Origin: Treponemataceae bacterium
GTDB taxonomy: Bacteria > Spirochaetota > Spirochaetia > Treponematales > Rectinemataceae
Assembly (NCBI GenBank): GCA_963678065.2
Contig: CAXXVZ010000003.1
Location: forward strand, 96,001-160,000
Direction of reading: 5' to 3'
Length of the DNA: 64,000 nt
Shown here: piece after piece, positions 1 through 64,000 of the stretch
How the letters are laid out: each line of letters opens with the position of its first letter
How positions within the stretch are numbered: position 1 is the stretch's first letter
The notes under the pieces: generated by a model
The model's database searches: none
The model's input: only the letters and a program-made list of their open reading frames with translations
What the model was told of the DNA's origin: nothing
Position numbers and translations under genes: made by a program

Positions 1-153
1 GTCATACGCGGAAAATATTCCGTCGGTACAAAGAATGGGGAACGGGTCCCATACGAAAAAGCCCGCGTGGCCCTTTGAAAGCGTGAATATCGATTCCATT
101 ACCGGCCAGCGCATTTTTTCGAGAAAAGCCCGGCTTACGGCGTAGCGCTCCTC

Positions 154-765
154 GTGGACAAGCGGGACCTCATCGCGGCAAAGCATGTGGACCACGTCGT
201 GCTCCTGGCCTCCTTCCTCCTGATCCTCCTCCTGCCGGCGATCCTCATGGCCTTCGACGACGACGTCCTCCACGAGCTCAAGAACCTGGTTTCCTCCCTT
301 CGAGGCCGGCTCGAGCTGACGCGAATGAAGGGGGCCGGGGCCGACGGAAGCTTCGCGCTGGCCGCCTCCGAGCTCGACCGCCTCCCCGAGGGCGCGGCCC
401 TCCCGATGGATCCGGAAATCTTCTCTCGCCTCGTTCGGATACTCGTAGACAACGCCCTCGATTTCAGCCCGCCGGGCGCGGGGGCGGCCGTCTTTGCATC
501 GGCCGGCGACGACTTCGTCGTGGTTCGAGTCGCGGACCGCGGCCCGGGAGTCCCTCCCAACCTGCGCGAATGGATCTTCGGCCGCTTCGCCGGCACGCGC
601 AAGAACGGGAGCGAGCCGCACACGGGCCTTGGCTTGGCGATCGCCCGGTCGCTCGTCTCCAGGATCGGCTCAGGCGATCGGCGCGCCTCGATCGGCGTCG
701 AGGATAACCCCGGCGGAGGCGCCGTGTTCGTCCTGAAGCTGCCGCTAGCTGATCGGCACTCGTGA
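154..765 (+). CDS. Short sensor histidine kinase-like protein (HisKA remnant + HATPase_c); possibly internally deleted
   Basis: One hydrophobic segment directly followed by HELKN, then N box (LVDNALDF), G1 (DRGPG) and G2 (GLGLAI); no sensor domain. Confidence 0.6.
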   Translation: MDKRDLIAAKHVDHVVLLASFLLILLLPAILMAFDDDVLHELKNLVSSLRGRLELTRMKGAGADGSFALAASELDRLPEGAALPMDPEIFSRLVRILVDNALDFSPPGAGAAVFASAGDDFVVVRVADRGPGVPPNLREWIFGRFAGTRKNGSEPHTGLGLAIARSLVSRIGSGDRRASIGVEDNPGGGAVFVLKLPLADRHS

Positions 766-955
766 ACGAACCGTGGCGACGCCGAGAAGGCCGGGCCACC
801 GTGACCGTGTTCAGCTCGGGGTGTCCTGACCAGGACACTTCCTCACGCCGAAAGATAGAAGGCCTGCAAGGAAAGATTTCACGGTCTCATGCATTTCGAT
901 CTGGTCAGTAAAGCAAAATTACCCTATACTCCTCTTTTGGAAGGAGTCCACCGGC

Positions 956-2140
956 ATGACTGTCGCAATCACCGGGCATCGAAACGCTTGCCTGTCGGTC
1001 CACATTCCCTATGATCCCCGCCTCATCCGCTCCATCAAAGGAATTCCGGATCGACACTGGGATCCGGAAAGCGGATGCTGGCTTATCCCTGACACCCAAA
1101 GCCACGTCGATAGGCTCCTCATGGTCCTGTACGACACAGGCATGTTCACCGCTCCCGATCCTGAAAAAGCCGGAACTGCCGTTGTCGATCCACTCTTGAA
1201 GCGCTACGAAGAAGCCCTCGACGCGCGCCACTTCAGCCCCCGGACAAAACGCGCTTATACCGCCTGGGTGAACCGCTTTCTTGCGCACTGCGGCGGACGG
1301 CAAGCCGCTTTCCTGGGCGAAACGGAAATCAATGTATTTCTGAGCTTCCTGGCCGTTCATGAAAAAGTGAGTGCATCCACCCAAAACCAGGCTCTTGCCG
1401 CCCTGCTTTTTCTTTACAGGCAGGTCATGGGTCGACGAATCGGCGAACTCGACGAGGTAATCCGGGCAAAAAAGCCGACAAGACTACCCGTCGTGATGAG
1501 CCGCGACGAAGTCAGGGCAGTCCTGTCGAACTTGCGGGGCGACAGATGGCTTGCCGCCGCGCTGATGTATGGCACGGGATTGCGCCTCATGGAATGTCTC
1601 GAACTCAGAGTCCAGGACATAGACTTTGCACGGAACGAAATCCTCGTTCGCAACGGCAAAGGCGCCAAAGACCGAGTCACCATGCTTCCTGAATCGCTGA
1701 AAAAACCACTTCGCGACCATCTGGCCACAGTCAGGGCCATTCACGACCACGACATATCTGAAGGCTGGGGGAACGTGCCCGTACCAAACGCGCTGGACCG
1801 AAAATACCCGAACATCGCCGCAGATTTCCGCTGGCAATGGATTTTCCCCCAGGGACGGCGCTGGACTAACCGCGAAACCGGCCAGCAAGGCAGACACCAC
1901 ATCGACGAATCCCTCGTTCAGAAAGCCGTCCATGAAGCCGTACTCAAAGCCGGTCTGACAAAACGCGCCAGCTGCCACAGTTTCCGCCACTCCTTCGCCA
2001 CCCAACTCCTGGAAAACGGCTACGACATACGCACCGTCCAGGAACTCCTGGGCCACAGCGACGTCAAAACAACGATGATCTACACTCACGTACTGAACCG
2101 CGGCCCTTCGGCGGTCCGCAGTCCCGTCGACGGCCTTTGA
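956..2140 (+). CDS. intI: Integron integrase (tyrosine recombinase) with N-terminal extension
   Basis: [22 protein letters not shown] and [12 protein letters not shown] motifs, plus the IntI-specific insertion ([10 protein letters not shown]...WQWIFP); followed by an attC array. Confidence 0.97.
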
Positions 2141-2163
2141 CAAAGCAGCAAGGCACTTATGAT
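2137..2163 (+). promoter_or_regulatory. Candidate cassette promoter Pc
   Basis: TTGACA (2137-2142, overlapping the intI stop) and TATGAT (2158-2163), upstream of attI; the 15-bp spacing is suboptimal. Confidence 0.35.
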
Positions 2164-2301
2164 GATACGTATAAACTGCCTGGAACCGGAGCCCCAATCT
2201 GAGCAATACATTGTCGGGGATAGAATTGGAGTTTCATTCCCGGCAGCCACAAAAGATCGTATACCGACACCATGCTCATGTTCCAAACCTTATCAGGATC
2301 A

Positions 2302-2319
2302 GCCTAATTATTGTTAGCA
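2302..2319 (+). other. attI core (crossover G|TT at 2313/2314)
   Basis: GCCTAATTATT-GTTAGCA; GTTAGCA is the reverse complement of the first attC R'' box (TGCTAAC, 3414). Confidence 0.8.
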
Positions 2320-2342
2320 GGACCCTTCGGGCGGAGGAAAAA

Positions 2343-3392
2343 GTGAACACAATAAATGAAATAATGCAATCAATTATTGATGAAGTGAAAACTAAAACTA
2401 ATGATCCTAAAAAACAGAGGGAAATCGTTGATAAGGTTTTTGAAAAATCTCTGCCTAAAATTACAAGTGATTTATATACAACCTTGGAAGAAACTTCTCA
2501 TATAATGTTAACCGAAAATAGATATGAAAATGATGAGTTTCGTGCACGATTAAACATGCAATGGTTTCAAGCGTTTGATTTACTAGAAAAGCTTTCAGTT
2601 GTTTCGTATGAAATTGGTGATGAAATAAATAAAAATGCAAAAGTATTTGTCTCAAAAGACAATGCATATCTCTTTGAAGTTTTACTTCACTTACATGCAA
2701 GGTCTATTCAAATAACAGAAGAAGTATTAGTCTTAATGAAGAATGGTTATGCTGATGGCGCTATAGCTAGATGGCGCACTCTTTATGAAATATCAGTTAT
2801 CGCTTTATTTATTTCAAAATATGGAAATGATATTGCTAAGCGTTATAAAGAGTATTCTAATGTTGAGACATACAAAGAAATGAAAACATTCATCGAAAAA
2901 AATCCAGAAAACGGATTTAAAAAAGTACCCAAAAAAGAAGTTCAAAGGCAAGAGAAGAATATTGATGATTTAAAAACTAAATATGGAAATGATTTTATTA
3001 ATAATTATGGATGGACAAATTCTGTATTAGTAAAAGGTAATAGAACATTTGAAGGTATTGAAATAGAGGTAGAGAAAGATCATTTACGACCATTTTATAA
3101 ATGGGCATGCAATGCTGTTCATGCAGGACCAAAAGCTGCTTATTATAAAATGGGTGTTTTAGGAAAAGAGAAGGTATTATTAACTGGACCAACCAATTAT
3201 GGTTTTGCTGATCCAGGACAAAATACCGGATTGTCATTGGTTCAAGTAACTTCTATTTTAGTCTTGAATTTCATGGATTATGATAATCTAGTATCGATGG
3301 AAATATTAACAAAATACTATAAACAATTACAGAAAAAATTTGTAGAAATACAGCGTAAAATTGAAAAAGAGAATAAAGAGAAAAATTCTTAA
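2343..3392 (+). CDS. Cassette 1: DUF5677-like protein
   Basis: GTG start after GGAGG, downstream of attI; motifs RWRTLYE and YKWACNAVH; AT-rich; attC follows. Confidence 0.65.
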   Translation: MNTINEIMQSIIDEVKTKTNDPKKQREIVDKVFEKSLPKITSDLYTTLEETSHIMLTENRYENDEFRARLNMQWFQAFDLLEKLSVVSYEIGDEINKNAKVFVSKDNAYLFEVLLHLHARSIQITEEVLVLMKNGYADGAIARWRTLYEISVIALFISKYGNDIAKRYKEYSNVETYKEMKTFIEKNPENGFKKVPKKEVQRQEKNIDDLKTKYGNDFINNYGWTNSVLVKGNRTFEGIEIEVEKDHLRPFYKWACNAVHAGPKAAYYKMGVLGKEKVLLTGPTNYGFADPGQNTGLSLVQVTSILVLNFMDYDNLVSMEILTKYYKQLQKKFVEIQRKIEKENKEKNS

Positions 3393-3413
3393 TCAAAGAG
3401 ATAAGAAAAATTC

Positions 3414-3536
3414 TGCTAACAACCGCTTCAACCTTATAAATCCTTTGGCATGGTTTGTGCAGAACAACAATGCACAAACCACGCCAAGCCTTCGCTTCGC
3501 TCAGGCGCGGATTTAAAGGTTAAGCCAATGTTAGGC
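3414..3536 (+). other. attC1
   Basis: TGCTAAC-N5-CTTCAACC...GGTTAAG-N5-GTTAGGC with a palindromic interior. Confidence 0.93.
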
Positions 3537-3601
3537 GGACGCGCTTCGCGCGCAAAGATAAATAAAGACTGAATAGGCATTATGCTTTGTCTGGAGTAGA
3601 G

Positions 3602-4153
3602 ATGATACCTTTTATACGAAAAAATCCTTTGTTTTCTCTTTGTGGATTAAATTGCAGTTTGTGCCCAAGATTTAATACTGATGGAAGTTCGAAATGTCCA
3701 GGCTGTGGCGGAGAAAACTTTTCAACTCAGCATCCAACTTGTGCAGTAGAAACATGCAATAGAAAACATGATAATGTGGAATATTGTTATCAATGCAGTG
3801 AATACCCATGTAAAAAATATCAAGAAGAAAGCAAATGTGATTCATTTATATCATATAGAAGTGTAAAACAGAATTTTATAGAAGCAAAAAATGATATTAA
3901 AAAATATGAAACCGATTTAGGTAAAAGACAAAAGTATTTAAAGATATTATTAGAAAAGTATAATGATGGAAAATCGAAAGGATTATACTGCCTTGTTGCT
4001 AATGATATGCCATTAAATGAATTAGAAATATTAATTAGTAAAATTGATAAAATACCAATTGATTTGGATATAAAAGAAAAAGCAAAAGAGGTTAAAAAGG
4101 AAATTTTAGCATTAGAAGTAAAATTTGGCTTTGAATTTAAATTAAGAAAATAG
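3602..4153 (+). CDS. Cassette 2: DUF3795-like cysteine-rich protein
   Basis: CGLNCSLC, CPGC and CYQCSEYPC motifs. Confidence 0.75.
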   Translation: MIPFIRKNPLFSLCGLNCSLCPRFNTDGSSKCPGCGGENFSTQHPTCAVETCNRKHDNVEYCYQCSEYPCKKYQEESKCDSFISYRSVKQNFIEAKNDIKKYETDLGKRQKYLKILLEKYNDGKSKGLYCLVANDMPLNELEILISKIDKIPIDLDIKEKAKEVKKEILALEVKFGFEFKLRK

Positions 4154-4154
4154 C

Positions 4155-4277
4155 GCCTAACACCTGCTTCAACCTTATAAATCCTTTGTCATGGTTTGTG
4201 CAGAACAACAATGCACAAACCACGCCAAGCCATCGCTTCGCTCAGGCGCGGATTTAAAGGTTAAGCCAACGTTAGCC
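4155..4277 (+). other. attC2
   Basis: GCCTAAC...GTTAGCC; near-identical to attC1. Confidence 0.93.
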
Positions 4278-4332
4278 GGACGCCTTCGGCGCTCATATAA
4301 TAATCAAGAACTAAAAATTGCTTAAAGGAAGC

Positions 4333-5250
4333 ATGAAATTGGATAAAAAAAGAAAACAACATTATGTTTGGAAATACTATTTAAAGCAATGGACACAGAA
4401 TAAGAAAGTATTTTTGTTGTATAACAACGAAATACTTAATACTAACCTCGATAATGTAGCAAATAGTAGGGATTTTTATAGGTTAAAAGAACTTAATAGT
4501 AATGATTTAATATTTTTACAATATGCAATTAATAAGATTAATGATCCATTACTCAAAAAATTAGATATTGATTGGATAAATACTTTCTCAGAAGTATTTA
4601 AAATTCGAGAAAAGATTATTAAAAGCGGTAATAGTAATAAGGAGCTTGATAACATAATAGATATAACAATAAATAATATGGAAGAAGAATTACATTCAAA
4701 GATAGAGAATATTGGATCAAAGTATCTTAAAATGATACTTGAACAAGATTTATCATTTTTTGAAACAGATGAAGGATTCATTGAGTTTACCCTATATTTA
4801 TGTATGCAATATTTCAGAACAGAGAACATGAAAAATCAGGCATTACAAAGTGAAATTGCGGATTCTAGCTTTATCATAAATATGGATAATGTTTGGAGTA
4901 TTTTTAAAATTTTATTCGCTACAAATATGGCATATACATTATATGCTTCTAAAGAAGACTGGAAAATGCAGCTTCTTGAAAATGGAACAGAAATACCATT
5001 TATTACTGGAGATCAACCAGTAATAAATGAATATTCTATACCAAATACTATATCAAAAGAATTAAGTCTATATTATCCAGTATCACCGATACTAGCGATT
5101 AGAATAAGCAAAGAACTCGACAGATCTAAAAGTAGCCAAATATGTACTAAAAAAGATGTAATAATTCAGAATAAGAAGATTAAAAATAATTCGTATCAAC
5201 AAATCTATGGAAATACTAAAAGTTCACTTGAAACTTTTATTACGAAATAA
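4333..5250 (+). CDS. Cassette 3: DUF4238-domain protein
   Basis: N-terminal KQHYVWKYYLKQW and FITGDQPV motifs. Confidence 0.8.
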   Translation: MKLDKKRKQHYVWKYYLKQWTQNKKVFLLYNNEILNTNLDNVANSRDFYRLKELNSNDLIFLQYAINKINDPLLKKLDIDWINTFSEVFKIREKIIKSGNSNKELDNIIDITINNMEEELHSKIENIGSKYLKMILEQDLSFFETDEGFIEFTLYLCMQYFRTENMKNQALQSEIADSSFIINMDNVWSIFKILFATNMAYTLYASKEDWKMQLLENGTEIPFITGDQPVINEYSIPNTISKELSLYYPVSPILAIRISKELDRSKSSQICTKKDVIIQNKKIKNNSYQQIYGNTKSSLETFITK

Positions 5251-5255
5251 AATTC

Positions 5256-5379
5256 GGCTAACAAACGCTTCAACCATATAAATCCTTTGTCATGGTTTTT
5301 GCGAGAAGATGATGCAAAAACCATGCCAAGCCTTCGCAGTAGCTCAGGCGCGGATTTAAAGGTTAAGCGAATGTTAGGT
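5256..5379 (+). other. attC3
   Basis: GGCTAAC...GTTAGGT; R'' complements the cassette start GTTAGCC. Confidence 0.93.
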
Positions 5380-5464
5380 GGACGCTTCGCGCAGAAAAAT
5401 AGAAATTACGTCGGAAAGGCATCAAATTTATTACAAGCATCCTAAAAATGGTTGAAACAAAAAT

Positions 5465-5812
5465 ATGAAGATAGTAATAAAAGGCAATAAAGGAAAAAAA
5501 GTGAATAAAATAACTAAAAATGCTATAGAGATAAAGAAATTATGTGAGAAAGGAAATAAAGAAGATATTTCAAAAGTAATGTCATATCTTAATGAAGATG
5601 TAGATTTACCTACAACAAAGATTGTTGACTATTATCTAGGAACAGTAAAAAATTGCGAAGGAATTGATTGTATAGAGTATTTTTTGTTTAATGGAACTCA
5701 AATTCAAAGGAATTATTGTACATTATTCTTTGCAAGAAGAAATGACTGGATCCTTGTGAACAAAGCATATAATCTAGGGTTAATAGATTACATTCAAGCT
5801 TATTCAAGATGA
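5465..5812 (+). CDS. Cassette 4: hypothetical protein
   Basis: 115-aa ORF filling the interval between attC3 and attC4. Confidence 0.7.
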   Translation: MKIVIKGNKGKKVNKITKNAIEIKKLCEKGNKEDISKVMSYLNEDVDLPTTKIVDYYLGTVKNCEGIDCIEYFLFNGTQIQRNYCTLFFARRNDWILVNKAYNLGLIDYIQAYSR

Positions 5813-5829
5813 ATATACAATAAAAAGAC

Positions 5830-5967
5830 ACCTAACGCACGTTTCAACCTGACTCGGCTACTGTCACGCTTCTTGCTAAGACCCTGTGGAATCCAGAAGA
5901 GCTTTATACCAATAGGCTGCAAGAATCGCGCCAGTTTGACGCCTCGCAGGTTAAACGAATGTTAGAA
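5830..5967 (+). other. attC4
   Basis: ACCTAAC...GTTAGAA; second attC subfamily (CCTGACTCGGC...GCCTCGCAGGTT). Confidence 0.9.
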
Positions 5968-5988
5968 GGACGCTCCGCGCGGGGGAAT

Positions 5989-6888
5989 TTATAACTTTTC
6001 TAGAGTTATCAAATGAACGTGTTCGCAAGCTTCGTACTGCGTCTTGTTTTCAAGGAATATTTTTTTCTGAATTTCATCAGGTGATAAATGCGCTTTGATT
6101 GAAAAGTTGTATTTATTGGTAATCGATACTAAGTCATTATATGATAAGCACGACTTAAACTGTTCTCCAGTAAATTTTGCTTGATTAATCCATTTTCTGA
6201 AGCTATCGGAAGATCTTGACTCATCAAAGGTTGTATTATCAAAATAATCAAATACAATACGACTTCCAGATGAGCATATTTGCGAAATAGATTCAAATAA
6301 CTCATTTAGTGAGCTAAGGTCTAAATACATTATCAAACCTAATGCACTTATAAATACGCATTTATTGCGTTCAAAAGATGATTCTATCATAACTTGTTTT
6401 AAAGTATTTGTAGTTAAATCAGCACAAATGAACTCTGTATTTTTTGGTAATCCTTTGCTAATTCGATAAAGCTGTTCTTTCTTGAAAAATTGTGTATCCC
6501 CTTGGTCAATTTCAAATATTTTTATTTGTGGAAATTTGTCACATCTGAGAGAATAAGTATCTAATCCTGCACCTAATACAATATATTGAGAATTACCTTC
6601 TTTTAAGAAAGATTCAAGTTCGTTCTCGCAATAATAAGTTCTACTTAGCACTTGTGCTGTAGTCGGTATATTTCTAATTATCTTGGAAATAATCGCATCA
6701 GTTTCTTTATCAGTTATTGGTTTTGGTAAATTTGGTAGTGTATTTAAAAATCCCATACGAATTAATTGTCGTCTGTCTTCAGGAATAATCTGTAATGCCA
6801 ATGAATCATTGCAGATTTTATAGGTATCATAATACGAATGAAACCCACGAAGAAAAGCACAAAAAATACTTGTTACACTAATTGCCAT
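5989..6888 (-). CDS. Cassette 5 (inverted ORF): class I SAM-dependent methyltransferase, LCM-like
   Basis: QYIVLGAGLDT, FEIDQ, CADL and GLIMYL motifs; antisense to the array. Confidence 0.85.
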   Translation of the reverse strand: MAISVTSIFCAFLRGFHSYYDTYKICNDSLALQIIPEDRRQLIRMGFLNTLPNLPKPITDKETDAIISKIIRNIPTTAQVLSRTYYCENELESFLKEGNSQYIVLGAGLDTYSLRCDKFPQIKIFEIDQGDTQFFKKEQLYRISKGLPKNTEFICADLTTNTLKQVMIESSFERNKCVFISALGLIMYLDLSSLNELFESISQICSSGSRIVFDYFDNTTFDESRSSDSFRKWINQAKFTGEQFKSCLSYNDLVSITNKYNFSIKAHLSPDEIQKKIFLENKTQYEACEHVHLITLEKL

Positions 6889-6974
6889 AGATAACTCCTA
6901 AATCTGAAAAAGTGTAACTATCCATTATACCATATATATGACATTTTGTCACCTAGTTGCTTAAAAGAAATGTC

Positions 6975-7099
6975 TTCTAACACATGCTTCAACCCTATAA
7001 CGCCTTTTGTCATGGTTTTTGCGAGAAGATCACGCAAAAACCACGCCAATCCTTCGCTACGCTCAGGAACAGGCGTTAAGGGTTAAGCCAATGTTATAT
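6975..7099 (+). other. attC5
   Basis: TTCTAAC...GTTATAT. Confidence 0.92.
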
Positions 7100-7636
7100 G
7101 GACCCTTCGGGCAGAATTATTTAAGACATAAATAAATGGAGGCAAATATGAAATGCTTTGTAATAATGCCATTTGCAAAAGAATTTGATCTAGTAAAAGA
7201 AGCAATAAAGACAGGCGTAACGAATACAAACAATATTTTCTATAGAGCTGATGAGGACTATAGGTCGGGAAAAGTCACAGAACAAATATGTAAAATGATT
7301 GATGAGTGCGATATTTGTATATGTGATATTACTAAAAATAATCCTAATGTAATATGGGAACTGGGGTATGCATACTCAAAAGAAAAAAGAATAATATTAC
7401 TTGTTCAAGATACAAAAGAAATATTTTTCAATATTAAAATTGAAAGAACAATAATCTATAATCTAGATAACATTAAAAATACTCTAATTCAGCATTTGGA
7501 AATATTTCTCACTAATATAGCTATAGATATTAGCAATCAACCAATAGAAGAATATTTTGAAAAAAATAAATACAATGGTTATAGTAAAATTATTGGATCA
7601 CCACATATAGATAATACTCCATTTAGTTATTTTAGT

Positions 7637-9031
7637 GAGGCTTTTTCAAAACTTCGTAATCCGCTTTGTAAAAAAGCGAGTTATTGTAACTGAAGCTTCG
7701 TTTTTGCACAGTAAAAATTACATGTGCAGTAAAAAGGGCTCTCTTTTCAGTGCAAAAGATGGACTACCCCTACAAAATCCGGTTCTGCCGGATTGCCCGG
7801 TTACGATTTCTGCAGTTCGGGAAGGATGAAGTACTGCAAAGCCTTGACGGCCGCCAGAACCACTACCCCGCACATGAGCAGGAATGATACTTTCTCAAAT
7901 CCCCGTACAAATATCTGACCCGGTATGAGCCAATCCTTCAAATGCGAGTTTGCACGTTCAACCGTTGTCCTGATTGTGTACCGCTCCTTCTGTGACGGCG
8001 AAAATGGTTCCCGTTCCGTCCCACGACGCGTATTCCGATCAATCAGCGGAACACGCCCACGTCCCTGGATATAGGTCGCGATGGGATCCGCATCGTATGC
8101 AGCGTCCATGACTGAATACAGATGTCGGACCTTTTTCTCTGTTATCTTTTCCAGAGGAATCGCTACTTGCGAATCATGAACATTGGCGCCGGTTACGACT
8201 GCTGAAATAGGGAATCCTGTGTCGCTGACATCAAGGTGCAACTTGTATCCTTTCCATGTTTCCCTATTCCCCTGGCTGTTCTTCTTGCATCCCCATGCAC
8301 AGTCTTTGGATAGTTCTGACAAGGATTTCCTGACGCTTTGGCCGACTTGCTTTTCTATCTGTGTCGGCTCCTTCACAGGCCGAACTTCTCCTTTTCGGGG
8401 ACGACCTCGTTTCCGTTGCGGTGTCACGGAAGAAACAGCTTCACGTTTGGCAGGTACAGGTTTTTCTCGTGCTCGTATCTCCGTCGCATCCCGATTTATG
8501 TGTCCGACGATATGGCCGTCATGACAATCCTTCACCATGGTATTCAAAGTCTGAATCAGCGGAGTCTTTTTTGAAAACTCCGCGTAGCGACGCGAAAAGG
8601 TCGCAGAGCTTGGAACGGAGGTGAAGCCGCATATCCTCCGCAGATTCGGATCGTTGATCAGCCTGTTCCTAAGGTCCGTGACTGTCGCTATGTGGAATAC
8701 CGTTCGGGCGAAAAACGCCCGCATGATCGGTTCGTTCCGATGTGGAGGACGGCCAGTCCGTGCACATGGTGATGTAATCCGTGGCTGAGCATCTTCAATG
8801 ACTCTGAGCAGGGCGATAAAAAAGCGATGCTCGTCGGTGAGATATTCTTCGAAACATCGCTGGATATCGTAGGAAATCGGCAAAAGTATTTGCGCTCCGC
8901 CCAGTATTTCTGGTATGGTTTTCATCAGCGGGGGCTCCTCCTGGTGACGTTTGTGTTGCAACATCATCATACAGGTTCTGTCCCCGCTTTTCATTAAAAT
9001 TCGTTCATCTCATGACTTTTGAAAGAGCCTC
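7637..9031 (-). mobile_element. IS5/IS1182-like insertion sequence, 1395 bp
   Basis: 15-bp terminal IRs (GAGGCTTTTTCAAAA / TTTTGAAAGAGCCTC, one mismatch); 4-bp direct repeat TAGT at 7633-7636 and 9032-9035. Confidence 0.9.
7801..8925 (-). CDS. DDE transposase (IS4/IS5 superfamily)
   Basis: DATEI, WKGYKLHL, ANVHDS, MDAAYD and RTTVERANSHLK motifs. Confidence 0.9.
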   Translation of the reverse strand: MKTIPEILGGAQILLPISYDIQRCFEEYLTDEHRFFIALLRVIEDAQPRITSPCARTGRPPHRNEPIMRAFFARTVFHIATVTDLRNRLINDPNLRRICGFTSVPSSATFSRRYAEFSKKTPLIQTLNTMVKDCHDGHIVGHINRDATEIRAREKPVPAKREAVSSVTPQRKRGRPRKGEVRPVKEPTQIEKQVGQSVRKSLSELSKDCAWGCKKNSQGNRETWKGYKLHLDVSDTGFPISAVVTGANVHDSQVAIPLEKITEKKVRHLYSVMDAAYDADPIATYIQGRGRVPLIDRNTRRGTEREPFSPSQKERYTIRTTVERANSHLKDWLIPGQIFVRGFEKVSFLLMCGVVVLAAVKALQYFILPELQKS

Positions 9032-9565
9032 TAGTATTAAAAAATTTGTTAAAAGGCATATATTTATAGCTGCTCAAGATCATTATTTCTTAACTAAAAA
9101 TGAAAATAGGGAGAAGTATAAGAATAGTATTTTAGATTTTTTAATTGGAAATCCTGAAAGAAAAGTTGATATTATGATTACAGATGAAAGAATTAAGAAT
9201 AGATATTCTCATAAAACATGGCAATATGTTACCGCAGATAGATTTATTACTGACTTAAATGATGCAATTCAATTTTATCAAGAATTGATTATTTATTATG
9301 ATAATATTAAAGGTAAAAAAGGAACTTTATCAATACATAAAGTAACATTTATTCCTATTACTATTAGCTTTATTGACCCGGAAGAAGAAAATGGATTTCT
9401 TATACTTTCACCAAATGCTTATGAAGATGAAGGTATGAAGAGACCATTCTATGCGTTTTCAAAAAAAAGAAATGAAGAGATGTTTATTGAATATTGGTCT
9501 CCATACAAGAAAAAATATGAAGAAATAAAAGATAGTAATATTTTAGAAAAATAGAAAAAATACTC

Positions 9566-9671
9566 ATATAACAACCGCTTCGACCTGACTCGGCTCTGTC
9601 ACGATTCTTGCATGAACAACAATGCAAGAATCGTGACAGTTAACGCCTCGCAGGTCAAGCGAATGTTAGAT
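9566..9671 (+). other. attC6
   Basis: ATATAAC...GTTAGAT; R'' complements GTTATAT at 7093. Confidence 0.92.
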
Positions 9672-9732
9672 TGACCCTTCGGGCCGAAGAATAAGAATTA
9701 ATAATAGTTGCTTATATAAGAGGATAAAACCT

Positions 9733-10371
9733 ATGTCGAATATAGACGAAGAAAATGTAATGATTGATTATTATGTAATTGTTTTTGACTTATGCTCTTC
9801 CTCAGTAATTCTTGAAGATTTACAAAATCAAGAAAAATTGGATAGATGGAAATTATTCTGGGAGAAAATACATGCTTTTTTAGTAAAAACATCACATCAT
9901 GAAGAAGTTTTCACAATCTATAAATTTGTTGGCGACGGTTTTATTCTTTTATATAATCCAGAATTTGAAGATGGATTAATAAGATATTGTATAAGGCTAT
10001 CAAAAATTATTAATGAAGAACTTGGCAAAATAATTGAAAATGATATGAATGTCCGACCAGATAGATTGGGTATCACAATTGGTGTTGATAAAGGAAAACT
10101 AATACAGTTAAAAATTGGAAATTTATATGAATATACTGGTAAAGCCATTAATGTTGCCTCTCGTCTTCAATCGTCATTAAAAAAGCCCGAACATGCGAAT
10201 AAAATGTTAGTTTCTAAAAATGTTAAGAATAGAACTTGTTCATTGTATGATAGTAGTTTATATAAAAGTGTTGAAAGAACATTAAATAATTTATTTGGTG
10301 ATAAAAGTTTTTATTGTTATGAAATTGATTTAACCGTTGATATAACAGATTATATAACTGAAAAAATCTAA
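9733..10371 (+). CDS. Cassette 7: stand-alone class III nucleotide cyclase
   Basis: VFDLCSSS, KFVGDG and GKAINVASRLQS motifs; the stop codon lies in R''. Confidence 0.88.
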   Translation: MSNIDEENVMIDYYVIVFDLCSSSVILEDLQNQEKLDRWKLFWEKIHAFLVKTSHHEEVFTIYKFVGDGFILLYNPEFEDGLIRYCIRLSKIINEELGKIIENDMNVRPDRLGITIGVDKGKLIQLKIGNLYEYTGKAINVASRLQSSLKKPEHANKMLVSKNVKNRTCSLYDSSLYKSVERTLNNLFGDKSFYCYEIDLTVDITDYITEKI

Positions 10372-10478
10372 CAACTGCTTCAACCTGACTCGGCTATGTC
10401 ACGATTCTTGCTAGTCGTCGCTACGCTCCTCGGCAAGAATCGCGCCAAAACGCCTCGCAGGTTAAGCAAATGTTATGT
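10366..10478 (+). other. attC7
   Basis: ATCTAAC...GTTATGT. Confidence 0.92.
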
Positions 10479-10506
10479 GGACGCTTCGCGCAGAGGATAG
10501 AAAAAT

Positions 10507-11077
10507 ATGAATACTGAACTAGAGTTTCAATCGAGACAACAATTCAGGCTTTGGTTAACAGAACATTCTCAAGATAGAAATGGCATATGGGTCATCTTTC
10601 GAAAAGATAAGATATCAAATATATTAAGATCCAATGAGGCATTGGAAGAAGCATTATGCTTTGGCTGGATTGATGGACAGATAAAACCAATAGATGATGT
10701 GAAGTATAAAAAGTATTTTGCTTTACGAGGAGAAAGAAGTAACTTGGTCTGAGAAAAATAAGAAACTTGCTGAAGAGCTTATAAAGGCAGGATTAATCAC
10801 AGAAAATGGATTAGCTACAATAGAAAAGTCAAAAGCTAATGGTTTATGGGATAAAGAAAAGAAGAAGATAGATTTAGAATCAATAAAAGAGAGACTTTTA
10901 GAAAGATTAAAAGAAGATAGCTTAATAGCATATGAAAATTATAAATCTTCATCAGAATCGAAACAAAGGCAAATGGCCCTGTTTTATAATGATGCCAAGA
11001 GTGAAGAAGTAAGGAAGAAGAGAGAAAATAAGATAATAGAAGCATTAGTAGAAAATAAGAAAGGGATGTTGTATTAA
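10507..11077 (+). pseudogene. Cassette 8: YdeI/OmpD-associated family protein, frameshifted
   Basis: EALCFGWIDG in one frame, WSEKNK in the next; one extra T near 10744 (AAC-T-TGG). Could be a sequencing error. Confidence 0.8.
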
Positions 11078-11085
11078 GAGGAGAC

Positions 11086-11200
11086 ACATAACAACCGTTT
11101 CAACCTTATAAATCCTTTGGCATGGTTTGTGCAGAACAACAATGCACAAACCACGCCAAGCCCTTCGGGCCCGGATTTAAAGGTTAAACGAATGTTGGGC
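11086..11200 (+). other. attC8
   Basis: ACATAAC...GTTGGGC. Confidence 0.92.
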
Positions 11201-11268
11201 GGACGCCTTCGGCGCTAATAAAGACTTGTCAACTATTTCTATTAGTAGATGACAATGAGGTTGTATAA

Positions 11269-14200
11269 ATGAATTGGAAAATTTTTTGTGTAAAATACGA
11301 CAATCGAGAGGCATGGGCATTTGAACAAATGTCTTATTTGCTTTTCTGTGCAGAGTTTAATAATCGAATTGGATTATTTCGCTATAAAAACCAAACAGGA
11401 ATTGAGACAGAGCCAATTGAAAAAGACGAAAAATATTATGGTTTTCAATCCAAATATTACACGACCTCAATCGCTGACAATAAAGGCGACATTATTGATT
11501 CAATCCAAAAAGCCAAATCAAAAAACATACAATTAGATGAATTATTTCTCTACATCAACCAAGAACTTTCCGAAAGCACCACTAAAAGTAAGAAGAAACC
11601 TCAATACCAATTAGACATTGAGAAATCCGTTAAGGCAGTAGGCGTAAATATTCAATGGCGAGTTCCAAGTCATTTTGAATTACAATTGTCTTTGCCGGAA
11701 AATAAATATATAAATGACATTTTTTTCAGCCTTGACCCAAACGAAGGAGATTTGCTTGATGAAATTTCTAAACACAATGAAAATATTCTAAAAGCAATTC
11801 AAACTGAAATATCTTTTGGCGACAAGCAAATTAAAATTGACCGAAATTCTGTCGTTGAAGCAATAGCAAATGCTACTCAAAAGAAAAAAAATATAATTAT
11901 TTCAGGCGAAGGTGGTTGCGGTAAGACCGCAATTTTCAAGGAGTTTTATAATTTCTATTTTAAGAAGATACCAATTTGTGTTTTTAAAGCAAACGAGCTT
12001 AATGTAAATCACATTAATGATATATTTCACTTTGACCACAAATTCACATTTGTGCAGTTTCTCAATGCTTTTAAAGATGAACCTATTAAAATATTTGTAA
12101 TTGATTCCGCAGAAAAACTTGCAGAGATTTCTAACAGCGACATTCTTACTACACTAATACAACAGTTAAAAGAAAACGCTTGGAATATCATCTTTACAAC
12201 ACGCTACGCTTATCTTAACGATTTAACTTTTCATATTAAAGAGAATTATCAGTTACCATTTGACGTTAATGATGTTTCTTTGATTGGTGCTGATGAATTA
12301 AAATCAATAGCAGAAGAATTCAAATTCTCACTTCCTGACAATCAAAAATTCTTAGAACGACTTAGAAATTTGTTTTATCTGAGAGAGTATGTTCAACAGT
12401 ATTTAAACATTGATAAACAAGGAAACTATAAAGGATTTATTGACTTGCTTTGGAAAAAGCGAATACAAAATACCGTTCAAAAAGATAATTTACATCTTGA
12501 AAGAGAAAAGTGCATTATCAATATTGCTAAACAAAGATGCGAAACAGGTCGGTTTTATATCAATGCAGATGATTTGTCACAATCAGCGTTGTTCCAATTA
12601 AAGCAAGACGAAATACTTGGTTATGATGATACACATAACGGATATTTTATTACTCACGACATTTATGAAGAATGGACGTTGGACAAAATAGTTTCCCGTA
12701 GTTTTTCAAATTATTCAAACATAAAAGAGTTTTTTGACGAATTAGGGAATTCATTGCCCATTCGTAGAGCATTTAGATTGTGGTTATCTGACCATTTATC
12801 TGAAAATTCTAAAGAAATAGAAAGTTTTATTCAGGGAGCATTTACAAATGTTGAGGTTACTCAATTTTGGAATGATGAAATTTTAGTTTCAGTTTTATTG
12901 TCAGATTATTCAGCGACATTTTTTAAGTTTTTCGAGAACGAAATTATTGCAAATGATTTTAAAATACTAAAGCGGATTTTGTTTCTATTAAGAATTGCAT
13001 GCACCGATATTTCAGCAATTCAAAATATTGAAATTATAAAACCTAAAGGCAAAGGTTGGGAAGAAGTAATTGACCTTATTCACATACATAAATCTGACTT
13101 TTTCGATAGCAATTTAAAACTTGTTTTACCAGTGTTAAACGATTGGTGCGAATTCAACAAAAAAGGAGAAACAACAAGGTATTCGGGTTTATTAGCTTTA
13201 AGTTTAATAAAAAAGACAGAAACCGAAAAAAACTTCTACATGAAAGAAGTTGCAGAAGAAAATATTTTGAAAGTAGTTTTCAATGCAGCCAATGAAATAC
13301 AAACAGAATTAAAAGAAATATTTGATAAAGTAGTTGCTAATAAATGGAATGAACACCAAGACCCATACGAAAAGCTTTGTTCGAAAATTTTAACAAAACC
13401 TTACCTAGCTTTAGAGGTAATAAAAATTCTTCCATTATCTGTAATTCAATTATGTAACTTGTATTGGCAAAAACGAGAAAGAGAAAATGACGGATTCGGA
13501 TATGAAAGAGATAGTATGGAGAATAAATATGGTTTAGTTGATGAATTTAGACATGATTATTTTCCTGCAAGTGCTTTTCAAACGCCGATTTATTGGTTAC
13601 TACAATATCGTTTTAAAGAAACTCTTGATTTCATAATTGACTTTACAAATCGAGCTGTTAAAACTTATAGTCAGTCTGATTATGGTAAAGAAGATGTTGA
13701 AGAAATTAATCTTAATGTCAATGATAAAGAAGTAACACAATTTTTAAGTTGGTCAATTTGGGCTATGTATCGTGGGGTTGGTAGTCCAGTTGTACCCTAT
13801 TTATTGCAATCTATCCACATGGCTTTAGAAAAAATTCTTTTAGAATTTTCTCAGATATTGAAGTCTGAAATAGTTCAATCTATACTTCTTAAAATTCTTA
13901 TAGAATCAAAATCAACTTCACTAACCTCAGTTGTTTGCAGTGTTGTATTAGCAAATCAAGATAAATTCTATGATATTTCTTTAGTATTATTCAAAACAAT
14001 TGAATTGTTTCATTGGGACTCAGTTAGAAGCTTAAATGAATTTCAAGTGTTTAATCCTATCCTGCCCCAAAAGGAATATTGCACCAAAGAGAGAGCAGAT
14101 GCCAAGGAAGCAAAACATCGAAATTCAAATTTAGAATCATTATTCTTAAATTATCAGCTTTTCGGTGTAAAAGGGTTTAGCGAAGAACAAAATATTGAAT

Positions 14201-15936
14201 TCATCGAAAAATTGTATAAAATAATCGACCATCATAAATCCAATGTTTTAAAAGCAAAATCATTTGGAATATTATTGGCCAGAATGGACAGACGAAATCT
14301 GATACCAAAAGTATCAAACCATGGCGACAATAATTTACTAATAGAATTTAGTCCAAAAGAGCTTTCTGAAGAACTTAAAAAGGAAAGCGAGGAAGCCACA
14401 AATCAATATAAAGAGGCTTTTAAATATTCTTCTCTAAGAATCTGGGCGGATTTTTTGATTGGAGTGAGAACTCAAACAAAAACCACAAAACAAGAGGAAT
14501 ATAACAACAATCCTCTTTTAGCTTTAGCTGAGACGAAACAACTTGTTGCAGAATTGCAATCTGGACGAAATATAGGTATCTTGGATTATTCAATCCCAGG
14601 GTTTTCTTGCTCAAAATTAATGATTGAATACAAAGACAAACTATCAAAAGAAGATAAAGATTTTTGCAAAGAAATTATTCATTCTTCCCTGTTAAATCTT
14701 TTTGCCGATGATTACGATTATCAAATAAGTGATGGTGTTGAAGCATCTGTTCATGCGATTCCAGCATTAGTAAATGAATATCCAGAAGAAGCAGAAAATT
14801 ATGTTTCAATAATGGTTTTAGCACTAATAGATGAAACACCAATTGGACAGTACAAAAGAATATGCGATTACGTCATTGAATCAATTCACAAATCAAAATT
14901 GTGGGAGCAAAATTCAAATGTTGCGCAATCAGTTTTATTTGGCTATGTAAAACTCAAGCCTATTTATAAAAATATTATTGCGGAAATAAGGAAAGAAAAA
15001 GGTTGGGGACGAATTTCTAAAAGTTCGATTTTTGAAAAGTTAGAAATGATAAAACCTGATTTTACTTTTGAAAATATATCATTTGACATTCATGATATTG
15101 CTTCACTTGACATTCATGATTTGGAAATAGTTCTTCAAATAATTCCTTCTGATACGAAAAATAAAATTCATTTAGATATTTATGCGAAATCATTGCCGTC
15201 ATTGGCATCACAGTTATTGAAAGATAGGAGAAGCTATAAAGACGATTCAGGAGACGACTCTAACATTTACCTGTTACGTCAACATATTTTCAAAAATTTT
15301 GCTTATTTCATTTTACAAAGAGAACAAAGCGAAATTGAAGTGTTCCTTAAACCATTTATTGATTCGTTTTCTTCAACAGAAGAAACAGCTTCATTTATTG
15401 AAGAATTAGTAATTGCAGAAGATTACTTAAACAAGTATGAACAATTTTGGTACATTTGGAACAGCCTATATTCGAAAATAAAAGAACTATGTGCAAATCC
15501 ATGTGGCTATCATTTAAAAGAAATCATAATAAATTACCTATTAGCATGGCGTTGGTGGAGTGAAGGTATAGAAGCATGGCGTAGCTTAAAAAGGGAAAAT
15601 TTGTCTCTCTATGCTAATGTTTCTAAGGAAATAGGAAATATTCCTTCTGTATTGTATTCTATTGTCAAAGTTTTGAATTCAATTGGAAGCAACTTTAAAG
15701 ACGAAGGCATTGACTGGATTCATATAATTGTATCAACTAATTGCTCTTTAAATCTTGGTGATTTAGAATCAAATACCTTATACTACTTAGAGAAGTTTTT
15801 AAGGAAATTTATTTTCGTTAATAGACAAAAAATCAAGGAAGAAATTAGATTGAAAAATAAAATTATTCCGATTCTTGATTTCATGATTGAACGAGGTTCT
15901 ATACATGGATATTTATTAAGAGAAAGTATTCTTTAA
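11269..15936 (+). CDS. avs4: Cassette 9: AVAST type 4-like antiphage protein (Mrr-like nuclease + STAND NTPase + helical sensor)
   Basis: N-terminus FEQMSYLLFCAEF...FRYKNQTGIETEPI...GFQSKYY resembles Avs4; Walker A GEGGCGKT; Walker B FVIDSAE; 1555 aa. Confidence 0.88.
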   Translation: MNWKIFCVKYDNREAWAFEQMSYLLFCAEFNNRIGLFRYKNQTGIETEPIEKDEKYYGFQSKYYTTSIADNKGDIIDSIQKAKSKNIQLDELFLYINQELSESTTKSKKKPQYQLDIEKSVKAVGVNIQWRVPSHFELQLSLPENKYINDIFFSLDPNEGDLLDEISKHNENILKAIQTEISFGDKQIKIDRNSVVEAIANATQKKKNIIISGEGGCGKTAIFKEFYNFYFKKIPICVFKANELNVNHINDIFHFDHKFTFVQFLNAFKDEPIKIFVIDSAEKLAEISNSDILTTLIQQLKENAWNIIFTTRYAYLNDLTFHIKENYQLPFDVNDVSLIGADELKSIAEEFKFSLPDNQKFLERLRNLFYLREYVQQYLNIDKQGNYKGFIDLLWKKRIQNTVQKDNLHLEREKCIINIAKQRCETGRFYINADDLSQSALFQLKQDEILGYDDTHNGYFITHDIYEEWTLDKIVSRSFSNYSNIKEFFDELGNSLPIRRAFRLWLSDHLSENSKEIESFIQGAFTNVEVTQFWNDEILVSVLLSDYSATFFKFFENEIIANDFKILKRILFLLRIACTDISAIQNIEIIKPKGKGWEEVIDLIHIHKSDFFDSNLKLVLPVLNDWCEFNKKGETTRYSGLLALSLIKKTETEKNFYMKEVAEENILKVVFNAANEIQTELKEIFDKVVANKWNEHQDPYEKLCSKILTKPYLALEVIKILPLSVIQLCNLYWQKRERENDGFGYERDSMENKYGLVDEFRHDYFPASAFQTPIYWLLQYRFKETLDFIIDFTNRAVKTYSQSDYGKEDVEEINLNVNDKEVTQFLSWSIWAMYRGVGSPVVPYLLQSIHMALEKILLEFSQILKSEIVQSILLKILIESKSTSLTSVVCSVVLANQDKFYDISLVLFKTIELFHWDSVRSLNEFQVFNPILPQKEYCTKERADAKEAKHRNSNLESLFLNYQLFGVKGFSEEQNIEFIEKLYKIIDHHKSNVLKAKSFGILLARMDRRNLIPKVSNHGDNNLLIEFSPKELSEELKKESEEATNQYKEAFKYSSLRIWADFLIGVRTQTKTTKQEEYNNNPLLALAETKQLVAELQSGRNIGILDYSIPGFSCSKLMIEYKDKLSKEDKDFCKEIIHSSLLNLFADDYDYQISDGVEASVHAIPALVNEYPEEAENYVSIMVLALIDETPIGQYKRICDYVIESIHKSKLWEQNSNVAQSVLFGYVKLKPIYKNIIAEIRKEKGWGRISKSSIFEKLEMIKPDFTFENISFDIHDIASLDIHDLEIVLQIIPSDTKNKIHLDIYAKSLPSLASQLLKDRRSYKDDSGDDSNIYLLRQHIFKNFAYFILQREQSEIEVFLKPFIDSFSSTEETASFIEELVIAEDYLNKYEQFWYIWNSLYSKIKELCANPCGYHLKEIIINYLLAWRWWSEGIEAWRSLKRENLSLYANVSKEIGNIPSVLYSIVKVLNSIGSNFKDEGIDWIHIIVSTNCSLNLGDLESNTLYYLEKFLRKFIFVNRQKIKEEIRLKNKIIPILDFMIERGSIHGYLLRESIL

Positions 15937-15958
15937 GTTGGCTACTAAAATGTATAGC

Positions 15959-16071
15959 GCCCAACAACTGCTTCAACCTGACTCGGCTATGTCACGATTC
16001 TTGCTTGTCGTCGCTTCGCTCCTCGGCAAGAATCGTGACATAACGCCTCGCAGGTTAAGCCAATGTTGGGT
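15959..16071 (+). other. attC9
   Basis: GCCCAAC...GTTGGGT; R'' complements GTTGGGC at 11194. Confidence 0.92.
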
Positions 16072-16143
16072 TGACGCTCCCGCGCAGGAAGAAAACTAAC
16101 AAAGCCATATCGAGTATTCATAAAGATTAGTAGGAGAGTAAAA

Positions 16144-16602
16144 ATGGATATTACAAAGGATATAATACGAAAACAAATACTTGAATTGCTTGAAGAAACA
16201 TTTGAAAGATCTCATGGGATATACTTAGATAAAAACACATCATTATTTGAAACTATTGATAATATTCCATATGATAAAGTTGGAAAGAGCTTTCATGGTA
16301 TTCCTGAGACAATAGCTGGACATGTTAATCATGTAATATTCTTTATTGTTGTTTTGCAAGAGTACATAACTGGAAAAAGAACAGGGATAACTGATTGGAA
16401 TGAAAGCTGGAAGATTAAAGAAGTAAGTGAAGAAAAATGGGAAGAATTAAAAACTACATTAAAGAAAGAATATAAAAACCTTAAGGTCTTTGTAGAAGAA
16501 ATAGATCAATGGAAAGATGAAGATTATTTGGGTGGCAGTATAGCCATAATAGCTCATTGTTCATTTCATTTAGGAATCATAAGACAATTAAAAGATTTTT
16601 AA
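16144..16602 (+). CDS. Cassette 10: DinB-superfamily protein
   Basis: TIAGHVNH and IAHCSFHLG histidine motifs; 152 aa. Confidence 0.7.
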   Translation: MDITKDIIRKQILELLEETFERSHGIYLDKNTSLFETIDNIPYDKVGKSFHGIPETIAGHVNHVIFFIVVLQEYITGKRTGITDWNESWKIKEVSEEKWEELKTTLKKEYKNLKVFVEEIDQWKDEDYLGGSIAIIAHCSFHLGIIRQLKDF

Positions 16603-16614
16603 GAGAAGAAACCC

Positions 16615-17907
16615 TAAAGTGCGCCTAATCGTCAATACAGAAAAAAAGAAAAATAAGGTGGATCCCAATTTGTCCTTGTATTCATGAATTTCTATGCTGC
16701 CAGCCGTAGGCTGAAGCATCGGTTATACACCTCATCCGGTGTAGCATACTCAAGGGACTGATGAAATCGTTCCTGGTTGAAGAAATTGAAGTATTTGTCG
16801 ACGGCGGTCTTTAGTTCCACGAGCGATTCGTACGAGTTCAGGTAAATTTCTTCGTACTTCAGTGACCTCCAGGTCCGCTCGATATAGATGTTGTCCAAAG
16901 CCCGGTTGACGCCATCCATGCTGATCTGGATTCCTTTGGCTTCAAGAACCGAGACAAACGCCTCGGATGTGAACTGGCTCCCTTGGTCGGTGTTGAAGAT
17001 CCCGGGAGTCCCGTGTACGGTAAGGGCTTCTTCCAGAGCATCGATGCAGAATCCTACATCCATCGTATTCGAGATTCGCCACGACAGAACTTTCCGTGAA
17101 AACAGGTCGATAATCGCCACGAGATAGACATGAGACCCATTCACCTTCAGGTAGGTCACATCCGTTGCCCAGACATGGTTCGCTATCCATATTTTCTTGT
17201 CTCGCAATAAATACGGGTACTTCTTGTGGTGTTTCGACGGTTTCGATAGATTCTTGCCGGGAAAGAGAGCCTTGAGTCCTGCCCGCTTCATGATCCGCCT
17301 GACCTGCTTGCGGGTGACCTTCATATCCTTCAAGGCACAGGCCATCCGCCGGTATCCATAGAACGGATGCTTGTTCAATTCTTCGAGAATTGCCGTGAGT
17401 ACGGCCATCCCCCACTCGTCATCCATCTTTACTGATGTGTAGTAATACGCCGATCTGCTGATTCCCAACAGTTCACATTGCGTGATGATCGGCAGATCCT
17501 GATTGTCGGGTTCTACAAGTTCGGCTCGCTCCCGTACACCTGTCGGTACTTTTTTTTTAGAAACGCATTCTCGACCTGGAGTTGCCCAATCTGCTTGAAG
17601 AGCTCGTCCTGCTTCTCTTGGGCTACTTCTGCTTCCTTGTCCTTCCCTGATCTTTCAAAGAGCGTGGCTACTTGATCGACCACATGCTTTTTCCATTGGG
17701 CAATCTGATTCGGATGCACTCCATAGATTTGGGACAGTTCCTGAAGGGTTTTCTCGTTCCGGACTGCTTCCATGGCCACTTTGGCCTTGAAGCTGGTGTC
17801 GTAGCTTTTGCGCATGGTGTACTCTATGCCTCCCGTATCTTTTTTTACAAGGAGGAATGTCACCTTATTTCCCTTTGTTTCCTGTCTGATTTCTTGGGCT
17901 CATTATA
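16615..17907 (-). mobile_element. IS3-family element, 1293 bp, inserted in the R'' box of attC10
   Basis: Imperfect 26-bp IRs (15/26 matches); 3-bp direct repeat CCC at 16612-16614 and 17908-17910. Confidence 0.88.
16692..17863 (-). CDS. IS3 transposase OrfA/OrfB, joined by a probable -1 frameshift
   Basis: OrfA HTH (17513-17863); OrfB rve core (WATDVTY, NTDQGSQF, DNIYIER); A9G slippery run near 17549-17558 on the minus strand. Confidence 0.88.
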
Positions 17908-18063
17908 CCCAACACCTGCTTCAACCTTATAAAGCCTTTTGTCATGGTTTTTGCAAAACAACAATGCAAAAACCACGCCAATCCTTCGCTTCGCTCAGGC
18001 CAGGCTTTAAAGATATTATGAGTATACGATCTTGAGGGAGGAAACGAAGAAAGGTAACATTGG

Positions 18064-18261
18064 AATTGTACGGAAGTAGAAGGAAGATGAAGGTTGGGCT
18101 TAACCTGGGACACAGAGCCCGATTGCAGATTAACCAGCCTTCTTCGGACAATCCCTTGGGATCGTTTTTAAATCGACGAAAACCCGGATAGAAGTATGAA
18201 GGCCTACTACTTGTTTCCAAGATAGAGGCTTCGATTCTGCCTGATACTTCTGGTGTACAAT
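18064..18261 (+). ncRNA. Predicted bridge/seek RNA
   Basis: Closing stem ATTGTAC/GTACAAT; two parallel internal loops carrying guides that match the attC target and the element junction. Confidence 0.75.
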
Positions 18262-18271
18262 ACGGGGGAGG

Positions 18272-19429
18272 ATGGAGATGACCGAAAAGGAAAGGATCAC
18301 CAACGTCAGTGAATGTGAAGAAATCGAGGCGAGTTATTATGGCATCGATCTTCATAAGGATCAAATAACCTGGCATTGCATCGATCGGACATCGAAGGGG
18401 ATTTTGGTTCGTAGAACAGGGAAGATATTGACGGATCGTATCCATGAGGATTTCATTCCGATGCTGCGCAAGGAAAAATGCTATGTAATCGTGGAAGCCT
18501 CCGGGTCAACTTTTTTCTTCCACAGCCTGATACAAAGCCACTGCACGAAGGCGATCATCGTCAATCCATCTGCTTTCCGGGAACTGTATATGACCGGGAA
18601 AAAGACAGACCGGATCGACGCGAAGAAATTGGCTGACCGGCTGATGTACCACATAGAGATGGAGGACGGCGACGATGGATTTCCCGAAGTATTTGTTCCG
18701 GACGAGGAAGCCCTGAAGATCCGCAAACTGGTAACAACCTATGAATTATTGGTTAAGCAGATTACCCAGGCAAAGAACCAAGTGAAGGCCATCTTCCGTT
18801 CAAAAATAATTAATGTCGATGTAGACGTGTTGGATAATGGACTGGAAATAGCCCTACAAAATGTGAGCCTGGACAACGCGGACAAAATTATCGTTCGGTC
18901 GCTCAAAGGATTGTACGATACTTTGTGTCGCGAGAAACAGACCATCAAGGAAGCGATACTCTCCATAGGAGTACGCCGATTTCGAGACGAAATAGCGCTT
19001 CTCACCAGTATATCAGGAGTAAGCATCATCGGGTCGATTGTCTTCATGTCAGATATAGTAACTGTAGGACGCTTTGATTCCGCCAAGAAGTTGACATCCT
19101 ATTTGGCCAGCGTCGGAAAGGTAGACGCATCGGGAAATACTACGAAGAACGGCGGACTCAACAAACGTGGAAGGCGAACCTCGTACCGTTTCATCCTGCA
19201 AGGCCTTGAACATATAGTCAATGGTAACGAAGGGTTCCAGCGATTCAGGGCAAGGCATGCCTCGAAGCGATCAAACAAAATAAGGGCGGCAATTGTACGC
19301 AAGACCTTTGTCACGATGTATTACATGTTAAAGAATCATGACATGTACCGTTTTCTGAATAAATCCATCTATACTCGGAAAATAAGGGAACTGAACAAGA
19401 TCAAAAAAATAATTGAAAAAGCGGCTTGA
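18272..19429 (+). CDS. IS110-family DEDD recombinase
   Basis: GIDLHK, VEASG and KTDRIDA motifs; C-terminal Tnp domain (SISGVS...DASG). Confidence 0.95.
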   Translation: MEMTEKERITNVSECEEIEASYYGIDLHKDQITWHCIDRTSKGILVRRTGKILTDRIHEDFIPMLRKEKCYVIVEASGSTFFFHSLIQSHCTKAIIVNPSAFRELYMTGKKTDRIDAKKLADRLMYHIEMEDGDDGFPEVFVPDEEALKIRKLVTTYELLVKQITQAKNQVKAIFRSKIINVDVDVLDNGLEIALQNVSLDNADKIIVRSLKGLYDTLCREKQTIKEAILSIGVRRFRDEIALLTSISGVSIIGSIVFMSDIVTVGRFDSAKKLTSYLASVGKVDASGNTTKNGGLNKRGRRTSYRFILQGLEHIVNGNEGFQRFRARHASKRSNKIRAAIVRKTFVTMYYMLKNHDMYRFLNKSIYTRKIRELNKIKKIIEKAA

Positions 19430-19538
19430 CGGATTTTCTCATAGAAGGTTAAGCAAATGTTGGGTTGACGCTTCGCGCGATGAATATAATTGAGATACGA
19501 TCCCAATTTATGTATTGGTGAAATAGAAAGGACAAAAA

Positions 19539-20555
19539 ATGAATATTCTTATTACTGGCGGGTTTGGGAATATTGGTCTTTTAGTTGTCGAAGAATGCCT
19601 AAAGCGCGGTCATAAGGTAACTGTCTTTGATGTGCCAAGTAAAAGAAATATAAGTTTTTCTAGAAAGTATACCACCAAAGGCATAAAGGTCTTTTTAGGA
19701 AACATTCTTGACTATGATGAAATAAGAAAGGCTACAATTGATCAAGATGTCGTCATTCATTTAGCGGCAATTCTTCCTCCAAAGAGTGAGGAAAACCCCA
19801 AATTATGCAAAGCAGTAAATGTTAATGGGACGGAAAATGTAATTAAAGCTTTAAAAGAAGAAAAATATGCGCCTGCTTTCATAGAAGTATCTTCAGCAAG
19901 TGTAATGGGACATACGCAAGATAGGAATCCACCTATACTGCCTGATGATATCCTTATATCGTCCGATGTCTACTCAAGTACAAAAATAGAAGCTGAATCA
20001 TTAGTTAAAGAATCAGGGCTTCCATTTTGTATTCTTAGGCTTTCCGCAGTAATACCTACAGTAATAAACATATCAAGTCTCTTATCTATGGTTAAAATAT
20101 TGTTCGATATGCCGCTAGATGCACGTTGCGAAATTGTTTTTGATATAGATGTAGCATATGCGCTTGTGTCGACAGCGGAAAAGGTGACAAAATCTAAAGA
20201 AATGCTTGGGGTAAAAGGCTTTATAGCTGGAGGAAAACAAAACGGATGTCAGACTATAGTAAAAGAGTTCATAAAGAGCATTTTTGAACCTTTAGGACTA
20301 CAAATTCCGCACGAGTCCCTTTTCCCAAAGGATTATAACTCATATTACTTGGATTGGTATGATACAAAGGAAACGCAGGACATTTTGGGCTATCAGCGCC
20401 ATTCAATTGAAGATTGGCAAGCCTTAATCAAAAAAAAGTATGGACCTCTTCTTCCGCTAATTCCATTATTCAAAACAGTAATATCAAATTGGCTTGAAAA
20501 GAAATCTCCACGACTAAATGAAAGTAGGAATAGTCGAAAAGCAAAAAAAACCTAA
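19539..20555 (+). CDS. Cassette 11: NAD-dependent epimerase/dehydratase
   Basis: TGGFGNIG, HLAA and YSSTK motifs. Confidence 0.9.
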   Translation: MNILITGGFGNIGLLVVEECLKRGHKVTVFDVPSKRNISFSRKYTTKGIKVFLGNILDYDEIRKATIDQDVVIHLAAILPPKSEENPKLCKAVNVNGTENVIKALKEEKYAPAFIEVSSASVMGHTQDRNPPILPDDILISSDVYSSTKIEAESLVKESGLPFCILRLSAVIPTVINISSLLSMVKILFDMPLDARCEIVFDIDVAYALVSTAEKVTKSKEMLGVKGFIAGGKQNGCQTIVKEFIKSIFEPLGLQIPHESLFPKDYNSYYLDWYDTKETQDILGYQRHSIEDWQALIKKKYGPLLPLIPLFKTVISNWLEKKSPRLNESRNSRKAKKT

Positions 20556-20673
20556 CACATGCTTCAACCTTATAAATCCTTTGGCATGGTTTGTGCAGGA
20601 ACAACAATGCACAAACCACGCCAAGCCTTCGCTTCGCTCAGGCGCGGATTTAAAGGTTAAGCGTATGTTAGGT
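20550..20673 (+). other. attC11
   Basis: ACCTAAC...GTTAGGT. Confidence 0.92.
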
Positions 20674-20696
20674 TGACCCTTCGGGCAGTAGTTTTG

Positions 20697-21263
20697 ATGA
20701 GTACAGAGATGAAAAAAGCCTATTTCGAGATTACAATTTACGAACTCCAATCCTTGGCTAAGTGGTCTTCCGATTACGCTAGGCGTGCACTCCCGATTTA
20801 TGAGAAATTCGACCCAGCGGACGATCGGCCGCGAAATGCCGTTGATGCGGCCGCGAACTTCGCTCTTGGCGGAGGGAGGACAAACGCCTTGCGCAAGATC
20901 GCGATGGAGGCGTTTCGCGCTTCATCGAGTTCGAGCGCCCCAATTGCCGCATTTGCAGCTAGATCTGCCAGCTTTGCGGCTGCGAGCGCGTTCACACATC
21001 CCTTCGCCGACACCAACCAAGCGAGGCACATACTTGGAGCTGCCGTATGTTCAGCAATGGCATTTGAGTTGGCTGCTGGTTGCGACCCCAATGTTGGTCA
21101 AATACAAATCGCTTCAGCCGCCGAGGCCGCTCCGGATGCGGTATTGAGTTTGCTTGCCAAGATGCCTTCGCAAACTGACGGAAGAACTCGACTAGATGAA
21201 CTCTACGTTCTCCTCGATCTAGCCCTAAGGAGGAGACACCTTGGACTGGTGTCGGAACTCTGA
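20697..21263 (+). CDS. Cassette 12 gene A: Imm5-like putative immunity protein
   Basis: YARRALPIYE..DPADDRPRNAVDAA motif; alanine-rich helices. Confidence 0.65.
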   Translation: MSTEMKKAYFEITIYELQSLAKWSSDYARRALPIYEKFDPADDRPRNAVDAAANFALGGGRTNALRKIAMEAFRASSSSSAPIAAFAARSASFAAASAFTHPFADTNQARHILGAAVCSAMAFELAAGCDPNVGQIQIASAAEAAPDAVLSLLAKMPSQTDGRTRLDELYVLLDLALRRRHLGLVSEL

Positions 21264-21703
21264 TGGGAACTGACAGTCTGATGGACGATCTACATTCGGC
21301 AATTGTGGTTGCTCAAACGGGTGACCATTCTGAAGCACGGCGACTGTTCACCGAAATTGTACCGCGTTTAGGGGACGACGCAGGAAAGAACTGCATTCTG
21401 GCTCACTATATGGCCGACGTTCAGGATAGCGTTGCAGATGAACTACTTTGGGACCTGAGGTCACTACATCACCTCAAACAGGTGACCGAGGACCAAATTG
21501 AGGTGCTTGGCTCATCCCTGAGGACAAAAGGGTTCTATGCATCAATCTACTTGAACATCGCTAACTGCTACATGAAACTCGGAGAACGGGACCAACTAAT
21601 CAAGTATCTTGACCTTGCGGATGCCAGTTGTGATTTGCTGGACCAGGACGAATACGGAAACTTCATTCGAAGTAGAGTTGCCCTATTGCGTAGTAGAACA
21701 TGA
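21263..21703 (+). CDS. Cassette 12 gene B: TPR-like helical protein
   Basis: TGATG overlap with gene A; CILAHYMADVQD and SIYLNIANCY motifs. Confidence 0.65.
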   Translation: MGTDSLMDDLHSAIVVAQTGDHSEARRLFTEIVPRLGDDAGKNCILAHYMADVQDSVADELLWDLRSLHHLKQVTEDQIEVLGSSLRTKGFYASIYLNIANCYMKLGERDQLIKYLDLADASCDLLDQDEYGNFIRSRVALLRSRT

Positions 21704-21817
21704 ACCTAACATTGTTTTCAACCTGACGGCGCCCTTTGGCATGTAATTTGATATAGGATATCAAATTGCATGCCAATCGCTTCGCGAACGGGCTTGCAGG
21801 TTAAAACAGCGTTAGAA
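21704..21817 (+). other. attC12
   Basis: ACCTAAC...GTTAGAA; more divergent interior. Confidence 0.88.
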
Positions 21818-22113
21818 TGACTAAAGCATACCGATAGAGAGAAAGGATTTGAGGTGAAGAAGAGCTGCGCAAAGAGACCGTGGAAAAGCCGCCTGAAAGA
21901 ACTCTCTATGCGTTCGCAGAAAAAGGCGGCGGGAGAACGGTCGAAGAGCGCAGCAAGACTTAGAAAAATGGGAATAAGAGATCACACCGAGAGGTTTGCT
22001 GGTACGAAGAGCGTCGCGAGGAACCGTCCCAGGAGCGCGCAGTCGCGCGCACGAGAATGGGACGGCGAAAAAAGCGCCGCAAGATTGTGGCGACAGATGA
22101 CTGTTGTTCTAAC
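21812..22113 (+). other. Cassette 13: no convincing ORF
   Basis: Bounded by GTTAGAA and the complementary TTCTAAC; the only + ORF reads through the attC. Confidence 0.65.
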
Positions 22114-22120
22114 AACTGCT

Positions 22121-24039
22121 GTGTGCCACGAAATCTGATGGGCACTTTTGAATAGTGATTCAGGAGGTGTCATAAGAGCTGTACGACAGATGAGGAAACA
22201 CCGGGGTAGCTGGTGTGAGCCTCGGGATCTGCTTGCAGGAGCCGGTCTCAAACCGCCAGAAGCTGCTTGGATAAAGAGTCCCGGTGGTGAACGTATCTGG
22301 TTAAAAGGCCCCCGCATGACGGGGTCAGGTGTGGTATCAGGAGGCGAACGAAAGTGAACCGACCGATGAGGTGTCGAAAGTGAGTTTGATGAGGTCAAAA
22401 GCAGTGATTAGCTAGTGCGCTGTGAAAAGAGTCCATCGGGAAACCTGTGTACTGGGTGGACGGCCTCCGGCATTAAGGCGGCGTGAATTGATACTGGGCT
22501 GTTGTATGGAACGTGGGAACCTGTCGTTCCGATGTGAAGGGAGAACCTCAAGCGGCGAACCCGACGAGAGGGAGAGTACCGATGCGGAGCACAGGGACGT
22601 CGCCAGGATGGCGCCGGCTCGTAGTAGTGATGAAGTTCCTGTAACGGGAATGGAGCGAAGGGGCCGACATACTCGTGTCTTTTCTGAACGCCAACTGGCG
22701 ACAGGATGAACGGATGGGAAAGGCAAAACCGTTTGACATACCGAAGCGACTCGTATGGAAGGCATACCAGCGTGTACGGGCGAACGATGGGGCGGCGGGG
22801 ATCGATGGACAGACGCTTGAGAAGTTTGACGGGAAGCTCTCGAAGAATCTCTACAAGCTCTGGAACCGGATGTCCTCGGGCAGCTATCATCCAGACCCAG
22901 TGAAGAGGGTGGAGATTCCGAAGAAGAGCGGAGGAACGCGAGTGTTGGGAATACCGACAGTCGCGGATCGAATCGCGCAAATGACCGCGCGGTTGTGTTT
23001 CGAGCCCATGGTGGAGCCAGGGTTCCATGACGATTCCTACGGATATCGACCGGGGAAATCAGCCCACCAGGCCGTGGCGAAAGCCCGGGAACGGTGCTGG
23101 AAATACGACTGGGTCATCGATCTGGACATCAAGGGATTCTTTGATACCATCGAGTGGGAGCTCATGATGAAGGCGGTGGCGTTTCACAAGCCGCCCGAGT
23201 GGGTTCGGCTGTATATCGAGCGATGGCTCAGAGCCCCGGCAAAGGATGACGCGGGAACGATCATTGAGAGGGATACGGGAACGCCGCAGGGTGGGGTGAT
23301 AAGCCCGCTGCTGGCGAATCTGTTTCTGCAGTACGCCTTCGACATGTGGATGGAACGGAGACACGGGGGAAACCCTTTCGAGCGCTATGCTGACGACATC
23401 GTCAACCACTGCCGGACACAGGCGGAGGCAGAAAATCTCCTCGAAGAGATCAAGCTGCGATTGGCCGAGTGCAAGCTGACGGTACATCCGGAGAAGACGA
23501 AGATCGTGTATTGCAAGGATCGGAACCGTAGGGGAGACTATGAAAGGACCGAGTTTGACTTCCTCGGCTTCACCTTCAGGCCGCGCACGGCGAGGGGGAA
23601 GAACGGGAAGCTCTTCGTGGCCTTTACCCCGGCGATCAGCAGAAAATCCGAGCAGGCGATCAAGGACACGATCCGGACGTGGCGAATCCAGAGGGCGGCG
23701 ACAGCGACCCTCGAAAGTTTGTCGAAACTGTACAACTCGAAGCTTGCGGGATGGTTTGCCTACTACGGGAGATTTCGGCCATCGGCAATGTACGGAATCT
23801 TGTGCATGTTCCAGAAAATCCTCGTAAAATGGGCAAAGTGCACATACAAGCGCCTGAAGAGGAGCTGGCTGAAGGCCGCCGAACTCATGAAGAATGCAGC
23901 TGACAACAAGAAGCACTTGTTCATTCACTGGGAGCATGGATGATATGCCAATGGTAGAGTGTGAAGAGCCGTATGATGGGAGACTATCACGTACGGTTCC
24001 GTGAGAGGCTGGGGGTGAAAATCCCCCGGCCTACTCGAC
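22121..24039 (+). mobile_element. Full-length group II intron, RmInt1-like (class D)
   Basis: 5' GTGTG; domain V GAGCCGTATG...GTACGGTTC from 23966; domain VI with bulged A, ending CTCGAC. Confidence 0.93.
22714..23943 (+). CDS. ltrA: Group II intron reverse transcriptase/maturase, no endonuclease domain
   Basis: NLYKLWNRMSSGSY, GTPQGG, YADD, KTKIVYCKD and C-terminal LFIHW motifs. Confidence 0.95.
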   Translation: MGKAKPFDIPKRLVWKAYQRVRANDGAAGIDGQTLEKFDGKLSKNLYKLWNRMSSGSYHPDPVKRVEIPKKSGGTRVLGIPTVADRIAQMTARLCFEPMVEPGFHDDSYGYRPGKSAHQAVAKARERCWKYDWVIDLDIKGFFDTIEWELMMKAVAFHKPPEWVRLYIERWLRAPAKDDAGTIIERDTGTPQGGVISPLLANLFLQYAFDMWMERRHGGNPFERYADDIVNHCRTQAEAENLLEEIKLRLAECKLTVHPEKTKIVYCKDRNRRGDYERTEFDFLGFTFRPRTARGKNGKLFVAFTPAISRKSEQAIKDTIRTWRIQRAATATLESLSKLYNSKLAGWFAYYGRFRPSAMYGILCMFQKILVKWAKCTYKRLKRSWLKAAELMKNAADNKKHLFIHWEHG

Positions 24040-24180
24040 TCAACCTTACAAATCCTTTGGCATGGTTCTTGCGAAAGATTACGCAAGAACCATGCCAAGC
24101 CCTACGGGCACGGATTTAAAGGTTAAGCGAATGTTAGCCGGACGCCGAATCTATTCACACCAATAAGGAGATTTCCCGAA

Positions 24181-24927
24181 ATGGACATTCCACGGATCTT
24201 CAACATCACCGAAAGTGCTCACCGCATCCATAATCCGTTCACACCCGAAAAGCTCGCCACTCTCGGCGCGGCGCTACGTCTGGAAACGGGGACCCGAGTG
24301 CTCGACCTCGGCAGCGGTTCGGGGGAGATGCTGTGCACCTGGGCACGTGATTACGGAGTCATCGGCACCGGCATCGACATGAGCCAGTTGTTCACCGAGC
24401 AAGCGAAACTCCGTGCTGTAGAACTCGGCGTCGCCGATCAAGTCAAGTTCATCCATGGCGATGCTTCCGGCTATGTCTCTGACGAGAAGGCCAGCGTGGC
24501 AGCCTGTGTCGGTGCCACTTGGATCGCCGGGGGAGTCATCGGCACTATCGAGCTTCTGGCGCGGAGCCTGTGCACCGGAGGGATCATCCTCATCGGCGAG
24601 CCCTACTGGCGGCAGTTACCGCCGACGGAAGATGTTGCCAAGGGGTGTCTTGCCAACTCAATCTCCGATTTTCTCATGCTTCCAGAACTTCTCGCGTCTT
24701 TCAGCCATTTTGGCTACGACGTCGTTGAAATGGTTCTGGCTGACCAAGACGGCTGGGACAGATACGAGGCGGCCAAATGGCTCACCATGCGCCGATGGCT
24801 TGAAGCCAATCCTGACGACGAGTTCGCGAAAGATGTTCGAGCCAAACTGACCTCGGAGCCCGAGCGCTACGCCACTTACACGCGTGAATACCTGGGCTGG
24901 GGTGTGTTCGCGCTGATGCCGCGGTGA
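24181..24927 (+). CDS. Cassette 14: class I SAM-dependent methyltransferase (YjhP-like)
   Basis: VLDLGSGSG and GIDMS motifs; higher GC than neighbouring cassettes. Confidence 0.88.
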   Translation: MDIPRIFNITESAHRIHNPFTPEKLATLGAALRLETGTRVLDLGSGSGEMLCTWARDYGVIGTGIDMSQLFTEQAKLRAVELGVADQVKFIHGDASGYVSDEKASVAACVGATWIAGGVIGTIELLARSLCTGGIILIGEPYWRQLPPTEDVAKGCLANSISDFLMLPELLASFSHFGYDVVEMVLADQDGWDRYEAAKWLTMRRWLEANPDDEFAKDVRAKLTSEPERYATYTREYLGWGVFALMPR

Positions 24928-25064
24928 TGCGTTAGCGCATCCGGCGGATCGTCAACGGCTGTGCCGCGCAACAGCTGGTGGCTCGTCACAATGTGATTGC
25001 GCCTGAATTCATTTCTTATGGTCTGGTTATCCATGCAATCAACAGAAAGGCCTGTCTCAGGCAG

Positions 25065-25078
25065 GCCTAACAATTCAT
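25065..25078 (+). other. attC14 left part
   Basis: GCCTAACAATTCAT directly followed by an intron 5' end. Confidence 0.8.
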
Positions 25079-25306
25079 GTGTGCCACGAGATCTGATGGG
25101 CACCTTTGAATGGAGATTCAGGAGGTGTCATAGGAGCTATGCGACAGATGAGGAACCATTTTCGCAAGGAAACGGGAGCCTCTGGATCTGCTTGTAGGGG
25201 CCGGTCTCAAACCGCCAGAAGCTGCTTGGATAAAGAGTCGACGAGAGGGAGAGTACCGATGCGGAGCACAGGGGCGTCGCCAGGATGGCGCCGGCTCGTA
25301 GTAGTG
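25079..25306 (+). mobile_element. Degenerate group II intron 5' fragment
   Basis: Aligns with 22121-22280, then jumps to ~22563-22629: a ~280-nt deletion that removes the EBS region. Confidence 0.88.
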
Positions 25307-25559
25307 GCGCTGCCGGAAAACAGGGTAGTAGCTGTTTTGGGTTTTGTGGATTCTGGCGGAACAAGGCGAAAGCCTGGATTTTCCGCGCAGATTTCCGCAT
25401 TCCCCGAAATGACAGTTCCTAACAGTCGGGGGGTGATGCCACCAGTTGTCATGATGGGGGAGTATATCGCGGGAATCGGGGCGAGCAACGGGAGGAGGGA
25501 TTCGTCGTCGGCTTGCCTTGACAAGGGAAAGCATGGCGACCCATGCTTCATGCTCCACT

Positions 25560-26495
25560 ATGAAAATCGATAGGCTCCTGTCCATCGTCGTCTACCTTCT
25601 CAACCGTGATCTGGTGAGCGCGAGCGCACTGGCGAAACGTTTCGGCGTTTCGGTTCGGACGATTCAGAGGGACATGGAAGCAATCGATCTGGCAGGCATT
25701 CCGGTGATCAGCGTCCAGGGGCCGTCGGGCGGCTACGGCATCATGGACGGCTATAAGATGGATCGGCGCTTGGTGACCGTGGACGACCTCTTCTTCATCA
25801 TCACCGCGCTACGCGGCATCGAAGATTCGCTGGACGACCGCCGGATAGGCGACGCCTTGGAGAAGATGCGTGGGCTATTGCCGTCGGCGAACGATAATGG
25901 ATTCAAGGACAGGGAAGAGAAACTCCATATCGATTTCAGCATGCTCGGAGGCGGGCCGGACCAGCGGCGGGTATTCAAGACCGTTCAAGAGGCCGTGAAC
26001 TCGGGTCGGCTTCTTAAGATGGACTACACCAATAACCGGTTGGAACGCGAGTCGCGGATCGTGGAACCGATGACGATCGTGTTCCAGTGGCGCTCGTGGT
26101 ACCTGTTCGCCTATTGCCGCCTCCGAGAAGGGTACCGGCTCTTCCGGATTTCGCGGATTAGGGAGCCGAAGATCCTGGACGAACGCTTCCGGCGGCGGAA
26201 TTACGGTTACGAGGAGTTTTCCCGGGAGAACGATCCGGAGCGGACGGGGAACGTCGTGGAACTGACCCTGAAATTCTCAGGCCGGATGGTCCCAGTGGTG
26301 GAAGAGTTCTACAACAAGGAAGACTTGGAACGAACGGCGGACGGCGGCCTTATCGCCAAAACGCGTATGCCCGAGGACGGTTGGATGTACGGCTATATCT
26401 TGAGCTACGGAGCCTTCGTGGAAGTGCTCGACCCCCCCCATATCCGGGACATCATAAAGTCCGCCGCCCGGCACATTCTGCGAATATACGAATAA
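25560..26495 (+). CDS. YafY/PafBC-like HTH-WYL transcriptional regulator
   Basis: LAKRFGVSVRTIQRDM HTH; RIVEP, WYLFAYC and FRISRI motifs. Confidence 0.92.
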   Translation: MKIDRLLSIVVYLLNRDLVSASALAKRFGVSVRTIQRDMEAIDLAGIPVISVQGPSGGYGIMDGYKMDRRLVTVDDLFFIITALRGIEDSLDDRRIGDALEKMRGLLPSANDNGFKDREEKLHIDFSMLGGGPDQRRVFKTVQEAVNSGRLLKMDYTNNRLERESRIVEPMTIVFQWRSWYLFAYCRLREGYRLFRISRIREPKILDERFRRRNYGYEEFSRENDPERTGNVVELTLKFSGRMVPVVEEFYNKEDLERTADGGLIAKTRMPEDGWMYGYILSYGAFVEVLDPPHIRDIIKSAARHILRIYE

Positions 26496-26508
26496 TTGTT
26501 TTTATCCC

Positions 26509-26524
26509 CGACATACAGGTGTCG
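26509..26524. promoter_or_regulatory. Candidate WYL operator
   Basis: Perfect palindrome CGACA-N6-TGTCG between the WYL gene and the GyrI-like gene. Confidence 0.6.
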
Positions 26525-26571
26525 TATACCCTATGCGATGATCGGTCTATCAATCGATTACGGAGGTATTT

Positions 26572-27024
26572 ATGCAGATCATTGAAAGGAAGGAAACACC
26601 CGTCCTATCCGTCCGCTACAGGACGCCGGCGGCGGAACTGCCGAACAGCATGGGCCGGATTTACGGGGAGATCGCGATGTACATGGGTAAGAGCGGCATT
26701 CCCTTCGCCGGACCGCCTTTCGCAATGTACTACAACATGGACATGAACGACCTGGACGTGGAGATCGGGTTTCCGTTGGCCAAGGCCGCGGTCGGCGAAG
26801 GACGGATCGCGGCAGGCAAGCTGCCGGGAGGCTCCTTCGCGACGGCCAAGCATACAGGTCCATACACGACCATTGAGGCGACGTACAACGCGCTGACAGC
26901 CTTCGTGAAGGACAAAGACGTCCAGATGGAAACCTTCATGTTCGAGGAATACCTCAATTCGCCCGAGGATACTCCGCCTGAAAAGCTTGAGACGGTGATC
27001 TACTTCCCGTTGAAAAGGGCCTGA
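26572..27024 (+). CDS. GyrI-like small-molecule-binding protein
   Basis: HTGPYTTI and EEYLNSP...ETVIYFPL motifs; GGAGG RBS. Confidence 0.88.
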   Translation: MQIIERKETPVLSVRYRTPAAELPNSMGRIYGEIAMYMGKSGIPFAGPPFAMYYNMDMNDLDVEIGFPLAKAAVGEGRIAAGKLPGGSFATAKHTGPYTTIEATYNALTAFVKDKDVQMETFMFEEYLNSPEDTPPEKLETVIYFPLKRA

Positions 27025-27303
27025 AAACGGGGCCGACCGCTTCCAGCACCCGGCAAAGGCCGGATGCAGCGGCGGTCGGCCAATCCGGGGAGCGCCCATG
27101 TACGCGTAGGACAACCGAATACCCCTTCGAATTCCTCAAGAACCCGGAAGAACCGATATTTTGGGGGAGCATAACGTTGCAGCGCTTTTCAAATAGGAAC
27201 TGCGAAATCATACTGAACAAGCTTTAAACTTCCGACGCACCTGTTTCCAGCAGCAACATCAAGGACGCACCCAATATTTTACGAAAGACCATCACCGAGG
27301 GGT

Positions 27304-28460
27304 GAGATATGATCAATTGTTGTGGACAGGGGAATAGGAAACGGACGTTCATTTCCGGTAGGGTTTTGTCGCCAAACGAAACCACCGAAAGGGAGAACGT
27401 CCGTGCGACAGACTACAATCAAGCCTCAAAATGATGCAATGCCCGAAACCATGCTGGTGCTGGAAGCCCTCATACGAGAGGGAGCCCGAAAACTGCTCCA
27501 TGCAGCATTGGAAGATGAAATCGAAGCGCATCTTGCCCGGTATCGTGATCTGAAAGACACAAACGAGAGACAGTGTGTGGTGAGAAACGGATACCAGCCG
27601 GAACGGACAGTCCTCACGGGAGCAGGACCCATTCCGGTCAAGCGTCCACGGGTAGACGACAGGATATTGGCAAAAACAGGCGACGAGCGTTTCACAAGTA
27701 CGATATTGCCGAAGTTTATGAGACGGGCGGCGAGCATCGATTCCCTCGTACCTGCGCTGTACCTGAAAGGGATTTCCACCGATGATTTTCCGACAGCCTT
27801 GGAGGCAATCCTGGGTCCACAGGCAAAGGGGCTTTCAGCAACCACGGTAGTACGGCTGAAAGAAGTGTGGACCGATGAATACGAGGAATGGAATAAGCGG
27901 GATGTGAGCGGGAAGCGATATGTGTCCATCTGGGCCGATGGGGTGTACTGCTCTGCACGGCTCGAAGATGAACGATCCTGCTTTCTGGTTATCATGGGCG
28001 CTGATTCATTCGGTAAAAAGGAATTGCTTGCTGTTTCCGACGGTTTCAGGGAAAGCGCGCAGTCCTGGAGAGAGCTTCTTCTCGGCCTTCGCTCTAGGGG
28101 ACTTGTCCACGTACCTTCCCTTGCTGTCTGTGACGGTGCCATGGGATTCCAGGCGGCGGCTGCGGAAGTATGGCCGGAAACAAGAATCCAACGCTGCTGG
28201 TTCCATAAGTCCGGCAATGTCGTGGATACGCTGCCCAGTTCTATCCAGGCAAAGGCCAAGGACATGCTCCACGACCAGTATCTCGCGCCGACGAAAGAGG
28301 ACGCGCTCAAGGCTTTCAGCCTGTTCATTGAAACATTCGGAGCCAAATATCCGAAAGCGGTGGAATGCTTGACAAAGGACAAGGACGACCTGTTCGCCTT
28401 CTACGATTTTCCTGCTGCCCATTGGGTACATATTCGGACGACGAATCCTATTGAATCGAC
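27304..28460 (+). pseudogene. Truncated IS256-family element (transposase from GTG 27403)
   Basis: RNGY, LYLKGIST, IWADG and QRCWFH motifs; homology ends after RTTNPIEST; no right end found. Confidence 0.88.
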
Positions 28461-28612
28461 ATTACCAATGTCATCAAGGCTCAGTCGACTCTTTTCGCCC
28501 ATTGGGAGTGGGGGGGTACGGTACAGGCAGAATATGAAGAGCCGTATGAATCAAGAGATTCACGTACGGTTCCGTGAGGGGCTGAGGGTGAGATTTCCTC
28601 GGCCCACTCGAC
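28461..28612 (+). mobile_element. Group II intron 3' fragment (RT tail + domains V-VI)
   Basis: Frame from 28461 reads ITNVIKAQSTLFAHWEWG; domain V from 28539; ends CCCACTCGAC. Confidence 0.88.
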
Positions 28613-28708
28613 CTTATTAATCCTTTGCCATGGTTCTTGCGAGAAGATCACGCAAGAACCATGCCAAGCCCTTCGGACACGGATTTAAAGGTTAAGCCAA
28701 TGTTAGAA
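28613..28708 (+). other. attC14 right part
   Basis: CTTATTAATCC...GGTTAAGCCAATGTTAGAA; same subfamily as attC13. Confidence 0.85.
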
Positions 28709-28745
28709 GGACACCGCTCACGCGGCGCAAAAGGAGAGCAAAAAC

Positions 28746-29573
28746 ATGAAACAAGAATATAAAGCGGATCTAGATAGTATATTGGCAACACAAAACATTA
28801 ATGGTGGAGAATATTGGTCAACATCAGACGGTGGAATAGCAAAAGGTGTTCCGTTTTCAACATTGGAAGCAGGAATGATGCTTTATGAAATAGGTTATGA
28901 TAATCAAAGTAAAGAAATAAAAGGAATAGCAGATTTAATACTTAAGAACATCAGAGAAGATGGACGGATTAAAGTATATCCATCTGGAACAATATACCCT
29001 TGCCAAACCTCGAATGCAGCAAGAACACTTTCTTGCTTGGGATATTCACGTGATCAAAGATTAGATGCATCGTATTCATATTTCTTGAAAACCCAACAAC
29101 CAGATGGCGGATGGCGCTGCAATGCCTCGAAATTCGGGAATGGTCCTGAAACAAAGTTCTCAAACCCAGGTCCAACATTAACAATACTTGACGTGTTTCG
29201 ATTTACAAAACATCTCAATATTGATGAACAATTAGATAATGCTGTAGAATTCTTATTGAAACATTGGGAAACGAAACTTCCACTCGGTCCTTGCCATTAT
29301 GGAATTGGCACACTATTTATGAAAATTGAGTTTCCAATGGTTAGATATAACGTATTTCATTATGTGTATACATTGTCTTTTTATGATAAAGCAAAAAGAG
29401 ATCCGAGATTCCTTGAAGCGCTAAAAGTGATAACAGACAAATTAGTAAATGATAAAATTGTTACAGAAAGCACAAATAAGAAACTATCAAAGTATGTGTT
29501 TTGCATGACAAATGTCCCGAATGCAATTGCAACAGCGCATTATAATGAGATAGTTGAAAACCTGGAAAAATGA
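28746..29573 (+). CDS. Cassette 15: prenyltransferase/squalene-oxidase repeat-like protein
   Basis: QQPDGGW repeat motif; GGAG RBS. Confidence 0.7.
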   Translation: MKQEYKADLDSILATQNINGGEYWSTSDGGIAKGVPFSTLEAGMMLYEIGYDNQSKEIKGIADLILKNIREDGRIKVYPSGTIYPCQTSNAARTLSCLGYSRDQRLDASYSYFLKTQQPDGGWRCNASKFGNGPETKFSNPGPTLTILDVFRFTKHLNIDEQLDNAVEFLLKHWETKLPLGPCHYGIGTLFMKIEFPMVRYNVFHYVYTLSFYDKAKRDPRFLEALKVITDKLVNDKIVTESTNKKLSKYVFCMTNVPNAIATAHYNEIVENLEK

Positions 29574-29578
29574 GTTTC

Positions 29579-29640
29579 TTCTAACACCTGCTGTGTGCCA
29601 CGAAATCAGATGGGCACTTTTGAATGCTGATTCAGGAGGT
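29579..29640 (+). mobile_element. attC15 left part plus a 48-nt group II intron 5' remnant; end of the array
   Basis: TTCTAACACCTGCT | GTGTGCCACGAAATCAGATGGGCAC..., near-identical to 22121-22168. Confidence 0.85.
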
Positions 29641-29768
29641 TCGCCGACGAGATGGTGCCGGATTCGGAGGATTTCAAATATCCAAAAGGCTGGAGATGCC
29701 AGATAAGGGGGGACGCAAGCGGGGTCGCCATCGGGACGCGTCGGTGGAAGGATGCTCCCTGCTGAAGT

Positions 29769-29801
29769 AAAAAGGCGCTCCCTTTCGGAAGCGCCTTTTT
29801 T
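29769..29801. terminator. Bidirectional intrinsic terminator (groEL)
   Basis: AAAAAGGCGCT...AGCGCCTTTTTT. Confidence 0.85.
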
Positions 29802-29824
29802 GATTGCAAGGGAAAAGCGGACTT

Positions 29825-32428
<2,604 letters not shown>

Positions 32429-32451
32429 TTCGCAACTTGCAGTGAGGTCGT

Positions 32452-32892
32452 TCATTCGAAGGCGAGTTCGTCGATCAGGAGGAGTTCCGGGCACTCGGGA
32501 CAGAGGCGCCAGTCGGCATCGTTGCCGAGTATGCCGGTGACGCCGATGACCCTGGCGGTGGCGATGTGGATGGCGTCCATGCTGCCGAGCCGGTACAGGC
32601 GCCTGAGGCGCGCCGCTTCCTCGGCGACCGCCACGTCGACGACGCGGGTCTGAATCCTCGCGGAATCCGAAAGGAGCCTGCGGTAGTCGTCGGCTGAGGC
32701 TGTTCCGCACTCTTTCCCTTCACTGCGACCCCGCCCGGGAGAGAGGACTTCCATCCACGCCATGGCCGAGACCCAGAACGAGGCGCGCCCGAGAGAAGCG
32801 GCTTCCAGGTAGCCGGCGACAACCTTCCGCCTCGCGAGGCTTCCTTCCAGGAGATACACGAGGGCCGAGCTGTCCAGGAGAAATGCCTCCAC
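32452..32892 (-). CDS. PIN-domain (VapC-like) protein
   Basis: LLDSSAL, WMEVL, MDAIHIATA and GND motifs; start uncertain. Confidence 0.8.
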   Translation of the reverse strand: MEAFLLDSSALVYLLEGSLARRKVVAGYLEAASLGRASFWVSAMAWMEVLSPGRGRSEGKECGTASADDYRRLLSDSARIQTRVVDVAVAEEAARLRRLYRLGSMDAIHIATARVIGVTGILGNDADWRLCPECPELLLIDELAFE

Positions 32893-33036
32893 TTCTCGCG
32901 ATTTCCTGTCCTGCGTGGCTGAGCGGGTGTCAATGTGCATACCCGCATTCTCGCACTGGCGTGGGCGGACTTGCAATGCCGCCCTCTCCCTTTGAGGAAG
33001 ACTCCATCCGGCGAGGCGGTGTATACTGTGCGCCGG

Positions 33037-35463
33037 ATGATGAAGTGTTCCGGTTGCATTGTCGACGCATTCCTGTCCAGCGACAGGTCCATGGTTCTCG
33101 CCGCCGGCCGGCTCGGGGATGGGCGCAGTTTTGCCTTTTCGCTGAAGGCCCGGGGCAAGGAGTTTTTTTCCCTCCGCCCGGAATCCGCCTCTCTCCCGCC
33201 CTCCGTTCGGGGAGCCTTCGTCGATCCTGATCCCTGGCAGAGCTTTGAGGGACTGGCCTGCACGAGGCTTTTTCTGCCTCCGGGGCTGGACTTTCCGAAA
33301 GAGGAATCCGGAAGGGAAAACCTGCGCACCTTGCCCGCGCCCTCGCGTCCGGCCTGGGATCTTTTCGCGGAACTCGGCATCGGTGTGTGCGTCGACATCG
33401 AAGGGGAGGCGCGCCCGGGGAATGCTGTCGATCTGTACTTCGCCGAGCCTTCCATTGCTCCCGACACGGAAGATGGCGAAATGCTTTTTCGCTGGCTCGC
33501 CCTCGACATCGAGACAGACAGGGATTCCCGTATCGTCGCCATCTCTCTCGCCTGCGACGGGTCGCCGGCAGGACGGCTCCGCGAAGTGCTCTTCCTCGGA
33601 CCGGAGACGGGGGCAAAGGCTGTGCGCAGCTTCGCTACGGAAGCTGATCTTCTCGTGGCTCTCGCAATCCGCTTGCGCAAGATCGATCCCGATGTCATCA
33701 CCGGCTGGAATGTCATCGATTTCGATTTCCGGCTCCTGTGCTCGCGCTACGAGGCGCTTGGCCTGCCATTCAGGGCTGCGCGCACCGCGCTGCCCGTGAG
33801 CTTTTCCTTCGCCGGCGGGAACGTGCACAGGGGTTTCGTGACCATCCAGGGTCGGGTGGTCCTCGACGCGATGCGCCTCGTGAGGGGCCTGGGTATCCGC
33901 TTCGAGGACCAGAGCCTCGACACGGTCGCGCGCCGCATCCTCGGTCTCGGCAAGACAGTGAGCGAACGCGGCGAGGATAAACTCGCGCGGCTCGAGGCGC
34001 TGAGGAGGGATGAGCCCGCGGCCTTTTGCGCCTACTGCCTCGCCGATTCCTCACTCGTGCTTTCAATCCTGGAAGCGACGAAACTCGCCGCCCTCAGCAT
34101 GAAGCGTTCCGTCCTGACAGGCACCAGCCTCGATATCGCATGGACGAGCATACCTGTCTTCGAGAGGGTCTACGGCGCGGAACTCCGGAGGCGGCGGATA
34201 GTCCCACTCGCGAGGTCGGAGCGCGAGGTCTCCGGTGCGGCCGGCGGAACCATACTCGATCCCGTAGCCGGGCTCTTCGAAAATGTTCTCGTCTTCGATT
34301 TCCGGAGTCTGTATCCCTCCATAATGCGGAGCTTCAACATCGATCCATTCGCCAGGGCGAGGGCCATGGCCCATCCCCGGGACTCGGACATACTCGCCCC
34401 GAACGGCGCGCGTTTTGCGCGGGAGGAAGGCATCATGCCCTCCCTTATCCGGAACTATGCGGCCGAACGCGAGAAGGCTCTCGCCTCCGGCGACGATTCT
34501 GCCGCCTATGTCCTCAAAATCCTGCAGAATTCTTTCTATGGCGTGCTCGGCTCGACCCAGTGCGCCTACGCGCGGACCGACCTCGCCGGGGCGATCACTT
34601 CTTTCGGACGGAAATTCCTCCACGCCTCGCGGGATTGGTTCGAGTCGGGCGGCAGGCGGGTGCTCTATGGCGACACGGATTCCGTGTTCGTTCAGGCCCT
34701 TCCGGCAGACGGATCAGGCTATTCTGTCCTTTCGGAACTCGGAAGCGAACTCGCCGGGAGACTCGACGCCTATCTTTCGGAGCTTGTCCGGACGGAATAC
34801 GGCCTCGAGTCCTTCCTCAGGATACGCTGCGAGAAGGTTTACGGACGCTTCCTCATCCCGCGGCTCAGAATGGATGATGGCGGCAGGGCGGCGAGGGGCG
34901 CCGCAGGCCTCGAAGGCGTCGACGACGATGCAGAGCCGGGAGAACTCACCGTCCGGGGCAGGTCCAAGGGTTACGCCGGGCTCGAACTCTGCCCCGATGG
35001 CAGCCGGGTCGAGATCAAGGGCATGGAGGCCGCACGTTCGGACTGGACTGCCCTCGCGAGGCGCTTCCAGACTGAACTGATCGGCCTCGTGTTCGCGGGC
35101 GGAGGGCCGAAAGAGGCTAAAGACCATTGCCGGCTGACAGAGGCCGAACTGCGCTCGGGTCGGCTTGACGGGGAGCTGGTCTACCGGAAGAACCTGAGGA
35201 GGCCGGTCTCCGCCTACGCATCCGAATCTCCCCAGGTCAAGGCCGCGCGCCTCATGGGCTGGACTGCCAGACGAGGTCTCATCGCCTATGTCATGACGAG
35301 GCGCGGTCCCCGGCCCGAGTCGGATGTAGATGCCCCGATCGATTACGGCCACTATGTGGAGAAGCAGCTGGCGCCCATCGCCCGCTCGGTGGCCGGAGCC
35401 TGCGGCTGGAAGGCCGGTGACTGGTTCGCCGGATCAGGCCAGATCGGTTTCGACTTCGACTGA
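33037..35463 (+). CDS. polB: DNA polymerase II (family B)
   Basis: DIET, GWN..FD, DFRSLYPS, KILQNSFYG and YGDTDS motifs; start uncertain. Confidence 0.93.
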   Translation: MMKCSGCIVDAFLSSDRSMVLAAGRLGDGRSFAFSLKARGKEFFSLRPESASLPPSVRGAFVDPDPWQSFEGLACTRLFLPPGLDFPKEESGRENLRTLPAPSRPAWDLFAELGIGVCVDIEGEARPGNAVDLYFAEPSIAPDTEDGEMLFRWLALDIETDRDSRIVAISLACDGSPAGRLREVLFLGPETGAKAVRSFATEADLLVALAIRLRKIDPDVITGWNVIDFDFRLLCSRYEALGLPFRAARTALPVSFSFAGGNVHRGFVTIQGRVVLDAMRLVRGLGIRFEDQSLDTVARRILGLGKTVSERGEDKLARLEALRRDEPAAFCAYCLADSSLVLSILEATKLAALSMKRSVLTGTSLDIAWTSIPVFERVYGAELRRRRIVPLARSEREVSGAAGGTILDPVAGLFENVLVFDFRSLYPSIMRSFNIDPFARARAMAHPRDSDILAPNGARFAREEGIMPSLIRNYAAEREKALASGDDSAAYVLKILQNSFYGVLGSTQCAYARTDLAGAITSFGRKFLHASRDWFESGGRRVLYGDTDSVFVQALPADGSGYSVLSELGSELAGRLDAYLSELVRTEYGLESFLRIRCEKVYGRFLIPRLRMDDGGRAARGAAGLEGVDDDAEPGELTVRGRSKGYAGLELCPDGSRVEIKGMEAARSDWTALARRFQTELIGLVFAGGGPKEAKDHCRLTEAELRSGRLDGELVYRKNLRRPVSAYASESPQVKAARLMGWTARRGLIAYVMTRRGPRPESDVDAPIDYGHYVEKQLAPIARSVAGACGWKAGDWFAGSGQIGFDFD

Positions 35464-35538
35464 CCGCTCAGCGATTACTTCCGCCAAGCGACTACTGGTT
35501 GCCAGGCAGCTACTGATCACTCGGCGACTATTCGTCGC

Positions 35539-35814
35539 TCAGCGTCGACCCGTGAGTTTGATGATGTGGTAGCCGAACTGTGTCTGCACGACATCGGATA
35601 TCGATCCGAGACCGAGATTCTTGCAGGCGTACTCGAAGCTCTGGACCATCTTGCCGGGGCCGAACCATCCGAGGTCTCCTCCCGATGATTTGGATGGGCA
35701 GGTCGAGTATTCGCGGGCGAGGCTTTCGAAGCTGGCGCCTGTCTTGGCGCGTTTCAGCAACTCCTGTGCCAGGGCCCTGTCTTTCACCAGAATGTGGCTG
35801 GCCTTCCATTCCAC
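35539..35814 (-). CDS. ppiC: Parvulin peptidyl-prolyl isomerase
   Basis: ASHILV, GGDLG and TQFGYHII motifs. Confidence 0.93.
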   Translation of the reverse strand: MEWKASHILVKDRALAQELLKRAKTGASFESLAREYSTCPSKSSGGDLGWFGPGKMVQSFEYACKNLGLGSISDVVQTQFGYHIIKLTGRR

Positions 35815-35859
35815 GATTCACCTCCGGATTGTTCGAATCTATTTATACATTGTTCGTAT

Positions 35860-37215
35860 CTATTTATACCGTGCCTGAAATTCCGCGAAGAGCTTCACGA
35901 CTTCCCTGATTTTTTCCGTGGGCGGCAGGATGGTCGTGCGGAAGTGAGCTGTTCCCGGCGACTGCCCGAAGCCCGTCCCCGGAACGACGCAGATGCCTGT
36001 CTCCTCGAGGAGACTCATGCAGTACTCCTCGTCGGTCTTCCCGGCGGGGATGCTGATGGAAGGAAAGGCGTACATGGCCCCCGCGACGGTGTTGCAGACT
36101 ATGCCCGGAATCGCGTTCAGGCCTTGTGCGAGGAGGATGGCCCGCTCTTTCAGTTCGCTCAGGATGGCGTCGCGCTCCGCGACGAAGGCGGCGTAGCTCT
36201 CGTCGCCCTCTTTCGGAGGCCTGACCATGAGGTAGGTCGCGACCTGGCCGGGCAGGTTGGAGCAGAGGCTCACTGACTGCAGCTTGGTTATCTGTGCACT
36301 CACCTCCGGTCCGATGTTGCGCAACTCCATGTAGCCTCCCCTGTGCCCGCACTCGCCGAGATAGCCCTTGGAGCAGCTGTGGAAGCTGAACAGCGAGACA
36401 TCCGTCTCGCCCAGCTCCGACATGACCTTCGCAAAGCTCGTGAAGCGGTCGCCCGGCCTGTAAATGTTTTCCTGGTAGACTTCGTCCGCGATTATCGCGA
36501 GACCTTTCGCCTTCGCGAAACCGATGATCATGGCGATGTTGTCCCTGTCCAGGACCGAGCCGGTCGGATTGCCGGGGTTGATGACGGAGATGGCCTTGAC
36601 CCTGGTCCCCGCGTCGCGGGCTGCCGCGATGGACTTCTCGAGCCTGCCGAGGGAGAGCTTCCAGTCGTTCGCCTCGTCGAGGTAGTAGGGAACCTGCCTT
36701 CCTTCATAGAGTGTGATGGTGGCGGAGTAGAGAGGATACTGGGGAATCGGGATCATGATGCCATCCGAGGGTCCGGCGATGAGGACCCTGAGGGCTGTCT
36801 GGACTCCCTTGGAGGCGCCGTCGGTGATGTAGATCGACTCAGGATCGGCTGAAATCCCGTCGCGGGCCGCGATGAACGCGGCGATGGCGTCGCGGACGAA
36901 CTTCATGCCCTTGGACTCGGAGTACGCGCCAAGGCCGTAGCGCGAGCCTGAGAGGATGGTTTTGGCCGTGCGGAGGATGTCGGAGGGAAAGGCCACGGAG
37001 GCGGATTCCATCAGCTCGGGGTACTCGCAGAGCGCAAGCACCTGACGGATGTAGGTCAGGGGCTTCTGTTCGAGAGCCTGAGGGTTGCCGATGTTGCAGT
37101 AGATGATCTTTTTCCCGGCTCGCTCCAGTTCCTGGGCGCGGGCCACGATTGGTCCGCGGACAGCGTATTGGGTTTCGAGAACCGCCTTTCCCAGATCCCT
37201 GATCGTGATGGCCAT
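35860..37215 (-). CDS. Alanine aminotransferase (class I/II PLP)
   Basis: YAVRG, CNIGNP, INPGNPTG, ADEVYQ and SCSKG..GECGHRGG motifs. Confidence 0.9.
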   Translation of the reverse strand: MAITIRDLGKAVLETQYAVRGPIVARAQELERAGKKIIYCNIGNPQALEQKPLTYIRQVLALCEYPELMESASVAFPSDILRTAKTILSGSRYGLGAYSESKGMKFVRDAIAAFIAARDGISADPESIYITDGASKGVQTALRVLIAGPSDGIMIPIPQYPLYSATITLYEGRQVPYYLDEANDWKLSLGRLEKSIAAARDAGTRVKAISVINPGNPTGSVLDRDNIAMIIGFAKAKGLAIIADEVYQENIYRPGDRFTSFAKVMSELGETDVSLFSFHSCSKGYLGECGHRGGYMELRNIGPEVSAQITKLQSVSLCSNLPGQVATYLMVRPPKEGDESYAAFVAERDAILSELKERAILLAQGLNAIPGIVCNTVAGAMYAFPSISIPAGKTDEEYCMSLLEETGICVVPGTGFGQSPGTAHFRTTILPPTEKIREVVKLFAEFQARYK

Positions 37216-37348
37216 GAGCAACCCCCGTATTGAGTTGAATGCGCGATGTTGGACGGTTTTGCCAACGATTTCCGTTCCCGTCGAGGGGAATGGTTCACGG
37301 GGACAAAATATGCTAAGTTGTGCACAGCAATCAAGTGGAGCTTCCGAA

Positions 37349-38293
37349 GTGCCCGAATACCTGCTTGCCCTGTATGTTCTGACTGCACTCCTCGTCCTCT
37401 CTCCGGTTCTGGTCGCCCTCATTGCCTACAGGAAGATGCTCAGGATAAGGCGGGTCAAAACCGAATCCATCGAGAGGATAAGCCTCGAAAAGTGCGAATT
37501 TCCCCCGGAAATCCTCCTGAAACCCTGGATCGCCGACACTGTTGCTTCGAAGCACGGCTACGATCTCAAAGTCCATGCCCTGCCCGGCAGCATCACTCGT
37601 CTCGCCATCTTCCACCACGGAGTGTCCTGGAACTGGATGGGAACCATCAAGTATATGAGCGCTTTCATCGACGAGGGCTGGACTGTCGTAGCCTACGACT
37701 GTCGGGGCCACGGAGAATCCGGCGGCGGCAACCCCTCCTACGGCTTTTTCGAAAAAGACGACCTCAAAACCGTCGCCGATTGGGCCCTCGCGCACTATCC
37801 CTGCGGGGACGGCTTCGTCGTCCACGGAGAGTCTCTGGGCGGAGCGACGGTGCTCCAGTACGCTCCCCTCGACTCCCGCCTGGACGCCGTCATAGCGGAC
37901 TGTCCGTTTTCGAGCGCAGCGGCCGAACTCGACCACAGGCTCGCGATATTCTTGAAACTAGGTTTCCTCCGCGCCCTCGTCGTCGCCCTTGTCGACTTCC
38001 TCGCGAAGAAGATAGATGGATTCAGCCTCTTCGACGCGGACTCTTCCGGGGCCATCGTCGCGACCGCGGTCCCCATCCTGTTCATCCACGGTAAGGAGGA
38101 TGACTACGTGCCCTGGATGATGTCGCTCGCCATGGCCGGACGTCGTAGGAAAGCCATGCCTGAAGCTCTGACGGAATTCCTCCTCGTGCCGGGAGCCCGC
38201 CACGCCGCCAGCTACAATGTCGACCCGGCCGGATACAATAAAGCCGTTTTCGGGTTCATCCGCCGGGTCAGCACACTGAAAGGAAAATCATGA
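37349..38293 (+). CDS. Membrane-anchored alpha/beta hydrolase
   Basis: DCRGHGES, GESLG and HGKEDD motifs. Confidence 0.88.
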   Translation: MPEYLLALYVLTALLVLSPVLVALIAYRKMLRIRRVKTESIERISLEKCEFPPEILLKPWIADTVASKHGYDLKVHALPGSITRLAIFHHGVSWNWMGTIKYMSAFIDEGWTVVAYDCRGHGESGGGNPSYGFFEKDDLKTVADWALAHYPCGDGFVVHGESLGGATVLQYAPLDSRLDAVIADCPFSSAAAELDHRLAIFLKLGFLRALVVALVDFLAKKIDGFSLFDADSSGAIVATAVPILFIHGKEDDYVPWMMSLAMAGRRRKAMPEALTEFLLVPGARHAASYNVDPAGYNKAVFGFIRRVSTLKGKS

Positions 38294-39561
38294 ACGAACT
38301 CAAAGACACCACCATCCGTCCCGAACGCGCCTTCCTCGTCGGGGTCCAGACGGAATCCGGCTCGAAGACCGACAGCGAGAGCCTTCTGCGCGAGCTGTCG
38401 AGCCTCGCGTCCACCCTCGGCCTCGAGGTCGCGGGCACGATGATAGCGCGCCTCCGGGACAAGACTCCGGCCCTCCTTTTCGGGACGGGCAAGGCCGACG
38501 AGATCGTCGCCGCGGCCACGGCCGCCGGAGCCGATTCCATCCTTTTCGACCACATCCTCTCTCCCGTCCAGCAGCGGAACTGGGAAACCCTCTCCGGTCT
38601 CAAGGCCTTCGACAGGGCGGAACTCATCATCCGTATCTTCGCATCGAGGGCTCTGACCCGGGATGCCGGGCTCCAGGTCGAACTCGCCCAGCTCAAGTAT
38701 TCCCTGCCGCGGCTCGCTCACTCCTACGACGCACTCTCCCGGCAGAGGGGCGGACGCTACGGGACCAAGGGCAAGGGCGAGCAGAAGATAGAGCTCGACA
38801 GACGGGAGATCGAGCGCCGCATCCATGAAATAGAGGAAGAGCTCAAGGATGTCCGCAAGTCGCGGGACGTACAGAAGCGCAGGCGGGAACGGCAGACCAT
38901 CCCGCGCGCGGCCGTCGTCGGCTACACGAACGCGGGCAAGTCGAGCCTCCTCAACGCTCTCACGAAGGCCGAGGTTCTCGTCGAGGACAAGCTCTTCGCC
39001 ACCCTCGACCCGACGACGCGGAGGATCAGCCTCACGGGCGGCGGCATTCTCCTTCTCACGGACACCGTCGGCTTCGTGCGGAACCTTCCCCATCACCTCG
39101 TGGAGGCCTTCAAGGCGACGCTGGAAGAGGCGGCCGACGCCGATCTCCTCGTCCACGTGGCGGATGCCTCGGATCCGGAAGTGGAGGCCCACATGGAGAC
39201 GACAGGCGCTGTCCTCAGGGAGATCGGCGCCGCCGATATTCCTTCGATCCTTGTCCTCAACAAGGTTGACCTCGTGGACGCGGAAGTGGCCGAGCGGTGG
39301 CGCCAGGCTCATCCGGATGGCATGCATGTCTCCGCGCTGACGGGGGAGGGGCTTCCGGGGCTCAAGGCGGCGATCGAAGACAGTCTCACCGCCCGCGACG
39401 ACGAAGTCCTCCTCCGGCTGCCCCACGCGGATTACAGCCTCGTCACCCTCCTGTACCGTCAGGCGAGCGTCATCTCGGAAAGCCAGGAAGAGGATGCGAC
39501 TCTCATTCGCTGCAGGCTGCCTGAGCGTTTGGCTAGCCGTTTCGAGGTTTACAAGGTCTGA
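38290..39561 (+). CDS. hflX: GTPase HflX
   Basis: GYTNAGKS, LFATLD, DTVGF and NKVD motifs. Confidence 0.97.
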   Translation: MNELKDTTIRPERAFLVGVQTESGSKTDSESLLRELSSLASTLGLEVAGTMIARLRDKTPALLFGTGKADEIVAAATAAGADSILFDHILSPVQQRNWETLSGLKAFDRAELIIRIFASRALTRDAGLQVELAQLKYSLPRLAHSYDALSRQRGGRYGTKGKGEQKIELDRREIERRIHEIEEELKDVRKSRDVQKRRRERQTIPRAAVVGYTNAGKSSLLNALTKAEVLVEDKLFATLDPTTRRISLTGGGILLLTDTVGFVRNLPHHLVEAFKATLEEAADADLLVHVADASDPEVEAHMETTGAVLREIGAADIPSILVLNKVDLVDAEVAERWRQAHPDGMHVSALTGEGLPGLKAAIEDSLTARDDEVLLRLPHADYSLVTLLYRQASVISESQEEDATLIRCRLPERLASRFEVYKV

Positions 39562-40367
39562 TCGTCCCGGAGGAGGCGGATTTCGCCCGAAAAAAAGCTG
39601 CGCCTACCTTCTCCGGGTATCGAGAGCACGAGGCCGCCTTCCGCGTCGATTCCCTCGATGAGGCCGCGCTTCGTCTCCCGCGCGGTCGCGCGACCAGGGA
39701 GGAAGTCGGTCGCGCGACCAGGAAGAAAATCGGTCGCGAGGCCGCGCCGCCAGAGGCAGGACTCGAGTTCCTCCCTCCAGGTCAGATTGCGGCGGACGGC
39801 CTCCATCTCCTTCAAAAAAAGTGACAGCAGTTTCCAGCGATCGACCTCGCGGCCCGAGGCGAGCCTGAGGCTCGTCGTCGTTCCTTCTATAGAAGGGTCG
39901 AAGACTGTCTGGTTGGCGTTGACGCCGATCCCGATAAGGACAGCCCGCGAACCTGCCTCGCAGATGATGCCGGCCAGCTTTTTCCCTCCGACGAGGATAT
40001 CGTTCGGCCACTTCACTTCGACGGCGGGGAGACGGGGGATTTCGGCCCCTTCCGGATTCGCGGCGATCCACGCCATGCTCCGGATCGCCCTCTGCACGGC
40101 GAGCCCTGCCTTGAGCGGAAGGGCCGCCTCGTTCACGGCCTTTGCCGCGAGAACGAGGGTGAACATGAGGTTCTCCCCCGGAGGAGAGAGCCAGGCTCTC
40201 CCTTCGATCCTGCCTCGCCCGGAGTTCTGAAAGTCGGTCGCGACGAGGCTGCCCTCGGGGCAGCCCGCGAGGGCGAGCTCGCGCGCGTCGTGCATCGTCG
40301 ACCCGGTTTCGGAGAGGAAAAAGCACTGAGCCCCTGGCCAGGGATTCGGAATCGGCAGGATTTCCAT
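39549..40367 (-). CDS. birA: Biotin protein ligase without HTH
   Basis: QNSGRGR, KWPND, KLAGI and GIGVN motifs. Confidence 0.92.
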   Translation of the reverse strand: MEILPIPNPWPGAQCFFLSETGSTMHDARELALAGCPEGSLVATDFQNSGRGRIEGRAWLSPPGENLMFTLVLAAKAVNEAALPLKAGLAVQRAIRSMAWIAANPEGAEIPRLPAVEVKWPNDILVGGKKLAGIICEAGSRAVLIGIGVNANQTVFDPSIEGTTTSLRLASGREVDRWKLLSLFLKEMEAVRRNLTWREELESCLWRRGLATDFLPGRATDFLPGRATARETKRGLIEGIDAEGGLVLSIPGEGRRSFFSGEIRLLRDDQTL

Positions 40368-40510
40368 GGTTCCGGCATGGTAGGATGTGGCGGGCGCAGG
40401 GTTCAAGGTCTCCGGGCGGACCCGGTACGGCCAAGCTTTACGCGTACGCAGTGAAAAGCTATAATGACTAAACGGGTACATCCCGCATCCAGGATGAGAG
40501 GCAGGTCAGC

Positions 40511-42346
40511 ATGTGTGGAATAGTCGGCTACACCGGACCCCGCAAGGCAGCGGGCATAATCGTCGAAGGTCTGAAAAGGCTCGAGTATCGCGGATATGAT
40601 TCCGCAGGAATCGCTATCGGACAGATCCGCGAGGGCGTCGGCTCGCTCTGCATCGTCAGACGGACCGGCAAGGTGAGCGCCCTGGCTCAGGCGGCGGCTT
40701 CCGTGACCGATGGTTCCTGGGGCATCGGGCACACCCGCTGGGCGACCCACGGCGGCGTCACCGAGATCAACGCCCATCCCCATGTCGACGCGTCCGGAAA
40801 AATCGCCGTCGCCCACAACGGCATCATAGAGAACCACCGCGCCCTGCACGAAATGCTCGTCAAGGAAGGCGTGAAATTCGCGAGCGAGACCGACACGGAA
40901 GTCATTCCCCACATGATCGCGAAATTCTACACAGGCGACCTCGAGGCGGCGGTGAAGGCTGCCCTCGTCCATCTGGAAGGAACCTACGGCATCGCCTGCG
41001 TCCACGCCGACGAACCCGGCCGCATCGTGGGCGCGCGCAACGGCAGCCCTCTCGTCATCGGCGTGGGGCAGGGCGAAATGTTCATCGCGAGCGACGTCTC
41101 CGCTATGATCGCCCACACCAACCAGGTCATCTACCTCAACGATGGCGAGATCGTGAGCATGGACCGCGATTCCTGGAGGATCACCGACCGGAAGGACCGC
41201 GAGATCGACAAGAAGGTCGACGAAGTGACCTGGGAGCTCGGCGCGATAGAGAAGGGTAATTTCGCCTGCTACATGGAGAAGGAGATTTTCGAGCAGCCCG
41301 ATTCGGTGGCGCGGGCCCTCTCTGGGCGCATGGATACGGAGAATGTCACCGCCAAGCTCGGAGGCCTCAATCTCGACAAGCATCAGCTGCGCGCCGTCGG
41401 ACGGGTCAAGGTCATCGCCGCCGGTACGAGCTGGCACGCCGGCACTATAGGCACCTGGCTCATCGAATCTCTCGCCCGCCTTCCCGCCTCCGCCGAACTC
41501 GCGAGCGAGATACGCTACAAGAATCCCGTAGTGGAGAAGGACAGCCTCTGGTTCGTCGTGAGCCAGTCCGGCGAGACAGCCGACTCGCTGTTCGCCATGC
41601 GGGAGATCCAGCGCAAGGGAGCCACAGTCCTCGGAATCTGCAATGTAGTCGGCTCGACGATCGCGCGCGAATCGGAGGGAGGCATCTACGTCCACTCCGG
41701 TCCGGAGATCGCCGTCGCGTCGACGAAGGCTTTCACGAGCCAGCTCTCCGCCTTCTACCTCGTCGCCCTCCTCCTCGGACGCATGCGCGACATGTCCCGC
41801 GAGGACGGAACCCGCTATCTCAATGCCCTCGCCGCTGTCCCCGACGCTATCGGGAAGACTCTGGAGCGGAGGGACAGCATTCAGCGCGTCGCCAAGAAAT
41901 ACTGCCACGCGAAGAGTTTCCTCTTCCTCGGCCGCGGCCTTCTGTACCCGATCGCCCTGGAGGGCGCCCTCAAACTGAAAGAAATATCCTACATCCACGC
42001 CGAAGGCTGCGGCGCGGGCGAGATGAAGCACGGACCCATCGCCCTCATCACGCCGGAAGTGCCCAGCGTCTTCCTCGTGCCGGACGACCACCTCCGCGAG
42101 AAGATCATATCCAATATCAGGGAGATCAAAGCGCGCGGAGGCCCTGTCATAGCGGTCGGCGTCGAGGGAGACAGGGAGGTCGAGGCCCTGGTCGACGACT
42201 TTATTTCCGTGCCCAAGGGCGACCCGCGCTTCTATCCTTTTACCATGGTCGTCCCGCTCCAGCTCCTGGCCTATTTCTGCGCCCTCGAGCTCGGCCGCGA
42301 CGTGGACCAGCCACGGAATCTCGCTAAGTCTGTTACGGTGGAGTGA
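40511..42346 (+). CDS. glmS: Glutamine-fructose-6-phosphate transaminase
   Basis: MCGIVG, HTRWATHG, SQSGET and PRNLAKSVTVE motifs. Confidence 0.99.
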   Translation: MCGIVGYTGPRKAAGIIVEGLKRLEYRGYDSAGIAIGQIREGVGSLCIVRRTGKVSALAQAAASVTDGSWGIGHTRWATHGGVTEINAHPHVDASGKIAVAHNGIIENHRALHEMLVKEGVKFASETDTEVIPHMIAKFYTGDLEAAVKAALVHLEGTYGIACVHADEPGRIVGARNGSPLVIGVGQGEMFIASDVSAMIAHTNQVIYLNDGEIVSMDRDSWRITDRKDREIDKKVDEVTWELGAIEKGNFACYMEKEIFEQPDSVARALSGRMDTENVTAKLGGLNLDKHQLRAVGRVKVIAAGTSWHAGTIGTWLIESLARLPASAELASEIRYKNPVVEKDSLWFVVSQSGETADSLFAMREIQRKGATVLGICNVVGSTIARESEGGIYVHSGPEIAVASTKAFTSQLSAFYLVALLLGRMRDMSREDGTRYLNALAAVPDAIGKTLERRDSIQRVAKKYCHAKSFLFLGRGLLYPIALEGALKLKEISYIHAEGCGAGEMKHGPIALITPEVPSVFLVPDDHLREKIISNIREIKARGGPVIAVGVEGDREVEALVDDFISVPKGDPRFYPFTMVVPLQLLAYFCALELGRDVDQPRNLAKSVTVE

Positions 42347-42506
42347 AGGTGAATCCGGACGTCGTCCGCGTCGCGAGCGACGTGGACCAGCCACGGAATC
42401 TCGCCAAGTCTGTTACGGTGGAGTGAAGGTGAATCCGGACGTCGTCCGCGTCGCGAGCGACGTGGACCAGCCACGGAATCTCGCCAAGTCTGTTACGGTG
42501 GAGTGA
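42297..42506 (+). repeat. 80-bp tandem repeat holding three copies of the glmS 3' 50 bp
   Basis: Units start at 42297, 42377 and 42457. Confidence 0.95.
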
Positions 42507-42691
42507 CCTGCCGATGATCGCCGGACAGCATGGCCGCCCTCGCGGGCGCGCCCGCAAGGGCGGCCATGTCGTGTCAGTAGATGAAACGCTATGGCCAATA
42601 AATAATTACCGATATACATTTTCTGGATTGTCCGTCAGCCTAACTGCGGGTATACTGACCTCGGTTTACCCAATCTTTCCAGGAGGTATTA

Positions 42692-43855
42692 ATGAAAATG
42701 CGAGCTTTCCTCTCTCTGCTTCTCGTAGTATCCCTCGCTCTCGTCGGCTGCGCCGGCGGTGGTGGCAAGGGCGACGTCATCAAGGTGGGCTGGTTCGGCG
42801 CCCTCACCGGTGACCAGGCTGTCTGGGGCGAGAACGAGCTCAACACGGTCAAGATGCTGTTTGAAGAGTACAACGCCGCTGGCGGAATCGATGTTGGCAA
42901 CAAGAAATACAAGCTCGAAGTGATTGGATACGACAACAAGGGCGACGCCCAGGAAGCCGTCAACGTCACCAAGCGCCTCACCGGCCAGGACAAGGTCGTC
43001 GCCATCCTCGGGCCGAACGCCTCCGGCAACGCTATCCCCATCGCCTCCATTCTCGAGAAGGCCAAGGTCCCCGACATCGCGACCGTCGCGACCAATCCCA
43101 AGGTCACCGTTATGGACGGCAAGGTGAAGCCCTACAACTTCCGCGTCTGCTTCATCGACCCCTACCAGGGCGCTGTCGCCGCCGGCTACGCCTTCGACAA
43201 GCTCGGCGCCAAGAAGGCAGCCGTCCTCTACGATGTGTCCGACGACTACTCCCAGGGTCTCCGTGAGTTCTTCATCGAGAACTTCAAGAAGAAGGGTGGC
43301 GAGATCGTCGCCGACGAATCCTTCAAGGGCGGCGACGTGGACTTCCGCGCCCAGCTCTCCAAGATCAAGGCCGCCAAGCCCGATGTCATTTTCATGCCCT
43401 ACTTCTTCAAGGAAGTCGCCCTCTCGGCCAACCAGGCCCGCGAACTCGGCATGAAGCAGACGATGATCGGCGGCGACGGCTGGCCATCGGAGCAGCTGAT
43501 CTCCATGGGCGGCAAGGCCGTGGAAGGCTCCTACTTCGTCAACCACCTCGACTACAGCGATCCCGCTGTCGCCGACTACAAGGCCCGCTACCTCGCCAAG
43601 TATGGCAAGGAGACCGAGCTCAACGGCTACCTCGTCCACGACGCAGTGCTCATGCTCGTCGACGGACTGAAGCGCGCGGGCAAGGTCAACGGCGAAGCCC
43701 TCGCCAAGGCCCTCGCGACCACCGATATCGTGGGAATCACCGGAAAGATCAAGATCGGCGCCGACACCCACAACCCTGAAGGGAAGGACGCGGCCATTCT
43801 CAAGATCATCGACGGCAAGTACGTGTTCCAGGGCAAATACTCGCCCACTATGTAA
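42692..43855 (+). CDS. Branched-chain amino acid ABC substrate-binding lipoprotein
   Basis: Lipobox LVGC; LivJ/K-like sequence; heads the operon. Confidence 0.92.
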   Translation: MKMRAFLSLLLVVSLALVGCAGGGGKGDVIKVGWFGALTGDQAVWGENELNTVKMLFEEYNAAGGIDVGNKKYKLEVIGYDNKGDAQEAVNVTKRLTGQDKVVAILGPNASGNAIPIASILEKAKVPDIATVATNPKVTVMDGKVKPYNFRVCFIDPYQGAVAAGYAFDKLGAKKAAVLYDVSDDYSQGLREFFIENFKKKGGEIVADESFKGGDVDFRAQLSKIKAAKPDVIFMPYFFKEVALSANQARELGMKQTMIGGDGWPSEQLISMGGKAVEGSYFVNHLDYSDPAVADYKARYLAKYGKETELNGYLVHDAVLMLVDGLKRAGKVNGEALAKALATTDIVGITGKIKIGADTHNPEGKDAAILKIIDGKYVFQGKYSPTM

Positions 43856-43868
43856 TTTCCGCGGAATC

Positions 43869-43906
43869 AGCCGAACCGGCCCCAAAAAGGGCCGGTTCGG
43901 CTTTTT
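43869..43906 (+). terminator. Intrinsic terminator or stabilising hairpin
   Basis: 14-bp perfect stem followed by a T tract. Confidence 0.8.
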
Positions 43907-43930
43907 GAGGCGGCACAAGGATACCCGGGC

Positions 43931-44809
43931 ATGGTTCAATTCCTTCAACAGCTGATAAACGGTCTGTCCATCGGGTCCGTCTACGCCCTCATGGCGGTCG
44001 GATATTCCCTCGTGTACAGCATCATGAATTTCTCCAACTTCGCACACGGCGGAGTCATCATGCTTGGGGCATATTTCGGCTTCTATGCCCTGACGGCTTT
44101 CAAGCTGCCTTTTGCCCTCGCTTTCCTCGTGGCCACGGCCGGCACGGGGATTCTCGCCGTCATCATCGAACGCATAGCCTACAAACCTCTCCGCGACAGG
44201 CGCGCTCCCTTCCTGTATTTCATCATATCGGCCATGGGGGCTTCGATTTTCCTCGAAAATATCGTCATTGCCACAATTGGTCCCACGTTCAGAACCTATC
44301 CTGAAATCTTCGAGCGCACTCCCATCGCCCTCGGCCCGGTCGCCATCGGGCGGCTCGACCTTCTCGCCTTCACAGTCTCCGCCGTATGCCTGACGGCCCT
44401 CGTCCTCTTCATCGAGAAAACCAAACTCGGCAAGGCCATCCAGGCCTCGGCCTACAACATGAAAGCCTGCGCCCTCATGGGCGTCAACACCGACCTCGTA
44501 GTCCTCGTGGTCTTCGCTCTCGGAGGAATACTCGCCGGAGTGGCTGGCGTCTTCTTCGGGATGAAGTACACGGTCTATCCTCAGATCGGCAATATCACAC
44601 TGAAATCCTTTATCGCGGCCGTCTTTGGCGGTCTCGGCTCTCTTCCGGGCGCGGTCATCGGTTCGATTCTTCTCGGAACCATCGAGACTCTTGTGGCGGG
44701 TTACCTCTCATCCCAGTTCCGCGACCTCATCGCCTTCGTGATTCTGATCGGGGTACTCGTGTTCCGACCCTCGGGAATCATGGGCAAAGTCGCCGAAGAT
44801 AAGGCTTAA
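43931..44809 (+). CDS. livH: BCAA ABC permease
   Basis: NGLSIGSVYAL, NFAHG and GGLGS motifs. Confidence 0.92.
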   Translation: MVQFLQQLINGLSIGSVYALMAVGYSLVYSIMNFSNFAHGGVIMLGAYFGFYALTAFKLPFALAFLVATAGTGILAVIIERIAYKPLRDRRAPFLYFIISAMGASIFLENIVIATIGPTFRTYPEIFERTPIALGPVAIGRLDLLAFTVSAVCLTALVLFIEKTKLGKAIQASAYNMKACALMGVNTDLVVLVVFALGGILAGVAGVFFGMKYTVYPQIGNITLKSFIAAVFGGLGSLPGAVIGSILLGTIETLVAGYLSSQFRDLIAFVILIGVLVFRPSGIMGKVAEDKA

Positions 44810-44819
44810 GGAGCGGACG

Positions 44820-45764
44820 ATGGATCTCTCCTACATACAGGGCATATTCATGCTCGCGGGCATCAACCTCATCGCTGTGCTGGGCCTCTGCCTCCTGACG
44901 GGTTTCACGGGGCTCTTCTCTTTCGGGCACGCAGGTTTCATGCTGATCGGCGCCTACATCGGGGCATTCCTGACCCAGCCCGTCGCGACCACTCCCGCCG
45001 GCCTCGGTCTTCCCTTCATCGTCGGCATGGCCGGCGCGGCGACCGCAGCCGGTCTCTCCGCCTGGGTCATCGGCAAGATCACACTGAAGCTCAAGGGCGA
45101 CTACTTCTGCATAGCCACCCTGGGCTTCGGCGAGGCCATCCGGCTCGTCTTCGACAACTTCCAGGGCTTCGGCGGATCGCGCGGCTGGCCGCTGCGCGGC
45201 GACCTCGGCCCTTGGTACTTCTGGATCATACTCGCCTGCGACGTCGTCGGCGTGATCTTCCTCGCCAACCTCGTGCGCTCGCGGCACGGGCGGAACATGA
45301 TAGCCGTCCGCGAAGAAGAGCTGGCCGCCCAGATAGCCGGCGTCGACGTGGTCAGGTACAAGATGACTGCCCTCATCATCTCCGCCATCTATGCGGGCGT
45401 CGCCGGCTACCTCCTCGGCAACTACCTCACCTTCATCCAGCCCAAGATATTCAACCTCAACAAGTCGACGGAACTCACCATCATCGTGATTTTCGGCGGT
45501 CTCGGCTCCATCTCGGGCAGTGTCATCGGAGCCCTCATCCTGACGGCCCTGCCCGAGGTGTTGCGCTTCTTCGCGATCTGGCGCCTCGTCTTCTACGGCG
45601 CCGCCGTCATCCTCATCATGGTCGCTCGACCCCAGGGGCTCATGGGTGGCATGGAGCTCACGCCTTCCGGGATACGGAAGGCTCTCGCCGCGAGGCGGGC
45701 CCGACTCGCTCCCGTCTCCGGACCTGGTTCCGGCAGGTCGGACACTTCGGGAGGTCCGAAATGA
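44820..45764 (+). CDS. livM: BCAA ABC permease
   Basis: SFGHAGF and GDYFCIATLGF motifs. Confidence 0.92.
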   Translation: MDLSYIQGIFMLAGINLIAVLGLCLLTGFTGLFSFGHAGFMLIGAYIGAFLTQPVATTPAGLGLPFIVGMAGAATAAGLSAWVIGKITLKLKGDYFCIATLGFGEAIRLVFDNFQGFGGSRGWPLRGDLGPWYFWIILACDVVGVIFLANLVRSRHGRNMIAVREEELAAQIAGVDVVRYKMTALIISAIYAGVAGYLLGNYLTFIQPKIFNLNKSTELTIIVIFGGLGSISGSVIGALILTALPEVLRFFAIWRLVFYGAAVILIMVARPQGLMGGMELTPSGIRKALAARRARLAPVSGPGSGRSDTSGGPK

Positions 45765-46530
45765 ACATTCTCGAAGTACGGAATCTCACCAAGCGCTTCG
45801 GGGGGCTAGCCGCCGTCAACGACGTCTCCTTCGACATACGCGAAGGCGGCATCGTCGGACTCATCGGCCCGAACGGCGCGGGAAAGACGACGATCTTCAA
45901 CCTCATCACGGGCGTGTACAAGGTGACCGTGGGTTCGGTGAACTTTCAGGGCAAGATGATAACGGATCTGGAGCCCTTCAGGATCGCCGATGCCGGCGTC
46001 ACCCGCACCTTCCAGAACATCAGGCTCTTCAAAAACCTCTCGGTATTCGACAATGTCCTCACCGCCTGTCACCTTTCGGCGAAATACAGCCTCGCGGAGT
46101 CCATCCTCCGCCTGTCGCGCTTCCGCCGCGAGGAGAAGATGCTGAAAGAGAAGGCCGCCGGCCTCCTCGAGATCATGGGTCTTCAGGACAGGCTCGAGGT
46201 CACGGCGAACAACCTTCCCTACGGGCTTCAGAGACGGCTGGAGATCACGCGCGCCCTCGCCCTCGACCCGAAACTCCTTCTCCTGGACGAACCCGCCGCC
46301 GGCATGAACCCGGACGAGACCGAGCAGCTCATGAGGCTGATCTCGGAAGTGAGGACACGCTTCGACCTGTCGGTTCTCGTGATAGAACACCACATGGATC
46401 TCATCATGGGGATCTGCGAGCGCATCGTCGTGCTCAATTTCGGCTGCAAGCTCGCGGACGGCAGCGCCGAAGAGGTCGCGGCCAATCCGAAGGTTGTGGA
46501 AGCCTATCTCGGCGCCGAGGAGGGTACACC

Positions 46531-46534
<4 letters not shown>
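45761..46534 (+). CDS. livG: BCAA ABC ATPase
   Basis: GPNGAGKT, RTFQN and LPYG motifs. Confidence 0.93.
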
Positions 46535-47250
<716 letters not shown>

Positions 47251-47267
47251 ATCGGGGTTCTGCGACG

Positions 47268-47303
47268 AAAGGCCATCCGGCGGAGTGCCCGGGATGGCCT
47301 TTT
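47268..47303. terminator. Bidirectional terminator
   Basis: AAAGGCCATCC...GGATGGCCTTTT between convergent genes. Confidence 0.75.
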
Positions 47304-47344
47304 GCAGCGATGCACGATTCGAAGAGACCGAATGCCGAATTGAC

Positions 47345-47731
47345 TCAGAAGCGGAACTCCGCGTGTCCTGCCTTCATGTATGCCTTGAGATCGGCCACAG
47401 CCGCGTTGAGGAGGGCCGCATCCTGCGCGCCGCACGCTCCGATTCCCTTGTAGGCTGTGTTCACGAAAGCGCCGAGGGTTTTCCTCCAATCCTCAAGGCT
47501 CCCCTTCGGCGGCGCCATGACGAGTAGTTTATTCATGCCCTGGGCCATCAGCATGAGGTTCTGCGCTGCTCCCGAAAAGTTGTTTTTTTCCGCCGCAGCG
47601 GATATCTGTACAATGAGCGATGCGTTGCCGCGCATCACCGTGACGGCGGTTCCATGATCGTACGAGTCCTGAGCGAAGATAAATCCAGAGACCAGAATGA
47701 ATAACGCTGCAAGGAAAACTGTTTTCCTCAT
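47345..47731 (-). CDS. Secreted helical hypothetical protein
   Basis: Signal peptide ending IFA-Q; GGAGG RBS. Confidence 0.75.
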   Translation of the reverse strand: MRKTVFLAALFILVSGFIFAQDSYDHGTAVTVMRGNASLIVQISAAAEKNNFSGAAQNLMLMAQGMNKLLVMAPPKGSLEDWRKTLGAFVNTAYKGIGACGAQDAALLNAAVADLKAYMKAGHAEFRF

Positions 47732-47803
47732 CGGCATCCTCCTGGTTTGAAAAATACAGGGCGCAACGATCATCGTCAATATTAATTAGTAAAATTGTCA
47801 GAA

Positions 47804-49195
47804 TTACAAATTCCGGAGCAGCGAGCGGTAGAACAGGGCAGCGCGCCTGAGATTCCCGATTTCGACCTTTTCGTTCCGGCCGTGGACTCCCTTGAGGTCT
47901 TCCTGGGTCTGGGAGAGCGGGGTAAATCGGTAGATGGCCCGCGCGATGTAGCGGTAATGCTTCGTGTCCGTTCCGGCGCTGAAAAGGAAGGGGACGGCAG
48001 CGACGTGGGGGAAGGATGCCGAGAGGGCGGCAACGAGCGCGCGCCAGCCCTCGTGGTCGACAGGGGATTCGTCCGAGGGTTCGACCACGTTGTCGGGGTA
48101 GGCGTTGGAGGCCTGTACGCCGTACCGGGCCACGATTCCCTGCACGCGGTCGAGGGCTCCGCGAGTCGTCTCTCCGGGCAGGATGCGCATGTTTACAATG
48201 GCGCTGGCCTTGTCCGCGAGGACGTTCTCTTTGCCGCTTCCGCGAAGCATGGTGGGGGCCGCCGTCGTGCGGATGAGGGCGTTCGTCGTGGCGGCGCCTG
48301 AAAATGCCATCTTGACGAGGGGAGCCGTGAGCCAGAGATTCCGGAACAGCGCACGGTAGGCTGCGGGGACATGGGGCGAGAGCATCGAGAGGAAGCTCCG
48401 GACGGTGAAGACGAGGCGGGGAGGGAAGGGATGGGCTTCGATTGCCGCAACCGCGCGGCAAAGATCGCCGGTGGCTGTCCTCTTCGGCGGCATCGAGGCG
48501 TGCCCCCCGGACGCGGTGGCCGTGAGCTGGACATCCATGTAGCCTTTTTCCGCTATGCCCACGAGGGCGAGGGGTTTGTCCGCGAAGGAGAGCATGCCGT
48601 CGGCTATGGGGCCGCCCTCGTCGAGGAGGAACGATGCCCTGATTCCTTTTTCCGCGAGCCGGGCCGCGACGCGCGCGGCGCCCCGCGTGCCCCCCGTCTC
48701 CTCGTCGCCCCCGAAGGCGAAAAAGATTGTCCGCTCGGGAGCGAATCCCGCTCCGATCAGTTTTTCCGCGGCAAAGAGGGCCGAGGCCAGCATGACCTTG
48801 ATATCCTGCGTGCCGCGGCCCCACACGGCGCCGCCGGCTATGTCGCCGGAGAAGGGATCGTGTTCCCAGAGAGGGGCGTCTTCCGCCGGGACGACGTCGA
48901 AATGGGCGCAGAGGATCGCCGGCTCGAGGGAGGGGTTGCGCCCTTTCCACTCGAAGAGAAGCCCGCGCGCGCCTACGTCTTCGCGGAGCATCGTTTTATG
49001 GACGGCCGGAAAGAGTTCCCGCAGACAGGCCCGGAGGTTTTCAAACGGCGCTTCCTCTTCCTTCCCGGGATCGAACTGCGACACGGTGGGAAAGCGGACG
49101 AGGGCGGACAGGACCTCCTCGATCCCGGCCATGGCTCCGATGTCGACATCTTCTTTGGCCGGGTTCAAACCGGAACGCGCCGAGGAATCACTCAT
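47804..49195 (-). CDS. M20-family metallopeptidase
   Basis: AHFDVV, GRGTQDIK, DEE, DEGG and HGRNE motifs. Confidence 0.9.
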   Translation of the reverse strand: MSDSSARSGLNPAKEDVDIGAMAGIEEVLSALVRFPTVSQFDPGKEEEAPFENLRACLRELFPAVHKTMLREDVGARGLLFEWKGRNPSLEPAILCAHFDVVPAEDAPLWEHDPFSGDIAGGAVWGRGTQDIKVMLASALFAAEKLIGAGFAPERTIFFAFGGDEETGGTRGAARVAARLAEKGIRASFLLDEGGPIADGMLSFADKPLALVGIAEKGYMDVQLTATASGGHASMPPKRTATGDLCRAVAAIEAHPFPPRLVFTVRSFLSMLSPHVPAAYRALFRNLWLTAPLVKMAFSGAATTNALIRTTAAPTMLRGSGKENVLADKASAIVNMRILPGETTRGALDRVQGIVARYGVQASNAYPDNVVEPSDESPVDHEGWRALVAALSASFPHVAAVPFLFSAGTDTKHYRYIARAIYRFTPLSQTQEDLKGVHGRNEKVEIGNLRRAALFYRSLLRNL

Positions 49196-49335
49196 GGGAC
49201 TTCTCCTTATCCTTACAGTATGACTTCCTGCCGGGGGCGCGGTCAACATGAGCTACCGATTGAACATGCCGTGCCAGACTGGAATCCCTCCCGAATCCAG
49301 TACATACTGTTGAGAATTATCGATCGGGAGGATTC

Positions 49336-50811
49336 ATGGACAATTCCGGGAAAGCGGGTATTTCTATATCGGGGAAGGCATTCGCAGCAAGTTTCATCAT
49401 ACTGTTCGCCCTCATGATGGCGGCAGGCGTCCTCACCGCCCTTGTTCCGCAGGGAAGCTTCGAGAGGATCGAATCGGGCTCGGAGCGCCTCATCGTCCCT
49501 GGCTCCTACCGCGAGACACAGAGGATCCCCTATCCCTTCTGGCGGTGGCTCACCGCGCCGGCGGAAGTTCTCGGCACCAGCGACGCGGGAATGGCGGCCC
49601 TCATCATCATTTTCATCGCCGCGGTCGGAGGCGCTTTCGCCGTCCTGCAGCGTGCCGGCGTGCTTGAGGGTGCCGTGTCGTCCTTGGCCGACAAGTTCCG
49701 CTCGCGGAAGTACCTCTTGCTCGCGATAATCACCCTGTTTTTCATGTCGATAGGATCCCTGATGGGCATCTTCGAGGAGACGATTCCCCTCGTCCCCGTC
49801 GCCATCGCCCTCTCGCTCTCTCTCGGGTGGGATGTCATGACGGGAATGGGCATGAGTATCCTCGCGACCGGTTTCGGGTTCTCTGCCGCCATATCCAACC
49901 CCTTCAGCATCGGAACCGCCCAGAAGTTGTCCGGGCTTCCTCTCTTTTCAGGGGCCGCATTCCGGGTCATCGTGTTCGTCGTCGTGTACGCCGCATACCT
50001 CTTATGGCTGCACCGTCTTGCGAGGAAGGCCGAAGCGAAAGGTGCCGGAAACCTCGGGTCCGGCACCATCGGGATGGCGGGGAGAATCCCGGCTGGAAGC
50101 GGGGCTGCGGAAACCGCAAAGGGCGGGCCTTCCTCGGGTGCAGGCTCGAGGGAGCTCCGGGCGCGCGGCGTCGCCGTTTTCGGCATTTCCGGCCTTGTCC
50201 TGATCGTCCTCGTGATGCTCATCTCTCTGACAGGGTTCCTCGCCAATTACTCCATGCTCCTCATCGCCCTCGTATTTCTTGGTGCGGGATTCGGATCGGG
50301 AGCGGCGGCAGGTCTCTCGCTCCGCAAGGCGCTGAAAGCCTTCGGCGAGGGAGTGGTCGGCATCGGTCCGGGGATCATCCTCATCCTGATGGCTCTCGGC
50401 GTCAAACGGATCATCGTCGCGGGCGGTATCATGGACACCATACTCTACAATGCCGGAAACGCCGTCGCCGGCTCGACGGGATACGCGGCCGCGGCCCTCG
50501 TCTACGTCTTCACTCTCGGCATGAACTTCTTCATCGGCTCCGCCACGGCAAAGGCCTTTCTCCTCATGCCGATCCTCGCGCCGCTCGCAGACCTCACCGG
50601 CCTTTCCCGCCAGATCGTCGTGCAGGCCTTCGCCTTCGGAGACGGATTCTCCAACATGCTGTATCCGACCAACGCCGTCCTCCTCATCGCCCTCGGCGTT
50701 TCCGGCATCTCCTGGCCGGCCTGGTTCCGCAAGACCTGGCGCCTGCAGGTCGGAACCCTCGTCATCACCATGGCCCTTCTGATGCTCTCCGTGGCCATCG
50801 GGTACCGGTGA
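49336..50811 (+). CDS. YfcC-family membrane transporter
   Basis: Many TM helices; NPFSIG.AQ and AFGDGFSN motifs. Confidence 0.85.
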   Translation: MDNSGKAGISISGKAFAASFIILFALMMAAGVLTALVPQGSFERIESGSERLIVPGSYRETQRIPYPFWRWLTAPAEVLGTSDAGMAALIIIFIAAVGGAFAVLQRAGVLEGAVSSLADKFRSRKYLLLAIITLFFMSIGSLMGIFEETIPLVPVAIALSLSLGWDVMTGMGMSILATGFGFSAAISNPFSIGTAQKLSGLPLFSGAAFRVIVFVVVYAAYLLWLHRLARKAEAKGAGNLGSGTIGMAGRIPAGSGAAETAKGGPSSGAGSRELRARGVAVFGISGLVLIVLVMLISLTGFLANYSMLLIALVFLGAGFGSGAAAGLSLRKALKAFGEGVVGIGPGIILILMALGVKRIIVAGGIMDTILYNAGNAVAGSTGYAAAALVYVFTLGMNFFIGSATAKAFLLMPILAPLADLTGLSRQIVVQAFAFGDGFSNMLYPTNAVLLIALGVSGISWPAWFRKTWRLQVGTLVITMALLMLSVAIGYR

Positions 50812-51034
50812 AGGAGGCTCGGGACAGATATCGGAAGATACGGACGAATACCGACCCGCACAAAGACATCGGACCTCATTGCGAATAGCCCTTCAACTGC
50901 TGATATATGAGCTGAAATCTTGTATTTCTAACAGAATGTTATAGACTTGGAGAAAGGAGGTAGTTTTTTTCGTGAAATAACTTAGCTCAGTCGGTAGGCC
51001 TTTGTAATTCTCGTTATCTGCAAGGAGGGGCGAA

Positions 51035-52198
51035 ATGAAGAGAGCGTTCAAAGTGCTCGGGATCGCACTCATGGTGCTGTTCGTCGCATCCGCCATGTCC
51101 TGCGATTTTATCTCTAACTTGTTCGGATCTGCCACAGCCAACCTTTTCGGCGCCAAGCTGGCTCCAGAAATTGCGACCAATGCCATCACCTTCGATATTA
51201 CGGCAATCGGCAGCGATCTCCGCGGCTATGACAGCTTCCCCACTATCACGCTTTTTGTTGCGCCGCGCGCGACGACAGGTGAGCTTATCACCGGAATGCA
51301 GGCGGCAGACTTCTTCGACACTGTCGACGATAACGGGACCGCGCGGAATATCGTCGTGACTCCTCCGCGAAGCTCCGTGACCTCCGCCACGAAGACAGCC
51401 GATATTGTGTTCGTAATCGATACCACCGGCAGTATGGGCAGCTATCTCACTACGATGACTTCGAAAGCTCAGTCTTTCGCCGACGCGATAGCCGCCAAAT
51501 CCATCGATTACAGGCTCGGCTTCGTGACATTCGGAGATGATATCCGGAAGGGTACAGGACAGCGTCTTGCGCCTACGAGCAATATCACCACATTCAAGAC
51601 CGCAGTCGGCGCCCTGGTTGCAAGTGGCGGTGGGGATGCTCTAGAGAACCAGATCGATGCCCTGGATTACGCGCGCGCAGCCGCGACGGGCAGCAATCCC
51701 GCAGGATCGTTCCAAACGGATATGTCCTTCACCTACCGCTCGGGCGCGATGAAAATCTTCATTTTGATCACTGATATCGGCTTCCATACTCCTTCTAATC
51801 CCGGTGATGTTACAGGCTATTATTCTGGCGTTTCCAATACTCTCGACCAGGAGATAGCCAAGCTCAAGGCCGATTCCATCAACTGCTACGTCGTCGGCCC
51901 CGCTGGTGTCGGATATGAATCGCTCGCCTCCGGGACAGATGGCGAATATTACTCCTCCGGCGGAGATTTCTCCAAGATCATCGACAAGCTCGGCACCGTG
52001 ATCGCCGGCAGCGGCGACTACATGATCACGTTCATGACCCAGGACTTCACTGCCAGCAAGCTGCACAAGGTCAGGGTCGCGATCCACACCCGGCTCGGAA
52101 ATGCGCAGGCGATCGCGAACTACACTTCTCCCTCCGTCGTCAACGTGAAGGAGGCCGAAGAGATGTACGCGAAGGGACTCGAGGGGCTCAAGAGATAA
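51035..52198 (+). CDS. vWA-domain lipoprotein
   Basis: Spirochaete-like lipobox AMSC; MIDAS motif DTTGS; LITD. Confidence 0.85.
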   Translation: MKRAFKVLGIALMVLFVASAMSCDFISNLFGSATANLFGAKLAPEIATNAITFDITAIGSDLRGYDSFPTITLFVAPRATTGELITGMQAADFFDTVDDNGTARNIVVTPPRSSVTSATKTADIVFVIDTTGSMGSYLTTMTSKAQSFADAIAAKSIDYRLGFVTFGDDIRKGTGQRLAPTSNITTFKTAVGALVASGGGDALENQIDALDYARAAATGSNPAGSFQTDMSFTYRSGAMKIFILITDIGFHTPSNPGDVTGYYSGVSNTLDQEIAKLKADSINCYVVGPAGVGYESLASGTDGEYYSSGGDFSKIIDKLGTVIAGSGDYMITFMTQDFTASKLHKVRVAIHTRLGNAQAIANYTSPSVVNVKEAEEMYAKGLEGLKR

Positions 52199-52226
52199 AG
52201 CTCCATACCGGAACGACGTGACGTTC

Positions 52227-52258
52227 AAGGGTCGCCCCGTCCGGGGCGGCCCCTTTTT
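52227..52258 (+). terminator. Intrinsic terminator
   Basis: GGGTCGCCCC...GGGGCGGCCC followed by a T tract. Confidence 0.75.
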
Positions 52259-52322
52259 ATCGCCTGCCACCGCGACAACCGCTTCCACCTTCCGCGCCGG
52301 CAAGGCTATACTTGGCCCATCT

Positions 52323-55300
52323 ATGGCCGAATTCGTCCACCTCCACAATCACTCTGACTACTCGCTCCTCGACGGGGCATCCGATATCGAGTCCATGGTC
52401 GCGCGGGCCGTGGGCTTCGGCATGCCGGGGCTGGCCCTGACGGACCACGGCAACATGTTCGGAGCGGTCAAGTTCCACAAGGCTTGTAAAGGCGCGGGGA
52501 TCAACCCGATCATCGGCAGCGAGTTCTACGTCGCGGGCGGCAGCCGGACAGAGCGGACGGGCACGGAGAACGGCAACAAGTACTGGCACCTCGTCCTCTG
52601 GGCGGAGAACGAGGAAGGGTACCGCAACCTTCTCAAGCTCTCGTCGATTTCCTACACGGAAGGATTCTACTACAAGCCGCGCATCGACGACGAAGTGCTC
52701 GCCTCACACGTGGCGGGACTCATCGCAGGCTCGGCCTGCCTGGGCGGCGAGATTCCGAGCCTCCTCCTCGCGGGCAAAGCGGCCGAGGCCGAGCGCAAGG
52801 CCGCCTGGTACCGCGATCTCTTCGGTCCGGATCGCTACTATCTCGAACTCCAGGACCACGGCATACCCGAGCAGAAGAGAGTCAACCCCGAGCTCGTCGC
52901 CCTCTCGCGCAAGCTCAGGATCCCTCTCATCGCGACGAACGACATGCACTATCTGGAGAAAAGCGACGCGGAGGCCCAGGATATCCTGTTGTGCATCGGG
53001 ACGAACAAGAAACGCTCCGAGCAGAACCGCATGCGCTTCCCGAGCCCCGAATTCTACATGAAATCGGCGGATGAGATGGCGGCCCTCTTCCCGGAGCTGC
53101 CGGAGGCCCTGTCCAACACCCTCAAAATCAACGAGATGGTGAGCCTCGACATCAAATTTCCGGGGCCTCTGCTTCCGGATTATGTGATCCCGGCCGGATT
53201 CTCGAGCCCCGCCGACTACCTGCGCCACCTCAGCTACGAGGGCCTTAAAAAGCGTTACCCGAACGCTGGCGAGGAGATCCGCGCCCGCGCCGATTACGAG
53301 CTCGACATCATCATCTCCATGAATTTCACGGGCTACTTCCTCATCGTCTGGGACTTCATCAACTGGGCGAAGGAGCACGACATCCCTGTCGGCCCGGGGC
53401 GGGGATCGGGAGCCGGCTCCATCGTCGCCTACGCGCTACGCATCACGGACATCGAGCCGCTCAAGTACAACCTCCTCTTCGAGCGATTCCTGAATCCTGA
53501 GCGCATCTCGATGCCCGACTTCGACATCGACTTCTGCTTCGAACGCCGCGGCGAGGTCATCGACTACGTCACCCGCAAATATGGGGCCGAGCGGGTGGGG
53601 CAGATCATCACCTTCGGCACCCTCAAGGCCAAGGCCGTCATCAAGGACGTGGCGCGCGCCCTCGAAGTCCCCTTCGACGACGCGAACGCGATAGCCAAGC
53701 TCGTCCCCGAAGACCCCAAGATGACCCTCAAGAAGGCCTTCGAGGAGGAGCCCAAACTCTTCGCTCTCACCGAAGATCCGCGCTACCGCGACCTCTTCGA
53801 GATCGCAAAAAAGCTCGAAAACCGCCACCGGCACTCGAGCATCCACGCAGCCGGCATCGTCATAGGCAAATCCGAGCTCACCGACTACGTCCCACTGTAC
53901 AAGGATCCCAAGACCGGCATCGTCTCGACCCAATACACCATGGACCTCCTCGAGGACTGCGGCCTCGTCAAGATGGACTTCCTCGGCCTCAAGACCCTCA
54001 CCCTCATCAAGAACGCCCTCGGCCTCATCCGCAAGCGCGGCATCGTCCTCACTGAAGACGATATCCCCGAGGACGACGAAAAGACCTTCAGGATGCTCGG
54101 CGAGGGCAAGAGCCGATCCATCTTCCAGTTCGAATCCTCCGGCATGCAGAGCATCCTCAAGGATGCGAAGCCCACGACCATCGCCGATCTCATCGCTTTG
54201 AACGCCCTCTACCGGCCCGGCCCCATGGCCTACATCCCTCAGTTCGTCGATTCGAAGTGGGGCCGGACGCCCATAAGCTACCCCCACCCGAGCCTCGAGA
54301 AGATACTGAAGGAGACCTACGGCGTCATCGTCTACCAGGAACAGGTCATGCAGGTCGCCCAGGAGGTCGCAGGCTACTCTCTCGGCCGCGCCGACCTCCT
54401 GCGCCGGGCCATGGGAAAGAAGAAGAAGGAAGTCCTCGAGAAGGAGGAAGTGCCCTTCATCGAGGGAGCGGTCAAACGCGGCTACAAAGCCGAAAAGGCC
54501 AAAGAGATCTTCGAAATTCTCGTTCCCTTCGCGGGCTACGGGTTCAACAAGTCCCACGCCGCCGCCTACTCCGTCGTCGCCTACCGCACTGCCTATCTCA
54601 AGGCGAACTATCCGGCCGAATACATGGCTGCCAACCTCACGAATGAAATCAACTCGACGGACAAGCTCACCGAGTACATCGGAGAGGCGCGCAGCATGGG
54701 TCTCTCCGTCATGGCCCCCGACGTCAACCGCTCCGAGGCCTACTTCACGGTCTCCGAGGGCAAGATCGTCTACGGCTTCCTCGGCATCAAGGGTGTCGGC
54801 GAGGGCCTCGCCAGGGCCATCGTCGCGACGAGGACGAAAGAAGGGCCTTACCAGAACTTCATGGACTTCATCGAGCGCCTCGGCACCGGGGCGATGAACC
54901 GCAAGACCCTCGAGTGCCTCGTTCTCGCCGGATGCTTCGATTCGCTGGGACATTGCAGACAGGAGCTCGTCCAGAATATCGAGCGCGCCGTCGATTACAC
55001 GGCCCAGAAGGAAAACGCGGGCAAGTACGGCCAGGTCAGCCTCTTCGAGGGCAACGAAGAAGAGGAATTCCCGCCTTTTGCCTTCGAGCCTGCCGAAGAG
55101 TATCCCCGCTCGGAGCTTCTGCGTTTCGAAAAAGAGCTCCTCGGTTTCTACTTCACCGGACATCCGATGGACGAGTTCCGGCAGATATGGGAGCGCTGCG
55201 CCGACGCGGATTTCGCCCATCCGGAGCACGCCAGCCCCGACAAAGTCTACACGGCCGTGGCCATGCTGCGCGATTTCAAGGAAATCATCACGAAGGCGGG

Positions 55301-55916
55301 CAAACGCATGGCCTTCGGATCCGTGGAGGATTACTCGGGTTCCGTGGAGATTGTCGTCTTTCCCGACTTCCTGGAGAAGTACCGGGAACGATTCGTCGTC
55401 GACAGGGTTCTCTGCCTCCGCGGCAAAATAGATCTTTCGCGGGGACAGCCGGCCTTCAAAATCGAGGATTTTGTCGACCCGGCCACCCTCAAGGAGCGAT
55501 CCTGGAAGGAAGTCCACGTCAGACTCGAGGCTGGTATCCGGGATCCCGAAAAGCTCGACCCACTGCGGGACGCGCTCTTCGACAATGCCGGGAGTTGCCA
55601 GGTGCTGCTCCATGTGCCGGAATCCTCCTTTGCACCGTGCCGGAAGAGCCCCGATGGGAATGTCGACGGGATCGCAGTTCCCGAAGACGACTGCGAGAGC
55701 GAAGCCGTCCTGCAGGGGACTGATCCTTCGGGCTGCGGCGAAGGGGATGGCGGATCCCCGCCGGGGAAGTTCCGGCTCGCCGGCAGGCTTCCTGCGCCAA
55801 AAGCGCTGCGCGAAACCATCGTGAGGGCGCACATGAGTATTTCCTGCTCTGCCTCGCAGGAAGTGCTCGACAAGCTGGCTGTCCTTCCCGGGGTTGCCGA
55901 AGTCTGGAGGGATTGA
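52323..55916 (+). CDS. dnaE: DNA polymerase III alpha subunit
   Basis: HLHNHSDYSLLDG, GRGSGAGS, MPDFDIDF and FNKSH motifs. Confidence 0.98.
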   Translation: MAEFVHLHNHSDYSLLDGASDIESMVARAVGFGMPGLALTDHGNMFGAVKFHKACKGAGINPIIGSEFYVAGGSRTERTGTENGNKYWHLVLWAENEEGYRNLLKLSSISYTEGFYYKPRIDDEVLASHVAGLIAGSACLGGEIPSLLLAGKAAEAERKAAWYRDLFGPDRYYLELQDHGIPEQKRVNPELVALSRKLRIPLIATNDMHYLEKSDAEAQDILLCIGTNKKRSEQNRMRFPSPEFYMKSADEMAALFPELPEALSNTLKINEMVSLDIKFPGPLLPDYVIPAGFSSPADYLRHLSYEGLKKRYPNAGEEIRARADYELDIIISMNFTGYFLIVWDFINWAKEHDIPVGPGRGSGAGSIVAYALRITDIEPLKYNLLFERFLNPERISMPDFDIDFCFERRGEVIDYVTRKYGAERVGQIITFGTLKAKAVIKDVARALEVPFDDANAIAKLVPEDPKMTLKKAFEEEPKLFALTEDPRYRDLFEIAKKLENRHRHSSIHAAGIVIGKSELTDYVPLYKDPKTGIVSTQYTMDLLEDCGLVKMDFLGLKTLTLIKNALGLIRKRGIVLTEDDIPEDDEKTFRMLGEGKSRSIFQFESSGMQSILKDAKPTTIADLIALNALYRPGPMAYIPQFVDSKWGRTPISYPHPSLEKILKETYGVIVYQEQVMQVAQEVAGYSLGRADLLRRAMGKKKKEVLEKEEVPFIEGAVKRGYKAEKAKEIFEILVPFAGYGFNKSHAAAYSVVAYRTAYLKANYPAEYMAANLTNEINSTDKLTEYIGEARSMGLSVMAPDVNRSEAYFTVSEGKIVYGFLGIKGVGEGLARAIVATRTKEGPYQNFMDFIERLGTGAMNRKTLECLVLAGCFDSLGHCRQELVQNIERAVDYTAQKENAGKYGQVSLFEGNEEEEFPPFAFEPAEEYPRSELLRFEKELLGFYFTGHPMDEFRQIWERCADADFAHPEHASPDKVYTAVAMLRDFKEIITKAGKRMAFGSVEDYSGSVEIVVFPDFLEKYRERFVVDRVLCLRGKIDLSRGQPAFKIEDFVDPATLKERSWKEVHVRLEAGIRDPEKLDPLRDALFDNAGSCQVLLHVPESSFAPCRKSPDGNVDGIAVPEDDCESEAVLQGTDPSGCGEGDGGSPPGKFRLAGRLPAPKALRETIVRAHMSISCSASQEVLDKLAVLPGVAEVWRD

Positions 55917-55919
55917 GCG

Positions 55920-56693
55920 ATGTCGCATGGCCTCGCGCCGCTTCCGGCGGTTTCGGAAATCCGGGTTCTCGGTTCGGGAGGCTTCAACAACAGGGGACTG
56001 CCCTTCATCTCCTTCCTGATCGACGATTCCGTCCTCGTCGAAACGCCGCCCGACATCATCCAATCCTTGAGGCGCGAAGGCGCCTCGCTCTCCGCGCTCA
56101 GGACCGTCATCATCTCGCACTTCCACGGAGACCATTGCTTCGGGCTCCCCTTCCTCGTCTTCAACCTCTACCGCGAAAATCCGGAGGGCCTCTCCCGAAA
56201 GCTCCTCCTCGCAGGGCCCCGGGGCATCAGGGAACGGGCCCTCGAGCTCATGGCCCTCGCCATCAATCCGACGAGCTCCTACATCGGATGGTTCGAGAGG
56301 AACGTGGAAACCCGCGAGATCACGCGTGATTCGGAGATCGGGCTGGACCGCGGGAGGAGCATGAAGTTCCATCCCGTCCTGCACAGGCCCGAAAACTATG
56401 CTCTCTCCCTGTGGTCAGGGGCTTCGAGGCCGGATTTCCTCTACATTTCCGACACGAAGTGGGGGCCACAGATCGCCGCGCTCTTCGCGCTCGGGGCGAA
56501 ACTCGTGTTCTGCGACGCGAACGGAAGCCCGGGCGACGAGGAGGTGCACATGAGTGCCGCCCAGATCTCCGGGCTCGGCCTGCCTCTGGCGCGGGGACTT
56601 TCCCGGATCGCTGCGAGCCATGTCTCCGGCGACGCGCCAGAAGCCTTCGGGGGGCTCTCCGTCATCTCTGCGGGGGATGTTTTTCGGGTCTGA
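55920..56693 (+). CDS. MBL-fold hydrolase (RNase Z-like)
   Basis: LGSGG, SHFHGDH and ISDT motifs. Confidence 0.8.
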   Translation: MSHGLAPLPAVSEIRVLGSGGFNNRGLPFISFLIDDSVLVETPPDIIQSLRREGASLSALRTVIISHFHGDHCFGLPFLVFNLYRENPEGLSRKLLLAGPRGIRERALELMALAINPTSSYIGWFERNVETREITRDSEIGLDRGRSMKFHPVLHRPENYALSLWSGASRPDFLYISDTKWGPQIAALFALGAKLVFCDANGSPGDEEVHMSAAQISGLGLPLARGLSRIAASHVSGDAPEAFGGLSVISAGDVFRV

Positions 56694-56780
56694 GTTCTGT
56701 TTTCTGAAAGCCGGGGGTCGTGGACGGAAGAGGTACAATGGGCGCCAGCGTGGTCTGGCGGACCGGGTATGGCTTGGACT

Positions 56781-57473
56781 TCAGCGGGAGCCAAGCCGTT
56801 CCTTCACGAAACGGACGAGATCATCCCATCGGTGGAAGCAGAGATCTGCGCCGGAGAGGGGGCGCCGCGACACAAGCGCGGCCTGCATGCCGGCCCTCCG
56901 CGCTCCCGCGAGGTCGTAGCGCGGGTTGTTCCCCACATAGAGAACATCCGCCGGTTCACGCCCGAGCGCCTGAGCGAGGCTCAGGAAACTCTCGGGTTCG
57001 GGTTTCAGGAAACCGGATTCTTCCGAGCAGCGCACGACATCGAAGCAGTCGGAAAGCCCCATGAGTTCCAGCTTCCTTTCGGGCGGCATATCCGAGAGAA
57101 GGCCGAGCGGCAGGCCGAGGGCCTTAAGCTCGGCGAGGGCTTCGCGCACACCCATGAAGGGTTGTATGTCCGCGAAACATTCGAATATCCGCCCGTAGAA
57201 GATTCCGTACATGAGGGCTTTCGTTCCGCTCTCGGAGCTTCGGAGCCTGTGTGCGAGAGCGGTTCCCTGCATGTCCCGGAATTCAATTCCGTCGGCAGGA
57301 GGGGACTTTCTGTACTCCTCCGTGCGGGCGATGGCACGGAGCTCCCGGCGCATCTGCGAGAAGCCGGCAAAGAGGGCCGGATGGCGAAGACAGAGCGCGG
57401 CGGCCCTCCGGTTGAGGGCCGCCGCGGGATAGAGGGTTCCGTCCAGATCGAAGGCTACGGCGCGTATGCTCAC
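56781..57473 (-). CDS. HAD-family hydrolase
   Basis: FDLDGTL, LKPEP and VGNN..YD motifs. Confidence 0.88.
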   Translation of the reverse strand: MSIRAVAFDLDGTLYPAAALNRRAAALCLRHPALFAGFSQMRRELRAIARTEEYRKSPPADGIEFRDMQGTALAHRLRSSESGTKALMYGIFYGRIFECFADIQPFMGVREALAELKALGLPLGLLSDMPPERKLELMGLSDCFDVVRCSEESGFLKPEPESFLSLAQALGREPADVLYVGNNPRYDLAGARRAGMQAALVSRRPLSGADLCFHRWDDLVRFVKERLGSR

Positions 57474-57618
57474 GATTTATCTATAACCTGAACCCCCCAC
57501 TCTGGTCTATGTCGGGGGCGGGGTTTTTCCCGCTCCCGACACAAGGTTCCGACCCAGTTTTGCCTCACGTTCCGGTGCGGCGCCGGGCCACGGTCCCACG
57601 GATCCTTTGTCTCCGCCA

Positions 57619-59448
57619 TCATACCCGGCGCACGGCGTAGTGCGTGTGCAGAAGGCTGTGAGATTTTTCCCCGAGCGGAGAGCCGAGGAAGCCCTCGTAC
57701 AGCGCCGCGATCGCCGGATTCTCGTGGGACTTGCGCATGCCGAGCCGGAGGTCCTCGCGGTACATGGCGAGGTTGCGGGCGAGTCTCTTGTCCATGTCGG
57801 GCAGGACAGGCTGGCCTCCTCCTCCGACGCAGCCTCCGGGGCAGGTCATCACCTCGATGAAGTGGTAGGGACTCGTGCCTGCAGCTATCTCATCGAGTAT
57901 CTTCCGGGCGTTTTTCAGCGTGTGCACGACGGCCACACGCACCTTCGTTCCGTCGAGATCGACTTCGGCGGTCTTGATGCCCGAAAGTCCGCGTACTGCC
58001 TCGAAATCGATGGCGTCGAGGGTTTTCTTGGTGACGATCTCGTAGACCGTCCGGAGGGCCGCCTCCGCCACCCCTCCCGTCGTGCCGAAGATTGTCGCCG
58101 CACCCGTCGACCTTCCGAGCGGATCGTCGAAATCCTCCTCAGGAAGGGATGCCAGGTCGATTCCGGCTATCCTGATCATGCGGGCCAGCTCCCGCGTCGT
58201 GAGCGCCCAGTCGACATCGTAGTAGCCTGGAGCCGCGCGCTGGGGGGCGTCGGCACCTCCCTCATGTCCGGCCTGCGGCGTCGCCGGTTCACTGTGCTCC
58301 GAGTGGCCTGCGCCCGTGCGGAACTCCCAGGCCGAAGCCATACCCGGCCTGCGGGTTTCCCCCTTCTTGGCCGTGCAGGGCATGATCGAGATGACCTTCA
58401 TAAGGGCCGGATCGATGCCGGCGACCTGGGCGTAGTGGGTCTTCGCGATCGCGCCGAACATCTGCTGGGGACTCTTGCACGTCGACAGGTGTCCGAGAAG
58501 CGAGGGGTAGAAGGTCTCGATGAAGTTGATCCATCCGGGGGAACAGCTCGTGATCATGGGGAGCTGGCCTCCCGCAGTGAGTCGCTTTATGAGTTCGGAG
58601 CCCTCCTCCATGATGGTGAGGTCGGCGGCAAACTGGGTGTCGAAAACTTTGCTGAAACCGAGCCGTCTGAGGGCCGCGACCATTTTTCCCGTCACGAGGC
58701 TTCCGGGCGGCAGGCCGAGGGCTTCCCCGAGCGAAGCGCGGATGGCGGGGGCAGTCTGTACGACGGTGACGAGGCCGGGATCTCCGAGCGCGTGGAAAAC
58801 CGCCTGGCTTTCATCTTTCTCGGCTATGGCCCCTGTCGGGCAGACGACGGAGCACTGGCCGCACTGCACGCAGACGCTGTTGCCGAGCCCCTTGTCCATG
58901 AAGGTGGCGATGCGCGTGCGCGATCCCCGGCCAGAGAAGGAGATCGCCGAGACGGTCTGGACCTCGGCGCAGACCGCCACGCAGCGGCCGCAGAGGATGC
59001 ACTTGGAATTGTCCCGCACGAGGCCGGCGGCGCTCAGATCCAATTGTGGAATCTTTTTCGTGCGAGGGAAGCGGTCAGCCTGGACTCCGAGCAACTCTGA
59101 CATCTCGCGCAGTTCGCAGGAGCCGCCTCTGATGCATGACAGGCAATCGGCGGGGTGGTTGGCGAGAAGGAGTTCCACCGCCGTCTTCCTGGCTCTCTGA
59201 ACCCGGGGGCTGGCCGTGTGGATTTTCATGCCCGCCTGGGGTTTCTGGACGCAGGACCGGATGAGGGATTTTGCCCCCTCGACCTCCACCACGCAGACGC
59301 CGCAGGAGGCGTTCGAACACAGATCCTTCATGTAGCAGAGGGTTGGAATCTTGATGCCAGCCCTCGAGCACGCTTCCACGAGATTCGACTCAGGGTCGAC
59401 CTCGGTCAGCCGCCCGTCGATTTGTACCGATACCATGTTTTCAGCCAT
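57619..59448 (-). CDS. hydA: [FeFe]-hydrogenase catalytic subunit, group A
   Basis: H-cluster motifs TSCSPGW, MPCTAKKGE and EVMTCPGGCVGGGG; N-terminal Fe-S domains. Confidence 0.95.
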   Translation of the reverse strand: MAENMVSVQIDGRLTEVDPESNLVEACSRAGIKIPTLCYMKDLCSNASCGVCVVEVEGAKSLIRSCVQKPQAGMKIHTASPRVQRARKTAVELLLANHPADCLSCIRGGSCELREMSELLGVQADRFPRTKKIPQLDLSAAGLVRDNSKCILCGRCVAVCAEVQTVSAISFSGRGSRTRIATFMDKGLGNSVCVQCGQCSVVCPTGAIAEKDESQAVFHALGDPGLVTVVQTAPAIRASLGEALGLPPGSLVTGKMVAALRRLGFSKVFDTQFAADLTIMEEGSELIKRLTAGGQLPMITSCSPGWINFIETFYPSLLGHLSTCKSPQQMFGAIAKTHYAQVAGIDPALMKVISIMPCTAKKGETRRPGMASAWEFRTGAGHSEHSEPATPQAGHEGGADAPQRAAPGYYDVDWALTTRELARMIRIAGIDLASLPEEDFDDPLGRSTGAATIFGTTGGVAEAALRTVYEIVTKKTLDAIDFEAVRGLSGIKTAEVDLDGTKVRVAVVHTLKNARKILDEIAAGTSPYHFIEVMTCPGGCVGGGGQPVLPDMDKRLARNLAMYREDLRLGMRKSHENPAIAALYEGFLGSPLGEKSHSLLHTHYAVRRV

Positions 59449-62400
59449 GATTCACCTCCGCTGAGAGAGCGGCCTGCGGCGCCGGTTTGCGGCATTCCTC
59501 GCGGACATCGCAGCGCAGGCAGCGCTCGGCCTCTGTCAGCGCCTGCTCTCCCGTGTAGCCCGTCGATATTTCGACGAAGTTGTTGCGCCTCATGTCGGGC
59601 GACACGTGCCTCGCCCTCGTCATCTTGACGTGGGTTCCGACAGGCGGAATCTCCATGGCGTAGGAGAATTTCCTGAAAAGCTTGTCGAAACGTTTCTCGC
59701 CGGAAAGGAAGAGGTCGATGGCCTGCGCCGCAACCCGCGCGTGTCCCATGGCTTCGGCCGCCGTCGAGGGGCCGGAAACCGCGTCGCCCACGGCGTAGAC
59801 CTTTTCGGCGGCCGTCTTCATTGTAAAGGGATCGGCCACGATGCGACCGTCCTTTTCGGTCTTTATGCCGAGCTCCGCCACCCCCATGGGATCGACCTTC
59901 TCGCCGACCGCGACTATGAGGGTGTCGCAGGGAATTTCGAAACTCTCATCGGTCGGAACCGGGGTCGGTCTTCCCGAGGAATCCACCGGGCCCGCCTTCA
60001 TCCGCATAACCTTGAGGGCCCTGACCTGACCCGCTTCCCGCCCTTCTCCCGACTCCGAGGCCAGGATTTCCAGGGGCTGAGCCATGCAGAGGATCTCGAT
60101 TCCCTCCTCGAGGGCGCCCATGAGCTCTTCGGGGTTGGCCGGCATGTCGGCTCTGGCCCGCCTATACACGATAGTCACGTGTGTCCCGAGCCTGAGCGCC
60201 GATCGCGCCGCGTCGATGGCCGAGTTTCCGCCGCCCACGACGACGACTTCGGTGCCGAGCTTCGGCTTTTTTCCGTTGTTGAGGTCGAAGAGGAGCTCGC
60301 CGCCCCTCATGACGCCCGGAAGTTTTTCGCCGGGAATGCCGAGGCCGGTTTCTTTCGTCGCCCCGAAGGCGAGGAGGACGACATCGGAGCCTTCCGTGAT
60401 CCTGTTCCAGGGAAGGTCGACCCCGACCTTCGTGTTGTAGACGAAGCGCACGCCGAGTTTCTGTATGAAGCTGACTTCTTTCTTGAGGACATCCTTGGGC
60501 AGCCGGTAGGCCGGAATTCCCCAGCGCGTGACTCCTCCCGCCGAACCCGTCGCGTCGTAGACGGTCACGTCGTGTCCGAGACGGACGAGCCAGAAGGCGG
60601 CGGCGAGTCCCGCGGGGCCCGCGCCGACGATGGAGACGCGCTTGCCCGTCGGCGGCAGCTTCTCCTTGAGGAGCCTGTTGTATATGCTCCGCTCCCGGCC
60701 CATCTTGTACATGGTGTCGGCGAGATAGCGGTGGATTTCGCCCTGCGAGACCGGTTCGTCCAGGAGATCGCGTCGGCAGCGCATCCTGCAGTGGAAGTGG
60801 CAGATGCGGCCGAGGGTTCCGGGCAGAGGATTCTCTCGCAGGGTGAGCTCGAAGGCTTCCTCGATGCGGTTTTCCTTGAGGAGCTGGAGATAGCCCGGGA
60901 TATTCATGTGCAGTGGACAGGAGTTCTCGCACATGGCGAGGAAGAGGTTTTCGCAGACTCCGGCTTCGCAGCGTTTTTCTTTGATGTGGCGGATGTACTC
61001 CTCGCGGAAATATCTCAGTGTCGTGAGCACGGGGTTGGCCGCAGTCTGGCCGAGTCCGCAGAGGGAGGAGTCCTTGACGGAGAGGGCGAGCTGCTCAAGT
61101 GTGTCGAGGTCCTCCTCGCGGGCTTCTCCGCGGGAGACCGACTCGAGTATGCGCAGCATCTGGTTGAGCCCCTCGCGGCAGGGTGTGCACTTTCCGCAGG
61201 ACTCGCCCGCGGTGAATCCGACGAAGTAGCGCGCCACGTCGACCATGCAGTTGTCCTGGTCCATGACGACGAGGCCGCCCGAGCCCATGATGACGCCGAG
61301 TTCGGCCAGTCTCTCGTAGTCGATCGGTGTCTTGAACAGGCGTGCAGGCACGCACCCGCCCGAAGGACCGCCCGACTGCACTGCCTTGATTTTCTTCTTG
61401 GGGCCCATGCCCTCGCACATGCCGTAGACGACGGATTCGAGGGTGGAGCCGAGGGGCAGCTCGACGAGGCCCGTGTTGCGGACTTTGCCCACGAGGGAGA
61501 AGACCTTGGTCCCCGTGCTGGCGGCCGTGCCGAAGCCCGCGAACCATGCCCCGCCCCGTGCTACGATGACGGGGACATTGCACCAGGTCTCGACATTGTT
61601 GATCGTGGTCGGCTTTCCGTAGATGCCTTTCTGGGCGGGGAAGGGCGGGCGGGGAAGGGGGCGGCCCGCCTTGCCCTCCGCAGAGGCGATGAGTGCCGTC
61701 TCTTCGCCGCAGACGAAGGCTCCTGCGCCGCAGACTATCTCCATGTCGAAGCTGAACTTTGTTCCCAGGATGTTCTTGCCGAGGAGTCCCGCGGCCTTGG
61801 CGGCCTTGATGGCCTTTTCGAGCCTTTCGACGGCGAGGGGGTATTCCGCGCGGACGTAGACGATGCCTTTCGACGCTCCCATGGCGTAGGCGCCGATTAT
61901 CATGCCCTCAATCAGCATGTGGGGGTCTGACTCGATCTCGTTGCGGTTCATGTAGGCGCCGGGGTCTCCCTCGTCGGCGTTGCAGATGATGTACTTGCCT
62001 GAGGAATCGTTCTGGCCGCCGGATGCCTTGCCGTTGCCCGCTGCGCCGTTAGCGGCGGCGCCGTTGCCGGCGTTGCGCATGATCTCCCATTTTTTCCAGG
62101 TCGGGAAGCCCGCGCCGCCCCGACCGCGCAGCCCCGAGGTTCTGACCTCGGCTATGACGGATTCGGGACTCATCGAGGTGAGAGCCTTCACGAGGCCGGA
62201 GTACCCGCCTATCGCGAGATACTCTTCGATGCTCTCCGGGTCGATGAGACCGCAGTCCCTCATCACTATTTTTTCCTGGCCATGGAAGAAGGGAATTTCC
62301 TTCCAGGTGGGCAGGAATGGATATGCCGGTCCGTACTCGATCGAGGAAGTCCGGAAATCCCACTGGGGAATCTGGGCTTCGGCGTTGTGCGCCGCCTTGT

Positions 62401-62725
62401 CGAAAGCCTCGTCGGAGGCCAGCGCTTTGACGATCCGCGCGGCGGAGGCGGGTTTCACATCGGTGAAGAGGATGAGGGGCTTTCCGGGCCTGGATGCCAT
62501 GACGAGGGGTTCAGCCGCGCAGAATCCGAAGCAGCCGACTCTCCTCACCCTGGCCGTCATGCCGGACAGGGTGATCTGTTCCTGTAGGGCTTCGAATACT
62601 TTGTCCGCGTCATTGCCTATCCCGCAGGTCCCCATCCCGACAGTGATGAAGGGGATCTCGGGTTTGATGGACGAAAGGCCGGCCAGTTTCATGGAGCCGA
62701 GATCTACGGCGGATATGGAAGTCAT
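59441..62725 (-). CDS. HydB/NuoF-like subunit fused to a GltD-like FAD oxidoreductase
   Basis: GRGGAGF, NADEGDPG and ESCGKCTPCREG, followed by CPLHMNIP, GAGPAG and GGGNSAID. Confidence 0.92.
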   Translation of the reverse strand: MTSISAVDLGSMKLAGLSSIKPEIPFITVGMGTCGIGNDADKVFEALQEQITLSGMTARVRRVGCFGFCAAEPLVMASRPGKPLILFTDVKPASAARIVKALASDEAFDKAAHNAEAQIPQWDFRTSSIEYGPAYPFLPTWKEIPFFHGQEKIVMRDCGLIDPESIEEYLAIGGYSGLVKALTSMSPESVIAEVRTSGLRGRGGAGFPTWKKWEIMRNAGNGAAANGAAGNGKASGGQNDSSGKYIICNADEGDPGAYMNRNEIESDPHMLIEGMIIGAYAMGASKGIVYVRAEYPLAVERLEKAIKAAKAAGLLGKNILGTKFSFDMEIVCGAGAFVCGEETALIASAEGKAGRPLPRPPFPAQKGIYGKPTTINNVETWCNVPVIVARGGAWFAGFGTAASTGTKVFSLVGKVRNTGLVELPLGSTLESVVYGMCEGMGPKKKIKAVQSGGPSGGCVPARLFKTPIDYERLAELGVIMGSGGLVVMDQDNCMVDVARYFVGFTAGESCGKCTPCREGLNQMLRILESVSRGEAREEDLDTLEQLALSVKDSSLCGLGQTAANPVLTTLRYFREEYIRHIKEKRCEAGVCENLFLAMCENSCPLHMNIPGYLQLLKENRIEEAFELTLRENPLPGTLGRICHFHCRMRCRRDLLDEPVSQGEIHRYLADTMYKMGRERSIYNRLLKEKLPPTGKRVSIVGAGPAGLAAAFWLVRLGHDVTVYDATGSAGGVTRWGIPAYRLPKDVLKKEVSFIQKLGVRFVYNTKVGVDLPWNRITEGSDVVLLAFGATKETGLGIPGEKLPGVMRGGELLFDLNNGKKPKLGTEVVVVGGGNSAIDAARSALRLGTHVTIVYRRARADMPANPEELMGALEEGIEILCMAQPLEILASESGEGREAGQVRALKVMRMKAGPVDSSGRPTPVPTDESFEIPCDTLIVAVGEKVDPMGVAELGIKTEKDGRIVADPFTMKTAAEKVYAVGDAVSGPSTAAEAMGHARVAAQAIDLFLSGEKRFDKLFRKFSYAMEIPPVGTHVKMTRARHVSPDMRRNNFVEISTGYTGEQALTEAERCLRCDVREECRKPAPQAALSAEVNHG

Positions 62726-63240
62726 GACTTGCCTCCCTTGCGCATCCTGTCGAGGATCGAGACGAGCTTGCCCACGGTCATTCTGGACAGCACGACTCCG
62801 TCGATCTGGATGACGGGAGCCAGTGCACACTGGCCGAAGCAGGCGACAGTCCGGATCGAAGCGAAGAAGTCCGGCGTCGTGACGGAGTTTTCCTCATCCT
62901 CGCGGAATTCGGCTATGCCCATCCGAGAGAGTGCCTCGTTGAGAAGGGCGAGCGAGCCGCGCGTGTGGCAGGCGGTTCCTCGGCAGACGGAGATCGTGTG
63001 CTTTCCCTGGGGTTTCAGGTTGAAGAATGAATAGAAGGTGGCTACTGAATAGACCTGCGAGAGCGGGGTCGCCGTGCCTTCGGCGATTTTCCGCAAAGTC
63101 TCCTCGGGGAGGTGCTTCTGCGGATCCAGATTCTGGGCCTCTTCGAGAATGCCCAGAAGGTCTCCCGGTTTTCCGAGACGTTTTTTGATTACCTTGTCGA
63201 TGTCCGTGCTGCGGGCACGTTCCTGCGCTGTGTTTGCCAT
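62722..63240 (-). CDS. HydC/NuoE-like 2Fe-2S subunit
   Basis: VATFYSFF, VCRGTACH and ACFGQCALAP motifs. Confidence 0.92.
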   Translation of the reverse strand: MANTAQERARSTDIDKVIKKRLGKPGDLLGILEEAQNLDPQKHLPEETLRKIAEGTATPLSQVYSVATFYSFFNLKPQGKHTISVCRGTACHTRGSLALLNEALSRMGIAEFREDEENSVTTPDFFASIRTVACFGQCALAPVIQIDGVVLSRMTVGKLVSILDRMRKGGKS

Positions 63241-63473
63241 GGTTCCTCCTCGACGATCGAACCGGTGCAAAAAACCAGATGTACACCAGTGGTTCCAGAG
63301 ACAAGTATTAGTATGAACGCGATTTGAAATAAGTCAAGAATAAAATATCGATTAAAATGTATCTTTTTTGTAAATCAAGAAACTTGTGTTGGCATGGTAT
63401 TTATATAGATAAAAAAATACTCATGAAAATGCTCTTGCGAATATGTAGAAACTCAACAATACTGAATTTTGCC

Positions 63474-64000
63474 ATGGAAGGATCTGCCCCGAAATCCGTC
63501 CGGGACTCCGCATGCCCCAGGATTGCCCGCGAAAAGCTCAAATATACTTCGCCAGAGATAGACAGGATGGCCAAGCGGGTGAGGAAGATATTCGACTCGC
63601 TCGACAGGCGGAGTTTTCTCGGCAACCAGGATAGGGTGGACTTCCTGTATTTCGATAAGTTTTTCTCTGAATGTTTTCGCAAAATGGACGAGAAAATCCG
63701 GGATGGCAGGCTCGTGCCCCAGGATATGCGCGGATTTCCCCACATCTCCCGGTTTCCCGGCCACAAACCCAGAGTTGGCATTTTCATCGGCTCCTTCGAC
63801 CCTTTCCAGATGACCCATCTCGCGATGGCCCTCCGTTTTCTCGCCTCCGACAAGAGCGAGGCCGACATCGTCTACGTCGTCCCCGAGGGCAACTTCGATC
63901 CGCGCAAGCCGAGGAGGACGGATTACCGCTTCCGCTACGATCTCCTCGATGCGCAGCTCCACGGCGTCTTCGAGCCTTTTGTCCTTCCTTTCGACATAGG
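63474..64000 (+). CDS. Nucleotidyltransferase-like protein (NadD/cytidylyltransferase fold), runs off the window
   Basis: Hand-translated open frame from ATG 63474 containing RVGIFIGSFDPFQMTH. Confidence 0.65.
   Translation, partial: MEGSAPKSVRDSACPRIAREKLKYTSPEIDRMAKRVRKIFDSLDRRSFLGNQDRVDFLYFDKFFSECFRKMDEKIRDGRLVPQDMRGFPHISRFPGHKPRVGIFIGSFDPFQMTHLAMALRFLASDKSEADIVYVVPEGNFDPRKPRRTDYRFRYDLLDAQLHGVFEPFVLPFDI

What the first reader, a model, noticed from the sequence alone, without database searches (positions are those of the whole stretch)
2313..28725. All 15 cassettes start with GTT-N5-GAC, usually followed by a tiny hairpin
Seen: the G of GTT at 2313, 3530, 4271, 5373, 5961, 7093, 9665, 10472, 11194, 16065, 19459, 20667, 21811, 24133 and 28702 is always followed by 5 variable bases after GTT, then GAC. 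Ten continue into a TTC(G)-loop hairpin (CCCTTCGGG, CGCTTCGCG, CGCCTTCGGCG) and three have variants. The motif lies outside the canonical attC, has no consistent pairing partner upstream of R'', and precedes unrelated genes, including an inverted one. Inference: a footprint of cassette genesis, an extra integrase or host-factor site, or an RNA processing/stability signal. It resembles the interior of short proteobacterial attC sites.
Basis: partly seen in the sequence, partly recalled or inferred. Interest (0 to 1): 0.8.

Follow-up and report, generated by a model that had tools for sequence, protein, structure and literature searches.

The report
Mirror bulge on integron cassette ends
Most spirochaete integron cassettes start with a conserved bulged mini-hairpin that is predicted to lengthen the folded DNA site cut by the integron enzyme, likely adding a flipped-out base on the arm where none was described.

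Summary
The motif is real (15 of 15 sites) and lineage-wide: 242 of 324 non-redundant spirochaete-type cassettes carry it, and 0 of 134 proteobacterial cassettes have GAC there. GTT-N5 pairs 8 bp with the cassette's own R''. G9 pairs with the base after the hairpin (G:C 220, compensatory C:G 11), A10 is left unpaired, and a stem starts at +11. Its loops read G..A on the bottom strand, the signature of DNA mini-hairpins. Hairpin-less cassettes reach the same shape another way: 9 bp, skipped purine 10, 2 more bp (27 of 38). Position 10 mirrors the known second extrahelical base of the attC L arm. Five of five plasmid cassettes picked only by spirochaete-type attC cores carry it; 0 of 12 neighbours do. 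Best reading: the attC R arm is about 12 nt long and carries a third extrahelical base that the R-bound integrase likely contacts. The shape is well supported, the function untested. The scan earlier noted the position-10 bulge in a phage array (e1-6424736), not the self-folding form. Not found in the papers searched. New variant of attC architecture.

The parts
956..2140 (+). Integron integrase IntI (394 aa), transcribed toward the array (Treponema-type 'reverse' integron); about 70-aa N-terminal HARP-like extension
   Evidence: Pfam Phage_integrase + SAM_4; TIGR02249 over cut-off; 2A3V E 6e-80; HARP-like
2296..2320 (+). attI: left arm GGATC-AGCCT-AA, spacer, then GTT of the first cassette; left arm mirrors the cassette arm out to position 13
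2313..2332 (-). Type A R-arm extension: GTT AGCAG G[A]CCC-TTC-GGG-C; partner R'' 3413-3420
3530..3553 (-). Type A: GTT AGGCG G[A]CGCGC-TTC-GCGCG-C; partner R'' 4154-4161
4271..4292 (-). Type A: GTT AGCCG G[A]CGCC-TTC-GGCG-C; partner R'' 5255-5262
5373..5392 (-). Type A: GTT AGGTG G[A]CGC-TTC-GCG-C; partner R'' 5829-5836
5961..5980 (-). Type A with GGA bottom loop, in the cassette whose gene (5989-6888) is inverted; partner R'' 6974-6981
7093..7112 (-). Type A; partner R'' 9565-9572 (an IS lies inside the cassette)
9665..9684 (-). Type A; partner R'' 10365-10372 contains the gene's stop codon
10472..10491 (-). Type A; partner R'' 11085-11092
11194..11215 (-). Type A; partner R'' 15958-15965
16065..16085 (-). 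Type A with GGGA bottom loop; no exact 8-nt partner found (IS elements follow)
19459..19478 (-). Type A; the attC before it is cut by an IS110-family element; no exact 8-nt partner found
20667..20686 (-). Type A; partner R'' 21703-21710
21811..21821 (-). GAC without hairpin; probable partner R'' 22106-22113 gives 7 bp plus a G-T pair
24133..24143 (-). GAC without hairpin; partner not identified
28702..28728 (-). Type A with one stem mismatch and GTGA bottom loop; partner R'' 29578-29585
   Evidence: read by eye, not called by the strict test
3418..3532 (-). Example attC core (AAC to GTT, 115 nt): L'' CTT[C]AACC, second extrahelical base after 9 paired positions, L' GGTTAAG; 11 such intact cores in the window (98-130 nt)

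Best explanation
The motif is predicted to fold on the single-stranded bottom strand as the outer part of the attC R arm, placing an unpaired base at position 10 that mirrors the known extrahelical T of the L arm and that the R-bound integrase likely contacts to recombine the site efficiently. Steps. (1) Shown in sequence: positions 1-8 pair with the cassette's own R''. (2) Shown by covariation: G9 pairs with the base after the stem, A10 has no partner, the stem starts at 11 (type A). (3) Shown by covariation: hairpin-less cassettes pair 9 bp, skip purine 10 and pair 2 more with their own R'' flank (type B). (4) Shown: the L arm has its bulge at the same count. (5) Inferred: the hairpin is a d(GNA)-type mini-hairpin on the bottom strand that stacks on the 8-bp stem, giving a helix of about 12 nt or more, the length that many proteobacterial cassettes reach with plain 9-12 bp complementarity. 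(6) Inferred: the bottom-strand T at 10 docks in or near the His/His pocket of the R-bound monomer and raises binding or recombination. (7) Inferred: being self-contained, type A forms whichever cassette lies upstream, so hybrid sites in the array keep a full R arm; type B forms only with the cassette's own R''.
For: Register: maximal stems start at exactly +11 in 217 of 313 spirochaete-type cassettes and 2 of 134 proteobacterial ones. Pair 9: G:C 220, C:G 11, other 11 of 242; among 113 distinct hairpin strings 98 G:C and 8 C:G, A10 in 107. Stem positions 11-14 each show three or four pair types. Type B: 27 of 38 nine-bp cassettes, permutation mean 9.2, maximum 19 in 20,000, eight dinucleotide types, six genomes; proteobacteria 2 of 23. 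Where +8 mismatches the own R'' flank, the hairpin can take it over in 23 of 37, against 40 of 205 otherwise. L-arm bulge at position 10 in 241 of 287 distinct spirochaete attC; PMC5027507 places EHBs near L'' with a 6-bp stem between them. Purine at 10 in 315 of 324. Loops: G..A on the bottom strand 183 of 242, G..A on top 0 of 229; triloops GAA 89 > GGA 17 > GCA 14 > GTA 3, the same order as the measured Tm (76, 73, 71, 70 C), and only GNA forms the DNA mini-hairpin (PMC13037366). Out of sample: 5 of 5 plasmid cassettes with spirochaete-type cores carry type A (4) or B (1), 0 of 12 neighbours. The type A cassette aac(6')-Ia-orfG was the best excised after attI1, attI2 and attI3 in a published qualitative table (PMC3053210 Table 1). 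The attI left arm is conserved out to position 13 and mirrors the R arm (19 sites). Among 34 homologous-cargo pairs, 44 of 51 changed N5 positions stay paired and 8 pairs switch between A and B.
Against: No experiment tests it. Nearest-neighbour energies do not favour the bottom strand (67 bottom, 162 top), and the G9 pair is absent from the predicted folds; the mini-hairpin forms in 4 of 5 folded sites. 55 of 324 cassettes fit neither type (8 with a relaxed test), including 2 of 15 in the window. Only 61 of 113 distinct loops are G..A. One genome gives 94 of 324 cassettes and 20 of 27 type B; kin are not independent. Cis binding of the L-arm T is described as disorganising the catalytic site (PMC2727003), so a mirror T could inhibit rather than help. 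The pocket proline (P232 in VchIntIA) aligns to Arg in this IntI, though both His remain. The excision table is qualitative, the constructs differ in more than the leader, and I assume that clone has the leader seen in L457. The feature does not track one integrase clade: G047 and G365 have other IntI types yet carry A or B cassettes.
Confidence: 0.6

Rival explanations
1. Footprint of cassette genesis: an unknown cassette-making process copies or appends a fixed end structure (for example, a gene dropped into a blank dumbbell cassette at the bp 8/9 junction), and the shape has no later role.
For: Type A is exactly what insertion into GTT-N5-G[A]-hairpin-C|N5'-AAC would leave. The feature follows the host lineage's cassette pool rather than the integrase clade. 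Gene-less palindromic cassettes exist in a Nitrospira array. The leader type is linked to the cassette's own N5 (0 of 2000 permutations).
Against: No blank cassette among 9 pattern hits in 5 genomes with large arrays. No target duplication (3.93 vs 3.92 shuffled). 113 distinct hairpins with compensatory pairs, loop use ranked by stability, and A/B switches among homologous cargo point to selection on shape. Two unrelated sequence solutions give one shape.
Confidence: 0.15
2. The mini-hairpin is an SSB-excluding nucleation or priming signal on the excised single-stranded circle or the recombination intermediate, read by primase or a host factor rather than by IntI.
For: GNA mini-hairpins bind SSB poorly and occur at the G4 and ssiA priming sites (PMC13037366 section 4). 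A mini-hairpin is reported to aid attC folding against SSB (bioRxiv 2024.04.09.588808 passage).
Against: It does not explain the fixed register to GTT, the bulge at 10, or type B cassettes, which keep the bulge without any hairpin. It may add to the best explanation rather than replace it.
Confidence: 0.1
3. GAC is a base-specific integrase contact in double-stranded DNA, used when the cassette forms the right half of attI; the hairpin is incidental.
For: The attI left arm read outward is TT-N-G-R-C-N-G-W-T-C-C, close to the cassette arm TT-A-G-R-Y-K-G-A-Y-S-C.
Against: G9 changes to C with a matching change of its partner (11 cases) and is free in type B. Position 10 in the attI arm is A or T equally (8 and 8 of 19), not A. 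Stems covary.
Confidence: 0.08
4. An RNA element on the cassette transcript (5' stabiliser, processing site or terminator).
For: It lies in the 5' leader, often near a purine-rich ribosome-binding stretch; 52 of 229 contain CTTCGG.
Against: The tetraloop register works in only 2 of 229; T-run in 8 of 242; kept in front of an inverted gene; no Rfam match; the RNA version of the mini-hairpin melts at 39 C; it cannot explain type B or the L-arm mirror.
Confidence: 0.04
5. A brake: the mirror T holds the R-bound monomer in the non-attacking state and lowers excision to stabilise large arrays.
For: Cis binding of the L-arm T disorganises the catalytic site (PMC2727003). Type A forms in the array context.
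Against: Type B cannot form in the array. A type A cassette was strongly excised by up to five integrases. Such cassettes have entered class 1 integrons.
Confidence: 0.03

Closest known systems
Canonical integron attC site (VCR, attC aadA): R box, UCS, L box, 2-3 extrahelical bases, VTS
   Same: AAC/GTT core, L box with extrahelical G, second extrahelical T after a 6-bp stem, bottom-strand purine-rich loops.
   Different: Published EHBs lie only on the R''-L'' arm near L'' (PMC2727003, PMC5027507 passages). Here a further unpaired base sits on the R' arm beyond the 7-bp R box, and the helix past it is supplied by a self-folding hairpin or by a 2-bp extension.
Treponema denticola 'reverse' integron and its attC sites (PMC3607928; PMC4909258)
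   Same: intI transcribed toward the array; same L boxes; genomes with attC matching the published denti7 sequence carry the motif.
   Different: The published representative sites end at or just after the 7-nt R' and oral-cassette work scores 7-bp cores only; neither text, as read, describes GAC, the hairpin or the bulge.
Distal L arm plus terminal loop of short attC sites (aadA2)
   Same: G[A]-stem-TNC-stem-C layout.
   Different: There it is inside the attC hairpin; here it is copied in mirror position outside R', with no L box and no extrahelical G.
d(GNA)/d(GNNA) DNA mini-hairpins (GCGAAGC; G4 and ssiA origins; N4 promoters)
   Same: GC or CC stems closing G..A loops; loop frequencies follow Tm.
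   Different: Fixed register beside a recombination crossover and a bulge below the stem; no priming role shown.
Earlier scan note e1-6424736 (phage array with bulge at position 10)
   Same: Matches type B as described in its few lines.
   Different: It does not mention the self-folding type A, the compensatory pair 9, or the spirochaete-wide and plasmid distribution; unchecked AI note.

Membership tests
Integron cassette array with attC sites | Adjacent IntI with the integron-specific region | tested here: met
   TIGR02249 over cut-off; aligns through the I2 region of VchIntIA 2A3V
Integron cassette array with attC sites | R''(AAC)/R'(GTT) cores complementary within each cassette | tested here: met
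   8 bp in 11 of 15 cassettes; 4 gave no exact partner
Integron cassette array with attC sites | L box with extrahelical G and second EHB 6 bp further | tested here: met
   (241 of 287 at position 10)
Integron cassette array with attC sites | EHBs confined to the R''-L'' arm | tested here: not met
   Unpaired base 10 on the R' arm in types A and B; this is the variant feature
Integron cassette array with attC sites | Recombination by IntI at G/TT on the bottom strand | not testable with these tools
   Indirect: such cassettes sit in class 1 arrays and one was excised in PMC3053210
d(GNA) mini-hairpin | C:G closing pair and G..A loop on the folding strand | tested here: met
   182 of 242; GNA in 123 of 145 triloops
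d(GNA) mini-hairpin | High Tm, nuclease resistance, poor SSB binding | not testable with these tools
   Needs oligo experiments; the energy model used gave no bottom-strand advantage
cUUCGg RNA tetraloop | C(UUCG)G closing a stem of 3 bp or more on the transcript | tested here: not met
   2 of 229
Intrinsic terminator | U-run after the hairpin | tested here: not met
   8 of 242
Single-strand initiation (ssi) signal | Primer synthesis by a primase at the hairpin | not testable with these tools
   Resemblance only
REP / HUH guide hairpin (recalled) | Conserved tetranucleotide at the hairpin foot and a cognate HUH nuclease | not tested
   Recalled lead; no such gene among the 55 window ORFs scanned
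HARP domain (IntI N-terminus) | Pfam PF07443 score over cut-off or clear fold match | tested here: inconclusive
   Window 17 bits against cut-off 25; 12 of 23 members match at E up to 0.05, best 1e-5; profile to PDB 4O66 E 0.0012; Foldseek top hit 4O66 E 0.045, TM 0.56

The most novel reading that the evidence does not exclude
Spirochaete attC sites are near two-fold-symmetric dumbbells: both arms carry a flipped-out T after nine pairs and only the extrahelical G breaks the symmetry. The R-arm T lets R-bound integrase monomers switch between attacking and non-attacking states, allowing exchange at both AAC and GTT. That would explain why attC cores reassort under unchanged cargo in these arrays (33 of 116 same-cargo pairs). 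In many of these integrases an added HARP-like domain would read the double-flap junction that the self-folding hairpin creates.
Probability: 0.15. Interest if true: 0.88.

Novelty: new variant of a known kind. Interest (0 to 1): 0.68.

Why it matters
attC sites are recognised by shape, and three unpaired features (EHBs, UCS, VTS) are treated as the full list, with the R arm ending at 7 bp. A conserved extrahelical base on the R arm, built in two independent ways across a phylum's cassettes, would add a fourth determinant and move the functional boundary of attC into the start of the next cassette. Type A would also answer how hybrid sites in an array keep a full R arm when R' and R'' come from different cassettes. 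It is testable at once with standard binding and conjugation assays. It also gives a marker of cassette origin that is independent of the attC core: it agrees with the published Spirochaetes assignment of aacA16 and aacA1:gcuG (PMC8352920) and adds aphA16 and aac(6')-F72. Finally it sets a constraint on the open question of cassette genesis: whatever makes cassettes must yield ends matched over about 12 nt with one base skipped.

Tried and rejected
Whole-window pattern count: uninformative, 28 against 24 expected. Second attC detector required the L box in the minimum-energy fold and missed the spirochaete sites; replaced. Phylum pattern search capped the core at 50 nt, so it missed the window's own long sites; single hits in it are mostly chance. 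Blank-cassette search: none. Direct or inverted repeats between the post-hairpin and pre-R'' flanks: none. Link of leader type to attC core: weak in G029 (9 of 2000 permutations), none in family f3, none with the preceding attC; cores reassort, so this neither supports nor rejects genesis. My prediction that core swaps come from a second exchange in the L box (left spacer stays with the cargo) was not borne out: left spacer differed in 18 of 33 core-different pairs. Phage origin: 61 viral-contig hits, 0 in attC context. Rfam: only group II intron matches. Energy comparison of strands: does not favour the bottom strand. Terminator-loop control from the genome was noisy (71 hairpins) and is not used. 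HARP-like domain as the required reader: rejected as necessary, since G047 and G365 integrases did not match the profile, Nitrospira L064 has it with an unbulged 11-bp cassette, and IntI1 handles these cassettes. Planctomycetota arrays were located but not read, so that phylum rests on the few named loci. No structure of a protein-DNA complex could be modelled; no complex prediction or read mapping was run.


Full report
Setting. The window holds an integron: IntI at 956-2140 is transcribed toward its cassettes, as described for Treponema (PMC3607928). Close integrase relatives with organism titles include Spirochaetota and Treponema, and order-level relatives carry attC sequences matching the published T. 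denticola set, so I take the host to be a spirochaete (inference). The array runs from attI at 2313 to about 29600 and is interrupted by IS elements and group II introns.

Observation. All 15 sites read GTT-N5-GAC; the background rate in the array is 4 of 380. In the 11 cassettes with an exact partner, N5 complements the 5 nt before the cassette's own AAC and pairing stops at exactly 8 bp. Twelve sites are perfect G[A]-stem-loop-stem-C, one has a mismatch, two lack a hairpin.

Data set. I fetched arrays next to integrases found without reference to the motif, plus metagenome loci picked by the spirochaete-type L'+spacer+GTT pattern (hosts unknown, grouped as spirochaete-type). A detector of my own (AAC, 5-nt spacer, L box with one extra base and at most one mismatch, folding threshold) called attC sites. 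A cassette was kept only if +4 to +7 matched its own R'', so 7 bp is true by construction. 601 cassettes were reduced to 453 by removing shared cargo; 11 were added later, giving 324 spirochaete-type cassettes from 45 genomes or loci and 134 proteobacterial ones from 27 genomes. G029 gives 94 of the 324. Kin are not independent, so the permutation figures are descriptive.

Distribution. GAC at +9 to +11 occurs in 76 of 104 cassettes of the host family, 110 of 158 in family f3, and 0 of 134 in Proteobacteria. A purine stands at +10 in 315 of 324. Proteobacterial cassettes instead pair without a gap, often to 11-12 bp, with a fall after 12 (21 at 11, 37 at 12, 4 beyond; without the largest array 18, 15 and 3).

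Type A (242 of 324). The stem starts at exactly +11 (217 of 313 against 2 of 134). The base after the stem pairs with +9: G:C 220, C:G 11, other 11; +10 is A in 235. Counting each of 113 distinct hairpins once gives 98 G:C and 8 C:G, and stem positions show three or four pair types each. Position 9 pairs with the R'' flank in only 3 of 241. Where +8 fails with R'', the hairpin can supply it in 23 of 37.

Type B (27 of 324). Of 38 hairpin-less cassettes that pair 9 bp, 27 skip +10 (A 29, G 9 of the 38) and pair two more bases with their own flank; permutation mean 9.2, maximum 19 of 20,000; eight dinucleotide types; six genomes, 20 cases from G029. Proteobacteria: 2 of 23. 55 cassettes fit neither type. 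Outside spirochaetes the sample is thin: 2 of 5 plausible cyanobacterial cassettes fit type B (one scored by script, one by eye) and 0 of 11 Nitrospirota rows do.

The mirror. With the first extrahelical base removed, the L arm bulges at position 10 in 241 of 287 distinct spirochaete attC and 43 of 133 proteobacterial ones, its commonest position. On the folded bottom strand L'' and R' both run 5' to 3' into the central spacer, so position 10 of R' is the two-fold equivalent of the L-arm T (geometry; inference). That T is bound in cis by P232, H240 and H241 of the non-attacking VchIntIA subunit (PMC3053210); the window's IntI keeps both His and has Arg at the Pro. The attI left arm is conserved to position 13 and mirrors the cassette arm (19 same-orientation sites chosen from the 30 rows), so contacts plausibly reach that far.

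Which strand. Loops are G..A on the bottom strand in 183 of 242 and on the top strand in 0 of 229; loops inside attC cores lean the same way (93 against 6 of 398). Triloop counts GAA 89, GGA 17, GCA 14, GTA 3 follow the measured stabilities, and the RNA form is far weaker (PMC13037366). Against this, the standard energy model favours the top strand in 162 and the bottom in 67, does not predict pair 9, and forms the mini-hairpin in 4 of 5 folded sites; the paper's abstract says such models do not account for these hairpins.

Out-of-sample test. Two window attC regions were searched against plasmids (26 records); I opened 8 of them. The five distinct cassettes with spirochaete-type cores all carry the feature at their own 5' ends, 600-1050 nt upstream of the matched core: aac(6')-F72, aphA16, aacA1:gcuG and a hypothetical gene as type A, aacA16 as type B; 0 of 12 neighbouring cassettes do. 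PMC8352920 had assigned aacA16 and aacA1:gcuG to Spirochaetes from the core alone. In PMC3053210 Table 1 the aac(6')-Ia-orfG cassette is excised best of those tested after attI1, attI2 and attI3. This is qualitative and uncontrolled, but it argues against a brake.

Selection or footprint. Among 34 pairs of homologous cargo, N5 differs in 25, 44 of 51 changed positions stay paired, hairpins differ in 12 of 19 A-A pairs, and 8 pairs are A against B. No blank cassettes or target duplications were found. The leader stays with the cargo while cores differ in 33 of 116 same-cargo pairs. Selection on shape is the simpler reading; repeated genesis with templated ends is not excluded.

Mechanism. Shown: register, compensatory pair 9, unpaired 10, two solutions, L-arm mirror, lineage. 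Inferred: bottom-strand folding with coaxial stacking (about 0.85), and integrase contact that favours recombination (0.6 overall). Rivals: genesis footprint 0.15, SSB or primase signal 0.10, duplex sequence contact 0.08, RNA element 0.04, brake 0.03.

What is in print. Searches found no description of an R-arm extrahelical base, the downstream hairpin, or a HARP-like IntI extension. Seen: PMC3607928 parts 1-3 of 4 and supplement Table S2; PMC13037366 abstract and sections 2.3 and 4; PMC3053210 passages and the section with Table 1; passages only of PMC5027507, PMC2727003, PMC8352920, PMC7439510, PMC4909258, PMC6557892, PMC7923331, PMC5737381, PMC2095811 and bioRxiv 2024.04.09.588808. [quoted passage not shown] Not seen, recalled or known only through citing papers: the 2004 T. 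denticola integron paper, the 2006 VchIntIA structure paper and the 1997 59-base-element paper; their figures, and supplements I did not open (PMC8352920, PMC4909258), could show the motif. The library lacks most subscription journals. The 11-13 bp arm length of tyrosine recombinases, and HARP as a fork-binding domain, are recalled. The scan's notes were consulted after my reading was set: e1-6424736 reports the position-10 bulge in a phage array, and two notes report core reassortment in spirochaetes, which prompted.

Verdict. A real, lineage-wide extension of the attC R arm with a mirror extrahelical base: a new variant of a known kind, interest 0.68.

Noticed in passing
window 22121-24039, 25079-28612, 29593 onward: Three group II intron copies start at the same spot inside attC L'' (after its second base) on the top strand, in the same orientation as the cassettes, unlike IIC-attC introns. 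The first is intact with its RT; the second holds WYL, GyrI-like and IS256-type genes instead. PMC7923331 cites one top-strand case.
   Followed up: partly
window 956-1165: The IntI N-terminal extension looks like a HARP domain (Pfam 12 of 23 members, PDB 4O66 E 0.0012, confident model, Foldseek top hit 4O66). Shared by many spirochaete and a few Nitrospira/NC10 integrases; no paper found.
   Followed up: partly
G029, G042, G057, G247 and other arrays (L024-L033, L265-L282, L351-L361): attC cores differ under near-identical cargo in 33 of 116 same-cargo pairs; in the clearest swaps both spacer halves go with the core, implying exchange at AAC as well as GTT.
   Followed up: partly
own genome C3:851777 and 864322 (minus), C3:2361461 (plus): The same element end abuts GTT-N5-GAC-hairpin at three places; at the two minus-strand copies it follows a 296-aa tyrosine recombinase and a 403-aa ORF that looks like an IS91-type transposase (label recalled, not scanned). 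It may target or capture cassette starts.
   Followed up: partly
window 2296-2312; L003, L014, L020, L045-L047, L055, L057, L061, L063, L065, L073, L077, L097 and others: attI sites of same-orientation integrons share G-16 and A-15 (18 of 19 each) and A-7 (19 of 19), across spirochaetes, NC10, Nitrospira and cyanobacteria.
   Followed up: partly
proteobacterial arrays L285-L324; plasmid loci L453-L460: Cassette ends are often complementary over 11-12 bp with a sharp fall after 12, well beyond the 7-bp R box.
   Followed up: partly
L064:2763-2850; L314: Gene-less palindromic mini-cassettes in which GTT pairs directly with a nearby AAC through a small hairpin (Nitrospira; a proteobacterium).
   Followed up: no
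window 18272-19447: An IS110-family element ends just before L' of an attC, removing its left part.
   Followed up: no
window 11269-15936: A 1555-aa cassette protein with a weak nSTAND3 NTPase match (below cut-off), a possible anti-phage gene.
   Followed up: no
G029 (f1): One genome has three integrases and 213 matches to the attC end pattern, with a repeated 274-bp ORF-less type B cassette.
   Followed up: partly
L021-L023 (G024): At three integron loci the attC is followed by the same sequence beginning GTTGCACT, probably a mobile element inserted at GTT.
   Followed up: no
L453:1907, L454:1676, L460:1712: aac(6')-F72, aphA16 and a hypothetical plasmid cassette carry both a spirochaete-type core and the type A leader, suggesting spirochaete origin beyond the published list.
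   Followed up: partly
L337, L338, L349, L378-L384: Some spirochaete and Nitrospirota integrases have a different N-terminal extension of 100-190 aa that did not match the HARP-like profile.
   Followed up: no

Follow-up and report, generated by a model that had tools for sequence, protein, structure and literature searches.

The stretch of DNA analysed here (64,000 nucleotides, hereafter the window) contains a chromosomal integron, the tenth attC site of which (attC10) is split by a 1435-bp element. This element is very probably an autonomous, RNA-guided insertion sequence that belongs to an unnamed, deep-branching lineage of the IS110 superfamily. That it is a real attC-targeting element with a predicted guide RNA is well supported by comparative analysis of its limits, the catalytic residues of its recombinase, a two-loop RNA scaffold, the covariation of guides with flanking DNA, the occupancy of attC sites and a promoter consensus at its joined ends. 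Transcription and binding of the RNA, a circular form and the chemistry of the reaction are what we infer by analogy with related systems. The element is laid out as a core dinucleotide AG (18011–18012), 259 nt of non-coding DNA, a gene of 385 codons (18272–19429), a 16-nt right end and a second AG (19446–19447); these parts, the integrase gene and attC7, attC9 and attC10 are all on the plus strand.

The integron integrase (956–2140; TIGR02249, 450 bits against a cut-off of 265) is encoded on the same strand as the cassettes, and a pattern search found 14 attC right arms in the window. The host had been taken for a spirochaete from sequence alone, and rightly so: in a comparison of five genomes its GroEL is 86–90% identical to that of a Spirochaetaceae genome, as against 62–69% for Leptospirales, Chloroflexota and Bacteroidota genomes, with no match in one genome. 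A FlaA search, also directed at the host phylum, gave no match anywhere, controls included. More attC sites lie beyond the window, on contig G000:C3 of the host genome (2358859–2366324 and 854395); two of them carry CG, and not AG, at the core and otherwise match both target guides of the element in full. The window also holds an IS3-type element (16692–17905, minus strand) whose end abuts the R'' box of attC10, two other transposases (7801–8994 and 27322–28620) and, from Rfam hits, a group II intron with intron pieces (22109–24039, 25067, 28526–28612 and 29581; reverse transcriptase at 22675–23943). The intron and its pieces have the sense orientation and occupy the spacer that follows R'' in the left arms of attC sites; the IIC-attC introns, in the published descriptions covered here, are by contrast inserted antisense. 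One cassette encodes a protein of 1555 amino acids (11269–15936) with a weak, below cut-off match to a STAND NTPase family (nSTAND3), which is possibly a defence gene.

The left part of attC10 (17907–18010, comprising R'' at 17907–17913, L'' at 17919–17926 and the central stem-loop) precedes the element, and its L' (19447–19453) and R' (19459–19465) boxes follow directly, L' beginning within the right core copy. With the element removed, the site folds like attC11 (−38.6 vs −38.7 kcal/mol). The boundary of the element is fixed by contigs from public runs (two in X3 and two in X6) that cross 18012 and pass straight into an attC right arm, and which thus represent empty sites. The cores of guides 2 and 4 of the predicted RNA (see below) match the left core copy in 42/42 cases, and this also holds in the four homologues in which the two core copies differ. 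The left AG is therefore donor-derived and part of the element, which gives terminal extensions of 7 (left) and 3 (right), if counting starts at ATG/CAT and takes in the left core. A 7/3 offset outside the repeat is likewise described for the ends of IS1111 elements (PMC11187229). The IS1111-like subterminal inverted repeats announced by the sequence-only reading are indeed present (18017–18022 and 19438–19443), but at only 6 bp they are shorter than the 11–13 bp usual in IS1111; they measure 6–7 bp in the clade of attC-targeting relatives (the attC clade) and 9–11 bp in 9 of 19 wider homologues. The same reading had pointed to an upstream non-coding region in spite of such repeats. This arrangement is found (259 nt upstream of the transposase gene, at 18013–18271, vs 16 nt downstream) and is unusual, with published exceptions in ISMtsp17 and in ISHvo10, which has two such regions (PMC11187229).

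The gene product is, as judged by profile alignment, an IS110-superfamily DEDD/serine recombinase with intact catalytic residues: its frame is open, it matches PF01548, PF02371 and NF033542 (158 bits, cut-off 140), and residues D26, E75, D113, D116 and S287 align with the catalytic residues of IS621/ISCro4. Its identity is 19% to ISKpn4, 23% to ISPa25, 23% to an Escherichia coli protein called IS621-like from its PDB entry match, and 28% to ISHvo10. In quick trees, whose backbone lacks resolution and from which the short L122 and L351 were omitted, the lineage with upstream RNA forms a branch of its own (support 98), apart from the named IS1111 members (support 100) and from the IS110 members, and the attC clade is nested among homologues with other targets. 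The protein has 385 residues and lacks the GL-P----SG motif, the traits of IS1111 transposases being a length of 330–350 residues and possession of this motif, and it falls outside the named IS1111 clade (support 100), a sister relation to this clade being compatible with the data (p-AU 0.084).

The predicted bridge or seek RNA is encoded in the upstream region, where its core (18084–18209; covariance model R1, pair counts and RNAalifold) contains two internal loops. In the target loop, an outer stem (18089–18097/18134–18142, nine pairs with one G-U) encloses guide 1 (GCTTAACCT, 18098–18106), which complements the top strand of the core plus L', an inner stem (GGG 18107–18109/CCC 18118–18120) and guide 2 (18122–18130), made up of TTGCAG at 18123–18128 and the handshake dinucleotide AT at 18129–18130, which matches the two bases with which the left end begins. 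The donor loop contains guide 3 (ACAATCCCT, 18148–18156), a partial match to the left end (6/9), and guide 4 (18188–18196), in which ATAGAAG (18188–18194) matches the right end plus core at 7/7 and is followed by the handshake TA (18195–18196), matching attC here at 0/2. The stem, the four guides and the GGG/CCC pairing had all been singled out by the sequence-only reading, and each was recovered where it had been placed and with the matches that had been counted. As had been claimed, guide 1 finds a perfect reverse complement in 9 of the window's 14 attC right arms, and the remaining five agree at 7–8 of 9 positions. The 9/9 match of this guide to core plus L' is real, but only 8/9 of it is informative, since base 18106 belongs to the scaffold (invariant in 25/25 aligned RNAs, and pairing with the core in only 1/19).

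Guide 2 matches attC12 at 6/6, attC4, attC6, attC7 and attC9 at 5/6 and attC5 at 3/6; the occupied attC10 fits only partly, at 4/6, as the sequence-only reading had observed. The two sites proposed as best targets, attC7 (10369–10478, core at 10459) and attC9 (15962–16071, core at 16052), are confirmed, in that no other site of the array differs from the two target guides, taken jointly, by one mismatch or less. That the element sits in attC10 with a 4/6 fit to guide 2 while attC7 and attC9 are empty counts against the explanation preferred here. A given 9-mer is expected by chance in a 260-nt stretch with p of about 1e-3, and base composition would predict 29 instances of the guide-1 9-mer in the genome, which contains 15, 9 of them in this array. 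A single 9-base guide match is by itself suggestive only; the decisive evidence is covariation.

The sequence-only reading had, beforehand, made its fate depend on whether guides covary with targets, and all four guides were found to track their flanks in 21 non-redundant homologues. This set goes back to 35 loci put through scaffold-anchor parsing, which succeeded for 33 (all but L169 and L170), after L005, L016, L018, L022, L106, L172, L173 and L177 had been excluded for a missing end or anchor; removal of 12 near-duplicates left 21 homologues, 19 of them with a right end, and the window's element as sole representative of the attC clade. Guide anchors were picked after matches had been seen by eye, and the left end of L083 was shifted by one base by hand. 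The null consisted of 100,000 label shuffles, in which kinship is ignored and none of which reached the scores of guides 1–4: positions 1–7 of guide 1 match the right flank at 93/133 (shuffled 35.3), the non-core part of guide 2 matches the left flank at 91/105 (27.4), guide 3 scores 91/147 (74.3) and the variable positions of guide 4 score 56/57 (40.4). The two bases after guide 2 agree with the first bases of the element (37/42; shuffled 25.1) and the two after guide 4 with the target (23/38; 9.7), cognate handshake pairings being at or below chance (6/38 and 9/42); this handshake pattern is as described in PMC11208158. Controls in the opposite, IS621-type orientation remain at chance (31/147 vs 37.1, and 22/95 vs 24.3). 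The complement of the top strand precedes that of the bottom strand, which is the IS1111 order. Among 12 held-out model hits, none used in training, guide 1 matches at 23/28 (four loci) and guide 2 at 36/55 (11 of the 12 loci), with seven of the 12 being mutually close kin, L442 unparsed and L445 counted as 1/5 in spite of a full match by eye. The family core is NG (CG 12, TG 7, AG 1 and GG 1; n = 21). Scaffold and guides thus bear out the two-loop design of the RNA, but the CT core that had been cited with it does not hold for the family: since the core is NG throughout and guide 1 ends in an invariant base, the likeness to IS621 in this respect is partly coincidence.

Occupancy of attC is also seen in relatives. 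Among close relatives found by protein and with a readable right flank, 9/9 end at an attC right arm, with seven different flanks; the right flanks of L001, which is too short, and of L011 were taken from scaffold-anchor parsing, and metagenome assemblies over repeats may combine left and right flanks wrongly. Members of the attC clade are 64–91% identical and have their guides in common, except for L004, in which guide 2 and the left flank have both changed, in step; a loop of their RNA is shorter by one base than in the other homologues. In genome G629 (another family, same order) the right end of the element is present three times at the end of a contig, each time at an attC right arm (L448, L450 and L452) and once with a 66% identical transposase; these matches came from a pattern containing the attC arm and were excluded as a test of targeting. 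A DNA pattern scan of the named genomes for the attC guide returned 118 stretches, and among the 80 listed only L001 is a known element locus, the others being taken as chance.

The strongest competitor of RNA guidance, improbable as we consider it, is recognition of the attC hairpin or palindrome by the protein itself, the RNA only refining or recording the site. It would account for the presence of homologues L014, L019, L083 and L433 in palindromic repeats, for the two guide-2 mismatches tolerated at attC10 and for the variation of left flanks over the clade. It does not explain why guides follow flanks base by base at unrelated targets, many of them without an obvious hairpin, and it is at odds with the work of 2024 in which RNA-guided attC targeting was already shown and IS1111-attC elements were found to need their RNA (PMC11187229). 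The nearest relatives of the attC clade, L014 and L433, target a short palindrome, which suggests that the attC specificity of this RNA-guided element most likely originated from a guide change in an ancestor whose targets were other repeats, and that it did so independently of ISKpn4, ISPst6 and ISPa25.

Of the systems known, the IS1111-attC group with its seekRNAs (ISKpn4, ISPst6, ISPa25 and ISPa21; PMC11187229; PMC3001079; also Tetu & Holmes 2008 and Post & Hall 2009, as represented in citing papers) shares with the window's element RNA-guided insertion at attC, a guide order with the top-strand complement first, 7/3 ends and a DEDD recombinase. It differs in protein sequence (19–23% identity) and branch, in having its RNA downstream and not upstream, and in a repeat of 11–13 bp vs 6 bp here. 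Furthermore, ISKpn4 and ISPa25 have the antisense orientation and occupy the spacer that separates R'' from L'' (reported for this type also in PMC3001079 and PMC13604230), whereas the window's element has the sense orientation and lies in the right arm, one base inside L' at its inner edge, leaving R'', L'', L' and R' all whole. It is very hard to credit that the element is an ordinary IS1111-attC member whose RNA has moved upstream: guide order and 7/3 offset are as in ISKpn4, and a clade of the lineage plus the named IS1111 members is compatible with the data (p-AU 0.084), but the data reject a grouping with ISKpn4/ISPa25 (p-AU 2.3e-8), the identity to these two is low, the attC arm, position and orientation are different, and model R1 is silent in ISEc11, IS4321, IS1383 and IS5708.

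The bridge recombinases IS621 and ISCro4 (PMC11208160; PMC11208158; PDB 8wt6 and 9t56) resemble the element in their left-end RNA with a target loop followed by a donor loop, the presence of a 2-nt core in each of the four guides, handshake dinucleotides, the combination of DEDD and serine residues, and a junction promoter. In the window's lineage, in contrast, guide polarity relative to the transposase gene is reversed, the core is NG with a fixed G, the protein is longer (385 residues) and about 23% identical, and many members have longer subterminal repeats. With IS110 sensu stricto (IS621, ISEc21) the lineage has in common an RNA upstream of the transposase gene, but not a first guide corresponding to the top-strand left target, nor a repeat that is absent or of 2–3 bp (6–11 bp here). 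The nearest named element found, and the top named hit, is ISHvo10 of Haloferax volcanii (L297), in which inspection by eye showed a 14-bp subterminal repeat, an upstream region (607–836) and four guide-like matches in the same IS1111 order; its target is not attC, model R1 misses it and its sister position is weak (support 61). An unnamed Spirochaetes cluster (0657f86e2724b5dc06; Durrant et al., Supplementary Table 1, row 613) belongs to the same protein clade by motifs, but it figures there as a tree leaf without an ISfinder name, in a sheet without RNA or target. The literature covered, mostly outside subscription journals and including PMC13626964, PMC11616780, PMC5034289 and preprints 2025.10.25.684509 and 2025.05.14.653916 (their supplements, and parts of that of PMC11208160, fell outside), contained nothing on this RNA, on the target of this lineage or on a spirochaete attC-targeting IS110 element. 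The element should thus be regarded as one that works like a bridge or seek system and belongs to the IS110 superfamily, outside both the IS1111-attC and the IS621 groups.

Folding, which had been proposed as a check on the RNA, gave a divided answer. The conserved two-loop scaffold is supported by RNAalifold, which, when given a plain alignment, finds the donor stem as well as the two inner stems, with double changes at 8/15 pairs, the outer target stem being absent in the register used here. A model-fitted alignment (36 rows, 7 of them weak) shows double changes at 13/17 pairs and 90.1% of cells paired, vs 78.0% when shuffled and at most 54.8% when slid, such an alignment favouring its own structure. 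Folding of single sequences does not give the target loop: it is absent from the minimum-energy fold of the window's RNA alone (pair probability 0.00–0.01), and forcing it on the naked RNA costs 18.3 kcal/mol. The inner target stem is likely in the naked RNA of 20/33 elements, but in only 1/10 of the attC clade, where guide 1 is buried in 9/10 RNAs (inner target stem p < 0.1), so that the protein must impose the fold. The scaffold lies upstream of the transposase gene in about 30 loci and, with weak scores (E 1.5e-4 to 7e-3), downstream in L030, L052, L054, L064, L099 and L122; the guides of L030 fit its flanks by eye, and in L064 and L099 the right flank leads into a ribosome-binding site and start codon. 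Hits to the RNA module with a short transposase match or none (L438:481–610, L442, L444 and L436) are possibly non-autonomous or decayed elements. Rfam contains no family for the predicted RNA.

If the ends were joined, the −35 hexamer of the right end (19426–19431, within 19426–19445) and the −10 hexamer of the left end (18014–18019) would form a sigma-70 promoter, and a consensus match of at least 9/12, which is a match to consensus only, is found in 29/30 homologues with both ends. A promoter scan of the integrated element gave no site for the RNA, as expected for a promoter that would form only on the circle. No circle junction was found among the contigs of four public runs, and contig X19, from an RNA run, is a whole relative with even cover and 205 differences in 1448, uninformative on transcription. 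The genome contains a single full copy of the element, and also of the predicted RNA (model R1), and its present activity is for this reason putative. Three remnants of the family are found elsewhere in the host genome (G000:C2 641934–641950 and 643943–643959, minus strand; G000:C3 819225–819702, minus strand), all within decayed cassette regions and each with its right end joined to an attC right arm; the last transposase codons are still present in one of those on G000:C2, and the one on G000:C3, directly after a group II intron, retains 147 residues of transposase (69%). Although this single copy among decayed remnants and a target-loop fold that is not the energy minimum would suit matches that are due to chance or left by a dead element without functional RNA, the open frame, the five catalytic residues, the intact ends and promoter halves, the scaffold covariation and the guide–flank shuffle statistics make this a most improbable account.

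For an active, RNA-guided element the following cycle may be proposed. On the model of IS621 and of the IS1111 elements with their seekRNAs, circularisation would create the junction promoter, which would drive transcription of the left non-coding region. The resulting RNA would be bound by the DEDD/serine recombinase; its first loop would read the inner margin of L' in the attC right arm, on both strands, and its second loop the junction of the element itself. Exchange of strands would then take place at the AG core with the help of a handshake dinucleotide, and the element would be inserted in the cassette-sense orientation.

No new mechanism is established here, since RNA-guided attC targeting and the exceptions with an upstream region are already published. 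What is new, as far as comparison of sequences goes, is an apparently independent convergence of an RNA-guided element on attC, with a landing spot unlike that of the described group. It is also shown that guide polarity does not follow from the coding position of the RNA. The family constitutes a natural reprogramming set, with 21 targets, a fixed NG core and readable handshake bases, and could serve to test whether the rules of IS621 still apply at about 23% identity. With regard to the integron, long attC loops are reported to lose up to 4 logs of recombination under replication and little under conjugation (PMC8946536), and attC10, with its loop of 1.4 kb, has probably lost much of its capacity to recombine. 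A wider reading, which we hold to be unlikely though worth stating, is that the lineage represents a third bridge-recombinase subfamily, in which one scaffold has shifted between element ends with IS1111 polarity kept, and whose attC branch has been selected for landing in the attC loop, thus sparing all four integrase boxes. If this were true, the interrupted attC would be weakly recombinogenic and the element would be carried along within its cassette, the integron's passenger and not the destroyer of the site.

Follow-up and report, generated by a model that had tools for sequence, protein, structure and literature searches.

Group IIC-attC introns such as S.ma.I2 and Kl.pn.I3 are En-minus and specialised for the attC sites of integrons, as are the introns described here. 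They carry a class C ribozyme and enter the attC bottom strand, antisense to the cassettes, at TTGT/T at R'', with a hairpin instead of IBS2 (PMC7923331), and they mostly occupy the last cassettes of arrays (PMC3001079). The initial annotation of the present locus took described attC introns to be class C and antisense, which is incomplete. A top-strand, cassette-sense class C attC intron from Enterobacter cloacae is on record (Rodriguez-Martinez 2012, as cited in PMC7923331), and the IIB introns UHB.I2 (CL1/IIB1), located immediately downstream of an attC, and H.ha.F1/F2 (class E) are also co-oriented with the cassettes, but belong to other RT classes, with neither a fixed register nor targeting across a lineage on record (Sonbol & Siam 2021, PMC7923331). 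The similar top-strand class C intron in L249, probably the published E. cloacae intron, enters at the R' G|TT crossover, whereas the attC class D lineage reported here enters in L''.

RmInt1 and RmInt2 from Sinorhizobium meliloti (class D IEP, IIB3) share with this lineage the RT clade, the domain I layout, the absence of En, a 7-nt EBS1, a 5-nt EBS2 beyond a linker, EBS3 and the AGC triad. The homing target of RmInt1 is an IS element (L241), which we take to be ISRm2011-2, and its pairing must be near-complete, whereas in the attC lineage about 4/7 of EBS1 pairs and EBS2 is dispensable. The initial annotation suggested that a sense intron would splice out of the array transcript; such rescue is hypothetical, and for RmInt1 exon joining in vivo amounts to only 0.07% (PMC3123198). 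No class D attC intron was found in the literature searched.

Introns in the distal attC sites of the array

The window, a 64,000-nucleotide stretch of a Treponemataceae bacterium contig (CAXXVZ010000003.1), contains an integron with an integrase gene and attC sites that combine R and L boxes with a bottom-strand extrahelical G (Table 1). The integrase gene is singular in the genome, with one tblastn match at E<=1e-20. Intron sequence is present in all four distal attC and in none of the 12 proximal ones, two of which (near 9570 and 11090) were identified by eye and one of which is interrupted by an IS110-family element.

Three introns at the same attC position had been proposed. The 5' start GTGTGCCACGA does occur at 22121, 25079 and 29593, each time 7 nt past the R'' TAAC (TAAC+7), on the + strand and in the direction of the cassette ORFs, and a sequence check confirms both the coordinates and the differing 7-nt spacers (AACTGCT, AATTCAT and ACCTGCT, respectively); two of the three are fragments, leaving 22121-24039 as the sole complete intron in the window. 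With a genome-wide TAAC frequency of 6.0e-4 per position, three out of three at this register have a chance probability of about 2e-10, if the three are independent. The complete intron starts with GUGUG, ends with AC and aligns over its full length with a copy on contig C5 at 94.7% identity; codon differences between the two number 59 synonymous and 29 non-synonymous. When the intron is removed, the exon join AACTGCT|TCAACC, as originally proposed, gives a canonical attC bottom-strand fold that includes the bulged G. The internally deleted fragment at 25079 is 84% identical to the complete intron over the first 160 nt, and a joint omitting the same stretch is also present in run X2 contigs.

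No intron-free 22121 allele was found in the four sequencing runs compared, and no intron-free 25079 allele was found among 17 plasmid matches, which span the methyltransferase gene only. The raw reads of run X22 yielded a single partial matching read. No terminator-like sites were found in 21700-24300. The array ends with the last intron stub, beside the groEL terminator region.

A second class D lineage, type B, is represented in the window by a 3' end; it was absent from the initial annotation. Its site is TAAC+12, 5 nt deeper in attC than that of type A, and its closest match is L136 (83% over 126 nt). The type-B EBS1, GUUGAAR, complements the L'' box YTTCAAC at 6-7/7 positions, and its EBS3 is a G that pairs with the +1 C.

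Table 1. Coordinates of the integron, its introns and neighbouring features in the window.
Feature	Position	Strand	Remarks
Integron integrase gene intI	956..2140	+	TIGR02249 450 bits (cut-off 265); cassettes in same orientation
attC cassette array	2310..29640	+	12 proximal and 4 distal attC
Split attC, left part (R'' TCTAAC, spacer, L'' start)	22107..22120	+	
5' exon of 22121 intron	within 22107..22120	+	IBS2 at -13..-9, IBS1 at -7..-1
Type-A group II intron, complete; class D (IIB)	22121..24039	+	1919 nt; Rfam RF01999, RF00029
EBS2 (UUAAA)	22301..22305	+	Homologous to RmInt1 AUGAA; 4/5 pairs with TCTAA
delta (U22409) and EBS1 AGCUAGU (22410-22416), ID3 loop	22409..22416	+	4/7 pairs with AACTGCT
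EBS3 (A)	22475	+	Pairs with +1 T; position by RmInt1 alignment
Intron-encoded RT/maturase	22714..23943	+	409 aa; YADD; endonuclease domain absent
Domains V (AGC triad) and VI	23964..24039	+	Rfam
Split attC, right part (TCAACC...)	24040..24139	+	L' GGTTAAGC 24121-24128; R' GTTAG 24133
SAM-dependent methyltransferase cassette	24181..24927	+	
attC left part, spacer AATTCAT	25065..25078	+	Poor EBS1 match
5' fragment, type-A variant 2	25079..25306	+	Intron positions 1-160 fused to 442-509
WYL/HTH regulator and GyrI-like gene	25518..27024	+	No attC borders
IS256-family element	27322..28470	+	Adjoins type-B intron end
Type-B class D intron 3' end (ORF tail, DV, DVI)	28488..28612	+	Rfam DV/DVI match 28537-28612
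attC right part beginning CTTAT (after L'' ...TTCAAC)	28613..28708	+	
Last cassette ORF	28746..29573	+	No Pfam or NCBIfam match
Left part of last attC, spacer ACCTGCT	29579..29592	+	
Type-A 5' stub, array end	29593..29640	+	48 nt

Class D affinity and recurrence across genera

The intron RT (TIGR04416, 417.7 bits; cut-off 300) had been called RmInt1-like from its motifs, with a phylogeny proposed as a check. The motifs are as described, and the RT clusters with RmInt1 in class D, with SH-aLRT values of 96 and 99 in two quick trees built without bootstrap. A joint clade with class C, sampled by six RTs with no named IIC-attC protein among them, is rejected (p-AU 0.0056). The protein has the RT and X domains and YADD and lacks En. 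Relative to the class D C-terminal motif LX3AX3PXLF[V/A]HW (PMC4615759), it keeps A, L, F, H and W and has M for L, K for P and I for V/A; the strict motif fits only RmInt1 among the ten class D rows compared, the G044 row ending before the motif.

The ribozyme has the IIB set of EBS1, EBS2, EBS3, delta-delta' and the AGC triad, and is alignable to RmInt1 across all of domain I. The delta-delta' pair is U:A in 7/7 type-A copies, C:G in G044, L001 and L136, and C:A in G126 and G386. Since the MFE of the first 600 nt of the intron is no better than that of shuffled sequence (z -1.09), the structure was assigned from Rfam and alignment. Monophyly of types A and B is neither supported nor rejected (p-AU 0.117). 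A clade of both types plus G386 was considered and rejected (p-AU 6e-6).

The type-A register recurs across genera. All five type-A 5' ends in genome G000 lie at TAAC+7, and a search of 69 family genomes with an intron-internal pattern returned 12 5' ends in six genomes, ten of them at TAAC+7. The 3' exon is TCAA in all five two-ended copies and at one further 3' end in G074. Compared with group IIC-attC introns, the lineage has the same lineage-wide targeting of attC (10/12), but its IEP is class D rather than class C, and its site is GCT|TCAA inside L'' on the top strand rather than TTGT/T on the bottom strand. The close relatives G044, G045, G019, L001 and L135 are inserted outside attC, so attC targeting is limited to sub-lineages. 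Among distant class D introns, 0/110 5' flanks lie at TAAC+7 or +12 and 0/25 3' flanks match, and no new attC intron sites were found among 301 genomes of the order or 20 genomes of G126's order. The best full-length RT match on plasmids, among the 40 matches listed, is 56.2%. Ten pattern matches in other phylum genomes proved on inspection not to be introns, and the flanks of 18 pattern matches in viral contigs showed that none is an intron.

Exon pairing, strand choice and alternative explanations

Alignment to RmInt1 upholds the EBS1 and EBS3 positions originally proposed. For EBS2, which had been placed at 22300-22306 opposite TTCTAAC, the region holds, but the element is the shorter UUAAA, with C-8 as the linker between IBS1 and IBS2; it is missing in type-A variant 2 (C3:849865), yet the register is unchanged. 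Mean EBS1 pairing at -1 to -7 over seven copies is 1.0, 0.79, 0.86, 0.14, 0.57, 0.14 and 1.0, in agreement with the claim that pairing follows conserved attC bases. Positions 1, 2 and 7 of EBS1 are constant in all five variants and position 3 in four, while positions 4-6 vary. Pairing is low overall, at 4/7 for the 22121 site, 3.5/7 in G075b and 2.5/7 at 25079, the last assuming the variant-2 EBS1. As many as 7124 of 10.5 million genome positions pair as well as or better than the 22121 site, and for the window EBS1 the bottom-strand mirror site is a better pairing partner than the top-strand site (means of 5.45 vs 4.35 of 7 over ten intact attC; 5.5 and 6 vs 4 at the two occupied sites). For both reasons, EBS pairing is insufficient to account for strand and specificity. 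With EBS2 dispensable and the better mirror site unused, base pairing alone is insufficient for the +7 lineage, and the further determinant is probably reading of the 3' exon by the protein or a replication-strand bias.

From these comparisons, it is probable that an En-less class D (RmInt1-type, IIB) lineage homes to attC through partial pairing and a further determinant. The RNA-protein particle would reverse-splice at the GCT|TCAA boundary where L'' starts, on the top (cassette-sense) strand, guided by pairing of EBS1 with GCT and A-7 and of EBS3 with the +1 T, with pairing of EBS2 to TAA being optional. The extra determinant would most likely be the intron protein reading the flanking exon bases, which are TCAAC, with an extra C, on the top strand and TAACC on the bottom. 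An En-minus preference for the lagging-strand template, as in RmInt2 and Sr.md.I1 (PMC4615759), may aid the choice; the attC bottom strand coincides with the leading-strand template for 25/30 chromosomal integrons (PMC5371416), and the top strand would be the lagging template in most of them. Judged by dnaA/oriC and rRNA orientation, the top strand is the lagging template in both the window array and the C5 copy. The C3:823-850 kb copies are on the minus strand, where replication orientation may be unfavourable, and GC-skew and codon-skew mostly gave no clear replichore call.

Strand-blind EBS-IBS pairing alone, with antisense insertions being harmful or purged so that only top-strand ones are seen, is an improbable explanation. 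In 12 of the 16 attC strands scored, no position pairs better than TAAC+7, the strand difference is small for three other EBS1 variants (top/bottom 5.3/4.7, 5.25/4.8 and 4.7/5.0), and the antisense class C intron S.ma.I2 impedes transcription from Pc (PMC3001079). However, class C introns in antisense do survive in arrays (PMC3001079), whereas the five complete copies and the G074 end include zero bottom-strand insertions despite better mirror pairing, and thousands of equally pairing non-attC positions are unoccupied. Somewhat less improbable, though still unlikely, is recognition of the folded attC hairpin rather than its primary sequence, with insertion at the unpaired spacer/L box junction of the top strand. 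The constancy of the register despite poor pairing (25079, G075b, G024b) and across attC types, from long host-type to short proteobacterial-type sites (G024, G075), would fit such recognition, as would the foldability of the attC top strand (-38.7 kcal/mol). Set against this are a domain I that aligns to RmInt1 throughout and an insertion site within the stem, which would have to open for EBS1 to pair. In addition, the sister lineages type B, G044 and G386 pair by ordinary 6-7 bp at EBS1; in G044, the closest non-attC relative, EBS1 AAUAGU fits its own non-attC site GCTATT.

Repeated homing would not be needed at all if a single old insertion had spread with cassettes or by recombination between copies. 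The copies are indeed mosaic, as the window and C5 introns show no difference in their first 593 nt but 100 differing positions in the ORF, and the two G075 copies have their 3' two-thirds in common. Nevertheless, the ten attC 5' exons come from separate cassettes and show seven or more distinct spacers, the 3' exons also differ, and additional upstream flanks join at 22108 in three run X6 contigs. This diversity of flanks largely refutes a single insertion, which we regard as very improbable. A wider form of the homing model is possible but tentative, in which class D introns switched to the attC top strand on two or perhaps three occasions or more (TAAC+7, TAAC+12 and G386 mid-hairpin), and site choice in the +7 lineage is largely independent of RNA pairing, its protein reading the extra C. 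The extra C that marks the attC top strand is the partner of the extrahelical base used by IntI.

Possible consequences for integrons and their introns

Until now, attC targeting has been regarded as peculiar to a single class C lineage, which reads the bottom-strand hairpin. A top-strand class D lineage at a fixed base would mean that integrons have been exploited convergently as a safe niche offering many copies, and predicts that array orientation relative to replication is linked to which intron class invades. The lineage may also serve as a natural experiment on the minimal EBS pairing tolerated by a IIB intron, and the complete, apparently intact 22121 copy suits the existing RmInt1 two-plasmid assay. 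If the +7 protein reads the extra C, very different attC would be recognisable, including short proteobacterial-type sites, and the cassettes would be frozen in place. Insertion parts R'' from the remaining attC hairpin, and because R'' is cut off in this way, IntI recombination at the split attC is probably lost and the cassette fixed. Cassettes with split attC accumulate at the distal array end; if split attC are inert, the introns would hold cassettes in place and mould the older part of arrays.

Intron insertions at the end of the cassette array

In the window (G000:C3:96001-160000, G000 being the host genome), the cassette array lies on the + strand downstream of the integrase gene intI; its attC follow the pattern CTAAC-N4-GCTTCAACC...GGTTAAGC-N4-GTTA. 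intI itself is oriented like the cassettes and carries an N-terminal extension of about 80 amino acids ahead of its TIGR02249 match. Intron sequence is present in the last four of the 16 attC in the window (22107-29640) and in none of the first twelve, a clustering expected once in 1820 for independent insertions, although deletions mean that these are not independent. Three of the introns belong to the lineage termed type A, and, as the initial annotation had claimed, their 5' ends at 22121, 25079 and 29593 each lie 7 nt past the R'' TAAC (TAAC+7), which would occur by chance with a probability of about 2e-10 if three independent events are assumed. This register stands for all three copies described there, but only the first is a complete intron, the other two being fragments (Table). 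Joined in silico, the exons of the complete intron read TCTAAC AACTGCT TCAACC...GGTTAAGC GAAT GTTAG and fold like a canonical attC bottom strand, bulged G included, while the R box is not restored when the intron end stays in place.

Elsewhere in the array, a cassette at 11269-15936 encodes a 1555-aa protein with a weak STAND NTPase match, a possible defence gene. The short cassette at 21816-22110 has no clear gene, and a basic open frame from 21854 reads across R'' into the 22121 intron.

Table. Mobile-element features of the window and members of the sister lineage, type B
Feature	Location	Strand	Details
Integron integrase intI	956-2140	+	TIGR02249, 450 bits vs cut-off 265
IS110-family element	17909-19460		splits one attC
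Other IS elements	7801-8994; 16692-17863
Complete class D intron (type A)	22121-24039	+	1919 nt; Rfam RF01999 + RF00029
RT/maturase of the 22121 intron			409 aa; YADD present, En domain absent
5' piece of second type-A version (variant 2)	25079-25306		deleted
Intron stub	29593-29640		48 nt; array terminus
Type B members	28488-28612; G000:C3:823426; L136; L238 (G126); L299 (G005); L302 (G075:C2)		L299 and L302 labelled from 3' flanks only

Class assignment and recurrence

The reverse transcriptase (RT) of the window intron was assigned to class D, as defined in PMC3552965 (accessible part), by comparison with RmInt1, recognised as locus L241 from its 419-aa ORF and an exon with IBS2 UUCAU at -13..-9 (PMC3123198, accessible part). 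Quick IQ-TREE trees place it in the RmInt1 clade with SH-aLRT 96 (63 RTs selected from 150 distinct RTs, near-duplicates removed) and 99 (31 RTs), in both cases distant from six class C RTs. Grouping with these six, among which there is no named IIC-attC protein, was rejected (p-AU 0.0056), confirming the RmInt1-like affiliation proposed from RT motifs. The class D C-terminal motif described in the accessible part of PMC4615759 is kept only in part. A class D subclade (support 98) unites type A (window, contig C5 of the host genome, G024), type B (G126, L136), the introns of G044, L135 and L001, and the non-attC G044 intron is the sister of type A (support 87). The trees neither demonstrate nor reject a common origin of types A and B (p-AU 0.117). 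The nearest named relatives of the window RT are spirochaetes, which points to Spirochaetota as the probable phylum of the host.

All five type-A 5' ends of the host genome lie at TAAC+7, and its second complete copy, on C5, is 94.7% identical to the window copy with exons AACTGCT|TCAAG. A 15-nt remnant of an intron 5' end at C4:118170 (-) lies at TAAC+8, with one extra G. An intron-internal, flank-blind pattern run on 69 family genomes found 12 5' ends in six of them, 10 at TAAC+7 (five in G000, two each in G024 and G075, one in G072) and two elsewhere (G044, G045), counts that mix kin and come mostly from incomplete genomes. A DNA search located a third relative outside attC, in G019. The 3' exon begins TCAA in each of the five copies that retain both ends, as well as at a 3' end from G074, which indicates insertion in the top strand; pieces with only a 5' end were assigned to that strand from upstream context. 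Among 154 distant class D loci, no TAAC+7 or +12 match was found in 110 callable 5' flanks or 25 callable 3' flanks. Three contigs of public run X6 carry, upstream of a junction at 22108, sequence other than that of the window; this run is also rich in variant 2.

On G075:C44 (L215), consecutive attC are occupied by two type-A introns that lack an ORF, each roughly 710 nt long (9822-10531 and 11299-12010); they presumably moved in trans. The sister introns of Alkalispirochaeta alkalica (L001) and G045 (L219, L297) lie directly past a stop codon, before TATC, of genes ending RV(R)VVRAF or VRSCRAF, which may resemble DGR-target or DUF1566-type genes.

Target pairing and strand choice

Alignment with RmInt1 upholds the proposed EBS1 (22410-22416) and EBS3 (A22475); the location of EBS2 also stands, but one base is trimmed from each side of the proposed 22300-22306, leaving 22301-22305 (UUAAA). 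Relatives support the EBS1 position, with AAUAGU facing GCTATT in G044. An unrelated class D intron is present four times in G386 (L261, L263-L265), each time after CCACATT, which its EBS1 AAUGUGG matches fully; two of these copies sit halfway along attC-like sites that have R'', L' and R' boxes, and the other two have another 3' flank. A joint clade of this intron with types A and B was rejected. Type B offers further support: the sequence after domains DV/DVI, both at 28537-28612 and at C3:823426, is CTTAT, which lies five bases deeper in attC, and its full relatives (G126, L136) are inserted at TAAC+12 behind YTTCAAC, with EBS1 GUUGAAA and GUUGAAG forming 7/7 and 6/7 pairs. This EBS1 (GUUGAAR) complements L'' and pairs better with the top than the bottom strand (6.9 vs 4.7 of 7).

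When each of seven type-A copies is scored against its own EBS1, mean pairing at -1 to -7 is 1.0, 0.79, 0.86, 0.14, 0.57, 0.14 and 1.0, so that pairing does track conserved attC positions, as had been suggested. EBS-IBS pairing is nevertheless insufficient to set the type-A target. The 22121 site scores 9/13, equalled or bettered at 7124 of the 10.5 million positions in the genome; in variant 2 the UU of EBS2 is missing with the register unchanged, and the EBS1 of this variant forms 2.5/7 pairs with the 25079 spacer, the EBS1 of the 25079 piece itself being deleted. Owing to the near symmetry of attC, a mirror site exists on the bottom strand, CTAAC-ATTGGCT|TAACC, which matches the window EBS1 more closely than the top site does (5.45 vs 4.35, 10 intact attC), and for three other EBS1 variants the strands score about equally. 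No type-A copy with a known 3' exon was found at the mirror site. The strands differ at +2 and +4 (top TCAAC, bottom TAACC), a plausible handle for the intron protein.

Proposed mobility and relation to known attC introns

Beyond the observed class, boundaries, register, strand, recurrence and EBS1 pattern of type A, its RNP would reverse-splice into the single-stranded top strand at the replication fork. Introns of the RmInt1 type favour the template of the lagging strand, and distal bases of the exons are recognised by the intron protein (PMC4615759; PMC3123198; accessible parts). The attC bottom strand lies on the leading template in 25 of 30 chromosomal integrons (PMC5371416, accessible part), which makes the top strand the lagging-strand template. 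The position of dnaA, together with DnaA boxes, at about C5:1,175 kb implies a favourable orientation for the C5 copy, and the direction of rRNA and tRNA genes implies the same for the window array; the copies at C3:823-850 kb, where skew analysis was uninformative, may be in unfavourable orientation or near the terminus.

An intron-split attC is probably unable to recombine, which fits the position of the insertions at the array end; class C attC introns show the same distal bias (PMC3001079, accessible part). Since insertion is outside coding sequence, no splicing is needed to rescue a gene, and it is read-through that matters. No terminator-like site was found in 21700-24300. RmInt1 exon joining in vivo is only 0.07% (PMC3123198, accessible part), so that removal of the intron from the array transcript, proposed in the initial annotation, is no more than a possibility.

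The initial annotation held that known attC introns are class C and antisense. According to the accessible part of PMC7923331, this is true of IIC-attC introns, which occupy the bottom strand, but not of one top-strand class C intron cited from E. cloacae, nor of a CL1 intron, which lies downstream of an attC in cassette orientation; class E fragments are also described. On the Shewanella algae plasmid NZ_CP033574.1 (L249) we additionally observed a class C intron in cassette orientation; it lies in a class 1 integron, at R' G|TT of the attC that belongs to aadA1. The attC introns named in the accessible parts of PMC3001079, PMC4424553 and PMC8876359 are class C only, and the word "intron" is absent from PMC3607928 on Treponema integrons. 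No class D attC intron was found in the supplements of PMC7923331 or in the literature searched, a coverage with few subscription papers.

From sequence comparison, a class D lineage homing to attC is very likely real and well supported. Type A resembles IIC-attC introns in niche, but not in family membership. Top-strand insertion in attC itself has precedents; a class D attC lineage would be unexpected for integron and intron specialists, and the puzzle that type A poses is a strand choice that runs against pairing.
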